A DNA stretch of 64,000 bases from Rebecca billardiae RCC1528. Its lineage: Eukaryota > Protista > Haptophyta. Shown here piece by piece: positions 1-64,000 of the stretch. A program made the position numbers and the translations under genes. The notes beneath the pieces are model-generated. The model was given only the letters and a program-made list of their open reading frames with translations. It was not told the DNA's origin and did not search any database. The stretch is taken from contig OZ251239.1 in assembly GCA_965240325.2 (NCBI GenBank), positions 1,364,001 to 1,428,000 of the forward strand, read 5' to 3'. How positions within the stretch are numbered: the first letter of the stretch is position 1; the number at the start of each line of letters is the position of its first letter.

Positions 1-3000
1 CTCAGTTGGCTTCACCTCAGCGGCGAGCTCAGCGCAGCGCTCGGCGCCGAGGCAGCGGGCGGCGCCGAGGCAGCGGGCGGCGCCGAGGCAGCGGGCGGCG
101 CCGAGGCAGCGGGCGGCGCCGAGGCAGCGGGCGGCGCCGAGGCAGCGGGCGGCGCCGAGGCAGCGGGCGGCGCCGAGGCAGCGGGCGGCGGCGGCGGCGG
201 CGGCGCGGCCGAGGGGCCGCGTGCGCCAAGCGGGCGGCCGCCCGCGCTGCTGGAGGAGCTCGGCGTGCGGCTCGGCTTGGTGCGCCCGTCGCAGCCCGCC
301 AACCCTACCCCCAACCCTACCCCCAACCCTGCTGCCCGCGCCGGCGCGGCCGGCGCGGCCGGCGCGGCTGGCGCGGCCGAGCGCGGCGCGCCACCGCGCG
401 CGCCGCCGTCGGCGGCGGCGTCGGCGGCGCCGACGCTCGCGCTCGCGCACGCGTGGGTGCTGCACGAGGGCTCGCGGCTCGCCGGCGTGCGCGCCGTCCT
501 CGCGCACGGCCACCCGCTCATGGCGGGCGGCGCGCGCGTCGAGTGTGTTGCGCGGCGCGTGCGCGCACACGCGGCCGTGCGCGCGCGCGCGCGCGTGGTG
601 CACGGGCGCATCGCGCCCGCGGACGGCGGCGGCGGCGGCGGCGCGGAGGGCGCCGCGCCGGGCGCGCCGCTCCCCGCCCTCCGCGCCGAGCTCGTCCTCC
701 CGGACTCGCTCACGGCCGGACTCGCCGCCGCGGACGTGAGCGTGCGCGCGGGCGGGCGGCGCGGCGCGACGCTGCGCGGCGCGAGGCTACGGCTGTGGCC
801 GGCGGCGACGGGGGCGTCGGCGAGCGTGGACGTGAGCGGTGCGCGCGGCGTGCGCGCGGGCGTGCGCCGCGACGCGTGGAGTGTGCGCGTGCACGCGCGC
901 GCTCACCACGCACGCCGCCGCCGCTGCCCCGCCGCCGCATGCCGCCCGCTGCGCCGCCTGCGCGCGCGCGCGCAGGCGGCGCGGCGCGCGGCGTGCGCGC
1001 GCGCGTGCGCGCCGCCGCGCCTCACATGAGCCTGCGCGCGGTCTCGGCGGTCTCCGGGCTGCCCGAGCTCGGCGTGCCGGCGGGCGCGCAGGTGCGCGGC
1101 GCGCTCGCGTGCGCGGCCGCGCTCGACGCCACCTGCGTGCTCGCGCGCGCGGCCGCGCCCGGCGCGCCGCCCTCGCCGCGGCCGCGCGCGCGCGCGCCGC
1201 CGCCGCCCGCCGCGGCCACAGACGCGGACGCGGCGGTCGGCGGCGGCGACAGCGAGGAGGAGGACGACGACGCCGGCGGCCTCCTCGCGTGGGTCGAGCC
1301 GGGCTCCGGCGTGCAGCTGGCGCTCCGCGGCCCCGCCGCCGTCTCACTGTGTGGGCGCTCGCTCAGCGTGGCGCGGGCGCTGCTGGAGGTGCGCCCGCAG
1401 CAGGCAGCACCGGACTGGGCAGCACCGGACTGGGCAGCACCGGACTGGGCGTGGGCGTGCGTGCGTGCGCGGCATGGCGTGTGTGCGCGCGTGCACGCAC
1501 ACGCCGGCTCTCGCCTGACGCGTCCCCTGCGCCACCGGCACGTGCCCCGCGGCGCGCGCGCGCGCGCGCCCACGTGCATTGCAGGTGCGCGCGCAGACTG
1601 TGTGCGCACTAGCGCTGCGCACACGCGCGGCCGCGGGCCAAGTGTCGGTGGCGTGGGACTTTGGTCCGGCGGAGGGCGCGGGCGCGCTGCCGCCGCGCCG
1701 CGCGGGCGAGGCGGTGCGCTGGCAGCTGCCGCCGCCGCGCTCGGCCGCAGAGGTTGCAGCGCTCGCGCCGCGCGCCGGCAGCGGCGGCGGCGGCGGCGGC
1801 GGCGCGGACGGCGGCGGCGCGACGCCGCCGTCACCGCTGACGCCCCGCGCGCGCGGCGGCGACGGCGGCGGCGGTCCGGTGGGCCCCGCGCTCACGGCGC
1901 ACTCGCCCGACGGCCGCGTCGTGGGGAGCTGCGAGCTGCTGCTGCCGCAGCTGCACCGCGCGGCCGTCTCGCTCACGCTGGGCGCGGACGGGCAGCTCGG
2001 CATCGGCGGCGCGCGCACGACGTCGAGTGGGGGCGCCGGCCTTTTTGACGAAACGTTCTTCCGCTGCCTCGTCAATCCGGCCGCGCACCCGGAGCGGGTG
2101 GTGGCGCTGCTCGACTCGGAGGCGGTGGCGCGGCGCATCGCCGAGCTCGCCGCCACGCTCGACGCCGACGCGGAGGCGGAGGCGGAGGCGGAGGCGGCGG
2201 GCGCCGAGCGCGGCGCGGCTGAGCGCGGCGGCAGCGGCGGCGGCGGCGTCAACGCGCCGGGCGGCCGCGCGGTGGCGACGAGCCCGCGCGCCGCGCGCGC
2301 CGCGCGGCCGCGCGCACGCGGCGGGCGGCGCGTGGCGCTTGGCCCGGCGGCGCGCCGCCTGCTCGCCGGCTGGGCTCGCTTCCGCCGCGTGCTGGCCGCG
2401 CATGCCGTCAAGCAGCCGCTCCACGTGATCCCCGCGCCCGCCATGGCCGCCGTGCTCGCGGCGCTGTGCTCGGACGACCGGCGGCACGCGGCCGCCATGC
2501 TGCAGCTCGTCACGCAGCTCAACGCCGCGGCGGGCGTGGACGTGCCCCTCGCCAAGGCCGTCCTGCGGGACGTCCTCAAGACCGCCGGGCTGTGGCCGAC
2601 CGCCCAGCGCCAACGCCGCGGCGGTGGCGGCGCCGACGGCGATGGCCCGGGTGGCGAGGGCGAGGGCGGAGGCGACGGCGGCGCGGCGTGCGACGGCACC
2701 GCCGGCTCGGACGCGGCGTGGCGCGGCGGCGACGAAGGCGACGGCGGCACCGGCGGCGGCGCGGAGGCGGCCGTGGAGTTCGCCCTCGACCGCGCCGTGC
2801 GCTGGGCGGCGCTGCTGCTGGCGCCCGCGCCGCCCGTGCCGCCGCGCCCGCCGCCGCCGCCGCGCCCGCCGCTCGCGTTCCGAGCGGAGCTTGCGGTCGA
2901 GCTGGCCGCTGTGCCGAGCGCGGCGCAGCTGTACGCCGCGGTGGGCGCGGAGGGCGGCGGTGGCGCGGGCGACGAGGTCGAGGGCGAGGCCGAGCCTGGC

Positions 3001-6000
3001 GACGGCGACGGCGCCGACGGCGGCGGCAGTGCGCCGCGCGGCGGCGGTGGCGACGACGCCGCTGAGGACTCGGGCGCGCGCGCGCTGCCGCCGCCGCCGC
3101 CGCCCGCGCCCACCGAGGTGGCGCCGCTCGTCGCCGTGCTCGCGCCGTTCATGGGCCTGGCGCAGCTCGAGGCGCTCCTCGCCGCGCGCCGCGCGCCGCC
3201 CCCGACCGCGCCGCACCCGCCGCCGCCGCAGGCCGCCGCGGCCACCGCCGCCCCCTCCGCAGCCGAGCCGGCGGCCGCGGACGCGGCCCGCGCGTCGGGA
3301 GACGCTCGGCTGTGGGCGCGCGCGGCGGAGGTGGCGAGGCTCAAGCGGCGCGTCGCCGCGGTGGCGGCGGCGTACGACACGATCACCGCCGTCCCCCAGG
3401 TGTGTGTGCGCGCGCACGCAGTGCGTGCATGCACGCACGCGCGCAGCGTGCGCACGCGCGCACGCGCGCGCGCGCGCACGCGCCGCGCGCACACGCCGCG
3501 AGTCGGCCGCGGCCCCGCGCCACGCTTACACCGCGCGCGCGCCGCGCGCCGCCGCGCGCAGGCATGGGCCATGTCGTCGTGGCTGGCGCAGGCCGTGCGC
3601 GCGTGCGGCGGCGCGGCTCGGCTGGACGCGAGGGCGCGCGCCGCGCGCGCGTCGCCGCCGCCCAGCCCGCCGCGCCGCGCGTCGCCGCCGCCGGGCGCGG
3701 CGGGGGGCGGCGACGACGGCGGCGGCGGCGGCGGCGGCAGCGCGGCGCGCGGCGCGGCGGCGGCGAGCACGGCCCCCACCGCCGCCGCGCCGCGCGAGTG
3801 CTGCGCGCGCGCGGCGCGCGTGCGTGACTGCTGGGGCAGCTCTTTGCTCGGCCCCGCAGATGTAGCCGCGCTGCTGCAGTCGTGCCTCGGATCCGCGTGG
3901 CGCGGCCGGCTGGTGCAGCTGAACACGCGGCTGCTTCTCGAGCTCACCCTCGCGCAGCCGCCGCGCTTCGTCGCCGCGACGCTGCTCGAGCTCGGCGGCG
4001 GCGCGGCCTTCTCCCAGCGCCAGCTGGCCGGGGCGCTCTTCGCCCTCCTCGAGGTCGAGCAGGAAGCGTTTTGCGCCGACGAAAGGCTGTGCGTGCCCGC
4101 CGCGCTCGAGGCCGGGCTGGGCGGCGGCGTGCAGTTTCCAGTACGCGCGCGGTACATGCGCGCCGGCCCGCTGCGCGAGCGCTCGTACTACGCCGACGTC
4201 TCCGAGGCCGCGGCGGCGGTCGCGCGCGCCGCGCGGCCGTACGCCGCGCTGCTGTCCCGGCTCACGCGCGCGTACCGCCGAGGCTACGGCCCGCGCCGCG
4301 GCGTGGCCGAGCCGGCCGCGGCCGCGCTGCCGCGCGCGCCGGCGCCGCGCGCGCAGCCGGCGCCACCCGCTCTCGGCGCGGCGCACGCGGCGATCGCCGC
4401 CGCCGACGGCCTCGGCGCGGCGTGCGTGCCCGAGCGCGCGCGCGGCTCGGCGGCGGCGTGGGCGGACGGCGCGGGCGCCGCCGTGCTCGCGCGCGCGCGC
4501 GCGGCGCGCGCGCACCTGCGCGCAGCCGCGCTCACGGGCGCGCTGCTGCGCGAGCGCCCGTCCGCGCTCGCGCTGCCGTGGGTGCGCGCGTACATGGCGC
4601 GCACGCACGAGGCGCTCACCGCACTCTCCGTGCTGCGCGCCGTGCAGAGCCGCGACGACGGCGGCGCGGCCGCGCGCTGGCTCGACGCGGTCGGCAGGCG
4701 AGCGCCGCCCGCCGGTCAGCCACTGCCTTACGGCGCGGCCGCGCTGCTGCCGGCGGCCGCGGCGGCGGCGGCGGCGGCGGCGGGCGACGGGGGCGGCGGC
4801 GTGGCGGGCGTGGCGCGCGCCGCCGCCGACGCGGCCGCGGCCGCCGCGACGGCCGCCACCGCCGCCGCGGCCGCGGCCGGCGTCGGCGCCGACGCCGCCG
4901 CCGCCGCCGCCGCCGGGCTCGGCGCTTCGCAGTCGCAGGCGCTCCTGCAGCGCGTGGTGCGCGCCCTGTACTTCGAAGCCTCAGCGCAGGAGCGCCTGCT
5001 GCAAGACCCGCTGTTGCGGCTGCTCATCGACCCGCCGCCGCCCGGCTCCGTGGGCTACGACTTCACTCTCGTCTCCGCGATGGGCGTGATCACCGAGGGC
5101 GCGCGCGGCGACGAGCTCGCGGCGACGTTCGCGCGGCTGCGCGCCGCGCGCGGCGTGCGCACCGTGCGCGCAGACACGGGCACGGTGCGAGGTCTCGTTT
5201 ACAACGGCGCGCGCGTGCGCGAGGCGGCGCGCGCCGTGCGCACGGCCACGTGGGGGTACGTCGGCTACTCGCAGGGGTGCACCAACGCGCTGTACGCCGA
5301 GGCCAGCATGGCCGCCGGCGCGCCCGAGGACGCCGCGCTGCTGCGAGGGCTCGTGTGCCGCCGGCTGCTCTTCTCAGCGGCCAACGGCTCAGCGCACTCG
5401 ACGTGCGGCGAGTGGAAGGTGCGCCCAACCCTAACCCTAACCCTACCCTAGCCCTAGCCCGCAAGCAGGGGGCGGCCCCGCCGCCGCCCCTGCTGCCGCC
5501 GCCCTGCGCACGCTGCGTGCGCCCCGCCGCCAGCCCCTCGCCCCCGCACCCCAACGCAGCCCGCGCCACGCCCCCCGCCACGGCGCGCGTGCGGTGCGGT
5601 GCGCGCGCAGATCCGACACGCACTCGTCCGCGCAGAGCTCGGTCTCAAGGCGCACGAGGCCGCCTTCTCCGCGCAGGCGACCGCGGCGTTCCTGGGGGCG
5701 CTGCGCACGCTCTTCGAGGCGCCGGGCGCGGCGCACGCGCTCGGCTCGCTCGCGAGCCTCTCGCGCGACGGCGTAGTGGAGCAGCTCTGGGAGGGAGCGG
5801 CGCACAAGCGCTGGGTGCCAACGGCCGCGCTCGCCGCCATCGTGGAGGCGCACTCGCTGCCCGAGGCGCTGCACCAGTTTAGTCACGTGCTGAGCGCGCA
5901 GATCGAGTCGGCGGCGCACGACACGCAGGTGGCGGTGGACGAGGCGGCGCTGCACCCGGTGGGCGTGCGCAACGGCAACGCGCGCATGCTCCACCGCTGC

Positions 6001-6207
6001 GCCGTCCCCTCCGCCGTGCAGCGCACGCACCACTGGTCGCCGCTCGACCGCGCGGTCGACTTTGTGCAGACGCCGGCCGACGTGGCGCGCGGCGTGTACG
6101 ACTCGCCAAAGGACCGGCACGTGGTGCCGTGGATCGAGACGCTCGCGCGCTTCGGCGTCATCCCGCGCTGCGAGCCGCCCGAGCCCGCGGCGCCCGCGGC
6201 CGAATAA
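1..6207 (+). CDS. Large 5'-partial multi-exon protein with a C-terminal alpha/beta-hydrolase-like (GxSxG) region
   Basis: Frame 1 is open from base 1. Phase-consistent GT-AG introns at 881-975, 1389-1584, 3400-3561 and 5419-5610 join the ORF segments. The C-terminal part has WGYVGYSQGC (nucleophile-elbow-like), FSAANGS and THHWSPL, and stops at 6207. Confidence 0.7.
43..190 (+). repeat. 18-bp coding tandem repeat, about 8 copies, encoding AEAAGG
   Basis: GGCGCCGAGGCAGCGGGC repeated head to tail in the open frame 1. Confidence 0.9.
1404..1449 (+). repeat. 15-bp intronic tandem repeat x3
   Basis: GCAGCACCGGACTGG occurs three times inside intron 1389-1584. Confidence 0.85.
5427..5460 (+). repeat. 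Short interstitial telomere-like (CCCTAA) tract in an intron
   Basis: AACCCTAACCCTAACCCTACCCTAGCCCTAGCCC begins 8 nt after the start of the 5419 splice donor. Confidence 0.7.
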
Positions 6208-6699
6208 GCCATCATCGCGGGCGGCATCGTCGTCCGAACCTGCGCTAGCTATGCATGCCACCTGCCGAGTGTATGTGCGGCATGCTGGTGGCTGGCTGCG
6301 CTGCAGTAGCCAATAAGCCGCCGCGTGCCTCGCGCTGCCGTAATCAGCTATATATATATCTTGCCGGGTGGCCAGCAGGCGCGAGTAGAAATAAGCGCCG
6401 GCCGTTGCCCCGGTTCCGCGCCCATGATCGACGACACTGTTAGGCGGGCCTGCGCTACCGAGTACGACGTAGTAACGACTGCTGCTGCTGCGGAAGTCAT
6501 CGGCGCGCGCCTGCCGATGGCCGCCGCCCGCAACTGCATATATGCGGAGTGCGGACACACGCCGGTCGTCACGCTCCGGCCCGACGCGCCCGACTATACT
6601 AGCAGACGGGACGGGGCTGCCCCAGCACTCCCAGCAGTATCGGGCCGGCGGCCGCATGCGCAGCGTTTATACGGTTTCCGGTCGCCATCAGACGCCCAC

Positions 6700-6732
<33 letters not shown>
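6700..6732. repeat. (TA)n microsatellite
   Basis: Seen directly in the intergenic region. Confidence 0.9.
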
Positions 6733-6733
<1 letters not shown>

Positions 6734-6887
6734 CGATGATGGCGCGGCCTACTACTCGTTACTCGACGAGTTCGACGACGATGATGAGTAGCGCGCGTTA
6801 TATGCGCGCCCGGCGCGGATCAGCCCGCGGTGCTGCCGCACCAGGCGGCACCAGTAGCGCCGCGGCGCGGCAGCCGGCCGCGCGACG

Positions 6888-9838
6888 CTACGGCTTGCCC
6901 TTCGCGCCGCCGCCGCCGCCGCCGCCGCCCTGCTTGCCCGCACGCGCCGCGCCGCCGCCGCCGCCGCCCTTCTTCTTCTTGAGGTGCTTGGGCGTCTTGG
7001 TCGCGCGCGCCTCGCGCCGCGCCTCGCGCACGGCGCGCTTCCGCTCGCGCTTTGCCTGGGGGTCCTCGTTGCGGTGCATCGCGCGCCGCGCGCGCCGCTC
7101 GCGCCGCGCGTCGCTGTCCGCGCCGCCCTCGCCGCCCGCCTCCGAGCCGGACCCGCTCGAGCCGTCGGCTTCGGAGTCGGCGTCGGAGTCGGACTGCGCG
7201 GCGCCCTCGCCCTCGCCCCCGCCGCCGCCCGCCGCGGCCGCGGCCGCGCCCTCAGCCTCGGCCGCGCCGCCACCGGCGGTGCCGCCCGGCCGCGCCGCGG
7301 GCGCGTGCTTGACCGCGAGCGACTCGTCGAAGCCGGCGAGTGAGGCGTACAGCGGGCGCGCGCCGCCCGCGCGCGCCGCCGCCGAGTCCGCCTCCATCTG
7401 CGCGCGCGGCACTTCGTCGAGGGTTCGGGGTATGTGCACCTGACGGAACACGGCGGCCGCGACCTCCGCCTCGGCGGCGGCGGCGCCGCCGTCGCCGCCA
7501 GCATCGCTCGAGCCCTCGCCGTCGTCGCGCGCGCCCACCGCCGCCTCCTCCGCCGCCGCGCGCGCGTGCAGCCTGCCCAGCTCCGCGCCCACCGCCGCCT
7601 CGTCCGCACCCGCCAGCGAGACGTCGGTGACGAAGTCGAAGAGCGCGCGCTCGGAGAGCACGGGGAAGACGCCCCAGCGGCGGAAGAACCTGACCACGTT
7701 GCTCACGTCGTGCCGCAGGAAGGCGAGCGCGTTCGGGTGGTCGTGCTCCACCGACTGCGACACGTCGATCACGTACAGCGTCTGCACGCACGCGCACGCA
7801 CGCGCACACGCGCACACACGCGCACACACGCACACGCACACGTGCGGAGAGGCGGCGGAGGCGGAGGCGGAGGCCGCGGGGCGGCTCGGCACGCGCGCGC
7901 GGAGGGCGCGGCGGGCGGGCGGGCGGGCGGGCGGCGGTGCCCGCGGGCGCGACGCTGCCCCGTGGGTGCGCAGCACGGCGCACGCGCGCGCACACACACA
8001 CCCGCCCGCCCGCAGAGCCGCACCTTGTCGTACCACAGCAGGTTGAACTCGGAGAGGTCTGCGTGCACCAGCCTGCACGCGTGGAACATGGTGCGCATGG
8101 CGCGCACGCACTGCGAGTACGCAGAGGCGAGCTTGGAGGCGGAGAGGCGCGGCGCGGCGTCCTTGAGGCGCGGCGCGGCGCGGCCGTCGTGCCCGACGAA
8201 GCGCATGAGCAGCACGTGCGCGCGCAGCAGCAGCGGCTGCGGCGTCGGCACGCCCGAGGCGTACAGCCGCAGATAGTTTCGCATTTCCTTCTCAGCCCAC
8301 GTGCGCACCATCTGTGGCAGCGCGCGGGCGGGGCGCGCGCGCGGCGCGCGGGCGGCGGGCAGCCACCGGGGCGGCGGCGGGCGGCGGCACAGAGCGCGGC
8401 ACGGGCGCGGCCGAGTGAGCGCCGCGCGCGCATCGGCGGCGGCCCGCGCCCAGGCCCGCGCGCCACGCTCCGCCCCGGCTGCCTGCATGCAAGCCCCCAC
8501 CGCTGCGCTAGTCCCCGCCCCCGCGCGCGCGCGTGCCGCCCCGCCCACCTTGCGCGGGTTCGCCTTGCAGTAGCCGTGGCGGAAGCGGAACTCGCCCGAG
8601 ACGTACTTGTCGCGGTCGCGGAAGACGAGGATCGACGTCTTGTACACCTGCGGCCGTGCACCGAGCACAGCCGCACACAGAGAGCCAGCCATGGGGCGCG
8701 GGCGCGCGCGCGCTGGTGAGAAGGGTGCGGCGAGGCGCGGCGCGGTGCACGCGCCACACGCGGGAGCCGCGCCGCGCCGCGCACTGGAGAGCCGCCGTGC
8801 GCGCCAGCCCCCGCACCTTCACCGCCAGCTCGGCGCCCTCCCTGTCCGTGGCGTGGTACACGTTGGCCTCCTTGCCCGTGGAGACGCAGCCCGCCAGCGA
8901 GGACAGCTGGCCGCTGTTGAGCAGCCGGAACAGGATCAGCCGCGTGCGCGGGTCCAGCACCTGCGGCCGGGGTGGGCGGGGGTGGGTGGGAAGGGCGTGG
9001 GCGCGCGGCGGCGGCCGGCCGGCGGGGACGACGGCTGCCGTCGCCGCGCTGGCGCGGCGGCGCGCGGGGGCGGACGCGGCGCGCGGGGGCGGACGCGGCG
9101 CGCGTGCCTGCTCGTTGGTCGCACGGTCCTCGCGCGCGAGGCCCGTCGCGCGCCGCCCCGCCGCCTTGCTCTCCGAGCGCGCCAGCGAGTTGCGCGCCAC
9201 CGAGCCCAGCTCAGACTGCAAGCCGCCGCCGCCGCCGCCGCCGTCGCCTCTCGCGCCGCCGCCGCCCGCGCCGCCGCCGCCGCTCACGCTGTCGCCCAGG
9301 TGGAGCGAGCGGTTGAGCCGGCGGGCGAGAGGCGCGGAGGCGTCGCCGCGCAGCCGCGTGGCCGCCGCGCCCACGCCGCGGATGAACGCGTCGTCGTCGT
9401 CTGCGGGGCGGCGCGCGCGCCGGCGCGGCCGGCGCCGAGCGCTGGTGAGCGGAGGCAGCATGGGGGCTGGCACGGCGCGCGCGGCACGCGGCGCGCATGG
9501 GCACGCGCGCGCGCACCGCCGAGCTCCTCGAGCGCGGAGCGGAGGGACGGGTCGTCCTCCTCCCACTCCTCCTCGCCCTCGCCTTCGCCCTCCTCCTCCC
9601 ACTCCTCCGCCTCCGCCTCCGCCCCAGCCTCCACCTCCTGCTCGCCGGTCGCGAGCGTCTCTGCAGCCGCGCGCGCCGAGGGGTCCGCTGCCGAGCTGGC
9701 CGCCGCCGGCGCACCGGACAGATCGGCGTTATCTACCGCCACTCGCGATGCGCGCAGCCCGGCCTCGGCGCGTGCGTCGGCCGGCGCTGTCGAGGGCTCG
9801 CCCGCCCGCTGGTCGGCGCGGAGCGTGTCAGCCGCCAT
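6888..9838 (-). CDS. RIO1: RIO1 atypical Ser/Thr kinase (40S biogenesis), 6 exons
   Basis: Motifs [87 protein letters not shown] and a basic C-terminal tail. Introns at 9401-9516, 8961-9107 (GC-AG), 8648-8816, 8312-8548 and 7782-8023. Confidence 0.95.
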
Positions 9839-9996
9839 CTCGATTCCCACGTCCGGCGCGTGGCCCTCTCTCGCTTGCTGCAGGCTGCAGCCGCTGAGCT
9901 TCAAGCAGCAGAGCCCGATTCGAAAGCGGGCGACGGGCACGCCGGCCAGCGCCGCACGGCGCGGCTCCGTGGCTCCGCCCGGCGGGGCCTCTGCCC

Positions 9997-10716
9997 ATGT
10001 CGTCCGCGCTGCGCTCCGGGCACGCGCGAGGCGTGCGGACCAACCGGACGAGTAAGCCGTCGTCCAAGAAGTGCGCGTGCGGTCGCGACTGGTGTCGCCA
10101 GCCCGTCGGCGAGGGCGACAGCGTGAGCTGGCCGATGAAAGCCAAGAAGCGGGAGGAGTACCGCAAGGCGCTCGCGATGTCCACGGAGTACGCGGACAAG
10201 CTGGTGCCCAAGCGCGACCGCCTCTGGCGCAAGCACTGGGCCGAGGAGCACATCAACCGCACGGGTGTGCGCGTGCGCGCGCGCGCGCGCGAGCGCGCGC
10301 GCCTGTGCGTGCGCTGAGCCGGTCTGCATGCGCGTGCGCCCGCGCCGGCAGGCAAGGTCATCACGGTGAAGGGCCCGCCGTCGCGCCCGTGGGCGGAGGT
10401 GAAGGGAGAGGTCGAGTCGGCGCGCCAGGCGAAGCACGCGGCGGAGGCGCGTGCCCGCGCCGTCGACACGGTGCGCGAGAAGCTCCCGACGATGTCGCCG
10501 GACACGCGCGCCGCCGTCCAGCTCCTGCTCGACGAGGTGGCCGCCAGTGAGCAGCGGGCGGCGATGGCGAGCGCGGATGTGGCCGCGCTGCGCGTGCGGC
10601 TGGCTATCGCCGAGGACGAACGACGATCAAGCCGCAAGCGGGCACGCCCCTGCCCCTTGGGCGGCGGCCGCCGCCTTGATGACGAGTGCCAATCGCCGGC
10701 ATCACGTTCGCTTTGA
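9997..10716 (+). CDS. Small 2-exon protein with a THAP-like N-terminus and a helical/coiled-coil C-terminus
   Basis: GT-AG intron 10265-10351 joins ORFs 9997.. and 10366..10716 in phase (..NRTG|KVITVKG..). The pattern CACGRDWC..SWP..REEY..RLWRKHW loosely resembles THAP. Divergent from RIO1. Confidence 0.55.
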
Positions 10717-11198
10717 TGTGACACTACCGTCGGAGTGCCGTTGACGATACGATACGATGACGGTCCTATACGTACGCAATTTCGACGACGACGACGATGA
10801 TGACGAGTGACAACGAGTCCCGAGTACGCTCATCCGGGGCATCGCATGGCTGGTACGTACGTATGTACGACATCATCCGACGCGCGGCGGTCGTCGTCGT
10901 CGGTCGGAGTCGTCGGAGCGGTCGCGTGCGTATCGACGTCGTCCGGTCTGCGCCGCCACTGCGGCCCGCCTGAGGCAGGCTGCATGAGTCGTACGTATAC
11001 GACTGCTGCTAATTAATGATGAGATCCGGTGGCGGGCTGCTCGCTCTCGGAACTGGCGCCGTAGTCGTCGTCCCGCGCGGCCCGCTACTTAGTGACGAGT
11101 GAGTTAGTGATGATAGCAGCAGACGCAGTCGCGCCGTCGGCGGTCGACCGCCCGCCGGGGCCCGGTAGCGTCGTACGTACGCAAGTGATCGGTGTAGA

Positions 11199-12738
11199 TT
11201 ACCAGCAGCAGGCGAGACGCAGACGCACGATGGGCCCGGGCAAGCTCATGCGGAGCTCCTGCGCCCCAGCCGCCATCAAGTTCAGGCTGCTGCCGATGCC
11301 GAGCGCGGCCGAATTCAGGCCGCACGAGTACACGACACCGTCCGACGTCACAAACAGCGCGTGCGTCGGACCAAGCGAGCAGCCCACCACGCGCACGTGC
11401 CCGAGCGTGGCCATGCACTCCTCCGGCAGCGCGCCGGCATGCTCGCCGTCATAGAAGCGCCCTAGGCCGAGCTGCCCAAAGTCGTTGTACCCGAACGTGT
11501 GCACGCTGCCGTCCGCGCCAACGACCGCGCTGCTGGAGCCGCCACAGCTGGCGCGCACGGCGCGCACGCCCGCCAGCGCCTCGATGCGCTCCGGCAGGGG
11601 GCAACACGCGCCACAGCCACCCGCGCGGCCGAGGCCACGGTAGCCGAAGGAGTGCACGCCCCCGGATGCGTCCACGACCAGGCTGTGCCAGTAGCCTGCG
11701 CTCACGTGCACGGCGCGCACGCCCGCCAGTGCCTTGACGCGCCTCGGCCTGAGCCGCACACACGGCCAGCCGCACACGGGGGCCGTGGTCGCTGAAGCCG
11801 AGCTGGCCAAAGTCGGCGTGGCCGCACGCGTAGACGGCACCGTCGGTGCCGAGCAGCAGCGTGTGCGTCGGGCCGCACGCAGCTGCGCCGACGCGCACGC
11901 CGTCCAGCGCCTCGACGCGCGTCGGCTCCCGCCGGTCCTTCTTGTCGCCGTGGCCGAGCTGGCCGTCCTCGTTGGCGCCCCAGCTGTACGCGCACCCGGC
12001 GGCGCAGAGCGCGAGGCTGTGCCAGAGCGCCGCTGCGATGCCGACGACAGTCTCGCGTTCGAGAGCCTGCAGAGCCACGAACGAGCGGCGCGTTGCCTTG
12101 TCACCCAGCCCCAGCTGGCCGAACGCGTTGTCGCCGCACGCGTACACGGCGCCGACGGCGCTCAGCGCGAGCAGGTGGGTCCGCCCGGCGGCCGCCGCGA
12201 CCACGCGCACTGCGGCCAGCGAGGCGACGCGTGTCGGCACGAGCACCTCGGGCGCACCCGGATGTCCGAGCGCAGCGCACCGTCTGTAGGTGCGCACCCT
12301 CCGCTCCTCGCCGCACGTGTGCAGCCCGCCCTCCGCGTCCACAAACGCGCTCAGCGCCACCCTCGGCACTAAGCCGTGATCTCGCTCCACTTCCTCACGG
12401 CGGGGCTCGTCCGAGTTGACGGCCACGGTGAGCGCGTGCGCGCACGCGAGCGCGTGCACGCGCTCGCGCGCGAGTAGCTCGTGCGTCCACGTGCCCACGC
12501 CGGCGGGCAGCGCCGCGGGCGGCGCATGCGCGGGGCCGCGCCGAACCGCGCGCTCGCGCAGCGCAAGCTCGACCGGCGAGCGGCCGCCCGGCACGCTTCG
12601 GAAGAGGCGCGCCGTCGCGTTGGCGCTCTCGAGGTCGCGCAGCGGCAGGTCGACGATAATGTGCGCGAGCACGTCGGGCGGTAGGTCGCGCAGCCCAGCT
12701 CGCGCCGCGCGCGCCGCAGGCCTCGTGCGTGGCGCCAT
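11199..12738 (-). pseudogene. F-box-like + RCC1-repeat protein with a frameshift (pseudogene or assembly error)
   Basis: N-terminal LRDLPPDVLAHIIVDLPLRDL and repeated G-x-N-x-x-GQLG / H-(S/T)-L RCC1 motifs. The frame switches at about 11752-11767. Close paralog of the next gene. Confidence 0.75.
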
Positions 12739-12996
12739 CACCCGCCACTTACGCCGGTGGTCGTCGGCTTCGCGGCCCGGGCCTGCGCGAAGCCGCCAGC
12801 CCGCGCGGGTGCGTGCGTCCGGCTGCCAGGGGAGGGGCGTCCGGGCCTCCGGGGGGGCTTGAGCCGTGATGAGCAACATGAGAGGTGAGACTTGAGAGCC
12901 TTGACGCCCTTGTATTGACAACGGTTGACCGTGTGACAGTGACAAGCAGCCGCCGCCCCGCAGGCACGCAACCACCGACTAGGCGCCCTCACGCCC

Positions 12997-14514
12997 TCAA
13001 CGGTGCTCGGGCCTAAGATGCGATGCGGCATCGTCAGCCGCCGCCATCCAGGCGACACGCAGATGCGCGATGCGCGCGGGCCAAGTGACGAGGTGCGTCA
13101 GGTGTGCCATCGGTCGATCGTCAGCCGCCGCCAGGCTCAGGCCGTGGCCGAGCGCGGCCGAATCCATGCCGCACGAGTACACGGCACCGTCCAACGTCAC
13201 AAACAGCGCGTGCACCCGAGAGAGCGAGCAGCCCACCACGCGCATGCGCCTGGACGTGAGCACGCACGGCTGCGGCGACACGCAGATGGCGGAGTGCCCT
13301 CGGCCGAGCTGCGCAAAGTCGGTGATGCCGAACGTGTGCACGCTGCCGTCCGCGCCGACCACCGCGCTGCTGGAGCCGCCACAGCTGGCGCGCACGGCGC
13401 GCACGCCCGCCAGCGCCTCGATGCGCTCCGGCAGGGGGCAGCACGCGCCACCACCACCCGCGCGGCCGAGGCCACCTGCCCCGCCGCCGCCGAATGAGCG
13501 CACGCCACCGGACGCGTCAATGACCAGGCTGTGCATAGCGCCCGCGCTCACGTGCACGGCGCGCACGCCCGCGAGTGCCTGGATGCGCGCTGGTCCGAGG
13601 CTGCGTGGGGGCGAAAGGCCGTCGCCCAGCTGCCCAACGCTGTTATCCCCGCACGAGTAGACGGCACCGTCGGTGCCGAGCAGCAGCGTGTGCTCCAGAC
13701 CACACGCAGCTGCACCGACACGCACGCCGTCCAGCGCCTCGATGCGCGTCGGCTCCCACCGGTTGTGCTGGTCGCCGTGGCCGAGCTGGCCCAGCGAGTT
13801 GCGGCCCCAGCTGTACGCGGAGCCGGCAGCCGTGAGCGCGAGGCTGTGGGCGTCGTGAGTCACGACGCACACGGCGGCCTCGCGCCCGAGCGCATGCACG
13901 GCCACGAACGAGTGGCGCGTGGCCCTGTCACCCAGCCCCAGCTGGCCGTACCCGTTGACGCCGCACGCGTACACGGCGCCGGCGTCGCTCAGCGCGAGCA
14001 GGTGGCCGTAGCCAGCGGCCACGCTGCGCATGCGCACCGCACTGAGCGAGGCGACGCGCGTCGGCACGAGCACCTCGGACAAGCCCGGGTGTCCGAGCGC
14101 TTCGCACGGTGCGTATGCGGGCACGTCATGGCTCCCAGTAGCTTCCTCGCCGCACGTGTGCAGCCCGCCTTCTGCGTCCACAAACGCGCTGAGCGCCGCG
14201 GCTTCTTGAAGGTCAAAGGGCGCGTTCGACTGGACGGCCACGGCGAGCGCGTGCGCGCACGCGAGCGCGTGCACGCGCTCGCGCGCGAGTAGCTCGTGCG
14301 TCCACGTGCCCACGCCGGCGGGCAGCGCCGCCGGCGGCGCATGCGCGGGGCCGCGCCGACCCGCGCGCTCGCGCAGCGCGAGCTCGACTGGCGAGCGGCC
14401 ACCATGTGCGCTTCGGAAGAGGCGCGCCGTCGCGTTGGCGCTCTCGAGGTCGCGCAGCGGCAGGTCGACGAGAATGTGCGCGAGCAGCTCGGGCGGCAGG
14501 TCGGCCAGCCGCAT
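12997..14514 (-). CDS. F-box-like + RCC1-repeat (beta-propeller) protein, intronless
   Basis: MRLADLPPELLAHILVDLPLRDL followed by several RCC1 repeats (CGVNGYGQLGLG, WGRNSLGQLGHG, CGDNSVGQLGDG, VSAGAMHSL). Confidence 0.85.
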   Translation of the reverse strand: MRLADLPPELLAHILVDLPLRDLESANATARLFRSAHGGRSPVELALRERAGRRGPAHAPPAALPAGVGTWTHELLARERVHALACAHALAVAVQSNAPFDLQEAAALSAFVDAEGGLHTCGEEATGSHDVPAYAPCEALGHPGLSEVLVPTRVASLSAVRMRSVAAGYGHLLALSDAGAVYACGVNGYGQLGLGDRATRHSFVAVHALGREAAVCVVTHDAHSLALTAAGSAYSWGRNSLGQLGHGDQHNRWEPTRIEALDGVRVGAAACGLEHTLLLGTDGAVYSCGDNSVGQLGDGLSPPRSLGPARIQALAGVRAVHVSAGAMHSLVIDASGGVRSFGGGGAGGLGRAGGGGACCPLPERIEALAGVRAVRASCGGSSSAVVGADGSVHTFGITDFAQLGRGHSAICVSPQPCVLTSRRMRVVGCSLSRVHALFVTLDGAVYSCGMDSAALGHGLSLAAADDRPMAHLTHLVTWPARIAHLRVAWMAAADDAASHLRPEHR

Positions 14515-14775
14515 CGCCCTTGCCTGTGCATGCGCGACCTTCCAGGGCGCCTTCGCGCGGACCAGGGTCCGGGCGGAACCTCCGGTGGAGTCCGGCACGC
14601 GCGGCGACAGTGAAGGCCGCCGCGCGGCCCGGGCGCGCCGCACGCCATCAAGCAAGAGCGCCCGCCGAGCAGCTCGTCGCGTGGGTTGCACACGCGCGCA
14701 CGGACCGCCCCGCCCGCCCCTCCACCTCCCCCGTTGGCGAGCGCCTCGCACCGCCCCGCGCGCGCACCCCGAGCC

Positions 14776-22812
<8,037 letters not shown>

Positions 22813-23069
22813 GGGCGCGTAGGGGGCGGGCTGCGGGCTGCGCGGCCGAGTCCGCCGCACTCCGCGGGGTGCGGACAGGCATGAGACATGGGCGGTGGGT
22901 GAGAGGCGCGCCGCGACCACGGTCATCGAGTGCGATGACCACGGTCAGCAGGCAGCGCAGGCGAGCGAGCGCCTGGTGCTGGCGGAGCGGGTGGCCGGCC
23001 CGGCCGGGGGCGCGCGTACATGTCGCTCCGCCGCCGCGGCACTGTTCAGGGTTAGCGGTGCGCAGCATG

Positions 23070-23318
<249 letters not shown>

Positions 23319-23620
23319 GCTGATGACTACGACGATTATATAATATTATGCGCTGATGATGATCAATCGGCGCATCAGTACAGTACGACTGTCGTCGCAT
23401 CTTGATGGCGCGGCAATCCGGCCGGCCGCCGCCGCGGCGGCATATTATTTGGCTGCGCCCGCGCACTGACAGCGGCGCGGACGTGTCGTCGCCGAAGCCT
23501 GCGCGAGGATGGCCGCAGCGCACGGTTCGGCGGCGAGCATGCGGGACGAGCGCCAGCGTGACAGTCACAATGGCACGGCAGCTGCCACCCAGCCAGTTGC
23601 AAGCGGCGCACCGGGCGCGC

Positions 23621-23899
23621 TCACTTGGCCATCGCGGCGGTCTGCTCTCGGATCGCCGCGGCGATGTCGCGCAGCAGCCCCGTCTGCTCCTTGAGCAGCG
23701 GCGCGAGCTCCTCGCCACCGCCGCCACCGCCACCTCCCGCCGCGCCAAAGAGGCCGCCGCCGCCCGACTTGCCGTCGCCCGAGTCGCGGCCCATGCCGAG
23801 CACGGCGGGGCCGGATAACTGCTTCAAGGGGACGCCGTCGACCGCCTCGCCTCGCTTCATCGCCCACACGTCCTTCTTGAACTGGTGCGGGTCCTGCAT
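23621..23899 (-). CDS. Short ORF or orphan 3' exon (QDPHQFKKDVWAMKR...LLKEQTGLLRDIAAAIREQ)
   Basis: Host-like codon usage and a helical C-terminus. No convincing upstream exon was found. Confidence 0.4.
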   Translation of the reverse strand: MQDPHQFKKDVWAMKRGEAVDGVPLKQLSGPAVLGMGRDSGDGKSGGGGLFGAAGGGGGGGGEELAPLLKEQTGLLRDIAAAIREQTAAMAK

Positions 23900-24501
23900 G
23901 CCCGCAGCGCGCGCACACACACCAGCCGCCCCGGTGCGCTCTCTGTGAGGGACTTGTGCCGACATGCTGCACGCGGCGGGGTGTTGCTGGATGCAGGGAT
24001 GCGCACAAGCGATTTGAGATTCGCCGAATCCGGCCCCCGACAAGAGCGAATCGTCCCGCCATCAATCAAGGGCGACGATCCCCCGACACGGCCGGATACC
24101 ATCGGATCCCGCGCGCCAAAGAATGAATGAACATCATCATCAATGCAGGAACCGGTGACGGCGGTTTAATTTCTGGCGCGGGCCACTGAGCCCGTATTGG
24201 TTATAACCTGCTGTCTGTGACCCCTTAATTCCTTTGCAGTGACTGCCTGAGCTGTGTGCGTCTCTTATTCTTAGTAAACTGTAGACATCGTCGTCGACTC
24301 GTCGTCGTCCTCCGCAACAGTCACATAGCCCGCGGGACGAACTGGGTTGGTCCATCTGCTCTCGGTCAGTGACGACTCTGATCCGGAGTCGTCACAAAAT
24401 CTATCTATCTATCTATCTATCTATCGATCGATCGATCTATATATATATATTAATATATATATTATATCTAATATCTTTTAATATATATATTATATCTAAT
24501 A

Positions 24502-26311
24502 TCTTTGTTGGCCGAAGATACGCTAGCGTCCTTCCGACCACAAAATCGCGAAAAACGCCGCAATCGCTACTTGGTTTTCAGGCCTCGGCCCCAGCGGCAA
24601 ATGCGTTCAGCGACCTCGAAAACCTTGGGACCCGCTCGGGTTTGGGCGTCAGGTGCCGTAGGCGACCACGGACACGGTCCGACCGCCGGAACTACCGTCC
24701 AAAAGTCGAAGGACGCTACCACCCGTCCCAGCCCAGTGCGTCAAGCTCCGTCGGGGGCCGGCCGCTGACTCAGCGAAAACATTTGAAAAGAAATGGCCGT
24801 CGTCCGCCGCGCGGGCAGCTTCGCTCTGGTCGTGCGCGTGCGCGTAGGCGAGGGCTGTGCGACGGCGTGTCAGGTGGGCTGGTCTGCTAGTACCTCAGAA
24901 ACCCTTCCGGCGCTCATGTCTCGGCTTCCCGGCGTCTTCTGCGCCCATTCTCACTAGCCGAGCGGGTGCGTTTCAACGCAACACTCAGGCCGGCAGGCGC
25001 CTACGCCACCGCTTCATCGCACAGAGTAGGCTGCAGGAGCCAGGCGCGCGCTGTCTGGAGAGAGGGCCAGTGTATATGTTTCCAATGCGCGCGCGCTCAA
25101 GGCGCCATTCGAGCGCGTGTCGCGGGCAGAAGCGGACTCAGTAGGCAATGCTTGGCTTTGGCGACCGTTGCAGTCGAGCCGCGCTAGCAGGCGGCGGAGG
25201 GCCCAAGGCGGCACATATCTGCTGCGCCGAAGGTCGCTTACACGTGTGCACTGAGGATGAGCGCAACGCGCCGCCGCTCCAGCCATCTCAGCCGCCGCAG
25301 TCATTAAAGCGCGCGCTGCGACGGGCGCTGTGACGGGCCCTGGTGCTCATCCGCCTCGAGGCGCACCTGCGCGCACTGTGTCCGGGAGCTCATGACCTTC
25401 CATGGCCAACCTCATGAGCCCGCTGAGCCGGGACGGGCTCACTGGCTTTCTGCGGGACGGGTGGCGTAGCCGTATCGAGCTTCCTTTTGAGGGTGCGGGT
25501 AGTACGCTAGCGCCCGGGCTATGTTCGAGACCTCAGAGGCTAAGTTCGAGACCTCAGAGGCTAAGACTTCAGCCAGAGGTGCCCCAGGATATTCGGATTT
25601 AGGTGCCCAACATGATTGACTTAATGGGCAGCGAGCGCCGCGCACGTCCGAGAGGGCTCCACGACTGACGACGTTTTGAGACATTATTGAGTGACACGCT
25701 CAGCGACGCGCTCGGGCTCGTCGTCGGACGACCAACAGCACTGAGGGGTCACGGCGACAGCACACAGGGCGGGCTAGTCGGCGGGACGTACGGCATTCGC
25801 GACTCCATCTGAACCGTTGGCGAGCGCGCGGTGGCAGCGGCGCGCTGGTCGCACCTGCAACGCCCTGCTCAGGCACCGCGGCCACCGCGCTGCTGGCCAC
25901 GCCCACGGCTTGTGCCGCAGCGGCCGCACGTAGCTTGCACTGGCGCAACTGGCGTGGCGTGCGGCAGCACGGTGGCACTCGGGGTGATGACGTTGACGAT
26001 GATAACGGACAGATAAGTTGCTCCATCGCCACAGCCCGCTCGAAGCCCTGCGCCGCGCCGCTTTCCTCCGCCTCACGCCGCGCAGCGCCGCAGTCATCCA
26101 AATCACGACCGTCGTCGAGCGCGGTCGCCTCTGGAGGGCCGTCGTCGGCATCAGAAGAGAAGGTCTCGTCATGTGAGTTGTCATTGAGGTCCCAGGCGTC
26201 AATCGCGCCCGCGGCCGCCCTCGCGCGCGCCCCCTACGCGCCGTCAGAGCTCACGCGCGCCGGGTCGCCATCGAAGATACGCTAGCGTATCTTCCCCGCG
26301 GCCAACAAAGA
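24502..26311. mobile_element. Putative non-autonomous element with 13-bp terminal inverted repeats and sub-terminal palindromes
   Basis: TCTTTGTTGGCCG (24502-24514) and CGGCCAACAAAGA (26299-26311). GAAGATACGCTAGCGT lies near both ends. Lower GC inside, microsatellite flanks, no clear TSD. Confidence 0.55.
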
Positions 26312-26338
26312 GAGAGAGAGAGAGAGAGAGAGAGATCG

Positions 26339-27724
26339 TCATCGTCGCGACATCGCTGCTGGCTGTGGCTCGCGCACCCGCGCCTCGAGCTCGCGCAGGT
26401 ACTGCAGCGTGGCATGGTGCTCATCCTCAGAATCAGCTTGTGCCGCGGGACTGGAGCGTGCGCCAACGCGCAGCTGGGCGCCCGCGGGCTCGGCCTCGCC
26501 CTCCATGACCAAGCGCAGCACGCGCAGGTGCGACGGGTCGGCCGCCTGCTCGGCGAGACGCAGCCGCATGCGCGCGCGCACGAGCTCGGCGCGCATGCGC
26601 TCGGTGGCAGCGCGCTCGGCAGCGAGCGCGGCGGCAGCGTCGGCGTGCCGCGTGTCCACAGCGGGCTCCACCAGCCGGCCGAGCAGCGGAGCATCTGCAA
26701 CATGCTCCCCGCTGCCACTGCCGCCTGGCTCGTCAGCGGGCGGGGCAGTGCTTAGCGCGGGCTGTGTGTGCGCTGCATGCGCCCTGCTCGGCCCCGCGCG
26801 CTTGCCCGGCCCATCGCCGCGGCTGCGCGGGCCACTGCCACTCGCGACATCAGAGCAACGCGGAGGGCGAGCCTCGGCGCGAGCCGTGGCCCTCGGTGGC
26901 TGTGGGTGCGGCTGCGAGCCAGCGGCTGCGGCAGCAGCTGCGGTCGTGCTGTCGCCATTGCGCTGCACGCGCCTGCGCTTTGCGATGCCGCCCTGCTGAG
27001 GCTCAGGGGCTGCAGCACGCTTGCGCTCGCGCATGGCGCGCCCGCTGATCATGCCATCCAGCTTGTGCGTGGCGCAGCGACTGAGACGTTTGTCGCCCGG
27101 CATGCCAAAGGACGGCTGCTTATCACAGCCGGCATGCTCGCACCTGCGGCTGACCACGTTGACCATGCCGGCCAACTGGTGCGTGGCGCAGCGGCTGGCA
27201 CGTGTGTCGCCCGGCATGCCAAAGTGCGGCTGCTTGTCACAGCCGGCATGCTCGCACCTGCGGTGGCCCACGTCGACCATGCCGGCCAGCTTGTGCGTGG
27301 CGCAGCGGCTGGCACGTGTGCCGCCCGGCATGCCGAAGTGCGGCTGCTTGTCGCAGCCGGCATGCTCGCACCTGCGGCTCCTCACGTCGACCATGCCGGC
27401 CAGCTTGTGCGTGGCGCACCGGCTGGCCCATTTGCCGCCCGGCATGGCAAAAGACGGCCGCGTGTCACAGCCGGCATGCTCGCACCTGCGGCTAATCACG
27501 TCGACCATGCCGGCCAGCTTGTGCGTGGCGCAGAGGCTGGCACGTGTGCCGCCCGGCATGCCGAAGTACGGCACCTTGTCGCAGCCGGCATGCTCGCACC
27601 TGCGGCGCTTCACGTCGACCATGCCGGCTAGCTTGTGCGTGGCGCAGCGGCTGGGACGTGTGTCGCCCGGCTTGCCAAATGCCGGTTGCTTGTCACAGCC
27701 AGCTCGGCCGCACGTGCGGGGCAT
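26339..27724 (-). CDS. EsV-1-7-type Cys/His repeat protein, copy A (6 repeats)
   Basis: 38-aa C-x4-C-x16-C-x2-H repeats ([34 protein letters not shown]...), bipartite NLS and conserved C-terminal domain. ATG follows the family leader. Confidence 0.85.
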   Translation of the reverse strand: MPRTCGRAGCDKQPAFGKPGDTRPSRCATHKLAGMVDVKRRRCEHAGCDKVPYFGMPGGTRASLCATHKLAGMVDVISRRCEHAGCDTRPSFAMPGGKWASRCATHKLAGMVDVRSRRCEHAGCDKQPHFGMPGGTRASRCATHKLAGMVDVGHRRCEHAGCDKQPHFGMPGDTRASRCATHQLAGMVNVVSRRCEHAGCDKQPSFGMPGDKRLSRCATHKLDGMISGRAMRERKRAAAPEPQQGGIAKRRRVQRNGDSTTAAAAAAAGSQPHPQPPRATARAEARPPRCSDVASGSGPRSRGDGPGKRAGPSRAHAAHTQPALSTAPPADEPGGSGSGEHVADAPLLGRLVEPAVDTRHADAAAALAAERAATERMRAELVRARMRLRLAEQAADPSHLRVLRLVMEGEAEPAGAQLRVGARSSPAAQADSEDEHHATLQYLRELEARVREPQPAAMSRR

Positions 27725-28390
27725 CCTCGCGCGCGTCAGCCACGTAGCGTGTGCCGTGCTACTCGAAAGGGCAGTGAAGACTACCAAGGCGAGGCCGCCA
27801 TCGTGCCCCGTGTGCGAGTTGTCGGCGGAGGCTCGCTGCCAGCCGGCCTCGGCGGGACGAGGGCAGCCGCTCGAGCACGTGAGCACGGTCGGGAGTACGC
27901 CCCGCCACGCACGTGCGGTGTGGACGTCGCGTAGGATGAAGCCGTGGCGCATGGGCCGCTCGCGCCGGCTGCAGCGGAGAAGTGATGGCCGCTGCGCGAG
28001 GCCGCCCGTCGCAGACTCGCAGCGGTCGGCCAGCCCGGGACTGCCAGCCGTACCGATCGTGCGCTCGCCTGCCTGCCGCCACGTCTGGAGTCGCTGGAGG
28101 GTGTGCTTTCTGACGGTGATTGCGTTGGGCTCATCACGTGGCTGCTACACGCCCGTCATAGAGGGGAGACCTCGACGTTTAGACGGCGTCTGCTGAGACC
28201 AGTCCGCGCCTTGCCGCCATGGCGCACGTAAACATGCCTGGATGTGCAGCGTCCGGCGTCGTAGCTCCGCCCGTCCCGGTAGCTCGATCGACTGGCGAGC
28301 GGCGGCAACTTGACGCGCCGATAATAGCCCGGCGGCGGTCATCATCATGCGTATACGCATCAAAGCACGGCGTCTTCAGCACAACGACTA

Positions 28391-30112
28391 TCAACGCGAC
28401 GGCGCTGCTGACTGCTCACGCACCCTCGCCTCGAGCTCGCGCAGGTACTGCAGCGTGGCCTGGCGCTCGTCATCAGAAGCAGCTCGTGCCGCGGGACTGG
28501 AGCGTGCGCCTCCGGCCGGTGGTGCGCTCATGGGCTCGGTCTCGCCCTCCATGACCAAGCGCAGCACGCGCAGGTGCGACGGGTCGGCCGCCTGCTCGGC
28601 GAGACGCAGCCGCATGCGCGCGCGCACGAGCTCGGCGCGCATGCGCTCGGTGGCGGCGCGCTCGGCGGCGAGCTCGGCGGCATGGTCGGCGTGCTGCGTG
28701 ACCGCGGCGGGCTCGACTAGCCGGCCGAGCAGCGGGGCATCTGCCGCGTGCTCACCACTGCCACTGCCGCCTGGCCCGTCAGCGGGCGGTGCAGTGCTCA
28801 GGGCTGGCTGTGTGTGCGCTGCATGCGCCCTGCTTGGCCCCGCGCGCTTGCCCGGCCCATCGCCTTGGCTGTGCGGGCCGCCGCTGCTCGCGACAGCAGG
28901 GCGATGCAAAGGGCGAGCCTCCGCGCGAGCTGTGGCCCTCGGTGGCTGTGGACGCGGCTGCGAGCCGCCAGCAGCGGCAGCTGCTGCTGCCGTGCTGCCG
29001 CCATTGCGCTGCATGCGCCTTCGCTTTGCGCTGCCACCCTGCCGAGGCTCAGGGGCTGCAGCCCGCTTGCGCTCGCGCATGGCGCTCTTGCTGATCATGC
29101 CATCCAGCTTGTGCGTGGCGCAGCGACTGAGGCGTGTGTTGCCCGGCATGCCGAAGCACGGGTACTTGTCACAGCCAGCATGCTCGCACCTGCGGCTCTT
29201 CACGTCGACCATGCCGGCCAGCTTGTGCGTGCCGCAGCGGCTGGGGCGTGTGTCACCGGGCATGCCGAAGCACGGGTGCTTGTCACAGCCAGCATGCTCG
29301 CACCTGCGGCTCTTCAAATCGACCATGCCGGCCAGCTTGTGCGTGCCGCAGCGGCTGGGGCGTGTGCCGCCCGGCATGGCAAAGGACGGCTGCTTGAAAC
29401 AGCCGGCATGCTCGCACCTGCGGCTCTTCACGTCCACCATGCCGGCCAGCTTGTGCGTGCCGCAGCGGCTGGCTCGGGTGCCGCCCGGCATGGCAAAAGA
29501 CGGCCGCGTGTCACAGCCGGCATGCTCGCACCTGTGGCTGACCACGTTGACCATGCCGGCCAGCTTATGCGTGGCGCAGCGGCTGGCACGTGTGTCACCA
29601 GGCATGCCGAAGGACGGCACCTTGTCACAGCCGGCATGCTCGCACCTTTGGTGCTTCACATCGACCATGCCGGCCAGCTTGTGCGTGGCGCAGTGGCTGG
29701 CTCGGGTGCCGCCCGGCATGCCGAAGTACGGCTGCTTGTCACAGCCGGCATGCTCGCACCTGCGGCTCTGCACGTCGACCATGCCGGCCAGCTTGTGTGT
29801 GGCGCAGTGGCTGGCATGTGTTTCGCCCGGTATGCCAAAGTGCGGCCGCTTGTCGCAGCCGGCGTGCTCGCACCTGCGGCTCTTCAAATTGACCATGCCG
29901 GCCAGCTTGTGCGTGACGCAGCGGCTGGCACGCGTGTCACCCGGCATGCCAAAGTGCGGCTGCTTGTCACAGCCGGCATGCTCGCACCTGGGGTGCTTCA
30001 CGTCCACCATGCCGGCCAGCTTGTGTGTGGCGCAGCGGCTGGGACGCGCGGCACCCGGCTTGCCATATGCCGCCCGCTTGTCACAGCCAGCTCGACCGCA
30101 CGTCCGGGGCAT
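28391..30112 (-). CDS. EsV-1-7-type Cys/His repeat protein, copy B (9 repeats)
   Basis: Same architecture as copy A. Intact 573-aa ORF. Confidence 0.88.
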   Translation of the reverse strand: MPRTCGRAGCDKRAAYGKPGAARPSRCATHKLAGMVDVKHPRCEHAGCDKQPHFGMPGDTRASRCVTHKLAGMVNLKSRRCEHAGCDKRPHFGIPGETHASHCATHKLAGMVDVQSRRCEHAGCDKQPYFGMPGGTRASHCATHKLAGMVDVKHQRCEHAGCDKVPSFGMPGDTRASRCATHKLAGMVNVVSHRCEHAGCDTRPSFAMPGGTRASRCGTHKLAGMVDVKSRRCEHAGCFKQPSFAMPGGTRPSRCGTHKLAGMVDLKSRRCEHAGCDKHPCFGMPGDTRPSRCGTHKLAGMVDVKSRRCEHAGCDKYPCFGMPGNTRLSRCATHKLDGMISKSAMRERKRAAAPEPRQGGSAKRRRMQRNGGSTAAAAAAAGGSQPRPQPPRATARAEARPLHRPAVASSGGPHSQGDGPGKRAGPSRAHAAHTQPALSTAPPADGPGGSGSGEHAADAPLLGRLVEPAAVTQHADHAAELAAERAATERMRAELVRARMRLRLAEQAADPSHLRVLRLVMEGETEPMSAPPAGGARSSPAARAASDDERQATLQYLRELEARVREQSAAPSR

Positions 30113-30288
30113 CCTCGCGTGCGTCAGCCACGTAGCGTGTGCCGTGCTACTCGAAAGGGAAGTGAAGAACTGTGCCTAGCAGCTCGAGGGTGAGGCCGCC
30201 ATCGTGCGGCCGAGAGCCGCGTCAGCCGCCGAAAGTCCGGACGAAGTCGCCCGTCAGTGGCCGTCACGCGGCCATCGGGATCGTCACG

Positions 30289-31768
30289 ATGGGCGACACG
30301 TCGGCGGCGGTGGATTTCTCCGCGCTCTTCCGCTCGCGCGCGCAGTCGCAGCAGCATCAGCCGACGCGCACGCAGCGCGGTGCGGCGCACGCCTCGCCGC
30401 GAGAGAAGCGGCCGCGCGTCGACGCTGGCGAGCCGCGCGCCGTCGACGCGGCGCGCGGCGGCGACGGCGCCAAGCGTGCGCGCGGTGGCGGCGGCGGCGC
30501 CGCGGGCCACGGCCGTGGCCGCGGCCGCGGCGAGCGCGGCGGGCGGCCCGACGTGCACCATGCCGCCACGCAGCACGGCGCTGCGCGCGGCCGCGGCTCG
30601 TCGCCCCACGCGCCCGGCCGCGGCGGCGGTCGCGGCGAGCGCGGCCGCGGCGGCACCGGCCGCGGCGAGCGCGGCCGCGGCCGCGGCCGCGAGGCCGGCG
30701 GCCGCGGCGGGCGCGGGCGCGGCGGCGCGCCGCCGCGCGGCGCGCGCGAGCCGGCGCCGCCGTCGCTCGACCGCGAGACGAGCGCGCGCGTCGTCTCGCT
30801 CAACAACGAGATCGCGCACGCCGCGCGGCACAAGCAGCTGGGCGCCGCGCGCGCCACGTTCGACGCGCTGGGCGCCGCGGGGCTGCGTAACCGTTTCAGT
30901 TACACGATCATGCTGAACGCGTGCGCGCGGTGCGACGCGGTGGAGGGGGCGGAGGCGGTGCTGGCGGAGATGCAGGCGGCCGGCTTCGCGCCCGACGTCG
31001 TCGCGTGGACCACGCTCCTCAAGGCGCACTGCGCGCGCGCCGACGTGTCGGCCGCGCAGGCTGTGCTCCATCGCATGCTGCGCGCGGCGCCGCCAGTGCG
31101 GCCCAACGTGCGCGCGGCGAACACGCTGCTGCGCGGCTGCCTGGTGGCGGGCGCGGTGGGCGCGGGGGTCGCGGCGTTCGGCCGGATGGCGCCCGAGTGG
31201 CGCGCGCCGCCCGACGCCTCCTCCGCCGAGTACGCCGTCCTCCTGCTCTGCCAGGCGCTGCGCGTGCCCGAGGCGCGCGCGCTCGCGGACACGCACGGCG
31301 CGCTGATCGGCTCGGAGCCCAATGTGCATGTGGCGATCGCGCGCGCGGCGGCGCTGCGCGGGCTGTGGGCAGAGTGCGCGGAGCACGCGGCGCGCGCGCT
31401 CGACGCGGCGGACGCGCTCGACGCCGCCGCGTCGGCCGCGCGCGAGGACGGCGGCGGCGGCGGCGGCGCGGACGACGACGACGACGGCGGCGGCGACGGC
31501 GGCGACGGCGGCGGCGGCGCGCCGCCGCCCAAGCGCGCCGCCGCGGCGGCGGCGCGCGCGCTGGGCGGCAAGCGCGCGTGGCGCGACGGCGCGGCGGACG
31601 ACGCGCGCGCGCGCTCGAACGACGCGTACCGCCGCGCGCGGCGCGAGGGGCAGCGCGCCGAGGCGCGCGAGCTGGCGGCGCACGCGGCGCGCGCGGCCGC
31701 GGCGCTCGGCGCACGGCGCGGCGCGGCCCCCAAGGGCGGCGGGCGCGCGCCGGCCGCGAGCGCGGCCG

Positions 31769-31801
<33 letters not shown>

Positions 31802-33141
31802 CGGCCGGCGCGGGCGCCGCCGCCACCCCCGCCGCGCCGACGCGCCCCGACGTGCAGGGCGCGCTGCGCCGCCTCGTCGTCGTGCGAGCCCTCGGCCGCG
31901 CCACCGACGGGCGCGCAGCGCCGCGCACGCTCGCGCGCGCACTCCGAGAGTTTGGCGCGCCCGGCTCGGAGCGCGCGCAGGACGCGCTGCGCGTGTGGTT
32001 CAAGGGGCGGCTGGTGCCGAGCACGGGGTGGCTCAAGCTCGCGCGGCTGTTCCCGCAGCCCGAGCTGCCGCTCAAGCTCGAGCTCGCCTCCGGCGGCGGC
32101 GAGTGGGGCCTCGCGCAGGCGGCTGCCGACGCGGGCATGGCAAACTGGGTGCTTGCGGAGTGGCGCGCCGACCGCGCCGCGGCCGCGCTCGCGCGCGCCG
32201 CGCTGCGCGGCGTGAGCAACGTTGCGCTGCTGTGCGGCGACGCGGCGTCGGCGCTGGCGGAGCGCGCGCCGCCGGCCACCTTCGACGCGGTGTTCGTCAA
32301 CCACCCCGAGCCCCCGCAGCAGGGCGGCGCGCTGCCCGGCGCCTCGGACGAGCGCGCGAGCGGCGCGGCGCGCGGCGGCGGCGGGCGCGCCGCGGCGCCG
32401 ACAGCGCAGCCGCCGCAGCCGCAGCCGCAGCCGCAGCTCTTCAGCGCGCAGGGCTCCGCGCACCTGCTCACCCCCGCGTTCCTCGCGTGCGTGCACTCGC
32501 GCATGCGCCCGGGCGCGTGCCTCACCATCGTCTCAGACTCGCTGTGGTACGCGCAGCTGCTGCTCACACAGCTCAGCGAGCTCAGCGGCGGCGAGGGCGG
32601 TGGCGAGGGCGGTGGCGAGGGCGAGGGCGGCGGGGGCGGGGGCGGCCCTGCGCGCTTCGTCAACGTCGAGCTGCCGCGCACGGCGCCGCGGGCCGAGGCC
32701 GCGCCGCGCGGCGGCGGGCGCGGGCGCGGCGGCCGAGGCCGCGCCGCCGATCGCGCCGGCCGCGCCGCCGCGCCGCGCGGCGGCTTCTCCGTCGTCTCTC
32801 GCGCGCGCGGTCTCACTCTGTATGAAGGACGTCCGAGCGCGCACTGCGGGCACGTGGCGGCGGGCGTGCGCTCCTACTTTGACCGGCTGTGGGAGGCGGC
32901 GGAGCGCACGAGCAGGTACGTGCTCTGCGTGCGCAAGCCGGCGGCCACGCAGCTGGGCGCGGCCGGCTCCGAGTCCGGCTCGTCCGGCTCGTCTGGCTCC
33001 GATCAGTCCGGCGAGGCGGACGAGGCGGGCGGCGACGATGACTCGGACTGCTCCGACTCCGACTCTGACCCCGACCCCGACGACGACGACGACGACGACG
33101 ACGCGCCGGACTCCTCGGTCGATGACGATGACGACTCGTGA
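30289..33141 (+). CDS. PPR-repeat + TrmB-like tRNA (guanine-N7) methyltransferase fusion (PPR-TGM type)
   Basis: RGG-rich N-terminus. PPR motifs SYTIMLNACARC, PDVVAWTTLLKAHC and PNVRAANTLLRGC. TrmB-like motifs LELASGGGEW, LLCGDA, VFVNHPEP, LTIVSD and SYFDRLW. Acidic tail. Confidence 0.85.
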
Positions 33142-33918
33142 GCAGTCATAGCCGACACCCCGGTCCGCCGGTGTCCCGTCCGGAGGGCGGAGCCGATCAG
33201 CGGACACACCTGGGCAGCCCGCGGCCCGGCCCGCGTCCGGACCGCCGCCGGCTGCGCCCGACGACCGTCGGATGCGACACCGTCATCGAAGGTGACACGA
33301 CCGTGAATTGCAAGGGTTGAGCCATCACGATGATTGACGATGATGGTGTAAAAGGCGGGCGCGATCGACAGACGGCAGTCAGTCGGCTGGCACTAGCCTA
33401 ACTGAGGCCTGCCGAGCGATGATGGCGCGGTCGACGAGTCGCTCCGGCATCGTCCGCCCAACGCAGCCGGGTGCTCAAAAAAGCTTTGGTCCGAGCACGA
33501 CAGGCCGCTGCCGATCAACCCCGTATGGGCGTGTTGGTGCGCCGAACGGCGTCCGCGCGCGCACGCGTGCGAGCGCAGCCCCTAGAGCCCCGACGTCGTC
33601 GGCCGCCATCGCGGTGGAAGGACAAAGTGACGACAGACAGGATGCCGGCGGCGTGCGCGAAAAGTCCGGCCGCGGCGGTGAATCAAGGCTGAACTTCAAG
33701 CTGGGGGGCCGGACGGCCCGCGTTGAGAAGGTCCTGGCGCCGCGCTTTGTATTTCGACGTGGACGCTCGCGCGAGATTCGCGCATCGGGGCGGCTGCACC
33801 CAACGTGCGCGGCCGCGTGATCGACGTCCGTATCAGTCGCGTGGCACTCGATTCATTCGCGTGTCGTCCGCCATCCGCCCGTGTCCACCCGTCGTCCGCC
33901 CACCCCCCACCCAACACC

Positions 33919-35508
<1,590 letters not shown>

Positions 35509-36015
35509 GCGCCGCGCTGGGCGGCCCCGCACGACGAACGACGGACGAAGGGCGGGGCGAGGCGAGGCGGGGCTGCGCCGGGCGACGCCGATGATCACCG
35601 CCACCACGACGACCCTCTCCTCCCACACCGATGCCGACGCGCGCCGCGGCCATCGGCCGCGCGCCGGGCCGCCGGGCTCCCGCGCCGCGCCCCGCCCCTT
35701 CAGTGCACGCATCGCATGCTGTTGATATCTGCTCCTCCTCTGTGCACCGCATGTCGTGTACTCAGCATCGCTGTGCTGTAGACTATCTCTCACTATTTCG
35801 GATCCTTACTGTCATCATGGCTCATCAGCCTTGTATAGACGCGACAGTAATGTCGTCGCGTCATCTCGCGGATCACTCGACGACAGGATCAGCGTCGTGT
35901 CGTGGCAAGCGCATTTTTTTCAAAAAAGGGGGGCTGAATGGCTGATGCCCCAGATATTCGCGATGAGCATCCGATCACGACGATGGCGGCATCGCGCGCG
36001 TAGCCCCCACGGCGC

Positions 36016-38085
36016 ATGGTGAAGCGCGCGCGCGGCGAGCGAGGCGAGGGCGACAAGGCGCACAGCGCGGACGACGCGGCGGACCGCGCCGTCCTCGCCG
36101 ACGTGAGCGGCCTCGTGCAGCACTTCGCCCGGCTGCAGACCACCAGCTTCGGCGCGTTCAAAGGCGTGTGGGCCGCGCGCTCCTTCTCCTTCATCCACTA
36201 CGGCCGGCCCGCGGGCGAGGACGCGAAGCGGTTCACGGAGCGGCTGTACGCGTACGCGCTGAGCTTCCTCGGGCGCGCCGCCGCCACGCTCTACCACCGC
36301 CTCGGCGCGCTGTACGCCGTGTACTGCCTGCACGGCTCGCAGTGCGCGCGGCCACGCGTGCGCGCGCGCGTGACGCGCGCGCACTGGACGAGCGCACGCG
36401 CGCTCGTGGCCGAGCTGGTGGCGCTGGGCGCGGCGGACGCGGTGCAGGTGATCGAGCGGCTGCTCGACGACGGCGACGGCGCGGGCGCCCTGCGCTTCGT
36501 CCACGCGCAGACCACGAGCGCGGCCGAGGCGGCGCGCATCGGCTCCGGCTCGCTCGACGGCGCCACCAGCGCGAGCGCCGCCGCGCGCTCGCGCGCGCTG
36601 CTGGCGGCTGGCGGCGCGCTCGGCTCGACGGAGCTCGTCGTGCCCGGCGCGCGGCCCGAGCGGGCGCCCGGCGACCTCGACACGGCGCTCAACCTCGCCC
36701 GCCTCGAGCGCGTCGGCGCGGAGTACGCCACGCTCCGAGCGCGCGCCTTCCCGCAGTCGGCCGCGGCGGCGGCGGCGGCGGCGGCGGCCTCGGCAGCCGC
36801 GGCCGCGGCCGGCGCGGCCGCGGGCGCCGGGCCGGCGGCCGGTGGCTCGTGCGTGGCGCTCGTGCCCGCGGCGAGCGGCGGCGCTCCCGCCGAGCCGGCG
36901 CGCGACGCGCCGTACGTCGACCCGCTCGACCCCTCCGCCGTCGCAGAGCGCGTCCGGCGCAAGCTGACAGAGTTCAGGAGCGGCAGCGCAGCGGGCCGCA
37001 CCGCCGCCGCCGGCACCGTCGTCGCCGCCGGCGCCGTCGCTGTCACCGCCGCCGCCGCGGCCGCTGGGACTGCGGCCGCCGGCGTGGCGGGCAGCGTGCC
37101 TGCGCGCGCGGGCGCGGGCGCGGCGGGGCCGGCGGCCGCGGCTCCGACATCCACGCCACTGAGCTCGGCGCCGGCACAGCCAACGGCGCCCGCCGCGGCT
37201 GGGCTCGGCCGCGGCCGCGGCCGCGGCCGCGGCCACGCGAGAGGGCGCGCGCCGCGCGGGCGGTCGCGCGCCTCGCCGCGCCCGCCGCCGTCGCCGCCGC
37301 CGCCGCCGCAGCAGCAGCAGCAGCCACCGCCGCCGCCGCCGCAGCAGCAGCAGCCGCCGCCGCCGCCGCCGCCGCCGCCGCAGCAGCAGCAGCAGCCGCA
37401 GCCGCAGCAGGTGGAGCGGTCAACGCCGATCGCGCAGTCGGTGCCTGCGCAGACGCGCCCGGCGGGCGCCGTGCCACCGAGCGGCGCGCCGAGCGGCAGA
37501 TCGCGATCTGGCGCGCGGCGCAAGGCGGCGGCGCCGCCGCCGCAGCTGCCGCCGCCGCCGTCGTGCGGCATGCAGTATTTCCCACGGCTCCTAGCGCCGC
37601 CGCCGCCGCTGCCGGCGCTTCTGCCGGCCGCCCGGGCGGTGGGCGCTGCGCCGCTGCCCGCGCCGCCACCGCTCGAGCGCGTGGACGCCGACGACCCCCC
37701 GCCACCGGACTGTCCGGTGTTGGAGCGCGTGGACACCGACGACCCCGAGCCGGAGGACTGTCGGGCGTCGGGCGCCGCGCGGCTGCCCCCGCTGCCACAG
37801 CTGGAGCGCGTGAAGGATGGCGACCCTGCGCCACCGGACTGTCCGGCGTTGGAGCGCGTCGAGGATGGCGACCCTGCGTCACCCGGTGGCGTGCTGGCGG
37901 GTCGCACGCCGCCGGATCCGGAGCAGGGCGGCGTCCGCCAGCGGTGTGGCGGCGGCGCGGCGGCTCGCGCCGGCGTGCGCGGCGCGCGGCGCGCCTGGGT
38001 GGCTGAGCCCGAGCCTGGCGGCGCGAGTGGCGGCGATGGTGGCGGCGGTAGCAGCAGCAGCAGCAGTGTGCCTGACGAGGTGTGA
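36016..38085 (+). CDS. SNAPC1: snRNA-activating protein complex subunit 1 (SNAP43)-like with a long low-complexity tail
   Basis: N-terminal pattern DVSGLVQHF..SFGAFKGVW..FSFIH..RLGALYAVYCLHGSQ..RVT..W matches the SNAPC1 family from memory. Confidence 0.75.
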   Translation: MVKRARGERGEGDKAHSADDAADRAVLADVSGLVQHFARLQTTSFGAFKGVWAARSFSFIHYGRPAGEDAKRFTERLYAYALSFLGRAAATLYHRLGALYAVYCLHGSQCARPRVRARVTRAHWTSARALVAELVALGAADAVQVIERLLDDGDGAGALRFVHAQTTSAAEAARIGSGSLDGATSASAAARSRALLAAGGALGSTELVVPGARPERAPGDLDTALNLARLERVGAEYATLRARAFPQSAAAAAAAAAASAAAAAAGAAAGAGPAAGGSCVALVPAASGGAPAEPARDAPYVDPLDPSAVAERVRRKLTEFRSGSAAGRTAAAGTVVAAGAVAVTAAAAAAGTAAAGVAGSVPARAGAGAAGPAAAAPTSTPLSSAPAQPTAPAAAGLGRGRGRGRGHARGRAPRGRSRASPRPPPSPPPPPQQQQQPPPPPPQQQQPPPPPPPPPQQQQQPQPQQVERSTPIAQSVPAQTRPAGAVPPSGAPSGRSRSGARRKAAAPPPQLPPPPSCGMQYFPRLLAPPPPLPALLPAARAVGAAPLPAPPPLERVDADDPPPPDCPVLERVDTDDPEPEDCRASGAARLPPLPQLERVKDGDPAPPDCPALERVEDGDPASPGGVLAGRTPPDPEQGGVRQRCGGGAAARAGVRGARRAWVAEPEPGGASGGDGGGGSSSSSSVPDEV

Positions 38086-38977
38086 CGCACGCTGAGCACG
38101 CCACCGCTCTTGGTGCTGGCGTGCTGAGCCCACACACGCGCACTGCAGTGAGGCCACGATCGCCGTGCCTTCGTCGTCGGCGCCGGAATCCAGCCGCGCG
38201 CCGGCGCCAGTCTCTGTGGCCGCTGTGGCGGTGCACGAGTGTCTGAGCACTGTATACAGGCGTATAGCACAGCACGCCACCGCGCAGTTCCGCGCCAGTC
38301 GCGCCGCCGCCGTCACGCCGCGGCCGCGGCCTCCGATCCGTGCCCCTTATTAATACCTTATATTATAAATAACGGACAGTGCTCCGTCGGGTCGGCTCAG
38401 GCGGCGGCGGCTCCGCCGCCCCGGCTCGGATCCGTCGCCGTCGGCCTCGGGCAGCACTAGGCGCGCAGCATGAGTAGCCAGCATGAGCCGCGAGCCGGCG
38501 GCGGGCGACACGGTTCACATTCACGTCTGGATTCACGAATTAATGATTACTATCATGCGGGCGGTGATGAGGACGGTCATGTTCTGAAATTGCAGTGGAT
38601 GCCTCAGAGCGCGCGGTGACGGGCGACGAGAAGTGATGCGCTGTCTCACGACGAGACTATTACTCAGTCCGAGTCCAACGTTGACGAGCCGCGACACGGC
38701 CGCGGAGTCATTGAGCTCCGAGTCAGTCCGCGCCGTCCGCGGCCCGCGGGGACGGTGCATTCATTGGTCGATGCGCGAATCCCTCTTCCGCTACTAACAG
38801 TCTACTACTGTCTCATGACTTCGATGATGATGATGATGCCGCCGCTGCTGGTGCTGACGCGTCGCGGCCGCACCTGCGAGCTGCCGGCACGCTGGGGCTG
38901 GCATCTCCACACGCCGGCGCCAAGCCGCCATCGTGGGCCGTGGCCTTCATCAGTTCATGAATGAGCCACCCACGGCA

Positions 38978-39083
38978 GGCTCTCGGCCGCACGATGGCGG
39001 CCTCACCCTCGAGCTGCTAGGCACAGTTCTTCACTGCCCTTTCGAGTAGCACGGCACACGCTACGTGGCTGACGCACGCGAGG
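38978..39083 (+). promoter_or_regulatory. Conserved 5' leader of the EsV-1-7 family (also upstream of copies A, B, D and E)
   Basis: CCCTTTCGAGTAGCACGGCACACGCTACGTGGCTGACGC(G/A)CGCGAGG-ATG precedes all five ATGs with few substitutions. The 106 bp are nearly identical to the reverse complement of 30113-30218. Confidence 0.6.
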
Positions 39084-40505
39084 ATGCCCCCCACGTGCGG
39101 TCGAGCTGGCTGTGACAAGTATGCATCATATGGCAAGCCGGGTACACGTGCCAGCCGCTGCGGCACGCACAAGCTGGCCGGGATGGTGGACGTGCTGCAC
39201 CGCAGGTGCGAGCATGCCGGCTGTGACAAGCAGCCGCACTTTGGCATGCCGGGTGACACGCGTGCCAGCCGCTGCGTCACGCACAAGCTGGCCGGCATGG
39301 TCAATTTGAAGAGCCGCAGGTGCGAGCACGCCGGCTGCGACAAGCGGCCGCACTTTGGCATACCGGGTGACAAACGTGCCAGCCGCTGCGTCACGCACAA
39401 GCTGGCCGGCATGGTGAACGTGGTCAGCCGCAGGTGTGAGCATGCCGGCTGCGACAAGCGGCCGCACTTTGGCATACCGGGCGAAACACATGCCAGCCAC
39501 TGCGCCATGCACAAGCTGGCTGGCATGGTCGACGTGAAGAGCCGCAGGTGCGAGCATGCCGGCTGCGACAAGCATCCGCACTTCGGCATGCCTGGCGACA
39601 CACGTGCCAGCCGGTGCGCCACGCACAAGCTGGCCGGCATGGTCAACGTGAAGAGCCGCAGGTGCGAGCATGCCGGCTGTGACAAGCAGCCGTGCTTTGG
39701 CATGTCGGGTGACACGCGTCTCAGTCGCTGCGGTGCGCACAAGCTGGGTGGCATGATCTTCAAGCGCACCTGGTTTGAGCGCAAGCGTGCTGCAGCTCCT
39801 GAGCCTCAGCAGGGCGGCAGCGCAAAGCGAAGGCGTGTGCAGCGCAATGGCGGCAGCACGACCGCAGCTGCTGCCGCAGCCGCTGGCTCGCAGCCGCACC
39901 CACAGCCACCGAGGGCCACGGCTCGCGCCGAGGCTCGCCCTCCGCGTCGTCCTGATGTCGCGAGTGGCAGCGGCTCACGCAGCCGCGGCGATGGGCCGCG
40001 CAAGCGCGCGGGGCCGAGCAGAGCGCATGCAGCGCGTGCACACACAGCCCTAAGCGCTGCCCCGCCCGCTGACGGGCCAGGCGACGGTGGCAGCGGGGAG
40101 CATGCGGCAGATGCACCGCTGCTCGGCTGGCTGGTCGAGCCCGCCGCGTCCACGCAGCACACCGACGCTGCCGCCGAGCTCGCCGCCGAGCGCGCCGCCA
40201 CCGAGCGCATGCGCGCCGAGCTCGTGCGCGCGCGCATGCGGCTGCGTCTCGCCGAGCAGGCGGCCGACCCGTCGCACCTGCGCGTGCTGCGCTTGGTCAT
40301 GGAGGGCGAGGGCGAGCCTGTGGGCGGCCAGGAGCGCGTTGGCTCGCGCTCCAGTCCCGCGGCACGAGCTGAGTCTGATGACGAGCGCCATGCCACGCTG
40401 CAGTACCTGCGCGAGCTCGAGGCGCGGGTGCGCGAGCCCGCAGCAGCAGCAGGCCGTTGTATCGCGCACGCAATTGACTGGCGGCGTCGTACTGTAGTAT
40501 CTTAG
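39084..40505 (+). CDS. EsV-1-7-type Cys/His repeat protein, copy C (6 repeats)
   Basis: Same architecture. Intact 473-aa ORF. Confidence 0.88.
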   Translation: MPPTCGRAGCDKYASYGKPGTRASRCGTHKLAGMVDVLHRRCEHAGCDKQPHFGMPGDTRASRCVTHKLAGMVNLKSRRCEHAGCDKRPHFGIPGDKRASRCVTHKLAGMVNVVSRRCEHAGCDKRPHFGIPGETHASHCAMHKLAGMVDVKSRRCEHAGCDKHPHFGMPGDTRASRCATHKLAGMVNVKSRRCEHAGCDKQPCFGMSGDTRLSRCGAHKLGGMIFKRTWFERKRAAAPEPQQGGSAKRRRVQRNGGSTTAAAAAAAGSQPHPQPPRATARAEARPPRRPDVASGSGSRSRGDGPRKRAGPSRAHAARAHTALSAAPPADGPGDGGSGEHAADAPLLGWLVEPAASTQHTDAAAELAAERAATERMRAELVRARMRLRLAEQAADPSHLRVLRLVMEGEGEPVGGQERVGSRSSPAARAESDDERHATLQYLRELEARVREPAAAAGRCIAHAIDWRRRTVVS

Positions 40506-41376
40506 CGCAGTCCGAAACCATTTGTACGTAAAACGATCAACAGTGGCGGAGTAACAGTACTACAGGGGGTCCAGATGGTGGCGGGCCCCACTAGTGGCGG
40601 TGGCTGGCGCACGCGGCACGGGGCCGGGCCTAATCGCCCGTAATGCGGCACGTCCGTGCCTCTCGGGACGGGTATTGAGCGGTGGCGAGGTCGCCAAATC
40701 GCGTGGCGTGGTCCCAGACAAGGTTGTTACTAGTCCTGATCAGCTCGCTAGCCATGTCAGTCGATGATCACCTCGCCGTTGACAGGCGCGCACACGCTGC
40801 ACACGTGACACGTATTAATTGGCGCACGGCATAACACCGTCGGGCGGCGGTCGCACGACTACCGCGCAGTCAACATTGATCGTCAGACTCACGGTGTGTG
40901 GGGTCAGACAGAATATTGACTGGCCTGCACCGTCGCAAGGCATACCAAAGAGGTCGGCATGGCCGTCAGAAGGGTGATCCCGGTCCCTACTTGCCCATTC
41001 TTCCCATACGAGCCTCACACGATCGCCGCCCGCACGAGGACGTGGACGTGAACGTGAGAGTGGTCGAAAAGTCGGAACGGAAGCTGTCACACATGCTCAC
41101 ATGCTCGTACGGCGACGCCGACCGGCGTGTGGCATGCCCCCCGGTCCCGGACGTGCCACACGCGCCTTGGATCGTGGTGGGATTGGTGGGACGGGCATTC
41201 ACGCCCGCCATGGCTTCCTTTCCGAAGTGGGACACGGCATACTGTACAGTACGGCCTGGGCAGGCTGGCTCACCAGCACGGCCACACGAGGGCGGCCTCG
41301 CCCTCAAGCTGGTTGGCAGGTCTTCACTGCCCCTTCGAGTAGCGCGGCACACGTTGCGTGGCTGACGCGCGCGAGG

Positions 41377-42759
41377 ATGCCCAGCACGTGCCGTCGAGTT
41401 GGCTGTGACAAGCAGCCGTCATTTGGCTATCCGGGTGCCGCGCCTCCCAGCCGCTGCGTCACGCACAAGCTGGCCGGCATGGTCGATTTGAAGAGCTGCA
41501 GGTGCGAGCACGCCGGCTGCATGCCCGGCGACACACGCCGCAGCCGCTGCGCCACGCACAAGCTAGCCGGCATGGTGGACGTGCAGCACCGCAGGTGCGA
41601 GCATGCCGGCTGTGTCAAGCAGCCGTACTTTGGCATGCCGGGCGACACACGTGCCAGCCGCTGCGGCACGCACAAGCTGGCCGGCATGGTCGACTTGCAC
41701 AGCCCCAGGTGTGGGCATGCCGGCTGTGACAAGCACCCGTGCTACGGCATGCCCGGCGACACACGCCGCAGCCGCTGCGCCACGCACAAGCTAGCCGGCA
41801 TGGTGGACGTGCAGCACCGCAGGTGCGAGCATGCCGGCTGTGTCAAGCAGCCGTACTTTGGCATGCCGGGCGACACACGTGCCAGCCGCTGCGGCACGCA
41901 CAAGCTGGCTGGCATGGTGGACGTGAAGAGCCGCAGGTGCGAGCATGCCGGCTGTGACAAGGTGCCGTCCTTTGGCAAGCCGGGTGACGCACGTCTCACC
42001 CGCTGCGCCGTGCACAAGCTGGCTGGCATGATCAATGTGCGCGCCTGGCGCGAGCGCAAGCGGGCTGCAGCCCCCGAGCCTCAGCAGGGCGGCAGCGCAA
42101 AGCGCCTGCGTGTGCAGCGCAATGGCGGCAGCACGACCGCAGCATCAGCTGCTGCTGCCAGCTCGCAGCCGCGTGCACAGCAACCGAGGGCCATGGCTCG
42201 CGCAGAGGCTCGCCCTTCGCGTCGCTCTGATGTCGCGAGTGGCAGCGGCCCGCGCAGCCCCGGCGATGGGCCGGGCAAGCGCGCTGGGCCAAGCAGGGCG
42301 CATGCAGCTCGCGCACAGCCAGCCCTGCGCACGGCTCCGCCTGCTGATGGGCCAGGCGGTGGAGGTGGCGGGGAGCATGCCGCAGATGCTCCGCTGCTCG
42401 GCCGGCTGGTCGAGCCCGCCGCAAGCACGCAGCACGCCGACGCTGCCGCCGAGCTCGCCGCCGAGCGTGCCGCCACCGAGCGCATGCGCGCCGAGCTCGT
42501 GCGCGCGCGCATGCGGCTGCGTCTCGCCGAGCAGGCGGCCGACCCGTCGCACCTGCGCGTGCTGCGCTTGGTCATGGAGGGCGAGGCCGAGCCTGTGGGC
42601 GGCCAGGAGCGCGTTGGCGCACGCTCTACTCCCGCGGCACGAGGTAATGAGCCTGATGACGAGCGCCAGGCCACGCTGCAGTACCTGCGCGAGCTCGAGG
42701 CGCGGGTGCGTGATCCTGCAGTGACGCCGCGCGACGATTCCGCGCGTGCTGGCAACTGA
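41377..42759 (+). CDS. EsV-1-7-type Cys/His repeat protein, copy D (6 repeats, repeat 2 with a 7-aa in-frame deletion)
   Basis: Same architecture. Repeats 2-3 and 4-5 form a duplicated pair. Confidence 0.85.
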   Translation: MPSTCRRVGCDKQPSFGYPGAAPPSRCVTHKLAGMVDLKSCRCEHAGCMPGDTRRSRCATHKLAGMVDVQHRRCEHAGCVKQPYFGMPGDTRASRCGTHKLAGMVDLHSPRCGHAGCDKHPCYGMPGDTRRSRCATHKLAGMVDVQHRRCEHAGCVKQPYFGMPGDTRASRCGTHKLAGMVDVKSRRCEHAGCDKVPSFGKPGDARLTRCAVHKLAGMINVRAWRERKRAAAPEPQQGGSAKRLRVQRNGGSTTAASAAAASSQPRAQQPRAMARAEARPSRRSDVASGSGPRSPGDGPGKRAGPSRAHAARAQPALRTAPPADGPGGGGGGEHAADAPLLGRLVEPAASTQHADAAAELAAERAATERMRAELVRARMRLRLAEQAADPSHLRVLRLVMEGEAEPVGGQERVGARSTPAARGNEPDDERQATLQYLRELEARVRDPAVTPRDDSARAGN

Positions 42760-42910
42760 CGATGTGTACGTGTCACGTCGTCGTACGAAGTCATGCATGT
42801 CACCGTCGTCTGTTACTGTCAGTCGGTTTGATCACAGTCAGTCACACGAAGCGTACCCTTGGTCACACCGTCGTCACCATCAATCATCCGGCATAGATCA
42901 TGGATGATGG

Positions 42911-44550
42911 TTGTATAACCGCTCGGTTATGCGGGTATAACTCACCGGTAGCCCTCATGAGGGCGGGCTGGCAGCCAGGGTCCGGCTGCCTGGAGGTTTT
43001 CCGGTCGTCAAGCCGAGCCAGGCCCGGATTGGGCGCGGGCCTGGATTGGCTCAGCAGCTTGGCAAGCCATGCGCGTCTGGGTGCGGCCGCGCTCGCTGGC
43101 TGCACCCGCGGCGCGGCGGCCGGCGTGGCTGCTCTGGTCACCGCGGCGCTGGTGGCTGCTCCTCCTCTGGGAGTTGTTTCTTCCAGGTGCGTGTGCGTCG
43201 GCGGTAGGCCGCCCTCAGCCCTCGCTCTCTCCACTCGTGCACCTGCCCTGCTTGCTCTCTGCTTTCGATGGGGGCGCCTCGGAGCCGCTTCGAGGCGTCC
43301 CCGTCTGCAATCTTCTCATGCTCTATCTGCTTTCGATGGGGGCGCCTCGGAGCCGCTTCGAGGCGTCCCCGTCTGCAATCTATCTTCTCATGCTCTGCTT
43401 TCGATGGGGGCGCCTCGGAACCGCTTCGAGGCGTCCCCGTCTGCAATCTTCTCATGCTCTGCTTTCAATGGGGGCGCCTCGGAACCGCTTCGAGGCGTCC
43501 CCGTCTGCAATCTTCTCATGCTCTGCTTTCGATGGGGGCGCCTGGGAACCGCTCCCAGGCGTCCCCGTCTGCAATCTTCTCACGCTTCGCAGTCTCGCTT
43601 GCCTTCATCGCCTGGCGGGTGGGTGCTGCTCTCTCCTTCTCTGCCGCCTCCTCTGCAGTCTGCCGTGCACTGCTGTGTGTGGGATGCGACCTGCTACCTT
43701 ATCTGACGCTACGCGTGCGTGTCTCGCGCCTGCTTCCCGCCTGCGCCGCCGCCGCCGCGCATGTTTTCGTGCCCACTGTCTCATGCCGTCTGGATCGTCC
43801 TTACTCATACAACCCTGCGGGGAGCCCCTCTGGGCCTCTGCCGCCTTCGGTCCTCGCGCTACCCCTTCGGCGGCCTCGGCCTCTTCGGGCCCCCGGCCAC
43901 CACCCCTGCGGGGTGTGGCATTCCACACCTCCTTCTGGGTGGAGGCCCTCGAGGCCTCTGCCTCCTGCGGCGCCGCGCTCTGCCCAAACTTGCGTTGGGG
44001 GGGGGCGTCGGCTGCCAGCGCCTGCGGTCTACGTGCTCCATCGAGTACTTCCTCTTCGGCGTCTAGGCGGTCATCGGCTTCTGTCGGCGTAGTTGCTCGA
44101 ATGCATCGGCGAGTCCTTCCTGGTCGGCGTCGCATCCTGGACGGCTTCGGGGGTGTGACCTAGTCACCTCACGCGTTTATCAACGCGGCCCCCACCTCAA
44201 TCTACTCTCATGTGGGTCTACCGAGTGAGTTATGGTTGTATAACCGCTCGGTTATGCGGGTATAACTCACCGGTAGCCCTCATGAGGGCGGGCTGGCAGC
44301 CAGGGTCCGGCTGCCTGGAGGTTTTCCGGTCGTCAAGCCGAGCCAGGCCCGGATTGGGCGCGGGCCTGGATTGGCTCAGCAGCTTGGCAAGCCATGCGCG
44401 TCTGGGTGCGGCCGCGCTCGCTGGCTGCACCCGCGGCGCGGCGGCCGGCGTGGCTGCTCTGGTCACCGCGGCGCTGGTGGCTGCTCCTCCTCTGGGAGTT
44501 GTTTCTCCCTGCCCTCCCACCCTGCTGGTTGCTGGGTGGGCATGGCCTTG
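42911..44550. mobile_element. Putative non-autonomous structured retroelement-like insertion with 275-bp direct repeats
   Basis: 42907-43181 matches 44232-44506. GGATGATGG at 42902-42910 and 44551-44559 is a candidate TSD. No RT or transposase ORF was recognised. Confidence 0.7.
43258..43582 (+). repeat. 64-68-bp tandem repeat x5, each with a 17-bp hairpin
   Basis: Units start at 43258, 43326, 43394, 43458 and 43522. Core: GATGGGGGCGCCTCGGA-(G/A)CCGC-TTCGAGGCGTCCCCGTC. Confidence 0.92.
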
Positions 44551-44722
44551 GGATGATGGAGACACATCAACACAGTCATCCGTCCGGTCAGGTGCTGCAT
44601 CCTGCGCTCCGGCTCGACCCGGCGGACCCGCCGCTGCGTGTCCGGTCAATCATCAGCGCGGCGCGCGCGGCGCCATTGTCGCGCAGCGGCCTTGGCCGGC
44701 GGACGCTCGACGCCGACGGCCG

Positions 44723-44871
44723 ATGCAGCCTCGCGGCGCCTCGCCCACGCCGGGCGAGGCGGACGACGCGAGCGAGCAGCCGGGCGCGGAGGGCGCGGAG
44801 CGCTCGGCCATGGAGCTCACGCCGCTCGCCGCGCCGTCCTCCTGGTCCGCCTGGTCCGGCTGGTCGATCTT

Positions 44872-44916
<45 letters not shown>

Positions 44917-46697
44917 GGACGAGGTGCCGAGCAACGACGCGTGGCGGCGCGAGCACGGGATCGACGAGCTGCTGGACGAGCCGCTCCCGCCCGCGCTGAG
45001 CGAGTGCTTCTTCCGCCACGGCACCGACCGCAACGCCACGCCGCTCTTTGTGTTCGAGCCGGGCCAGCTGCGAGACCCGGAGGAGGTGATTCGGCGCGAG
45101 GGCGCAGAGGCGTTCCACCGGTTCGCGCTGCGCTGCCTGGAGCACATGCGGCGCGACGCGGTGGCGGAGCGCGCGGGGCGCGTCGCGCTGCTCGTCGACA
45201 TGCACGCCACCTCGCTCCGCGCGCACTTCAAGCCCGCCGTGCTGCGCGCCCTCCACCGCGCGCTCATGGCGCGCTCGCACTTTATCGAGCCGCAGGCGCT
45301 TGCCGCGCGGCGCGCGGCGGGCGGCGCGGCGCCGGCGGGCGGCGGCGCGGCGGAGGGCGCGGCGGGCGGCGGGCCGCTGCCCACCGACCCCGCCTCGGGC
45401 GGCGGCATGCGCCTGCAGTACGTGCTGTTTGTGCGCGCGCCCTCCGGGCTGCCCCTGAGCAGAGAGCTGTCACCCTTCATTTCAGACTCGCCCTCCTGGT
45501 GAGGCACGCCCCCGCGGCGGCACTGCGGCGCGGGGGCGTGGCGGCCTGCCTGCTGGCCTGCGCGTGGGTGGGCGGGGCGGCGCCGCCGCGCCCCGCCGCC
45601 GCCAACGCCGCTGCCCACCCGCACACCCGCCCCCCCGCGCAGGTCTTTTGTCGTCGCGACCGACGACGAGACTGCGGGCACGCTCGCGCGCTATGTTTCG
45701 GCCGAGCACGTGCCGGCGCCGCTCGGCGGCGAGTGCGCGTGCTGCGTGCGCCGCGCGCACGCGCAGGCGGCGGAGGCGGTCGAGCGCCTCCTCAGCCCCG
45801 CGCTCCGCCCGAGCCCGTCCGAGCTGTGCGTGCGCAAGGTGATGCGCGCCGAGCCGGCGCTGTTTGAGGCCCAGGTGAGCGCACTGCGCGCGCGGCTGCT
45901 TGAGGAGGAGGCGCGCGCCGCGGTGGTGGCGGCGGGCGGCGGCGCGGGCGGCGGGCTGCCCGGCGCCGGCGCCGCCGCCGCCACCGTCTCCTCCGCCCTC
46001 GGCCTGCACTGGGGCTCCTCGCGGCGCAGCTCGGGCGGCGGCGCAGCGCTCGCCGAGCGCGGCGGCGGCGGCGGCGGCGGCGGCACGGCGGCGGCGGCGC
46101 CGCCGAGCCCGCGCGCCGCCGCGCTGCTCGCCGATGCGGCCCAGCGCGCGCTCGAGTCCAACCTGCTGCTGCGCGACGACTCGGCGCTGCGCCGCTTCGT
46201 GCTCGACTCGGGCGGGGATCTCGGCGCGGCCGCGACCGCGCTGCGCGCCACCCTCGCGTGGCGGCGCGAGTGGCGGGTCGACGGCCTACTGGAGGAGGAG
46301 GCGGGCTGGGCGGGCACGGGCGGGGGGGGCGGCGCGTATGCGAGCGCGCCGCCCGCCGCCCCCGCGGCCGGCGGCGGCGGCGGCTCGGCCGCGCGCGCGG
46401 CGCAGCTGGAGCTCCTCGAGGACTTCTGCTTCGTGCGCCACCGCACCGACCACCAGGGCCACCCGCTCTTCATGCTCCGCCTCGGCTTCCTGGCGGACGT
46501 GGAGGGCACAGCCCGCGCGCTCGGCGACCGCGCGACCGTGTTGTTTGGAGTGCGCTGCATCGAGCGCTGCGCGCGCGCGCTCGCGTCGGAGGCGGACGCG
46601 GAGCGCGCGGCGGGCTCGCCCGGCGGCGGCGAGGACGGCGGCGAGGCCGGCGCCGCCCGCGCCGCCTCGCCCTTTGAGCTCGAGCCGCGATCGCTCG

Positions 46698-46734
<37 letters not shown>

Positions 46735-47826
46735 TGCCGACGCGGACGTGTCAGCGGATGGCGGCCCGTTGGCGTACGCGCGCCGCGCCGCGCCCTCCGC
46801 GCGCCGCCCGCCGCCGCCGCCCGGCCGCGTCTCGCTCCTGATCGACCTGCACGGCGTGACCATCTCGCGCTTCGTCTTCTCCGCGTACCTGCTGCGCATC
46901 CTGCACGAGGTGATCGACATCGGCGACCGCCACTACCCGGCGATGCTGGCGCGCGTGCTCGTCGTGAACGCGCCCGCCTCGTTCCTCGCGCAGGCGTGGG
47001 GGGTGTTTTCGTACGCGCTGGGGGACGAGGCGCACCGCGCGGTGGTGGCGGTGGGCAGCGCGGAGCAGCTGCTCGCGCACGTGCCCAGGGCGTGCCTGCC
47101 GCGCGCGCTCGGCGGCCGCTGCACGTGCCAGGGCACGCGCTGCGTGCTCGACGTGGCGAGGCCGGCCGCGCTGCTCGTCGCCGACGCGGCGGGCGGCGCG
47201 GCGGGCGGCGCGGCGGGCGGCGGCGGCTCGCTCGGCGCGCTCGCCTCCGGGTTGAGCAGCGCGGGCAGCAGCCTGCACGCCGGCAGGCGGGGCGCGGGCG
47301 GCGGCGGTGGCGCGTGCGGCGGCGGCGGCTGTGCTCTCGGCGTGGGCGCGGGGGCGGGCGGCGTGGGCTGCGCGCCCGGCGCCGGGCTCAGCCTCGGCTC
47401 CTCCTCCACGTCCGTCGTCTCGGCAGCGGGCGTCGGCGGCGCCGCCGAGCCGAGCGCGGAGGGCGGGGCGCTGCTCGGTGGCGGCGGCAGCAGCAGCGCT
47501 CGCGCGTACGACGCGGTCAAGGCGGCGGCCGCGGCGGCGGGCGCGTCGGTCCGGGCGAAGGCGGTGGGCGGCACGCGCGCCGCCGCCGCCGCCGCCTCGG
47601 CCGCCGCCGCCGCTGCGAGCGCCCCCCCGCTGCCGCACGAGCAGCCGCTGCCTGCCGCGCTCACGGCGGACGCCGACGGCGCTGGGGGCGGCGGCGGCAG
47701 CAGCAGCGCCGTCAGCCCCCGGAGCGGCAGCGGCGGCTCGCGCCAGTCCTCGCCGGGCGGCGGCTTCTTCGGCGGCGGCGGAGACGGCGCTGCTGCCGGC
47801 GGCCCGCTCCGCCGAGGCTCAGCGGT

Positions 47827-47859
<33 letters not shown>

Positions 47860-48710
47860 GGGCGGCGGCGGCGGCGGCGGGCCGCACGCTCGAGGGCTGA
47901 CACTCGAGCTGGTCGAGCTGCAGCACGCGCCGAGGCGCATCTCGCGGCTGCTGCTCGACGCGGCGCACCGGCGCGGCCGCTCCGTCTCCTCGCTGCTCGT
48001 GCACTCGTGGCTCACGTCCTTTGGCGCGGGCGCGCCGCCGCACGGCGGCGGCGGCGGCGGCGGCGGCGCGGACGCGGGCGGCGGCGCGGACGCGAGCGTG
48101 GGCGGTCCGGCGGTGCGGGCGCAGCGCTCCTTCTCGCTGTCCAACGCGCTGGCGAGCGCGCTCTCCGGCGGCGGCGGCGGCTCGCCCGAGCGCCGGATGC
48201 CGCCGCGCACGCGCAGCTTCAGTGTGTCCACGCCGCGCGCGCGCGCGGGCGCGGGCGCGGGCGGCGGCGGCGCGCTCGGCGGCGGCGGCGCTGGCGGCGC
48301 GCGCGGCGGCGTGCGGCGCGCGCTGACGTGGGCGGCGGCGGCGCTGCGCGGCGGCGGCGGCGGCGGCGGCGGCCGCGCGCGCGCGCGCGCCGCCGCGCGC
48401 GCCGCCGCCGAGCAGCGCCGCCGCCAGTTCGCGCTGAGCATGCACGGCGCGGCCGCAGTTCTCCAGCTGCGCGCGCCCGGCGCGCGCGGCCGCGCCGCCG
48501 CCTCAGGGCCTGCCTCGGCCCAGTCTGACGACAGCGACGGCCTGCACACTCTGGTGGCGGCGCTGGCGCCGCAGCTCGCGGCGGTGGGCGTGAGCGTGGC
48601 CGAGGCGGGGCACGTGCCGCGGCGCGGGCTGTGGCTGCTGCTCGTGCACTACGCGCCGCCGCCGAGCACGGCACTCGCCCGGGGGGCGCTCGGCGCGGCC
48701 GCGGCGGCGC

Positions 48711-48753
<43 letters not shown>

Positions 48754-49349
48754 GGCCGGCGCGGCCGCGGACGCGGCGGCCATGCTGCACGCGCTGCGCG
48801 AGCGGCTGGAGGCGGCGCCGCTCTCGGCGGCGGCGGCGCAGACGTGCTCGCGCCTCGGGCTCGGCGGCGCGCGCCCGCCGCGCCCCGCCGCCGCCGCCCC
48901 CATCCCCGCAGCCATCGACACACCGCCCACGCTGCTCGGCGCGCTGCGCGCGACCGGTGCGCTCCGCGCCGCGCGGCCGCTGCACGCCGGGGCGCCGCTC
49001 AACGCGCTGCTGGGCGCGGGCAGCACGCCGATCCAGCGCTGGCTGGGGCGGCCGCCGAGCGCGGACGGCTGCGTGCTCGGCGGCATGCGCGCGTACGCCG
49101 GCCAGCGCGCGCCGCTCTGCCTCTGGGTGTGCGGCCGTGCGCTCGGCGCGCTCGCCTGGCCGTGCGCGGTTGCTGCGTGTCTAGACGGCGCGCGGCGCGC
49201 GCGCGCGGCCGCGCGCGCCGCGCGCGCCGCCGCGGCGCTCGGCGCGGCGGCGGGCGGCGAGGGGGCGGGGCCGGAGGGCGGCGTGGGCGCGGCGCTCGCG
49301 GCGTGGGCGCGCGCCGCCGCCGCTCTCCTCGGGGATGACGGCGGCGCGA

Positions 49350-49383
<34 letters not shown>

Positions 49384-50223
49384 TGGCGCGCGCGGAGGCG
49401 CGGCGGCCGCGGGCGGCGCGGCGCGCGGCGCGGCGCTCGGCGCGGCGGCGGGCGACCCGCCCGGCGCGCACGCGGCGGGCGCGGTGATGCTGCTCTGCGC
49501 GCTCCTCTACGGCGCCGCGCGCGCCGTGCTCAGCGCGGAGGCGGCGCGCGCGGCGCTCGCGCGCCGCGCGGCGCGCGAGCGGCGCGCGGCCGCGCGCGCC
49601 ACCGCCGGCGGCGCCTCCGCGGGGAGCGCGCCGCCGGTCGGCGCGGCCGAGGGCTCGCTGGCGTTCGGGCTGGCGTGGGCCGCGCTCGCGCTGCTGCTGA
49701 TCGGCGGCGCGGGCGGCGCCGCGTACGTCTTGCTCCGCGCGCACCTCCTCCTCGCGCGCGCGCTGGCGCTCGCGCCGCGGCTGAGCGCGCGCGCGAGCGC
49801 CGCGCGCGCCGCCGCGGCCGCGGGCGGCGCCGCGCTCGCGCCGACGAGCGCGGCGGGGGTGCGGCTGCAGCTGCTCGCGGCGCTGGCGCGGCTGGCGCGC
49901 CGCGGCGTGCGCGGGCTCGGCGTCGCCGCGTGCCGCGCCGCCGAGCTCACCACCTTCGCCGCCGCCACCGCCGCGCTCGGCGGCGCGAGCGCGCGCGCCG
50001 CGCGCGCCGCGTGCACCGCGCTCGCCGCCGCGGAGGCGCGCGCGGCCGGGCTCGTCTCGCGCTCGGCGTGCGACGAGGAGGAGCGCGCGCTGGGCGACGG
50101 GCGGTACCTGCTCGTGCGCGCGGGCGCGGTGCTCGCCGTCGCCCTCTGCGCGCCGCTCCACGCGCTGTGCTCGGGCGGCGGCGGTGCCGCCGCGCTCGGC
50201 GCCGCGCCGCCGGCCGGCGGCGC

Positions 50224-50259
<36 letters not shown>

Positions 50260-52408
50260 GGTGGGCGCCGAGCGGCGGCGGCTGGGCGCGGAGCTGAGCG
50301 CGCTCTTCGCGGCGCACTGCCTGAGCGCGCTCCTCTCGATGGTGAGCGCGCGCGTCGCCAGCGGCGCGGGCGCCGGCTCGGGCGCCGCCGCCGCGCGCTC
50401 GCGCGTCGTCTGTGCCGCCGACATGAAAGACGGCGGAGGCGGCGGCGGCGGAGCGATGCGGCGGAGCGGGTGCGCGTCGGCGGACGCGGACGCGGCGGCG
50501 GAGGCCGCGGCGGCGGCCGAGCTCACCACCACGCTCGCCTTCGCCTTCGCCGAGACCTCCGCCCCCGCGCACGACGCCTCGGCCGCCGCGGCAGACTGCG
50601 CGTGTCTCTGGGCGCTGGGCGGTTGCTTCGTGGCGCACAGGCCTGCGCTCGCGCTCGCCGCGGCGGTGGCGTCGCTCGTGCGGCTGCGGGCGGACTGGCT
50701 GCAGACGCTGCTGCTCTCGCGGCGCGGCTGGCCCGCCGGCGCGGGCGTGCTGCGCGCGCGCGGCGCGGACGCGGCGGACGGCGGCGGCGGCGGCGCGGGC
50801 GCGGCGGCGGCGCGCGAGCGCGCGCAGAGTGTAGGCGCGCCGCCGCCCGCGCCGCTCGGCGCGGCGGGCGAGGCGGAGGAGCGCTGGCTCGACGCGCGGC
50901 TGGGCAGCGCGGACGGCGCGGCGCGCGCGCACATCGCGCTGCTGCGTGCGCTCGGCGTGCTCGCCGTCGTCACCAACGCCGCGCTGCTGCTCCCCGCGGG
51001 GGCGGCGCGCGGCGCGGGCGGCGCGGGCGGCCGCGGCGGCGGCGCGCCGTCGGCCGGCGCGGGCGCGGCAGCAGCGCCGCCGCAGCCCGACGCCGCGTGC
51101 GAGCTCGCCGCCGCCGCCGCGACCACGCGCGCCGCGCTGCTGCTGGCCGCCGCGAGCGTCGGCGTCCTCGTCCTCTGCGGGCCACTCACGCAGCCGCCGC
51201 CGCCCGCGGGCGCGGCGGCGGGTTGGGCGGAGGGCGAGGCGGAGGAGGCCGACGAGGCTGAGAGGTGCACGCTGCTGGGCGCGCACCACGGCTGCTCCGC
51301 CGCGGCGGCGGGCGAGGTGAGCGCCCGGGCCCTCGCCGCGGAGGAGGCGCGGCAGTGGCTCTTCGGCAGCGGCGCGCCGCCGCAGAGCGCGCTCGCCATG
51401 CGCCGCGCGGCCGTGCGAGTGCTGCTGACTCCGTCGCTCGGCGCGCTCGGCGCGGCGGCGGACGGCGCGCACGCCGCGGCGCGCGGCGCGGCGGCGCACG
51501 TCACGCCGTTCGCCGCGCTCACGCTGCTCACCGTCGGCGCGGCGTGGGTCGCGGGCGCGCACGGCATGCACTTTGGCGTCGGCCTCTCGCTCGCCGCGCT
51601 GCTGCACGAGGCGCAGCGCGTGCGCGCGCGACAGGTGGCGTTGCGCGCGCACGCGGCGGCCACGCGCGAGGCGGACGCGCTGCGGGCGTTCGCGCGCGCG
51701 CACGCCGCGCCGCCGGCGCTGCTGTCCGCCGCCGACGCGAAGGCGGCCGCCGCGGCGGCGGGCGCGGCCGCGGCGCACGCCGCGGCGACGCGCGCCTTGG
51801 CGGAGGCGGCGAGCGGCGCCGCGGGCGCGCGCGACGGCGGCGGCGGCGGGTACGCGCCCGGCGGCGCGCCGAGCGGCCTGGGCGGCTCCGGCTGCGGCGG
51901 CAGCAGCTCGGCCGTCGTGCGCAAGGGGCCGAGCACCGGCTCCATCGCCGCGGCCAAGGCGGCCGCCTCCGCGGCGAAGGTGGCGACGGCGGTGGGCGCG
52001 CGCGCGGCGGCGGCGAGCGGCGCGGGCGCCGCGCGCGCCGCCACGGCACTGGACGGCCCGTGGCTGGGCGGCGAGCCGAGCGCGCCGCCGGCGAGGCCCA
52101 GCAGGGCGGCGTGCGCCGGCGGCGGCGCGGGCAGCAGCAGCGCGGCGAGCAACCGCCGGCGCTCCTTCTCCTCCGGGGACGTGCTGAGCGGCGCGGACGA
52201 GGCCGCCGCAGCCGCCACCGACGTGGCCAGCGCTCTGTCTGCCGCTGTCGCGAGCGCCGCGGCCGCCGCCGCCAGCTGCGCCGCGGCGGGCGGCTCGCTG
52301 CCGTCCACGCCCAAGCAGGGCGAGCGGCTGCTGCAGGTGCGGCTGAACGCGCCCCTCTCGACGCCGCCCACGCCCGACCCCGGCACGCCCACGCGCCACG
52401 CCGCTGCG

Positions 52409-52445
<37 letters not shown>

Positions 52446-52891
52446 AGCACGGCGGCGCGAGCCGGCGCGGCGGCGGGGCCGCGGCCGCGAGCGCGGCGGC
52501 CGCGCCGCCGCCGCCGCCGCCGATGACGACGACGGCGACGACGACGACAGCGGGCTCGTGCGGCGGCGGCGGGGTCGGCGGCGGCGCGGCGCCCGCCGCG
52601 CACGCCTCGCGCCGCTCCAGCCCGCCGCGCGAGCACCCCTCCGCCGCGGACGCGCCGCCGGCGGCCATTCTGTGCGCGGAGGGGGAGGCGGAGGCTGAGG
52701 GTGCGCAGCCCCCGCTGGATGCGGCGTGGGCGCACGTCGCGTGGCTGAGCGCGCTCGTGCGCACCATGTGGCCGGTGATCGCCGCGGACGTGTCGGAGCG
52801 GCTGCAGGAGGAGATCCAGGACGCGATCGAGAAGGCCATCCAGGCGGACGCGGAGGGCAAGGGCGTGGGCGCCGACAAGGGCGGAGGCGGA

Positions 52892-52926
<35 letters not shown>

Positions 52927-55151
52927 AGGTGGCGGCGGCGGTGGGAGTGGCGTCGATGGTGGCGGCGGCGGGGCCGGCGGCGGCGGGGGCAGCGGCCCGG
53001 CCACCGCGCCGCCCTCCTCCTCCTCGGGCCAGCCGACGATGCGCAACTTCAAGACGCGGCTCAACCTGGGCACGCACCCGCCTGCGTTCGAAGCGGTGCG
53101 GCTAGCCACGCCCTCGGCGGCGCTGCGCGGCGTGCCGCACGCGTTCTGCGCGGAGGCGCGCGTGCACTGGGCGTCCGACGCGTCGCTGGTGGTGACCGCC
53201 GACGTGGGCCGCCGCCTCCTCTCCTTCTCCGTCTCCTTCGCGCTGCGCTCGATCGCGCTGCGCGGCGTGCTGCGTGTCGAAGGCGTTCCGCGACCCGCGC
53301 CGCCCTACCTCGGGAGGCTTCGACTTTCCTTCCAGGAGAGCCCGCACGTGATCTTCGAGCTCAAGGCGCTGGACACGCTGGACATCATGGAGTTCCCGTT
53401 CCTCGAGCGGTACATCTCCACCTTCTTCCGGCAGAACCTCTTCGCCGAGATCACCGCGCCCAACGCCGCCGAGTTTGAGCTGCACGAGGTGAGCCGCACC
53501 GCACCGCACCGCACCGCACAGCACCGCACAGCACCGCACAGCACAGCACAGCACAGCGCACAGCGCACAGCGCAGCACAGCACAGCGCAGCGCACAGCGC
53601 TGAGTGCCGAGCGTTCCGCACCGCGTCAGTGGCCCCCGCCCGCCCGCCTGAGCCCCCGCGCGCGCTCCCGCCCCGCGCTGGCCCGCGCGCCCCCCTCGCA
53701 CGCCCCCGCAGGTCATCGGCGCCGCCCAGCCGCACCTGCTCACGCTGCACCTGCGCTCAGCCGCACCACAGTGGCTCGCGGCCGCGGCCGACGGCACGGG
53801 CGTGGGCGCGCGCCGCACGCTGCGGCTGGTGGCGTCGCTCTCCGAGGTGGCGTACAAGGTGCACGAGGCCACGACGGAGGGCGTGCTCTGGACAGCGCCC
53901 GCCAGCGGGGGCGGCGGCGGCGCGTCGTCCGAGCCCGGCGGCGCGTCCGCGCCGCCGCCCGTCTCGTGGGAGGAGTGGGTGACGATGCCGGTGGTCGAAC
54001 CGGAGCGCACGCAGCTTGTGCTCAGCCTACAGGCGAGGGACGAGGTGGGCGGGTATGCGCAGCTGGCGAGCGCGACGCTGCCGCTGATCGGCGGGGACAA
54101 GCGGCGCGGCGGCGGCGGTGGAGGCGGCGGCGGCGGTGGCAGCGGCGGCGGCGGCGCGGCCAAGGCGGCCGCGAGCGGCGCCGCGGCGGCGCGCGCGGCC
54201 GCGGCGCTGAGCGCGGGCGCGGCCGCCGCCGCCGCCGCAGCCGCCGCAGCCGCGGACGCGGCCGCCGCGGCGCGCGCGCTCTGGGGCCCGCCGCTGCTGC
54301 CGGACGCGCGCGTGCTGCTGCCCTCGCCGAGCGGGGAGCGGATGCGCTCGGTGCGCGTCTTCATGCGGCCGACGCAGCCGACGCCCGCGGCCGCCGCCAC
54401 CGCCGCCGCGGCCGCGGCCGCGGCGGCCGCCGCGGCCGGCGGCGCCGCCGCCCTCTCCGCCGCGGCCGCGGCCGCGCCGCCGCCGCCGGACCAGCCAGGC
54501 TGGTGGCTCAGCCTCGGCGTGCAGATGTCGCGCCCGCCCGCGCCCGCGACCGCGGCTTTGCGCGCGCTCGGCCCTCTGCAGCTGCACGTCGGTGGGCTGC
54601 AGCTGCACGGCGTAAGTCCGGGCTCTCTGCTCTGCCTGGAGGTGCGGCTGGGAGGGAGGCGCGCGCCGACGCGCGCGATCACCGCGTCCGAGGCGGAGCG
54701 CTGCGTGTGGCGCGACTTCAGCGCGACGCTCGACGCGCGCAAGCCGCACGCGCAGCGGCTCACCGTCGCGCTGCTCGCGCCGCGCACCGCGCGCGCGCCG
54801 CCGCGCGGCACCGTGGGAGCCGCCGCGGCGCTCGGCGCGTCGCCGCCCGCCGGCTCGCCCGCCGGTCGCGCGGGCGGCGGCGCCGCCGCGCCGGGCGCCG
54901 AGGGCGCCGAGCTCGGCACGGCCACGCTCGACCTGCGCGAGCTCGGCGTGGGCGCCACCGAGGTGCGATGGCTGCCGATCCGGCTCGCGGACTCGGCGGA
55001 GGATGAGCCGGGCGGCGCGGCCGCGGTCGTGCGCGCCGAGCTGACGCTCTTCAAGCCGGGCGCGGCCGGGGGCGGCGCGGGCGGCGGCGCGGGTGGCGGC
55101 ACGGGCGGCGCGGGTGGCGGTGACCACCAGGCCGCGGGTGGCGCCGGCTGA
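44723..55151 (+). CDS. ~3350-aa fusion: 2x CRAL-TRIO/Sec14, degenerate anoctamin/TMEM16-like region, SMP domain, C2-like domains; 3 exons
   Basis: Introns 45499-45642 and 53489-53711 are phase-consistent. Sec14 motifs: AWRREHGIDELL, GTDRNATPL, HYPAMLARVLVVNAP, CLPRALGG. SMP motifs: WLSALVRTMWP, LNLGTHPPAF, LSFQESP, DIMEFPFL. C2-like beta-strand segments lie in exon 3. Confidence 0.8.
53495..53600 (+). repeat. Intronic pentanucleotide repeat (GCACC/GCACA)n
   Basis: Seen directly within intron 53489-53711. Confidence 0.85.
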
Positions 55152-55507
55152 GGAAGCCGCCCCGCCCTGCTGACAATCATCATGGCCGCGCGAGCTAGAG
55201 TTGCACTACGACGGACTGCGACTACGCGATATGAGCGACGATGTTTAGCGATGCTGCGACGCAGCATGACTCGACGATACATCATGCTTGGCGGAGCGTA
55301 CTCTCGACGGTGCTCCCGACCGTGGTCTCCCGCTCGAGCGGCTGCCTGGTGGGCCCTGAGGCCAGCCCGACCCATCGGCGGGACGGCGGCCATCGTCAAT
55401 CGTCATCGTCGTCATTTTCCGTTTTTGCGTCATCATCATCGCAATTTATTTCAACGGAGTCCCTTTCGAGTAGCACGGCATACACTGCGTGGCTGACGCG
55501 CGCGAGG

Positions 55508-56695
55508 ATGCCCAGCATGTGCGGCCGAGCTGGCTGTGACAAGCGCGCGATATATGGCAAGCCGGGTACACGTGCCAGCCTCTGCGCTGCTCACAAGCTG
55601 GCCGGCATGGTGGACGTGAAGAGCCGCAGGTGCGAGCATGCCGGCTGTGACAAGCAGCCGTACTTTGGCATGCCGGGCGACACACGTGCCAGCCGCTGCG
55701 CCACACACAAGCTGGCCGGCATGGTGAACGTGAAGAACCGCAGGTGCGAGCATGCCGGCTGCCACAAACAGCCGTACTTTGGCATGCCGGGCGACACACG
55801 TGCCAGCCACTGCGCCACACACAAGCTGGCCGGCATGGTGGACGTGAAGAACCGAAGGTGCGAGCATGCCGGCTGTGACAAGCATCCTAACTATGGCACG
55901 CCGGGTGACACATGTCTCCGTCGCTGCGCTGTGCACAAGCTGGGTGGCATGATCAGCATGCGCGCCATGCGCGAGCGCAAGCGGGCTGCAGCCCCTGAGC
56001 CTCAGCAGGGCGGCAGCGCAAAGCGCAGGCGCGTGCAGCGGAACGGTGGCGGCACGGCTGCAGCAGCTGCCGCTGCTGCCAGCTCGCAGCCGCAGCCGCA
56101 GCCACCGAGGGCCACGGGTCGCGCTGAGGCTCACCCACCGCGTCGCCCCGCTGTCGCGAGCGGCAGCGGCCCGCGCAGCCGCGGCGATGGGCCGGGCAAG
56201 CGCGCGGGGCCGAGCAGGGCGCATGCAGCGCATACACAGCCCGCCCTGGGCACTGCCCCGCCTGCTGATGGGCCAGGCGGTGGAGGTGGCGGGGAGCATG
56301 CGGCAGATGCCCCGCTGCTCGGCCGGCTGGTCGAGCCCGCCGCGTCCACGCAGCACACCGACGCTGCTGCCGAGCTCGCCGCCGAGCGCGCCGCCACCGA
56401 GCGCATGCGCGCCGAGCTCGTGCGCGCGCGCATGCGGCTGCGTCTCGCCGAGCAGGCGGCCGACCCGTCGCACCTGCGCGTGCTGCGCTTGGTCATGGAG
56501 GGCGAGGCCGAGCCCGCGGGCGCCCAGCCGCGCGTTGGCGCACGCTCCAGTCCCGCGGCACAAGCTGATTCTGAGGACGAGCGCCATGCCACGCTGCAGT
56601 ACCTGCGCGAGCTCGAGGCGCGGGTGCGCGAGCCAGCAGGCGAGCAGCGACGTCGCGCGACGGCGTCGTCCGATTATTCCGCCGGCCGCGCGTGA
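55508..56695 (+). CDS. EsV-1-7-type Cys/His repeat protein, copy E (4 repeats)
   Basis: Same architecture and family leader. Confidence 0.85.
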
Positions 56696-56745
56696 CGCGA
56701 GACTGACCATCGTAGTCGATCGATCGACGATGATGATGACGCGCG

Positions 56746-57145
<400 letters not shown>

Positions 57146-58576
57146 CACCTTGAATGGCCCCAGTGGGCGGAAATGGCCACATCTCCCGGAGATCGGGCGT
57201 ACTCGCACGTGCGAGTAAAGTTTCGTCGGGATTTTCAGCAATTTCATTGGAGGAGGGTGCCTCACTCTATTGTCCAAACTTGCATTTTCGGGATGTGACG
57301 CTGTAAGTGTTTCGCCTTGCGGAGTAGCGCAGCCGCCAATCCGTCCAATGGGAAGCCAGCTCGGGCTTCGCTCAATGAAAAATGATCACATCGGCTCCCG
57401 CGAGCCCCAATAGGAAATAGATGCTCGCTCCGTTCCACTTCGTCGGTATCTCGCCGTCTCGTGGTGGGCGAGGGGCGGAGCTGAGTCGGGTTGGGGCTGC
57501 GGCGCGGACTGCGATGCTGGGCTGCTGACGTTCTCCGCGCGGGATATCTGAGGGGCACGCGAGCTGTATGTAGGGCACGCCTTGCAAACAATCTCCCCGC
57601 TGTACGTGCAGGTCATGCTAGCGTCCTCCGCGCCAAAAAAACCTGCTTGTTCTTGCGCGAGGCCCGAGTCCGCGGTGCCACGGTCGCTGCTCGCCGCAAG
57701 CTGGCACGCGTCAGCGTCTACACATTCACGATTCGGTGGTCATCGTGCGCCTGAGGACGGGGGCGATCTACTGCGTGCGCTGCTAGATGAGCAGGCCCGC
57801 GTAAGGTTAGATCACCCTGCTCCTCACGCCTTGCGCGCACCTTGGGTTGCTCACCGTCACGCTTGAGGCGCTTCACGTCGCACGGGTCGGCGTAAGCTGG
57901 AGTGTGTGATGCAAGCAGACGTCTTCCAAGCCTGGCTTGTACCCGATGGGAGAGCATACTTCTATCGCCTTCAGCCACCACCTTCTCCGGCGTTCGACGC
58001 CCACACTACATGCGACCACAGCCATACGCAGCTCGTCGGGACTCGTCTCCGTTAGCTTGTCGATGTGCAAACGCCAAGGCCTGTGACACGCAGGGAAGAC
58101 TGATTCGCCATGGCATTTGTGCACTGCGTGAAGCATTGACACCAGCGCACGTTCGCCAGGTAGATTTGCGGGAGCAGAGCGTGCTTTTCTGCAAGGATTC
58201 GCACACGTATCACAGAAGTTCAGCAGTCGCGGGCTCGGACTGAAGATCTCTGCACCGTCGCTTAGCCGTGAGTGACAGGAACAGGCGAGGAGCTCCCACG
58301 GTGCTGGCGCACAACATGCCGTGACAGCGGGGGGCACACACATGGCGCGTGCGCTGACACAACCGCGCGGACGACCGGGCTAGGCGCCACTGATCGGCCG
58401 CCCTCGTGCAAGGCACCGGCGGACTTCGCGGCCGGAACGCCATCGGGACAGCCGTCCCTCGTTTCGGCCGCCAGATAGTCTTTCGCCTTCTTCAAAACTC
58501 TAAACATTGACTGGCCAAGTAACTCTGAGATTCGCAATCGTGCGGCCAAAAACGGGGCTGGGGGGCAGTCAAGGTG
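57146..58576. mobile_element. Putative non-autonomous DNA transposon with imperfect TIRs and a candidate GTAT TSD
   Basis: Left end CACCTTGAATGGCCCCAG; right end reverse complement CACCTTGACTGCCCCCCAG. GTAT at 57142-57145 and 58577-58580. Lower GC inside. Confidence 0.6.
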
Positions 58577-59325
58577 GTATATATATATACATATATGTCT
58601 AGCCGTCCTCGAAGCGCCTGCGCCATCCAGATCGGCAGCGAGGAGGCGAGGCACACGCCGGGCAGGGCGGAGCCACGCGGCGAGATACCAGACTTTATTA
58701 TACATTGTATCATATATATATATATCTGGGATTAATTTATTTGTTCCTCGGAAACAAAGTGCAAGCGGCAGCCAGCGCTCGGGCCGAGCGCGCGGCAGGA
58801 CTGGCCGCTCGACGCCGACAGACGCGCGGTGTGATGGATGGCGCAGCTCGAGAGCCGCCAAGCCGCACGAGAGCAAGGCACGAAGCACCATCGTGCAGAG
58901 GGCATCGCGAAGATGCGGGCCGGAAACAGCTGCAGCCATCATGTCAGTGGGCACTTCCGAAGGGCGTTCGCTGCGAGTGAGCGAGAGGCACTGGACTGCG
59001 TCGGTTCGCTCGGCGCCTGATGAAAAAACCCAGTTCACCAATTTGCCGTCCTGTGCCGCCGCCAACCTTGCTTATTTGCCTACTAAGGCCCAGGAGCATC
59101 ACAGCGAGTAGGTTGTTCGGGGTCGTTGTGCCAGAGCGCACTACAGAGCAGGCTCGAAAGTCCCTCGTGGCACGAGAAGAGGGTGGCCAAGATGGCAGCC
59201 GCGGACTTGAGCTCGGCCGCCTGGCTCGGGCCGAATGGCAGGCAGCAGGTGTTGATACGGCGCATTGCGCTCCCACCGTCCTCTTATTAGACAATATATC
59301 AGTTATTGTAGTGCCAATAACCCCG

Positions 59326-59732
<407 letters not shown>

Positions 59733-59879
59733 CGTCGTCGGACATCGCGTCGGTGAGCTGACTGGGACCGTCGGTAGTGCTGACAGCCCCGCCATCGTCA
59801 TCAGCCGATCACCGGTCTGGCGGTCAGCGCACAGCAGCAAGCGCGCGGATATGATACGATGACGACCGTTCGCAAGGCG

Positions 59880-61830
59880 TAGGTGGGTCCCTGGCGATTT
59901 TCCAGCGGTCTTTTAAACATTTACCGGGTTTTCTGGCCTGATTTCTTTCGCGCGGGGCGCGGCTCGGGAAAATCGCCGGGCCGCCGGCCGAGGTCCGATC
60001 TGAACGCTCCCGACGATGTCGGAGCGCCTCTCCAGCGCGACCGAGCCGCCGTGTGTCGGGTAGACCACAGCCAACACCTATCGCGCGCTCCAGCGCTTTG
60101 CGCGTGCTCACGGATGGGATCCGTGGTCACACATCCCCCGCCTGGCACGTGCCCGCATGTTTGACTCTCGCCCGGCTAGACGCGTACAGACAACTTGAAT
60201 CGATCGGCGGGTGTTCGACCCGTGCCTTCGAGCAGGGTCAGTTTTTGCCACATGCGGGTCAGGCGACGGGAGGCATGGGCCAGTGTCGTGCACGGGCATG
60301 CTCTTGACGCTCCCGCCATCTTGAGCAGCTCAACGCACCGTGAAGGTGACATTTGGGCTGTGCGCAAGCTGCTCGTGAGAACGCACGACAGCCAGCCCCG
60401 GGCTCTCGGGGAGCCATGTGAGCGATTGGCGACTTCCGAGAGGGCGTGTTTGGTGGGGGTTGGTACCAATCATCGACCAGCAGGCCTAGGATGGGTGCAC
60501 TGAGGACTTGGGATGCTGAGAAGCCGCCGCGATGTGCGGCGAGCACGCCGACTTGCCATCCGTGTGCACGATCCAGCGCCAGGAAGATCAGCAGGGCCTT
60601 TGACAGCGGCAGCAGGCGCTCAGCGATCCTTCCCTATGCCGAGTGTGGGCATAGTATGCGGTGCTCGAGGGTGGTCGCAGGATATGGGTCCATTCTTGAC
60701 AGAACGCGGTCGCGTTGACAGGCGCGGGTGCCACCCCACGCTGTTGCTCCTGCCATTGGGTGGTCCCACTCGTTCCGCTTGTGGTCTGCGAAGACTCGTA
60801 CTCAGCAACTCTACGGCTAGGCGTAGTAGACCCCTCAGACGCATGTCTGATGATTGCCCGGCACGTTCTCGTCGTCACGTTGGGTGTACTTGAGCGAGCG
60901 GAAGCCGCAACGTGATGGCTAGGCCAGCAGCTCAACCATCTGACGTCTCGCCGGCCAACTGGCTGAGTGCTCTCAGCCTAGCAGCAGCGTCGGTGAACCT
61001 ATCGTATTGCTGCCTGGCGAGAAGATGGTAGGAGGCATCGTCGGCGGCATGGGCTGCAGCTGCGGTAGTCATGGACTGGTGGCGGCCTCACGCGGGTGGG
61101 CATACGACGACCGGTGACACGCGGAGTACGAGCACGGAAGCCGCCGAACGCGGCAAGCTCCGGCGGTGGCGTTGGCTGATAGTCCAGCCTCGACGGCGGA
61201 GGGCTCCCGTGTGACGACGGTGGCATGCTCGGTGGCGGGCGATGGTGTGTGCCTCGGCACGCAGCCCGCCACAAACACTGCCACTCGCAGGCAGTCCGGT
61301 TGCGGCCCGGGTTGCCTGTGTCCGCGTCGCTCGGCGCCTATTCGATGACCCAACAAACGTACCCACATATCGGAACGAATTTGAATACATAGTGAACCGC
61401 ATCCACGGTCAATATAAAGTGGGTAACACTCATACTATATACGGGTAAGTGGCTATATATGAAGTGGGTAATATGCTCGATCTTGCTGTAGTTTGTTGGA
61501 GGTATCAGCGCACAGCATAGAGCCCCACTCTTTGCTTCATAAAATGGTTCGGTCGGGTGTCAACGGTTGTCAATAAGTAATTTCGACCGCATGTCGCCAT
61601 CTAGCCACCATAACCATGAAGTAACGCTTCGCAAAATCTCTATGTGACACTACTGGCGCGGCGCGCGCGCGCTCGGCCGCGCGACGGCACGCGGAGTAGG
61701 TTTTGAGGTCGAAACTTTTGCTCCGCCCCGATGGGACGCATTTATAGCGTCGATTCTGGGTGAGAGACAAAATCTAGGACGTCATTCTGAGTGCGCCAGA
61801 ATATCGCCCCAGTTGGGAGGGACCCACCTA
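59880..61830. mobile_element. Non-autonomous DNA transposon with 13-bp TIRs and a 7-bp TSD
   Basis: TAGGTGGGTCCCT (59880-59892) and AGGGACCCACCTA (61818-61830). CAAGGCG lies directly on both flanks (59873-59879, 61831-61837). Confidence 0.8.
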
Positions 61831-61877
61831 CAAGGCGGCGGCGCCACCGGGCCACGGGGTCGGGGTCGGGTCATCAC

Positions 61878-63419
61878 TCATTTGCCGCGGAAGGCAGCAT
61901 CGCCCGCGACGATCGCGGGCTCGACGTGGAAGTACCGCGCCGCGTTGCGGTCGACTGCGGCCTCGGCTGCGTCGTCTGTGCTCAGACTGCTCAGCGGCTC
62001 CGCCGCCCGGCTGTGGCTGTGGGCCTCGGCGCCGTCGCGGCTGCTGCTCCGGTGGCTGTGCGGGTGGCCGTGCCGGTGCGTGCCGCCGCTCTGCGGCTCT
62101 GGCGGCTCGGGCAGCCTGAGCTCGCCCGTCGCCGACCACCGCGTCGGCTGCGTCGCCTCGAGCGCCGCCGACTCGCTGGCCGGGTGTCTGGCGGGCGGCG
62201 CGGTCGCGGCCGCGTGGTGCGCGTGGTGCGCGGCGCGCGGCGGGAGCGGCGGGAGGCGCTTCGCGCCCATGCCGATCACGCTGGCCTGCGCGAACACGTT
62301 GTGCACCGAGTCGAACACGGGCGCGTCGCTCGCCACCGCGTGCAGCCGCCGCTCGAGCAGCAGGTGGCGCAGCGCCACGTCCAGAGGCCCCGCGGGGAGA
62401 GTGCCGAGCAGGTCGAAGAGCGCCGGCACCCGGTCCGTGTGCACGAGCAGCGCGGCGGTGCCGAGCGCGAAGGGCACGCGCTCCATCTCGAGGCCCGGCC
62501 AGCGCAGCGGGCTGCGCAGCGCGCCGCGCAGCTCCGCCGGCGTGTACAGCCGGCTGCCCGCCTGCAGCGCGGCGCCGCGCCCCTCGAAGAAGGCGAGCGT
62601 CCTCGAGTGGTTGAGGTTGCGACGCCGGCTCGAGTCCACCTTGGCCACGTGCAGCAGGGCGGGCGGGTAGTCGGCGGCGAAGGCGCAGTACGCGGCGCGC
62701 CAGCCGGGCACGGGCCGCGTGTCGTCCTCGAGCACGAGCACCACGCCCGTCTGCACCGCGCCCGAGCCCACGTGCTTCATCACGAGCCGCAGCGCGCGCA
62801 GGTGCGACAGGTAGTTGGACAGCTTCATGTCGCACGCGCTCGCGCCGGTGGAGACGTTGCCGTGCGCGCCGAGGAGCGCGGCGCCCTCGTACGGGTTGAG
62901 GTGGAGGCACTGCCCGCGCAGCACGCTCGCGCGCACGCAGCACTCCACGCCCACGCAGCCGCTCCCGCCGGACGACTCTGCGACCGCCGCCGAGCGCTCG
63001 CCCTCGCGCATCGCATCCGCGCACAGCTTGTGCTGCATGAGGGGCAGGAGCGGCAGCGGCACGCGCGTCGTGCCCGAGGGCGGCTCCGCGGGCTCGTCGG
63101 ACCGATCGCCAAGGCCCGCCCTCCGGATCGCGCGCCGCCACCCGCCGTGGGGCACCTCGACCGCGGGCACGCGCACCGGCCGGATGCCCGCGCGGATGAG
63201 CGCGTCTCGCGTCGCGAGATTGCGCTGCGGGTTGTCCCGGCGCGAGACGTAGTACGCCGTCAGCGGGTAGGGCACGCCGGACATGCACGTCCCGGGCGCG
63301 TCCTCGACGAACACGGACGGCGCCGTCAGCGCCCGCGCGCCCCAGGGCAGCGCCAGCAGCACGGCGAGCCGCCCGGCCGGCATCGTGCCGCCGACGACCA
63401 CCGGCGAGTTTTCGCTCAT
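61878..63419 (-). CDS. Glycosyltransferase family 25-like protein with an N-terminal hydrophobic segment
   Basis: AYYVSRRDNPQR..RVPAVE, NYLSHLRAL, VLVLEDD, GTAALLV and PLDVAL follow the GT25 motif order. Confidence 0.65.
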   Translation of the reverse strand: MSENSPVVVGGTMPAGRLAVLLALPWGARALTAPSVFVEDAPGTCMSGVPYPLTAYYVSRRDNPQRNLATRDALIRAGIRPVRVPAVEVPHGGWRRAIRRAGLGDRSDEPAEPPSGTTRVPLPLLPLMQHKLCADAMREGERSAAVAESSGGSGCVGVECCVRASVLRGQCLHLNPYEGAALLGAHGNVSTGASACDMKLSNYLSHLRALRLVMKHVGSGAVQTGVVLVLEDDTRPVPGWRAAYCAFAADYPPALLHVAKVDSSRRRNLNHSRTLAFFEGRGAALQAGSRLYTPAELRGALRSPLRWPGLEMERVPFALGTAALLVHTDRVPALFDLLGTLPAGPLDVALRHLLLERRLHAVASDAPVFDSVHNVFAQASVIGMGAKRLPPLPPRAAHHAHHAAATAPPARHPASESAALEATQPTRWSATGELRLPEPPEPQSGGTHRHGHPHSHRSSSRDGAEAHSHSRAAEPLSSLSTDDAAEAAVDRNAARYFHVEPAIVAGDAAFRGK

Positions 63420-63599
63420 CACGCCACCAGGCCGCCAACAGTCGGGACGATTCGATTGTATTTGTAGTAGTAGGAAGCTAGTACAGACTGTACTATTGAA
63501 TAAGTATTGTAGCGACAGTGAAGCGAGACGGTGATGACTGATCTGAAGCAGCGCAGTAGTTGCGCGCACAAGTGTGCGCGGCGGCGGTGCCTTCCGGAC

Positions 63600-64000
63600 T
63601 CACTCCACCGCCCCTCCGCGGCGCAGCAAGGGCAGCAGTTGCTGGGAGATCGGCGAGGGCGTGGCCACTGCTGCGCCGTCCTCGCCGGACTCTGGGAGCT
63701 GCACGGTGACGACGCTCGCAGACGCTGGGACCGCGCCGCCGTGGCCGAGCGCTGCCGTGTGCAGACCGCACGAGTACACTGCGCCCTCGGCCGTCACGTA
63801 CAGCGCGTGCTCGGCACCGAGCGCGCACGAGACCACGCGCTCGTGCGAGAGGGCGTGCACGCACACCGGTGACGGTGTCATGAAACCGAACATGAACACA
63901 TCGCCGAGCCCCAGTTGCCCATAGCGGTTCAAGCCAAACGTGTGCACGCTGCCGTCCGCGCCAACCACCGCGCTGTCGAGGACGCCGGCGTACGCGCGCA
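63600..64000 (-). CDS. C-terminal part of a third RCC1-repeat paralog (5' end outside the window)
   Basis: VGADGSVHTFGLNRYGQLGLG..HALYVTAEGAVYSCG matches the C-termini of the genes at 11199 and 12997. Confidence 0.8.
   Translation of the reverse strand, partial: RAYAGVLDSAVVGADGSVHTFGLNRYGQLGLGDVFMFGFMTPSPVCVHALSHERVVSCALGAEHALYVTAEGAVYSCGLHTAALGHGGAVPASASVVTVQLPESGEDGAAVATPSPISQQLLPLLRRGGAVE

What the first reader, a model, noticed from the sequence alone, without database searches (positions are those of the whole stretch)
26339..56695. Expanded family of nuclear 'variable Zn-repeat array + constant effector' genes built from EsV-1-7 repeats (KRAB-ZFP/TALE-like logic)
Seen: five intact intronless genes in 30 kb with 6, 9, 6, 6 and 4 tandem 38-aa (114-nt) C-x4-C-x16-C-x2-H repeats. 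The scaffold (CEHAGC, PG, HKLAGM) is nearly fixed. Variation is strongest just after Cys2 (DKQPAF, DKVPYF, DTRPSF, DKRPHF, FKQPSF, DKHPCF, VKQPYF, DKHPNY, DKYASY, DKRAIY) and in the linker (DVKRRR, DVISRR, DVGHRR, NVVSRR, NLKSRR, DVQHRR, DLHSPR, NVKNRR). Each array has distinct first and last cap repeats, then RKR-x12-KR(R/L)R, then a constant C-terminal domain. Established: this repeat type matches the EsV-1-7 motif of giant algal viruses and algae (for example Ectocarpus IMM), and KR-x10-12-KRRR is a classical bipartite NLS. Inference: these are modular nucleic-acid or protein recognisers with reprogrammable specificity feeding one effector, possibly for TE or virus surveillance.
Basis: partly seen in the sequence, partly recalled or inferred. 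Interest (0 to 1): 0.9.

Follow-up and report, generated by a model that had tools for sequence, protein, structure and literature searches.

The report
Algal zinc-repeat genes with orphan tail
Five neighbouring genes of a very GC-rich haptophyte alga encode strings of a known but functionally unsolved zinc-type repeat (EsV-1-7) joined to a tail found nowhere else. In giant viruses the same strings are fused to a DNA-cutting-type domain, so the repeats probably bind nucleic acid, but no recognition code, effector or expression has been shown.

Summary
Five intact intronless paralogs carry 6, 9, 6, 5+1 truncated and 4 units of the Pfam EsV_1_7_cys repeat (E 1e-53 to 1e-123). Each has first and last cap units, a bipartite-NLS-like motif and a shared tail of about 240 aa.

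The "constant effector" is not supported:
- The tail has no relative in 1.84 billion proteins, metagenome contigs or viral contigs.
- It is predicted as about 110 disordered residues plus a helical hairpin.

The "reprogrammable code" is not shown:
- The scaffold is under purifying selection (pN 0.046, pS 0.21).
- The three hypervariable codons (9, 11, 35) vary no more than the top 3 of 38 neutral codons would (simulation P = 0.46).

Added here:
- The arrays align from Met1 (MPPxC) at 50% identity with giant-virus proteins.
- In 47 of 51 viral loci such arrays are fused to a Vsr-like PD-(D/E)xK fold (Z 8.9).
- The algal genes therefore look like nuclease-less versions with an orphan tail.
- The arrays are strongly basic (+24 per 231 aa).
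- The copied DNA unit is the gene only.
- GC3 (0.72-0.85) is below that of neighbouring genes (0.91-0.98).
- No expression data could be obtained.

The scan has already reported this family on other DNA of the same genome (96 notes hold the word "EsV"; the 8 shown were all followed up). Verdict: a new variant of a known kind, of moderate interest.

The parts
26339..27724 (-). g1, probable CDS from the shared ATG: array of 6 units (27029-27724) plus tail (26339-27028). The ORF extends to 27952, but that part is not conserved.
28391..30112 (-). g2: array of 9 units (29075-30112) plus tail (28391-29074)
39084..40505 (+). g3: array of 6 units (39084-39776) plus tail (39777-40505). This is the reference copy for the AlphaFold2 model.
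41377..42759 (+). g4, probable CDS from the shared ATG: 5 intact units and 1 truncated unit (41377-42051) plus tail (42052-42759)
55508..56695 (+). g5, probable CDS from the shared ATG: array of 4 units (55508-55972) plus tail (55973-56695)
41503..41937 (+). Recent tandem duplication of a two-unit block inside g4. The central 165 nt or so are identical, and the first copy carries a 21-nt in-frame deletion.
39777..39839 (+). Bipartite-NLS-like motif (RKR, 12 residues, KRRR) at the start of the g3 tail. It is invariant in all five copies except one R-to-L change in g4.
   Evidence: read directly from the sequence
39816..40148 (+). Predicted disordered Ala/Gly/Arg/Pro-rich linker of g3 (residues about 245-355, pLDDT under 50). 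It is nevertheless under purifying selection.
40149..40448 (+). Helical part of the g3 tail (predicted helices 358-407 and 425-450). Two stretches, 45 and 15 residues long, are invariant in all five copies.
38975..39083 (+). Shared 5' leader of g3. Homology between paralogs starts about 60-110 nt upstream of the ATG, and 40 of the last 47 nt are invariant in all five copies.

Best explanation
These are five paralogs of a lineage-specific subfamily of EsV-1-7 repeat proteins in a pavlovophyte haptophyte.

Anatomy:
- Each protein starts at Met1 with an array of 4-9 basic 38-residue C-x4-C-x16-C-x2-H modules, presumed to bind one zinc each.
- A distinct first and last cap unit bracket the array.
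- After the array come a bipartite-NLS-like motif, about 110 disordered residues and a helical hairpin or coiled coil of about 100 residues.

Origin: the array is homologous, from the first residue on, to the array of giant-virus proteins. In those proteins it is almost always fused to a Vsr-like PD-(D/E)xK nuclease fold. The algal genes are nuclease-less versions in which an orphan tail takes the place of the nuclease.

Most likely mechanism (inferred, not shown): the protein enters the nucleus, the basic zinc-module array binds nucleic acid (DNA more likely than RNA), and the shared helical tail lets paralogs form homo- or hetero-oligomers. Binding preference would differ between paralogs because unit number, unit order and a few surface residues differ. 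Unit duplication and exchange between paralogs generate that diversity. Nothing shows an enzymatic or repressor 'effector'.
For: Family and reality:
- Pfam E-values down to 4e-123.
- The four ligand positions never vary in the window's 31 units or in 148 units of 27 other proteins.

The genes look functional:
- All five ORFs are intact.
- Scaffold codons have pN 0.046 against pS 0.217, and many sites show significant purifying selection.
- The tail has dN/dS 0.28-0.61, variable columns by codon position of 34/38/70, and indels only in multiples of 3.

Nucleic-acid binding:
- The array has net charge +24 over 231 aa.
- A giant-virus MAG protein aligns from its MPPKC to g3's MPPTC at 50% identity over 227 aa.
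- About 70 of 101 database relatives carry a C-terminal RPD...ExDExxH domain.
- The model of that domain (pLDDT 90.9) matches Vsr endonuclease at Z 8.9, followed by Hjc, Mus81, McrC, DdmD and Can2.
- In 47 of 51 viral loci with this domain, two or more EsV units lie in frame upstream, usually 8.

Tail:
- The AlphaFold2 array is confident (pLDDT 85-95). Residues 245-355 are disordered, and helices span 358-407 and 425-450.
- The NLS-like motif is invariant.

Diversity mechanism:
- Unit identity is 0.872 both within and between genes. One unit is 100% identical between g2 and g3.
- g4 contains a recent two-unit duplication.
Against: - No expression evidence. The only public run that holds any of the sequence gave fragments of 56-273 nt at 90-99% likeness, and its library kind is unknown.
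- No binding data exist for any EsV-1-7 protein in the papers I could search.
- The array fold has no solved counterpart, so DNA contact cannot be modelled here.
- The nuclease argument is guilt by association, and the Z of 8.9 is only just above the tool's stated noise level of 7-8.
- PD-(D/E)xK folds include RNA endonucleases, and these appear among the Foldseek hits.
- The helical part of the tail shows weak constraint overall (dN/dS 0.42-0.94) with low dS, so gene conversion could explain its near-invariance.
- GC3 below that of neighbouring genes would fit low expression.
Confidence: 0.5

Rival explanations
1. RNA-binding proteins. The Cys3His modules bind RNA, as many CCCH fingers do, and the family acts after transcription or on viral RNA.
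For: - The ligand set is CCCH and the modules are very basic.
- Foldseek hits for the viral partner domain include cap-snatching RNA endonucleases of arenaviruses and bunyaviruses.
Against: - The spacing C-x4-C-x16-C-x2-H differs from the TIS11-type C-x8-C-x5-C-x3-H (established knowledge).
- The best structural match of the partner domain is Vsr, a DNA mismatch endonuclease. Most other hits are DNA nucleases.
- The NLS-like motif points to the nucleus.
Confidence: 0.15
2. Protein-protein interaction scaffolds. The zinc modules are adaptor surfaces, like LIM or B-box arrays, that assemble regulatory complexes, as might be the case for Ectocarpus IMM. No nucleic acid is read.
For: - The only genetically studied member, IMM, is a developmental regulator of unknown biochemical function.
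- Weak shape resemblance to LIM, PZP and the EHMT2 Cys-rich region.
- Variable surface residues evolve at a neutral-like rate.
Against: - The strong positive charge of every unit.
- The near-obligate fusion to a nuclease-like fold in viruses.
- The fold matches are all non-significant (E above 0.8).
Confidence: 0.15
3. Host shield or decoy. Nuclease-free arrays occupy the DNA sites that giant-virus array-nucleases would cut, or poison them by mixed assembly. This would be an antiviral or anti-selfish-gene function and is a special case of the DNA-binding reading.
For: - Same start, same caps and 50% identity with the viral array-nuclease proteins, but without the nuclease.
- A family expanded in many clusters in this genome.
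- GC3 lies between viral (0.37) and host (0.91-0.98) values.
Against: - Pure inference. No virus of this alga is in hand, and no target is known.
- Positive selection, which an arms race would predict, is not shown.
Confidence: 0.08
4. Decaying remnants of a viral insertion or of a selfish gene-sized mobile cassette, with no present host function.
For: - The genes are intronless, while the neighbouring SAHH gene has an intron.
- The copied unit is the gene only, from about -110 nt to the stop codon, with no shared flanks.
- GC3 is lower than in host genes.
- One unit in g4 is truncated.
- No expression evidence.
Against: - Five of five ORFs are intact and 1.2-1.7 kb long.
- Purifying selection acts on the scaffold and tail, and indels keep the frame.
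- The neighbours are ordinary host genes, not viral genes.
- No TE hallmarks were found at the unit ends.
Confidence: 0.08

Closest known systems
EsV-1-7 domain family (Pfam PF19114; Ectocarpus IMMEDIATE UPRIGHT and its roughly 100 paralogs; brown-algal tandem clusters)
   Same: - The same repeat, matched far above Pfam's threshold.
- Repeated units, and expansion in tandem or neighbouring gene clusters, as described for brown algae.
- No other Pfam domain in the protein, as in Ectocarpus.
- Suspected viral link.
   Different: - The host is a pavlovophyte haptophyte, not a brown alga or raphidophyte. The papers I could search describe no expansion outside the brown-alga/raphidophyte lineage. 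The Diacronema genome paper mentions no zinc or virus family.
- The units are far more uniform, and the arrays start at residue 1.
- The C-terminal tail is unique. IMM instead has a unique N-terminal domain.
Giant-virus (Nucleocytoviricota MAG) EsV-1-7 array plus Vsr-like PD-(D/E)xK domain proteins, e.g. L001 2965-4896
   Same: - Array 50% identical from the initiator MPPxC.
- The same first cap (KYAS motif) and last cap (GMI motif), and variable unit number.
- The nearest shape neighbours in the ESM Atlas are viral EsV-1-7 clusters.
   Different: - The algal proteins lack the two extra Cys motifs and the RPD...ExDExxH domain.
- Their tail is unrelated to that domain (hhalign probability 0.1%).
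- The viral gene has GC3 0.37, against 0.72-0.85 here.
KRAB zinc-finger proteins and TALE effectors (functional analogy only)
   Same: - Tandem modules with a fixed scaffold and a few variable positions.
- Arrays that differ between paralogs, joined to a constant non-array part.
- Unit gain and loss by unequal recombination.
   Different: - The fold and ligand pattern are unrelated.
- There is no KRAB-like or activation domain.
- No positive selection is shown at the variable positions.
- No one-unit-per-base rule is known.
Zf_WRKY19 (PF24906) and NFX1-type zinc-finger repeats
   Same: - Sub-threshold Pfam matches to Zf_WRKY19 in g1-g3 (16-25 bits against a cut-off of 27).
- Both families appear as distant shape neighbours in the ESM Atlas.
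   Different: The scores are below the curated cut-off and the TM-scores are only 0.17. I do not claim membership.

Membership tests
EsV-1-7 cysteine-rich repeat family (PF19114) | Match to the Pfam model above the gathering score (25 bits) | tested here: met
   177-401 bits, with 4-9 stretches per protein
EsV-1-7 cysteine-rich repeat family (PF19114) | Invariant Cys/Cys/Cys/His ligands with spacing C-x4-C-x16-C-x2-H, in tandem units | tested here: met
   28 of 31 units have exactly this spacing. Two first caps have x15, and the truncated g4 unit has x9. All four ligand positions have zero entropy.
EsV-1-7 cysteine-rich repeat family (PF19114) | Zinc binding by each unit | not testable with these tools
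Giant-virus EsV-1-7 array-nuclease proteins | N-terminal array with MPPxC start and KYAS-type first cap and GMI-type last cap | tested here: met
   BLASTP alignment from residue 1, 50% identity over 227 aa; sequences
Giant-virus EsV-1-7 array-nuclease proteins | C-terminal domain of about 175 aa with RPD...ExDExxH and a Vsr-like PD-(D/E)xK fold | tested here: not met
   The tail is unrelated (hhalign probability 0.1%), the motif is absent, and the tail is predicted as disorder plus helices.
KRAB-ZFP-like 'array plus effector' system | A recognisable effector or cofactor-recruiting domain attached to the array | tested here: not met
   No Pfam or PHROG family, no homolog in 1.84e9 proteins, and only generic helical-hairpin matches with Z 6.3 or lower.
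KRAB-ZFP-like 'array plus effector' system | Diversifying selection at specificity-determining positions | tested here: inconclusive
   - pN at positions 9, 11 and 35 is 0.44, against pS 0.21.
- That equals the top 3 of 38 neutral codons in simulation (P = 0.46).
- The site LRTs are not significant.
- The same positions tend to vary in independent arrays (rho 0.37, p = 0.02).
TALE-like modular code | One repeat reads one base through defined variable residues | not testable with these tools
   Needs binding data or a complex structure.
Classical bipartite NLS | Two basic clusters, KR then 10-12 residues then at least 3 of 5 K/R | tested here: met
   RKR, 12 residues, then KRRR(V) in four copies and KRLR in g4. 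Nuclear import itself was not tested.
TIS11/CCCH RNA-binding zinc finger | C-x8-C-x5-C-x3-H spacing | tested here: not met
   The spacing here is x4, x16, x2, and there is no Pfam zf-CCCH match.

The most novel reading that the evidence does not exclude
EsV-1-7 arrays are a natural modular DNA-reading device. Each zinc unit would contact a short DNA step through the residues after Cys2 and in the linker. Giant viruses would use the device to aim a Vsr-like nuclease, as a natural 'zinc-module nuclease'. This alga would have copied the aiming part, without the nuclease, into many nuclear proteins. These would act as regulators or as shields for the viral target sites, and would diversify by unit shuffling.
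Probability: 0.15. Interest if true: 0.85.

Novelty: new variant of a known kind. Interest (0 to 1): 0.5.

Why it matters
The EsV-1-7 repeat marks one of the largest gene families of brown algae and includes a developmental regulator. Yet no paper I could search says what the repeat binds.

This window adds three things:
- The family is also expanded in a distant lineage, a pavlovophyte haptophyte.
- One subfamily carries an orphan tail of nuclear-import motif, disorder and helices.
- The algal arrays correspond from the first residue on to the arrays of giant-virus proteins that are nearly always fused to a nuclease-like fold.

This turns "unknown cysteine-rich motif" into a testable claim that the arrays aim at nucleic acid. 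It also offers short natural arrays (4, 6 and 9 units) with known differences for binding tests. If a unit-by-unit rule exists, it would be a new kind of programmable binder. If not, this is an ordinary lineage-specific expansion of a viral-type zinc-repeat gene.

Tried and rejected
1. Transposon or LTR cargo: rejected. Homology between copies runs only from about 60-110 nt upstream of the ATG to the stop codon, with no shared flanks or terminal repeats. The 278-nt perfect direct repeats downstream of g4 belong to a separate element.

2. Location inside an integrated giant-virus region: rejected. The neighbours are host-type genes with GC3 0.91-0.98, including an intron-bearing adenosylhomocysteinase 87% identical to that of Pavlovales sp. 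CCMP2436.

3. Tail as a degenerate nuclease domain: rejected (hhalign probability 0.1%).

4. Tail as a known domain: no result from any of these.
- Pfam and PHROGs.
- Profile search of 1.84e9 proteins.
- ESM Atlas features, best score 0.71.
- Metagenome and viral contig scans.
- Earlier-findings look-up by sequence.

5. Solved structure of the array: none found by sequence, Foldseek or VIA wide search.

6. Expression: a single run of unknown kind gave only short fragments. This is uninformative either way.

7. Site-wise codon LRTs (my own FEL-like script).
- Optimisation ran away at two invariant-residue sites (1 and 32).
- There were inconsistencies at site 11.
- I use the results only as qualitative support for purifying selection.

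8. Other calls that gave nothing.
- Exact-sequence look-up of the proteins: not in the collection.
- Macaisne et al. 2017: not held in the library.
- One search was an empty script, and one search failed because of a regex slip that I corrected.

9. Geometry of the array model (zinc-site distances, superhelix pitch, exposure of the variable residues): not possible, because model coordinates are not exposed to scripts.
Full report
**1. What is there**

The window is very GC-rich, 0.53-0.87 per 2 kb. It comes from a pavlovophyte haptophyte. An adenosylhomocysteinase exon at 34483-35508 is 87% identical to that of Pavlovales sp. CCMP2436. The composition also fits the 73% GC reported for Diacronema lutheri (PMC8379373).

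Each matches Pfam PF19114 (EsV_1_7_cys) with E between 4e-53 and 4e-123, in 6, 9, 6, 6 and 4 stretches. A unit HMM built from the window finds 31 units, all inside these genes and all on the stated strand. One unit of g4 (41503-41595) lacks 7 residues.

The long antisense ORFs across the arrays are by-products of GC-rich repeats. Only the sense frame matches Pfam, and only it shows synonymous excess.

**2. Gene models**

Homology between paralogs begins 60-110 nt upstream of a shared ATG and ends at about the stop codon. The 47 nt before that ATG are invariant at 40 positions in all five copies. g2 and g3 start at this ATG (MPxTCG...). The longer N-termini of the g1, g4 and g5 ORFs are not conserved and are probably not coding.

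The proteins therefore have this order:
- array from residue 1;
- last cap unit;
- RKR-x12-KR(R/L)R;
- tail.

No copy has an intron, whereas the neighbouring adenosylhomocysteinase gene is split.

**3. Selection**

Among the 20 internal units the ligand positions 1, 6, 23 and 26 and most scaffold positions never change. The highest entropies are at positions 35, 11 and 9, then 24, 17, 36 and 7.

Nei-Gojobori counts:

| Codon set | Value |
|---|---|
| pS, all codons | 0.211 |
| pN, 30 scaffold codons | 0.046 |
| pN, five moderately variable codons | 0.225 |
| pN, codons 9, 11 and 35 | 0.443 |

The last figure looks like diversifying selection, but those codons were picked because they vary. I simulated all 38 codons as neutral on the unit tree, with pS matched to the data. 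The three most variable codons then reach a mean pN of 0.454 (95th percentile 0.518). The observed value is 0.456, P = 0.46.

Site-wise likelihood tests show purifying selection at many scaffold sites. No site has a significant excess of non-synonymous change (a home-made script with numerical problems at two sites).

In 27 independent proteins (148 units), positions 9, 11, 35, 36 and 7 are again among the eight most variable (Spearman 0.37, p = 0.02). The positional pattern is therefore a property of the fold. The scaffold is clearly constrained.

**4. How the arrays change**

- Internal units are as similar between genes as within genes, 0.872 in both cases.
- Cap units group by position.
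- One unit is identical at all 114 nt between g2 and g3.
- The g3 leader is 97.6% identical to that of g2, while its tail is closest to g1.
- g4 holds a two-unit tandem duplication with about 165 identical central nucleotides and clustered differences at its edge.

Unit duplication and exchange between paralogs, rather than point mutation alone, generate the different arrays.

**5. The tail is not an identifiable effector**

The five tails are 82-85% identical. Searches for relatives found nothing:
- A profile of the tails found no protein at E 0.001 or better among 1.84 billion representatives.
- Scans of metagenome and viral contigs found none.
- Pfam, PHROGs and ESM Atlas features gave nothing.
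- All 101 database relatives of g3 align only to the array, covering at most 49% of the query.

AlphaFold2 gives this picture:
- the array is confident, pLDDT 85-95;
- residues 245-355 are disordered, pLDDT under 50;
- helices span 358-407 and 425-450, pLDDT 64-84.

The helices match only generic helical hairpins, Z 6.3 or lower, below the tool's noise level for helices.

The tail is nevertheless coding and constrained:
- variable columns number 34, 38 and 70 at codon positions 1, 2 and 3 (chi-square about 16 by my arithmetic);
- indels are multiples of three;
- dN/dS is 0.28-0.61 overall.

The disordered part is the better constrained, at dN/dS 0.20-0.48. The helical part has low dS (0.05-0.15) and dN/dS 0.42-0.94. 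Its near-invariance may therefore owe something to gene conversion. My reading of the tail is nuclear import signal, flexible linker and oligomerisation helices. That reading is inference.

**6. Relatives and the nuclease link**

Earlier notes of this scan on other clusters of the same genome say that viral relatives join such arrays to a DNA-cutting domain. I tested this.

- A giant-virus MAG locus lies next to a D5-type primase-helicase. It encodes 11 units followed by a 174-residue domain.
- The viral protein aligns with g3 from MPPKC/MPPTC at 50% identity over 227 residues, with the same KYAS-type first cap and GMI-type last cap.
- About 70 of the 101 relatives carry the same C-terminal domain. 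Its invariant residues are D, E, D, E and H, in RPD...ExDExxH.
- Sequence methods barely see the domain. One member each hits DUF2726 and REase_MTES_1575, and there is no PDB hit.
- Its model is confident, pLDDT 90.9.
- Foldseek's list is almost entirely PD-(D/E)xK nucleases, though with E of 0.03 or worse.
- VIA-align gives Z 8.9 to Vsr endonuclease. Next come two mitoribosomal chains, VC1899 and Cdn1 (Z 7.7-6.4), then mostly PD-(D/E)xK nucleases such as Bax1, PspGI, McrC, Can2, DdmD, Hjc and Mus81.
- In 51 viral loci found with this domain, 47 have two or more EsV units in frame upstream, most often 8 and up to 16. The exceptions are a frameshifted copy, a copy cut by a contig end and two partial matches.

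The array is thus the near-obligate partner of a nuclease-like fold in giant viruses. Together with the charge of +24 per 231 residues, this is the best available argument that the array binds nucleic acid. It remains guilt by association.

**7. Origin**

| Sequence | GC3 |
|---|---|
| Neighbouring host genes | 0.91-0.98 |
| Arrays | 0.78-0.85 |
| Tails | 0.72-0.78 |
| Viral relative | 0.37 |

The following features fit a viral-type gene that entered the host and was amplified, although low expression would also lower GC3:
- no introns;
- gene-sized copy units;
- intermediate GC3;
- nearest shape neighbours that are Nucleocytoviricota clusters.

The neighbourhood itself is host DNA, not an integrated virus.

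**8. What is known**

- The EsV-1-7 family is described as hugely expanded, and often in tandem arrays, in brown algae.
- One genetically defined member is known (IMM). [quoted passage not shown]
- Biochemical function is unknown, and a viral link is suspected.
- In the searchable literature I found no mention of a haptophyte expansion, of the array-nuclease architecture or of this tail.
- Within this scan the family has been reported many times on other DNA of the same genome. There are 96 notes with the word 'EsV', and the 8 shown were all followed up with similar conclusions. At least two other subfamilies are noted with an 'NLS/acidic tail'.

**9. Verdict**

'Variable zinc-repeat array plus constant tail, probably nuclear and nucleic-acid binding' stands. 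'Effector', 'reprogrammable specificity' and 'surveillance' are not supported by anything I could test. Expression is untested because no usable run exists. This is a new variant of a known kind, of moderate interest.

Noticed in passing
window 42907-43184 and 44232-44509: Two 278-nt direct repeats, 100% identical and 1325 nt apart, lie just downstream of g4. They enclose a 64-68-nt minisatellite of 5 copies (43246-43586) that contains short GC-rich palindromes. The arrangement looks like a small LTR-like or terminally redundant element and is not shared with the other four genes.
   Followed up: partly
window 33805-35508 (+): Adenosylhomocysteinase gene split by an intron of roughly 80 nt (about 34400-34480). 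GC3 is 0.985, and the protein is 87% identical to that of Pavlovales sp. CCMP2436. It is useful as a taxonomic marker for the window.
   Followed up: partly
window 45710-55006 (+): A single open frame of 3098 codons at 0.82-0.87 GC with long Ala/Gly runs. Another note of the scan reads it as a Sec14/SMP/C2 lipid-transfer protein. I did not examine it.
   Followed up: no
window 5424-5460 and 299-330: Short interstitial telomere-like repeats (CCCTAA-type variants) far from any visible chromosome end.
   Followed up: no
window 56748-57145, 23072-23312, 59328-59734: Long AT-rich compound microsatellites ((TA)n, (TC)n, TATG/TACA-type) form sharp low-GC islands next to g5 and upstream of g1. They flank the gene cluster region.
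   Followed up: no
L002 1-1237 (giant-virus MAG contig): A second copy of the viral array-nuclease gene in the same MAG has its array and its nuclease-like domain in different frames. This is either a frameshifted copy or an assembly error.
   Followed up: no
window 39064-39075 and the same place in the other four leaders: An invariant 12-nt block containing ACGTGG and TGACG cores lies 9-20 nt upstream of the shared ATG in all five genes. It may be a common cis element or only part of the copied unit.
   Followed up: no

Follow-up and report, generated by a model that had tools for sequence, protein, structure and literature searches.

A five-hairpin array in Rebecca billardiae RCC1528, very probably an inherited minisatellite of a young non-autonomous split-repeat retroelement

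The array of five 17-bp hairpins located at positions 43257-43586 of the window (the whole 64,000-nucleotide stretch of contig OZ251239.1 analyzed here) is very probably a hairpin minisatellite inherited as part of a young, non-autonomous split-repeat retroelement. The explanation that best accounts for the data as a whole, and which we consider likely, is that the array was inherited as an internal module of a young element lacking proteins of its own, whose split direct repeats follow the Ngaro/PAT layout. The reading of these hairpins as a structured RNA locus in its own right was not borne out, the array being a fixed internal part of a mobile element present in about 60 copies. The features of the element are the following:

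42902-42910 (left) and 44551-44559 (right), no strand: 9-bp direct repeat GGATGATGG, duplication-like, with the left copy overlapping the first 4 nt of the element (direct reading).
42907-43181, + strand: A1, the left split direct repeat, 275 bp, 100% identical to 44232-44506.
43182-43256, + strand: linker between A1 and the array, where the sister family (family II) and the copy C17 have 69 extra bp with a decayed "unit 0" (alignment).
43257-43586, + strand: five-unit array with units of 64/68 bp (repeat finders, folding, arrays at other loci).
43267-43305, 43335-43373, 43403-43441, 43467-43505 and 43531-43569, + strand: hairpins of units 1-5, each with two 17-nt arms around a 5-nt loop.
43587-43936, + strand: remaining internal non-coding region, pyrimidine-rich (AT skew -0.476), 93% identical between families I and II.
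43937-44233, + strand: B1, split direct repeat, 297 bp, whose second copy (B2) occurs in full copies elsewhere and is absent here.
44200-44290, + strand: B1/A2 junction, a long stem-loop (-60.7 kcal/mol), the presumed image of a circle junction or recombination site.
44232-44506, + strand: A2, the second A copy, 100% identical to A1.
44507-44552, + strand: 46-bp tail after A2 and end of the window copy; full copies add 18 bp and then B2.

The region 42907-44552 is a dispersed repeat, sharing 97-99.9% identity with every locus compared (alignment to the fetched loci). The 77-nt array unit has at least 202 matches at about 61 places of the 72-Mb, 41-contig assembly, the array-bearing element is harbored at about 60 genomic places, and the candidate copies of the A repeat in the genome are about 129. 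The complete element is about 1.96 kb long and consists of A1 (275 bp), an internal region of 755 bp including the array, B1 (297 bp), A2, 64 bp, and B2. In the loci L031-L040, B2 is present 64 conserved bp after A2, and unique flanks start directly beyond it; in the full copies A1 corresponds to A2 and B1 to B2, whereas the window copy itself lacks B2. The layout described for Ngaro is A1-[ORFs]-B1A2B2 (PMC8547959), and that described for PAT/Ngaro is A1-B1-A2-B2 (PMC4157794). None of the ORFs of the element matched a Pfam family, and neither a reverse transcriptase, nor an RNase H, nor a tyrosine recombinase is encoded by it; this, in turn, leaves a non-autonomous derivative as the only option. 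Judging by the arrangement of its repeats, the element would replicate through an RNA intermediate.

In the miniature LTR derivatives (TRIM/LARD), the LTRs lie at the very ends of the element, a 4-6-bp target duplication is produced, and a primer-binding site is found by the 5' LTR. The reading of the two 275-bp repeats as LTRs of this kind was ruled out: B2 was found past A2, so that another 379 bp of the element (46 + 18 + B2) follow the second of the 275-bp repeats, and the full copies lack a duplication (the ends of nine of them revealed no target duplication beyond a common AT dinucleotide). The array is not a coding repeat either, given the lack of Pfam matches and because unit lengths of 64/68 bp, which are not multiples of 3, break the reading frame.

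The window copy is 1.65 kb long and does not include the final 315 bp (18 bp plus B2), ending 46 bp past A2. On both sides it is flanked by GGATGATGG, a 7-9-bp duplication, GGATGAT(GG). The missing B2, together with this flanking duplication, suggests that this shortened copy was not inserted by a clean recombinase integration but in some other way. Its membership of the youngest subfamily and the identity of A1 with A2 mark the window copy as a recent insertion. It is placed 147 bp 3' of the stop codon of a gene with EsV-1-7 repeats (ORF 41101-42759) and upstream of a large gene; an empty-site paralogue defining the insertion was not found in the window, the GC content of which is very high and patchy (45-87%).

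Concerning the surroundings, at least five genes made of 114-bp (38-aa) cysteine-rich EsV-1-7 repeats are clustered in the window (27050-30088, 39084-42759, and 55568-55951). The ORFs 39084-40505 and 41101-42759 match PF19114 at 2e-79 and 7e-73, respectively, and these two neighboring genes share about 89% identity across 840 bp. Nothing special about the neighboring genes is implied by the finding of the hairpin element. Other truncated copies of the element stop at differing points on the B2 side (L041, G000:C23:1015001-1025000, and L043, C20:743001-753000); the former has GGTTCGAG near both junctions, and the latter a GCATG microhomology at its end.

The sequence features from which the analysis started were fully recovered. 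Tandem Repeats Finder identified at 43257-43586 a period of 64 with 5.0 copies, and the repeat finder gave five copies with unit starts 68, 68, 64 and 64 apart. On the + strand, each hairpin pairs at 17 out of 17 positions (14 Watson-Crick pairs and 3 G-U pairs). The folding energy of the single units ranges from -30.5 to -36.2 kcal/mol on the + strand versus -22 to -28 on the - strand, where the fold is weaker because the three wobble positions open as A.C. Compared with shuffled sequences, single units have z = -5.6 to -7.3, and the entire five-unit array has z = -13.2 on the + strand and -8.4 on the - strand. Thus repeat finders and the folding of both strands confirmed the five 17-bp hairpins with three G-U pairs on the + strand.

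Furthermore, re-reading of the units found every difference among them that had been described. Unit 5 has CTGGGA / TCCCAG versus the CTCGGA / TTCGAG of the other units, i.e., a C-G to G-C swap plus a G-U to G-C change; the first stem base of unit 4 is changed from G to A; a loop position is polymorphic (G/A) between units 1-2 and units 3-5; and units 1 and 2 have 4-nt spacer insertions. The heptamer AACCGCT is found at the apex of units 3-5 (units 1-2 have GCCGCT) and in the apical part of the B/A junction stem-loop (43284-43296 and 44243-44252). Its presence in both places is only a lead, with a chance expectation of about 0.1.

Twenty-six arrays were compared, for a total of 132 hairpin units; about 35 more arrays, and all but one of the family II copies, were considered as coordinates only. 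Five units are present in 24 out of 26 arrays and six in the other two, and 23 of the five-unit arrays have exactly the spacing of the window array (68, 68, 64, 64). The occurrence of the same five-unit pattern at the other loci implies that the array, with its unit-5 variant, was already in the master copy. The differences between units all predate the insertion, and the array came to this locus ready-made, by transposition of the master copy.

The array and a tree of the elements allowed us to distinguish a young subfamily of 11 copies, including that of the window, carrying the A in unit 4; another subfamily without this A; an older subfamily in which a C of unit 3 is changed to U, giving a U.G pair; and one divergent copy, C17. 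Moreover, when the internal region of one odd, incomplete copy (L019) served as query, a sister family emerged, family II, with at least 20 copies that are mutually 99-100% alike and whose internal region is 93% identical to that of family I. In family II and in C17, unit 5 is CTCGGA / TCCCAG, with a C.C mismatch, and the compensating G is present in all 22 other five-unit arrays. By parsimony, the 3' arm of unit 5 would have changed first, and the 5' arm would have compensated later. About 11 differences separate C17 from family I, the compensating change among them, which makes a random compensating hit unlikely (in the order of 0.3%).

The same two, family II and C17, have in addition 69 extra bases 5' of the array. 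These contain a decayed hairpin, unit 0, retaining 13 bp and folding at -23.3 kcal/mol (+ strand) and -20.3 (- strand). It departs from the standard unit by a double change of G-C to A-U, the loss of three pairs from both arms, a G-U where the others have none, another loop sequence, and one bulged U. The machine alignment misplaces the 3' arm of unit 0, which was therefore compared by fold only and aligned by hand.

The odd copy mentioned above (L019:166-2677; G000:C21:576439-579515) is chimeric: its family II portion, comprising A1, unit 0, the array and the internal region, is joined to a young family I copy; the joint is at 1287/1288, and the family I part begins inside A1. According to the alignment of the window, L019 and L024, the A1 of family I diverges by 0.4% from that of family II and by 3.6% from that of C17, and the internal region by 4.4% and 0.9%, respectively. 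Such a mosaic divergence suggests recombination between element lineages.

As for proteins that might act on the hairpin element, a six-frame search of the genome found a tyrosine-recombinase family at five places. Two of these loci, L051 and L050, are recombinase-encoding elements with the same repeat plan as the hairpin element:

L051: A1 at 1420-1868; ORF at 2897-5827; array of 85-bp units at 5892-6589; B1 at 6878-7141; A2 to 7588; 92 bp; B2 at 7681-7944.
L050: same order on the opposite strand; 1286-aa ORF; array of 36-bp units directly after the stop codon (5360-5691).

Their ORFs (976 aa in L051 and 1286 aa in L050) have the C-terminus of a tyrosine recombinase (E of about 3e-5), which is the only Pfam match in either of them, the putative reverse transcriptase having none. 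The motifs FTDD, FSDAA and NPGP are present in the ORF, and its N-terminal 720 aa are nearest to the RVT_1/RT_RNaseH clusters, with a score of 0.97, in a look-alike comparison by a language model; the putative reverse transcriptase/RNase H of L050 and L051 is a lead, not proof. In L051 (2897-5827) a 2A-like motif, LRGERVGEARNPGP, at aa 398-411 separates the RNase H-like part from the tyrosine recombinase, and L051 is devoid of the N-terminal part of the long ORF present in L050.

In both elements the ORF runs in the A1 to B2 direction, and the array is embedded between the stop codon and B1. By analogy, the + strand of the window is the presumed RNA strand of the hairpin element, that is, the sense strand, where the G-U pairs work. 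The ORFs of L050 and L051 share 98.8% identity, whereas their arrays are wholly different (36-bp units versus 85-bp hairpin units), with the homology ending at the end of the ORF; the array of L050 hardly folds (z = -2.1), and that of L051 is composed of small hairpins. Different arrays behind near-identical ORFs indicate that arrays are common at this position and that hairpins are not obligatory. The B/A junctions of the three families form stem-loops of -60.7, -43 and -38 kcal/mol and have in common the short motifs UAUAACCG and ACCGAGUG. These stem-loops and motifs are the only likeness, since blastn of the hairpin element against L050 and L051 did not retrieve any similarity, nor did the covariance model of the hairpin detect anything in them; among the loci compared, none proved to be an autonomous partner sharing its A and B repeats. 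The homology of our hairpin to those of the L051 array was rejected: the covariance model scored only 6.6 bits with an E of about 7, so that their similarity (a G-run/C-run stem containing a single G-U) carries no weight.

At L053:2867-8563 (G000:C12:518001-528000) one hairpin-element copy directly adjoins, with no base in between, an internal part of the ORF of a recombinase element, an arrangement which is either a nested insertion or a product of recombination. Recombinase elements and one hairpin-element copy are hosted by (AT)n or (AC)n microsatellites (L051:1390-1420 and 7944-7974; L052; L031:3590-3630).

Regarding the function of the array, we can depict the following scenario. The element would be transcribed from A1 to B2, by analogy with the ORF-bearing elements, and the + strand hairpins with their G-U pairs would thus be in the element RNA; copying and insertion would depend on enzymes (reverse transcriptase, RNase H and tyrosine recombinase) that autonomous elements of the same plan provide in trans. 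Slippage, or else template switching, might have generated the array from a palindromic unit of the non-coding stretch 5' of B1, a position at which related elements also have arrays, each of a different sequence. The hairpins would represent a redundant, multivalent cis handle in the element RNA for the trans-acting machinery, and their stems would be kept complementary in the replicating lineage. We propose only tentatively that the hairpins have such a cis role in the element RNA, as a redundant handle for trans proteins. The more specific possibility that the array is a multivalent cis RNA module allowing its recognition (for packaging, reverse transcription, or circularisation) by an autonomous RT/RNase H/recombinase or by Gag is rather unlikely; if true, no RNA-structure signal would have been defined earlier for the DIRS/Ngaro order, and such a recognition role could explain why several families of this genome have arrays 5' of B1.

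The idea that selection acts on the structure of the + strand RNA, which was the core of the original prediction, stands in part. The structure is real and strand-asymmetric, complementarity was restored after a mismatch in unit 5, and the + strand is the presumed transcript. What was not supported is the expected covariation over the genomic copies: the 8 distinct stem variants, in which 98.5% of the cells are paired, include one pair changed on both sides, and 119 out of 500 shuffles gave an equal result, so the signal is not significant. Since the array has been copied as a block about 60 times with the mobile element, its five hairpins are not five independent samples. The hand-aligned unit 0 provides a second compensatory pair, with matched deletions in both arms. 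Two further comparisons were put aside as signs of selection: stem changes among the copies, which look neutral (pairing is kept in 5 out of 9 on the + strand and in 4 out of 9 on the - strand), and the conservation of the stems relative to their flanks between families I and II, which does not differ significantly (4/170 versus 15/344 substitutions).

Of the stem transitions able to discriminate between strands in this array and in L051, 9 out of 10 keep the pairing of the sense strand (post hoc, one-sided p of about 0.01). Each counted once, the nine are the three ancestral G-U, one in unit 0, two subfamily changes, and three in the L051 hairpins; the single exception is a terminal pair. Judging from the sequences compared, this strand pattern speaks for an effect at the RNA level, on the sense strand. 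A mutation bias of that strand (RNA editing or reverse-transcriptase errors) could produce the same pattern; its estimate from subfamily-diagnostic sites was dropped because they are too few (about 10).

It is quite possible, as another explanation, that the array is a neutral passenger, i.e., a palindromic minisatellite with no role for either the element or the host, built by slippage of the polymerase or reverse transcriptase, which hairpins promote, and with its complementarity restored without selection by template switching, in which one arm is copied from the other. The correction of quasi-palindromes by template switching is a known mutational hotspot, which makes the arms more complementary (PMC7202029, PMC3820800), and it would yield in single steps both the compensation in unit 5 and the matched arm deletions in unit 0. 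The history of the families agrees with such neutrality: family II reached at least 20 near-identical copies despite its mismatch, family I multiplied after the loss of unit 0, which was thus lost without harm, and the basal pair of unit 4 is an A.C in the youngest subfamily. The nonsignificant tests of covariation and stem conservation reported above point in the same direction, as do the 98.8% identical ORFs of L050 and L051, which precede entirely different arrays, one of them not made of hairpins. However, template switching gives perfect Watson-Crick arms, and the three G-T pairs persist in all the units; in addition, neutrality leaves unexplained the wobble-compatibility of nine out of ten strand-discriminating transitions on the sense strand, as well as the maintenance of the whole array in both protein-less families, although all the coding sequence is gone. 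On balance, a cis handle in the RNA and a neutral array are nearly equal as readings of these data.

That the 17-5-17 palindromes bind a dimeric protein in duplex DNA, for example as accessory recombinase sites or, for a transcription factor, as an internal enhancer, appears improbable. Recombinases act on inverted repeats separated by a short spacer, a form similar to that of our units, with a crossover region typically of 6-8 bp; the spacer of 5 nt is shorter than this, the arms differ at 3 out of 17 positions in a strand-consistent manner, and symmetric changes in both half-sites, such as those of units 5 and 0, are not predicted by this reading. The sharing of the apex heptamer AACCGCT with the B/A junction stem-loop would fit it, but would arise by chance in about one case out of ten. 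Very improbable is a small-RNA locus of the host or of the element, or an independent structured non-coding RNA gene. The hairpins are indeed stable, and miRNA-precursor models gave matches of 33, 28 and 21 bits; these are all sub-threshold, the best being 33.4 bits versus 70, and no match was found at the Rfam gathering thresholds in the whole window. Hairpins of 39 nt with 17-bp stems are shorter than the usual Dicer substrates and poor small-RNA precursors, and the suggestion that the array serves as a source of small RNAs did not survive, given this size and Rfam matches so far below threshold. RNA interference is known to control DIRS-1 (PMC7192593), which would be in favor of a small-RNA locus. 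Against it, the locus is one of about 60 identical copies of a mobile element, and metagenome pattern scans for the hairpin and the junction in other organisms found neither outside this genome.

With the array regarded as an inherited module of the element, what appeared to be a structured-RNA locus becomes a correctly annotated mobile element, and about 60 identical false "RNA gene" calls are avoided. It also offers a tractable case for the cis needs of a non-coding tyrosine-recombinase retroelement, having two young sister families, one of which carries a stem mismatch and a sixth hairpin.

The untranslated regions of retrotransposons can hold tandem arrays, e.g., the hypervariable 3' region of plant LTR elements. 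Similarly, our array occupies a non-coding interval beside terminal repeats, at which the sequence differs wholly between close relatives (L050 versus L051); unlike those arrays, each unit is here a strong 17-bp hairpin with wobble pairs on the sense strand and a compensatory change. Retroviruses and LTR retrotransposons possess cis-acting stem-loops for packaging or dimerisation, which, like the hairpins described here, are stable, lie near the 5' part of the genomic RNA, and are retained in non-coding derivatives depending on proteins provided in trans; in our case the hairpin is repeated five-fold. Retrotransposition in the DIRS/Ngaro order is poorly understood, and to our knowledge no packaging-type RNA signal has been defined for these elements, which makes the array a sensible first candidate to test.

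The quasi-palindrome hotspots (PMC7202029, PMC3820800) share with our units an imperfect inverted repeat whose arms become more complementary through a change in one arm. They are single-locus events, whereas in our case a replicating element spread the result, and its G-T pairs escaped correction.

The closest similarity is with the Ngaro/PAT-type elements of the DIRS order, which include the TOC1-like elements of green algae: the split repeats are arranged as A1-[internal]-B1-A2-B2, the nine full copies whose ends were compared show no target duplication beyond the common AT, the B/A junction is spanned by a stem-loop, and elements of the same plan with RT-RNase H-recombinase (the RT/RNase H being putative) are present in this genome. 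Differently from them, the hairpin element has no ORF at all, harbors 64 conserved bp between A2 and B2, and has an internal region dominated by the hairpin array; moreover, the window copy, with its 7-9-bp duplication and without B2, fits poorly with a clean recombinase integration.

Follow-up and report, generated by a model that had tools for sequence, protein, structure and literature searches.

We find that one very GC-rich algal gene is a single reading frame with two Sec14-type lipid-carrier domains and one SMP-type lipid-carrier domain. The predicted product has about 3,350 residues, some half of which belong to Ala/Gly-rich linkers, and it combines known parts in a new domain architecture. 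The arrangement that an earlier note on this DNA had proposed, Sec14-Sec14, then a membrane region, then SMP in a single polypeptide, finds support both in the sequence and in Pfam. Moreover, our analysis suggests that the membrane region probably descends, with strong divergence, from the anoctamin/TMEM16 family of lipid scramblases; the lines of support for this descent are concordant, and each is weak on its own.

Reading frame and carrier domains

The gene lies on the + strand and comprises three exons with 3353 codons, GT..AG introns and compatible phases (Table 1; the window is the whole 64-kb stretch of DNA that was analysed, and positions are counted from its first letter). The frame is kept across the exons: the 776+7846 nt of exons 1 and 2 are a multiple of 3, exon 3 begins in phase 0, and removal of intron 1 puts the tail of the first CRAL-TRIO domain back in frame. 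Codon periodicity, followed through third-position GC (GC3), begins at about 44700, at exon 1, and in 300-nt windows taken between 44810 and about 53500 GC3 is always 0.91-1.00 in one frame. Apart from the two introns, the periodicity fails only where pure GGC/CGG triplets follow one another and G or C fills every codon position. Since GC3 collapses in both recognised introns, non-coding DNA is recognisable at this locus. The frame 45710..55006 is open, and because the long second exon is free of stops and its third-codon GC is constant in one frame, a single coding exon does hold the SMP domain together with the second CRAL-TRIO, as had been claimed of this 7.8-kb stretch. Expansion of (GCN)n/(GGC)n triplet repeats is heavy throughout the gene.

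Two antisense open frames, of 1,298 and 1,200 codons (49181..53077 and 49507..53109), overlap the gene. We rejected them as genes, since GC is distributed over the codon positions as expected for the + frame, and we attribute their openness to GC content. For the downstream gene, an exact-product look-up found no record.

Table 1. Features of the gene and its predicted product (positions in the window).
Feature	Position	Strand	Remarks
Exon 1	44723..45498	+	start codon, Gly run, N-terminal two thirds of CRAL-TRIO domain 1; GTGAGG donor at 45499
Intron 1	45499..45642	+	144 nt, GT..AG; codon periodicity lost; in-frame stop at donor
Exon 2	45643..53488	+	7,846 nt, 2,615 codons, stop-free; AG acceptor, GTGAGC donor
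CRAL-TRIO domain 2	46163..47116	+	PF00650 49.9 bits (cut-off 22.6), E 3.8e-13, two stretches
Candidate TMEM16/anoctamin-like membrane module	49085..51187	+	about ten hydrophobic segments, Ala/Gly-rich loops between
Motif 1 (pre-TM1-like, R-x-Y-x-G-Q-R)	49085..49129	+	at chance level
Motif 2 (alpha7/alpha8-like, F-V-A-x-x-P ... R-x-D ... R-R)	50624..50743	+	Pfam Anoctamin stretch
Motif 3 (L-A-V-V-T-N-A)	50951..50989	+	
Extra hydrophobic segment	51500..51604	+	about 35 residues, Gly/His centre; hydropathy only
SMP (TULIP) lipid-transfer domain	52712..53488	+	PF25669 SMP_MUG190-like, 36.2 bits (cut-off 35), E 6.1e-9
Intron 2	53489..53711	+	223 nt, GT..AG; (GCACA)n microsatellite at 53494-53591
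Exon 3	53712..55151	+	479 codons + stop; coding periodicity in shifted frame

Both of the Sec14 domains that had been claimed are recovered by PF00650 above its gathering score. The first scores 25.9 bits against the cut-off of 22.6, with its Pfam stretch at about 45002-45232, while the second is divided by a Gly/Asp low-complexity insertion and has its best Pfam stretch at 46823-47116. The SMP domain was also read correctly, with a small margin over the Pfam cut-off: PF25669 matches in two collinear stretches (profile 3-37 and 123-218), PF17047 SMP_LBD gives a weak match on the N-terminal helix, and the domain is broken up at 52880-52996 by a run of Gly codons, (GGC)39. When the SMP piece was compared with PDB sequences by phmmer, the matches were to Gly linkers only. 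The hydrophobic segment at 51500..51604 could be a membrane hairpin before SMP, as in E-Syt/tricalbins.

The C2 domain that the earlier note had added to this list was not confirmed. In the product of exon 3, poly-Ala separates two stretches that are beta-rich and C2-like (about 53712-54090 and 54531-55097), and neither the exon nor four sub-pieces of it gave any Pfam match at E<=10, C2 (PF00168) included. Against PDB sequences exon 3 found no informative match, and the AlphaFold model of this part, computed without an alignment, has a pLDDT of 38.8 and is unusable.

The membrane module and the TMEM16 family

The central region consists of 35% Ala and 15% Gly, which makes hydropathy unreliable there; it allows about ten hydrophobic segments from motif 1 to 51187, and the TMEM16 fold has ten helices. 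A feature search of the ESM Atlas with an 801-residue region returned PF04547 clusters for all listed matches (0.90, 196/256 shared), and so did a search with the first 500 residues, from which motifs 2 and 3 are absent (0.87, 180/256 among the listed matches). The clusters come from several eukaryotic phyla and have a fitting length. By the tool's own calibration such feature neighbours are a lead and not proof: the recognition value of 1762 is below the level that the tool treats as strong evidence, and ten matches of one family were obtained for a third of shuffled proteins too.

The Pfam Anoctamin profile reaches 11.2-12.4 bits (E 0.07-0.17), where the cut-off is 28, and this match covers profile positions 341-380 of 460 and falls exactly on motif 2. 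It is the best or second-best weak match, it stands at the expected position in the profile, and it appears only for pieces that include motif 3 too. Next to it, on a stretch that overlaps it in part, an unrelated family, DUF2484, scores equally; taken alone, the Pfam match is therefore at noise level. Over the whole of 49085..51187 Pfam found no match. No other anoctamin match came from tiling, whether in 120-residue tiles or in pieces placed to cover motif 1, the N-terminal cytosolic part and the putative last helices. The phmmer searches against PDB returned no TMEM16 chain at E<=10. The fold searches, with Foldseek in PDB and by shape in the Atlas, found nothing meaningful; they are uninformative because the AlphaFold model of the central region, made without an alignment, reaches a pLDDT of only 42.5.

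Homologues were equally elusive. Among 1.84 billion representative proteins, phmmer with residues 1100-1990 of the open frame gave zero matches; word-index searches with the central region, the SMP region and CRAL-TRIO 2 gave none, the first two being swamped by low-complexity words; and no related locus was seen in viral and metagenome contigs.

The earlier note had pointed to three motifs in anoctamin order. They are present at 49085, 50627 and 50951, in the right order and frame, but motif 1 is at chance level. We scored the motifs ungapped with BLOSUM62 on the consensus given in that note, against 3000 shuffles of exon 2. For motif 1, 9-15% of shuffles reach its score, which is not significant, and this site is not the top match when all 64 kb are read in six frames. 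The score of motif 2 is reached by 0.3-0.4% of the 3000 shuffles and that of motif 3 by none (z about 7), and no shuffle reaches all three together. The same six-frame comparison puts these two sites first in the window for motifs 2 and 3 (31 vs 22 for motif 3); they are collinear and 108 residues apart. By analogy with TMEM16A, motif 3 would be alpha9-like.

Within motif 2, N-N-x-x-E is replaced by A-S-L-V-R on the same consensus, which bears out the suggestion that its acidic residue is lost; the aspartate of the neighbouring R-x-D is retained. When the acidic/Asn Ca2+-binding residues on alpha6-alpha8 are mapped by analogy with TMEM16A, most of them are probably lost. A missing Ca2+ site does not exclude membership of the TMEM16 family, since IST2 is without it too (PMC12618243). 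In favour of the proposal that the region is TMEM16-like are the anoctamin clusters, the sole family among the listed Atlas matches, the above-chance motifs 2 and 3 and the weak collinear Pfam match; against it, the Pfam score lies below the cut-off, and no HMMER homologue emerged from PDB or the databases.

Competing explanations and proposed role

Could the central region have nothing to do with anoctamins? It might be a lineage-specific, Ala-rich polytopic or hairpin anchor with disordered linkers, in an E-Syt/tricalbin-type tether that gained two N-terminal Sec14 domains; the resemblance would then lie in a few motifs arisen by chance, on which the earlier note and a language model both seized. 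Such an origin would sit well with the lack of HMMER-level similarity to any TMEM16, with a noise-level Pfam score for which a spurious DUF2484 competes, with the failure of motif 1, with the low Atlas recognition and its behaviour on shuffled proteins, and with the hazards of hydropathy at this composition. However, it would leave unexplained why feature searches on two different spans give anoctamin clusters only, from many phyla, why motifs 2 and 3 stand so far above the shuffles in collinear positions, and why the earlier note, Pfam and the Atlas converge on the same single family. We consider an unrelated anchor unlikely, though by no means negligible. It is very improbable, in our view, that the module is instead the decaying remnant of a former anoctamin fusion, drifting under triplet-repeat expansion and retained only as spacer or anchor, neither scrambling lipid nor acting as a channel. 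The heavy repeats, the vanished N-N-x-x-E residues and a divergence so extreme that no homologue is detectable are what one would expect of decay, but 7.8 kb with intact frame and codon bias are not, and IST2 scrambles constitutively despite loss of its Ca2+ site (PMC12618243).

The gene model itself could be wrong if, through internal transcription starts or unrecognised in-frame introns, the Sec14, membrane and SMP parts were made as proteins of their own, or if the protein were much shorter. The word-index searches found no orthologue of comparable length, and GC-rich DNA keeps frames open by chance, as the two antisense frames illustrate. Yet no in-frame stop codon occurs over 7.8 kb, although a separate upstream gene would have to end in one, the high GC3 keeps to one frame and collapses in two introns, and the exon phases fit. 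We therefore regard an error of this kind as improbable.

The explanation that we favour, with fair rather than high confidence, is a single three-exon gene for Sec14-Sec14, an anoctamin-derived membrane module, a hairpin, SMP and a beta-rich tail. In such a protein two cytosolic CRAL-TRIO domains would be followed by a diverged polytopic module, probably of TMEM16/anoctamin descent and with most Ca2+-binding residues lost, then by the hydrophobic hairpin, SMP and a tail that may be C2-like. The membrane module would be the ER anchor of the protein, and the carrier domains would reach a second membrane via the long disordered linkers. Upon removal or delivery of lipid the anoctamin-like module might re-equilibrate the leaflets, as Ist2 does for Osh6; alternatively, it might act as an anchor and dimerisation unit only. 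We infer the topology, the contact-site location and any scrambling from the domain content, and scramblase function and Ca-independence are likewise putative. That the protein is an active Ca2+-independent TMEM16-type scramblase, fused covalently to two Sec14 and one SMP shuttle carriers as a natural 'Ist2-Osh6 in cis', is a tentative idea that we hold to be possible but doubtful.

The way in which lipid transfer by carriers is tied to leaflet equilibration is a topical question, and Ist2-Osh6 was resolved only in 2025. If carriers and a TMEM16-like module are indeed fused here, this would be independent evolutionary evidence for such coupling and would extend it to Sec14 and SMP carriers. 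If moreover the scramblase is active, the protein would be a Rosetta-stone fusion and would argue for a general need of shuttle-type transfer at contact sites for a dedicated scramblase. We found no paper in the literature with the combination of two Sec14 domains, an anoctamin-like region and SMP. The anoctamin part aside, the reviews consulted do not list Sec14 together with SMP within one membrane protein, and CRAL-TRIO with SMP is absent among the multi-carrier combinations in section 4.7 of PMC5507252.

Comparison with known systems

More than one lipid-transfer superfamily per polypeptide is known from Sec14-like 1/5, which combine CRAL-TRIO and PRELI (PMC5507252); unlike the present protein, they have no polytopic membrane module. 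Extended synaptotagmins, tricalbins and plant SYT and NTMC2 consist of an N-terminal membrane hairpin, SMP and then C2 domains binding the target membrane. With them the algal protein would share a hydrophobic hairpin-like segment (by hydropathy only), an SMP domain above the Pfam cut-off and beta-rich C2-like stretches. It differs from E-Syt-type proteins in that C2 is undetectable by Pfam, SMP is of the MUG190-like subtype, and about 2,300 additional residues, with two Sec14 domains and the polytopic module, lie N-terminal to the hairpin.

The logic of lipid transfer coupled to leaflet equilibration would be that of VPS13-XK and ATG2-ATG9, in which bridge-type transfer proteins are paired with scramblases (bioRxiv 10.64898/2026.01.07.698282; PMC11893163). 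There, however, carrier and scramblase are not joined in one protein, the carriers are bridge-like and the scramblases are unrelated. The closest analogue is yeast Ist2-Osh6, which here is apparently fused in cis. IST2, in the ER, is a TMEM16-family scramblase without a Ca2+ site; it acts constitutively, carries a long disordered tether and cooperates with a soluble lipid carrier at membrane contacts (PMC12618243, PMC12617493). The algal protein would resemble this pair in its shuttle-type carriers, its very long disordered regions and a membrane module, probably of TMEM16 type, without the canonical Ca2+ site. In yeast an ORP-family protein is the carrier, made separately and bound to the tether, whereas here the carriers are CRAL-TRIO and SMP domains, covalently attached on both sides of the membrane module.

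Reading frame and exon structure

The coding frame of the gene is settled by codon-position GC. The GC content across the gene is 0.75-0.87, and because the window is extremely GC-rich, long open frames occur by chance on both strands, so that openness alone is no proof of coding. From ~44810 to ~53500, third-position GC is 0.91-1.00 in one single frame in every 300-nt window, and the second codon position has the lowest GC in most of them; past 53500 the signal shifts to the frame one base over. At 150-nt resolution, codon periodicity breaks down at just two places, 45450-45749 and 53400-53774, each flanked by canonical splice signals. The other brief apparent phase switches lie at pure GGC/CGG triplet arrays, in which all three codon positions are G or C.

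The resulting three-exon model totals 10,062 nt and 3,353 residues with compatible exon phases, and with intron 1 spliced out, the first CRAL-TRIO (Sec14-type) domain regains its C-terminal part. As the earlier note had proposed, the second CRAL-TRIO domain and the SMP domain are indeed linked by one coding exon, free of stops and in one GC-periodic frame. A separate upstream gene is not supported, since it would need a stop codon and none is present. Exon 3 is coding by codon periodicity; the raw open frame extends to 55006 because the microsatellite that occupies most of intron 2 stays open in the exon 2 frame. We rejected as genes two antisense frames of 1,298 and 1,200 codons, as codon-position GC fits the plus-strand frame; at 85% GC, long antisense frames over the gene arise as a side effect. 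So far, one genome is known to carry the gene.

Features of the gene and its surroundings (window positions)
Feature	Position	Strand	Remarks
Exon 1	44723-45498	+	with start codon
Intron 1	45499-45642	+	GTGAGG donor at 45499; AG acceptor ending 45642
Exon 2	45643-53488	+	7,846 nt, stop-free
Intron 2	53489-53711	+	GTGAGC donor at 53489; AG acceptor ending 53711
Microsatellite	53494-53591		(GCACA)n / 10-nt, ~19 copies
Exon 3	53712-55151	+	stop codon included
GGC/GCG arrays (examples)	44873-44915, 47828-47880, 48260-48377, 52880-52996, and others		Gly/Ala runs
Central region	~49085-51187	+	candidate membrane module
Motif 1	49085	+	score 18; reached by 9-15% of shuffles
Motif 2	50624-50743	+	score 32; reached by 0.3-0.4% of shuffles
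Motif 3	50951	+	score 31; reached by no shuffle (mean 16.4, sd 2)
Hydrophobic segment	51500-51604	+	~35 residues, Gly/His centre
SMP match	52712-53479	+	PF25669
Rejected frames	49181-53077, 49507-53109	-
EsV-1-7 frame	55241-56692	+	~90 nt past the stop codon
33-residue peptide	29849 (+), 39344 (-), 55768 (-)		near-identical, in translated frames

Lipid-carrier domains, exon 3 and the neighbouring gene

Database searches were run exon by exon. The two Sec14 domains and one SMP domain claimed from the sequence all exceed their Pfam cut-offs, and as sequence matches we regard them as solid. CRAL-TRIO 1 on exon 1 scores 25.9 bits against a cut-off of 22.6, and CRAL-TRIO 2, at the beginning of exon 2, 49.9 bits (E 3.8e-13) in two stretches parted by a Gly/Asp insertion. 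The SMP domain matches PF25669 (MUG190-like SMP) at 36.2 bits (E 6.1e-9), slightly above the cut-off of 35, in two collinear stretches (profile positions 3-37 and 123-218) with a (GGC)39 glycine run between them, and a second SMP family, PF17047, weakly matches its first helix. In-frame GGC/GCG arrays, the longest with 39 copies, are numerous and encode stretches of Gly or Ala; several sit within folded domains (CRAL-TRIO 2, SMP). Such domain-splitting low-complexity insertions seem to be tolerated in Rebecca billardiae RCC1528, and they lower profile scores.

The C2 domain also claimed found no such backing: Pfam gave zero matches at E<=10 on the whole of exon 3 and on four sub-pieces, a PDB sequence search with exon 3 gave no informative match, and the AlphaFold single-sequence model (pLDDT 38.8) is unusable. 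Two stretches show, by eye, beta-sandwich-like alternation, and a C2 domain here is a putative, unverified reading.

The open frame that follows the gene scores highly in Pfam for EsV-1-7 cysteine-rich repeats, of which it has at least 4 (PF19114, E 4.3e-53); the gene-position collection holds no record of its exact product. One copy of the 33-residue peptide, that at 55768, is antisense to this gene, and the copies suggest that the EsV-1-7 gene may be part of a repeated gene family at 28-43 kb.

A probable anoctamin-like central region

Between CRAL-TRIO 2 and SMP, the earlier note had read a TMEM16-like membrane region from three anoctamin motifs. We scored its three consensus strings by ungapped BLOSUM62 on exon 2 against 3000 global or block shuffles. 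Motifs 2 and 3, which lie in the same frame 108 residues apart, exceed the shuffles and are the top matches in all six frames of the window (~128,000 residues), whereas the motif 1 site is not the top match and its score is at chance level; all three scores together were reached in 0/3000.

An ESM-Atlas feature search with open-frame residues 1100-1900 returned, among the matches listed, only clusters of PF04547 (Pfam Anoctamin), from chordates, fungi and oomycetes (best match 0.90, 196/256 features shared). The first 500 residues of the searched region, which exclude motifs 2 and 3, likewise gave only anoctamin clusters among the matches listed (fragments of 280-437 residues, 0.87, 180 features shared). 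The ten best family hits for residues 1100-1900 all concur, but calibration of the search calls for caution: the recognition value (1762) is low, and for one third of shuffled proteins, too, ten hits come from a single family. Even so, chance alone gives no reason for a match to fall twice on the family already named from motifs. In Pfam, Anoctamin is the best or second-best family on pieces 50537-51019, 50597-51046 and 50477-51136 (11.2-12.4 bits, E 0.07-0.17), invariably at profile positions 341-380 of 460 over motif 2, and only when motif 3 is in the piece; the match is lost if the piece stops before or within motif 3. It thus appears collinear with the family, yet is at noise level, and DUF2484, surely spurious, scores equally on an adjoining, partly overlapping stretch.

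Against this evidence stand the other searches. The central region (35% Ala, 15% Gly) as a whole matched no Pfam family, phmmer searches of PDB sequences with the region and motif pieces turned up no chain of a TMEM16 protein at E<=10, and when 891 residues were compared exhaustively by phmmer with 1.84 billion representatives, there was no match at E<=0.001, orthologues included. Word-index searches with the central region, SMP region and CRAL-TRIO 2 found no relative, and scans of viral and metagenome contigs found no related locus. The alignment-free AlphaFold model has a pLDDT of 42.5, and fold searches on it were empty or meaningless. In favour of the reading, hydropathy, unreliable in Ala-rich sequence, gives about ten possible membrane segments in the region and a further one beyond it. 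On balance, this is probably a membrane module of anoctamin ancestry, with family scores below the Pfam cut-off. Set against the consensus of the earlier note, NNxxE reads A-S-L-V-R, its acidic residue being lost as had been noted, while the R-x-D aspartate is retained; a mapping of the remaining Ca2+ ligands on those of mouse TMEM16A is tentative.

Proposed arrangement and comparison with yeast IST2

All component parts of the gene are of known kinds. A full-text literature search found no paper with anoctamin and SMP or CRAL-TRIO in one protein, and a TULIP review's list of multi-lipid-transfer-domain proteins has no case of SMP with CRAL-TRIO (PMC5507252). Judging from hydropathy, a TMEM16 module with both ends cytosolic would be followed by an E-Syt-like hairpin, which would leave all carrier domains cytosolic.

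The best functional analogue would be yeast IST2, whose membrane domain is a constitutively active scramblase, a TMEM16 homologue in which the conserved Ca2+ site is missing. The C-terminus of IST2, long and disordered, links the ER with the plasma membrane and binds the carrier OSH6, and scrambling sustains OSH6-mediated transfer (PMC12618243, PMC12617493). The putative algal module may either scramble or serve only as an anchor. The algal protein apparently follows the same logic as IST2-OSH6 but in one chain, and its carriers are Sec14 and SMP domains whereas that of the IST2 system is an ORP.
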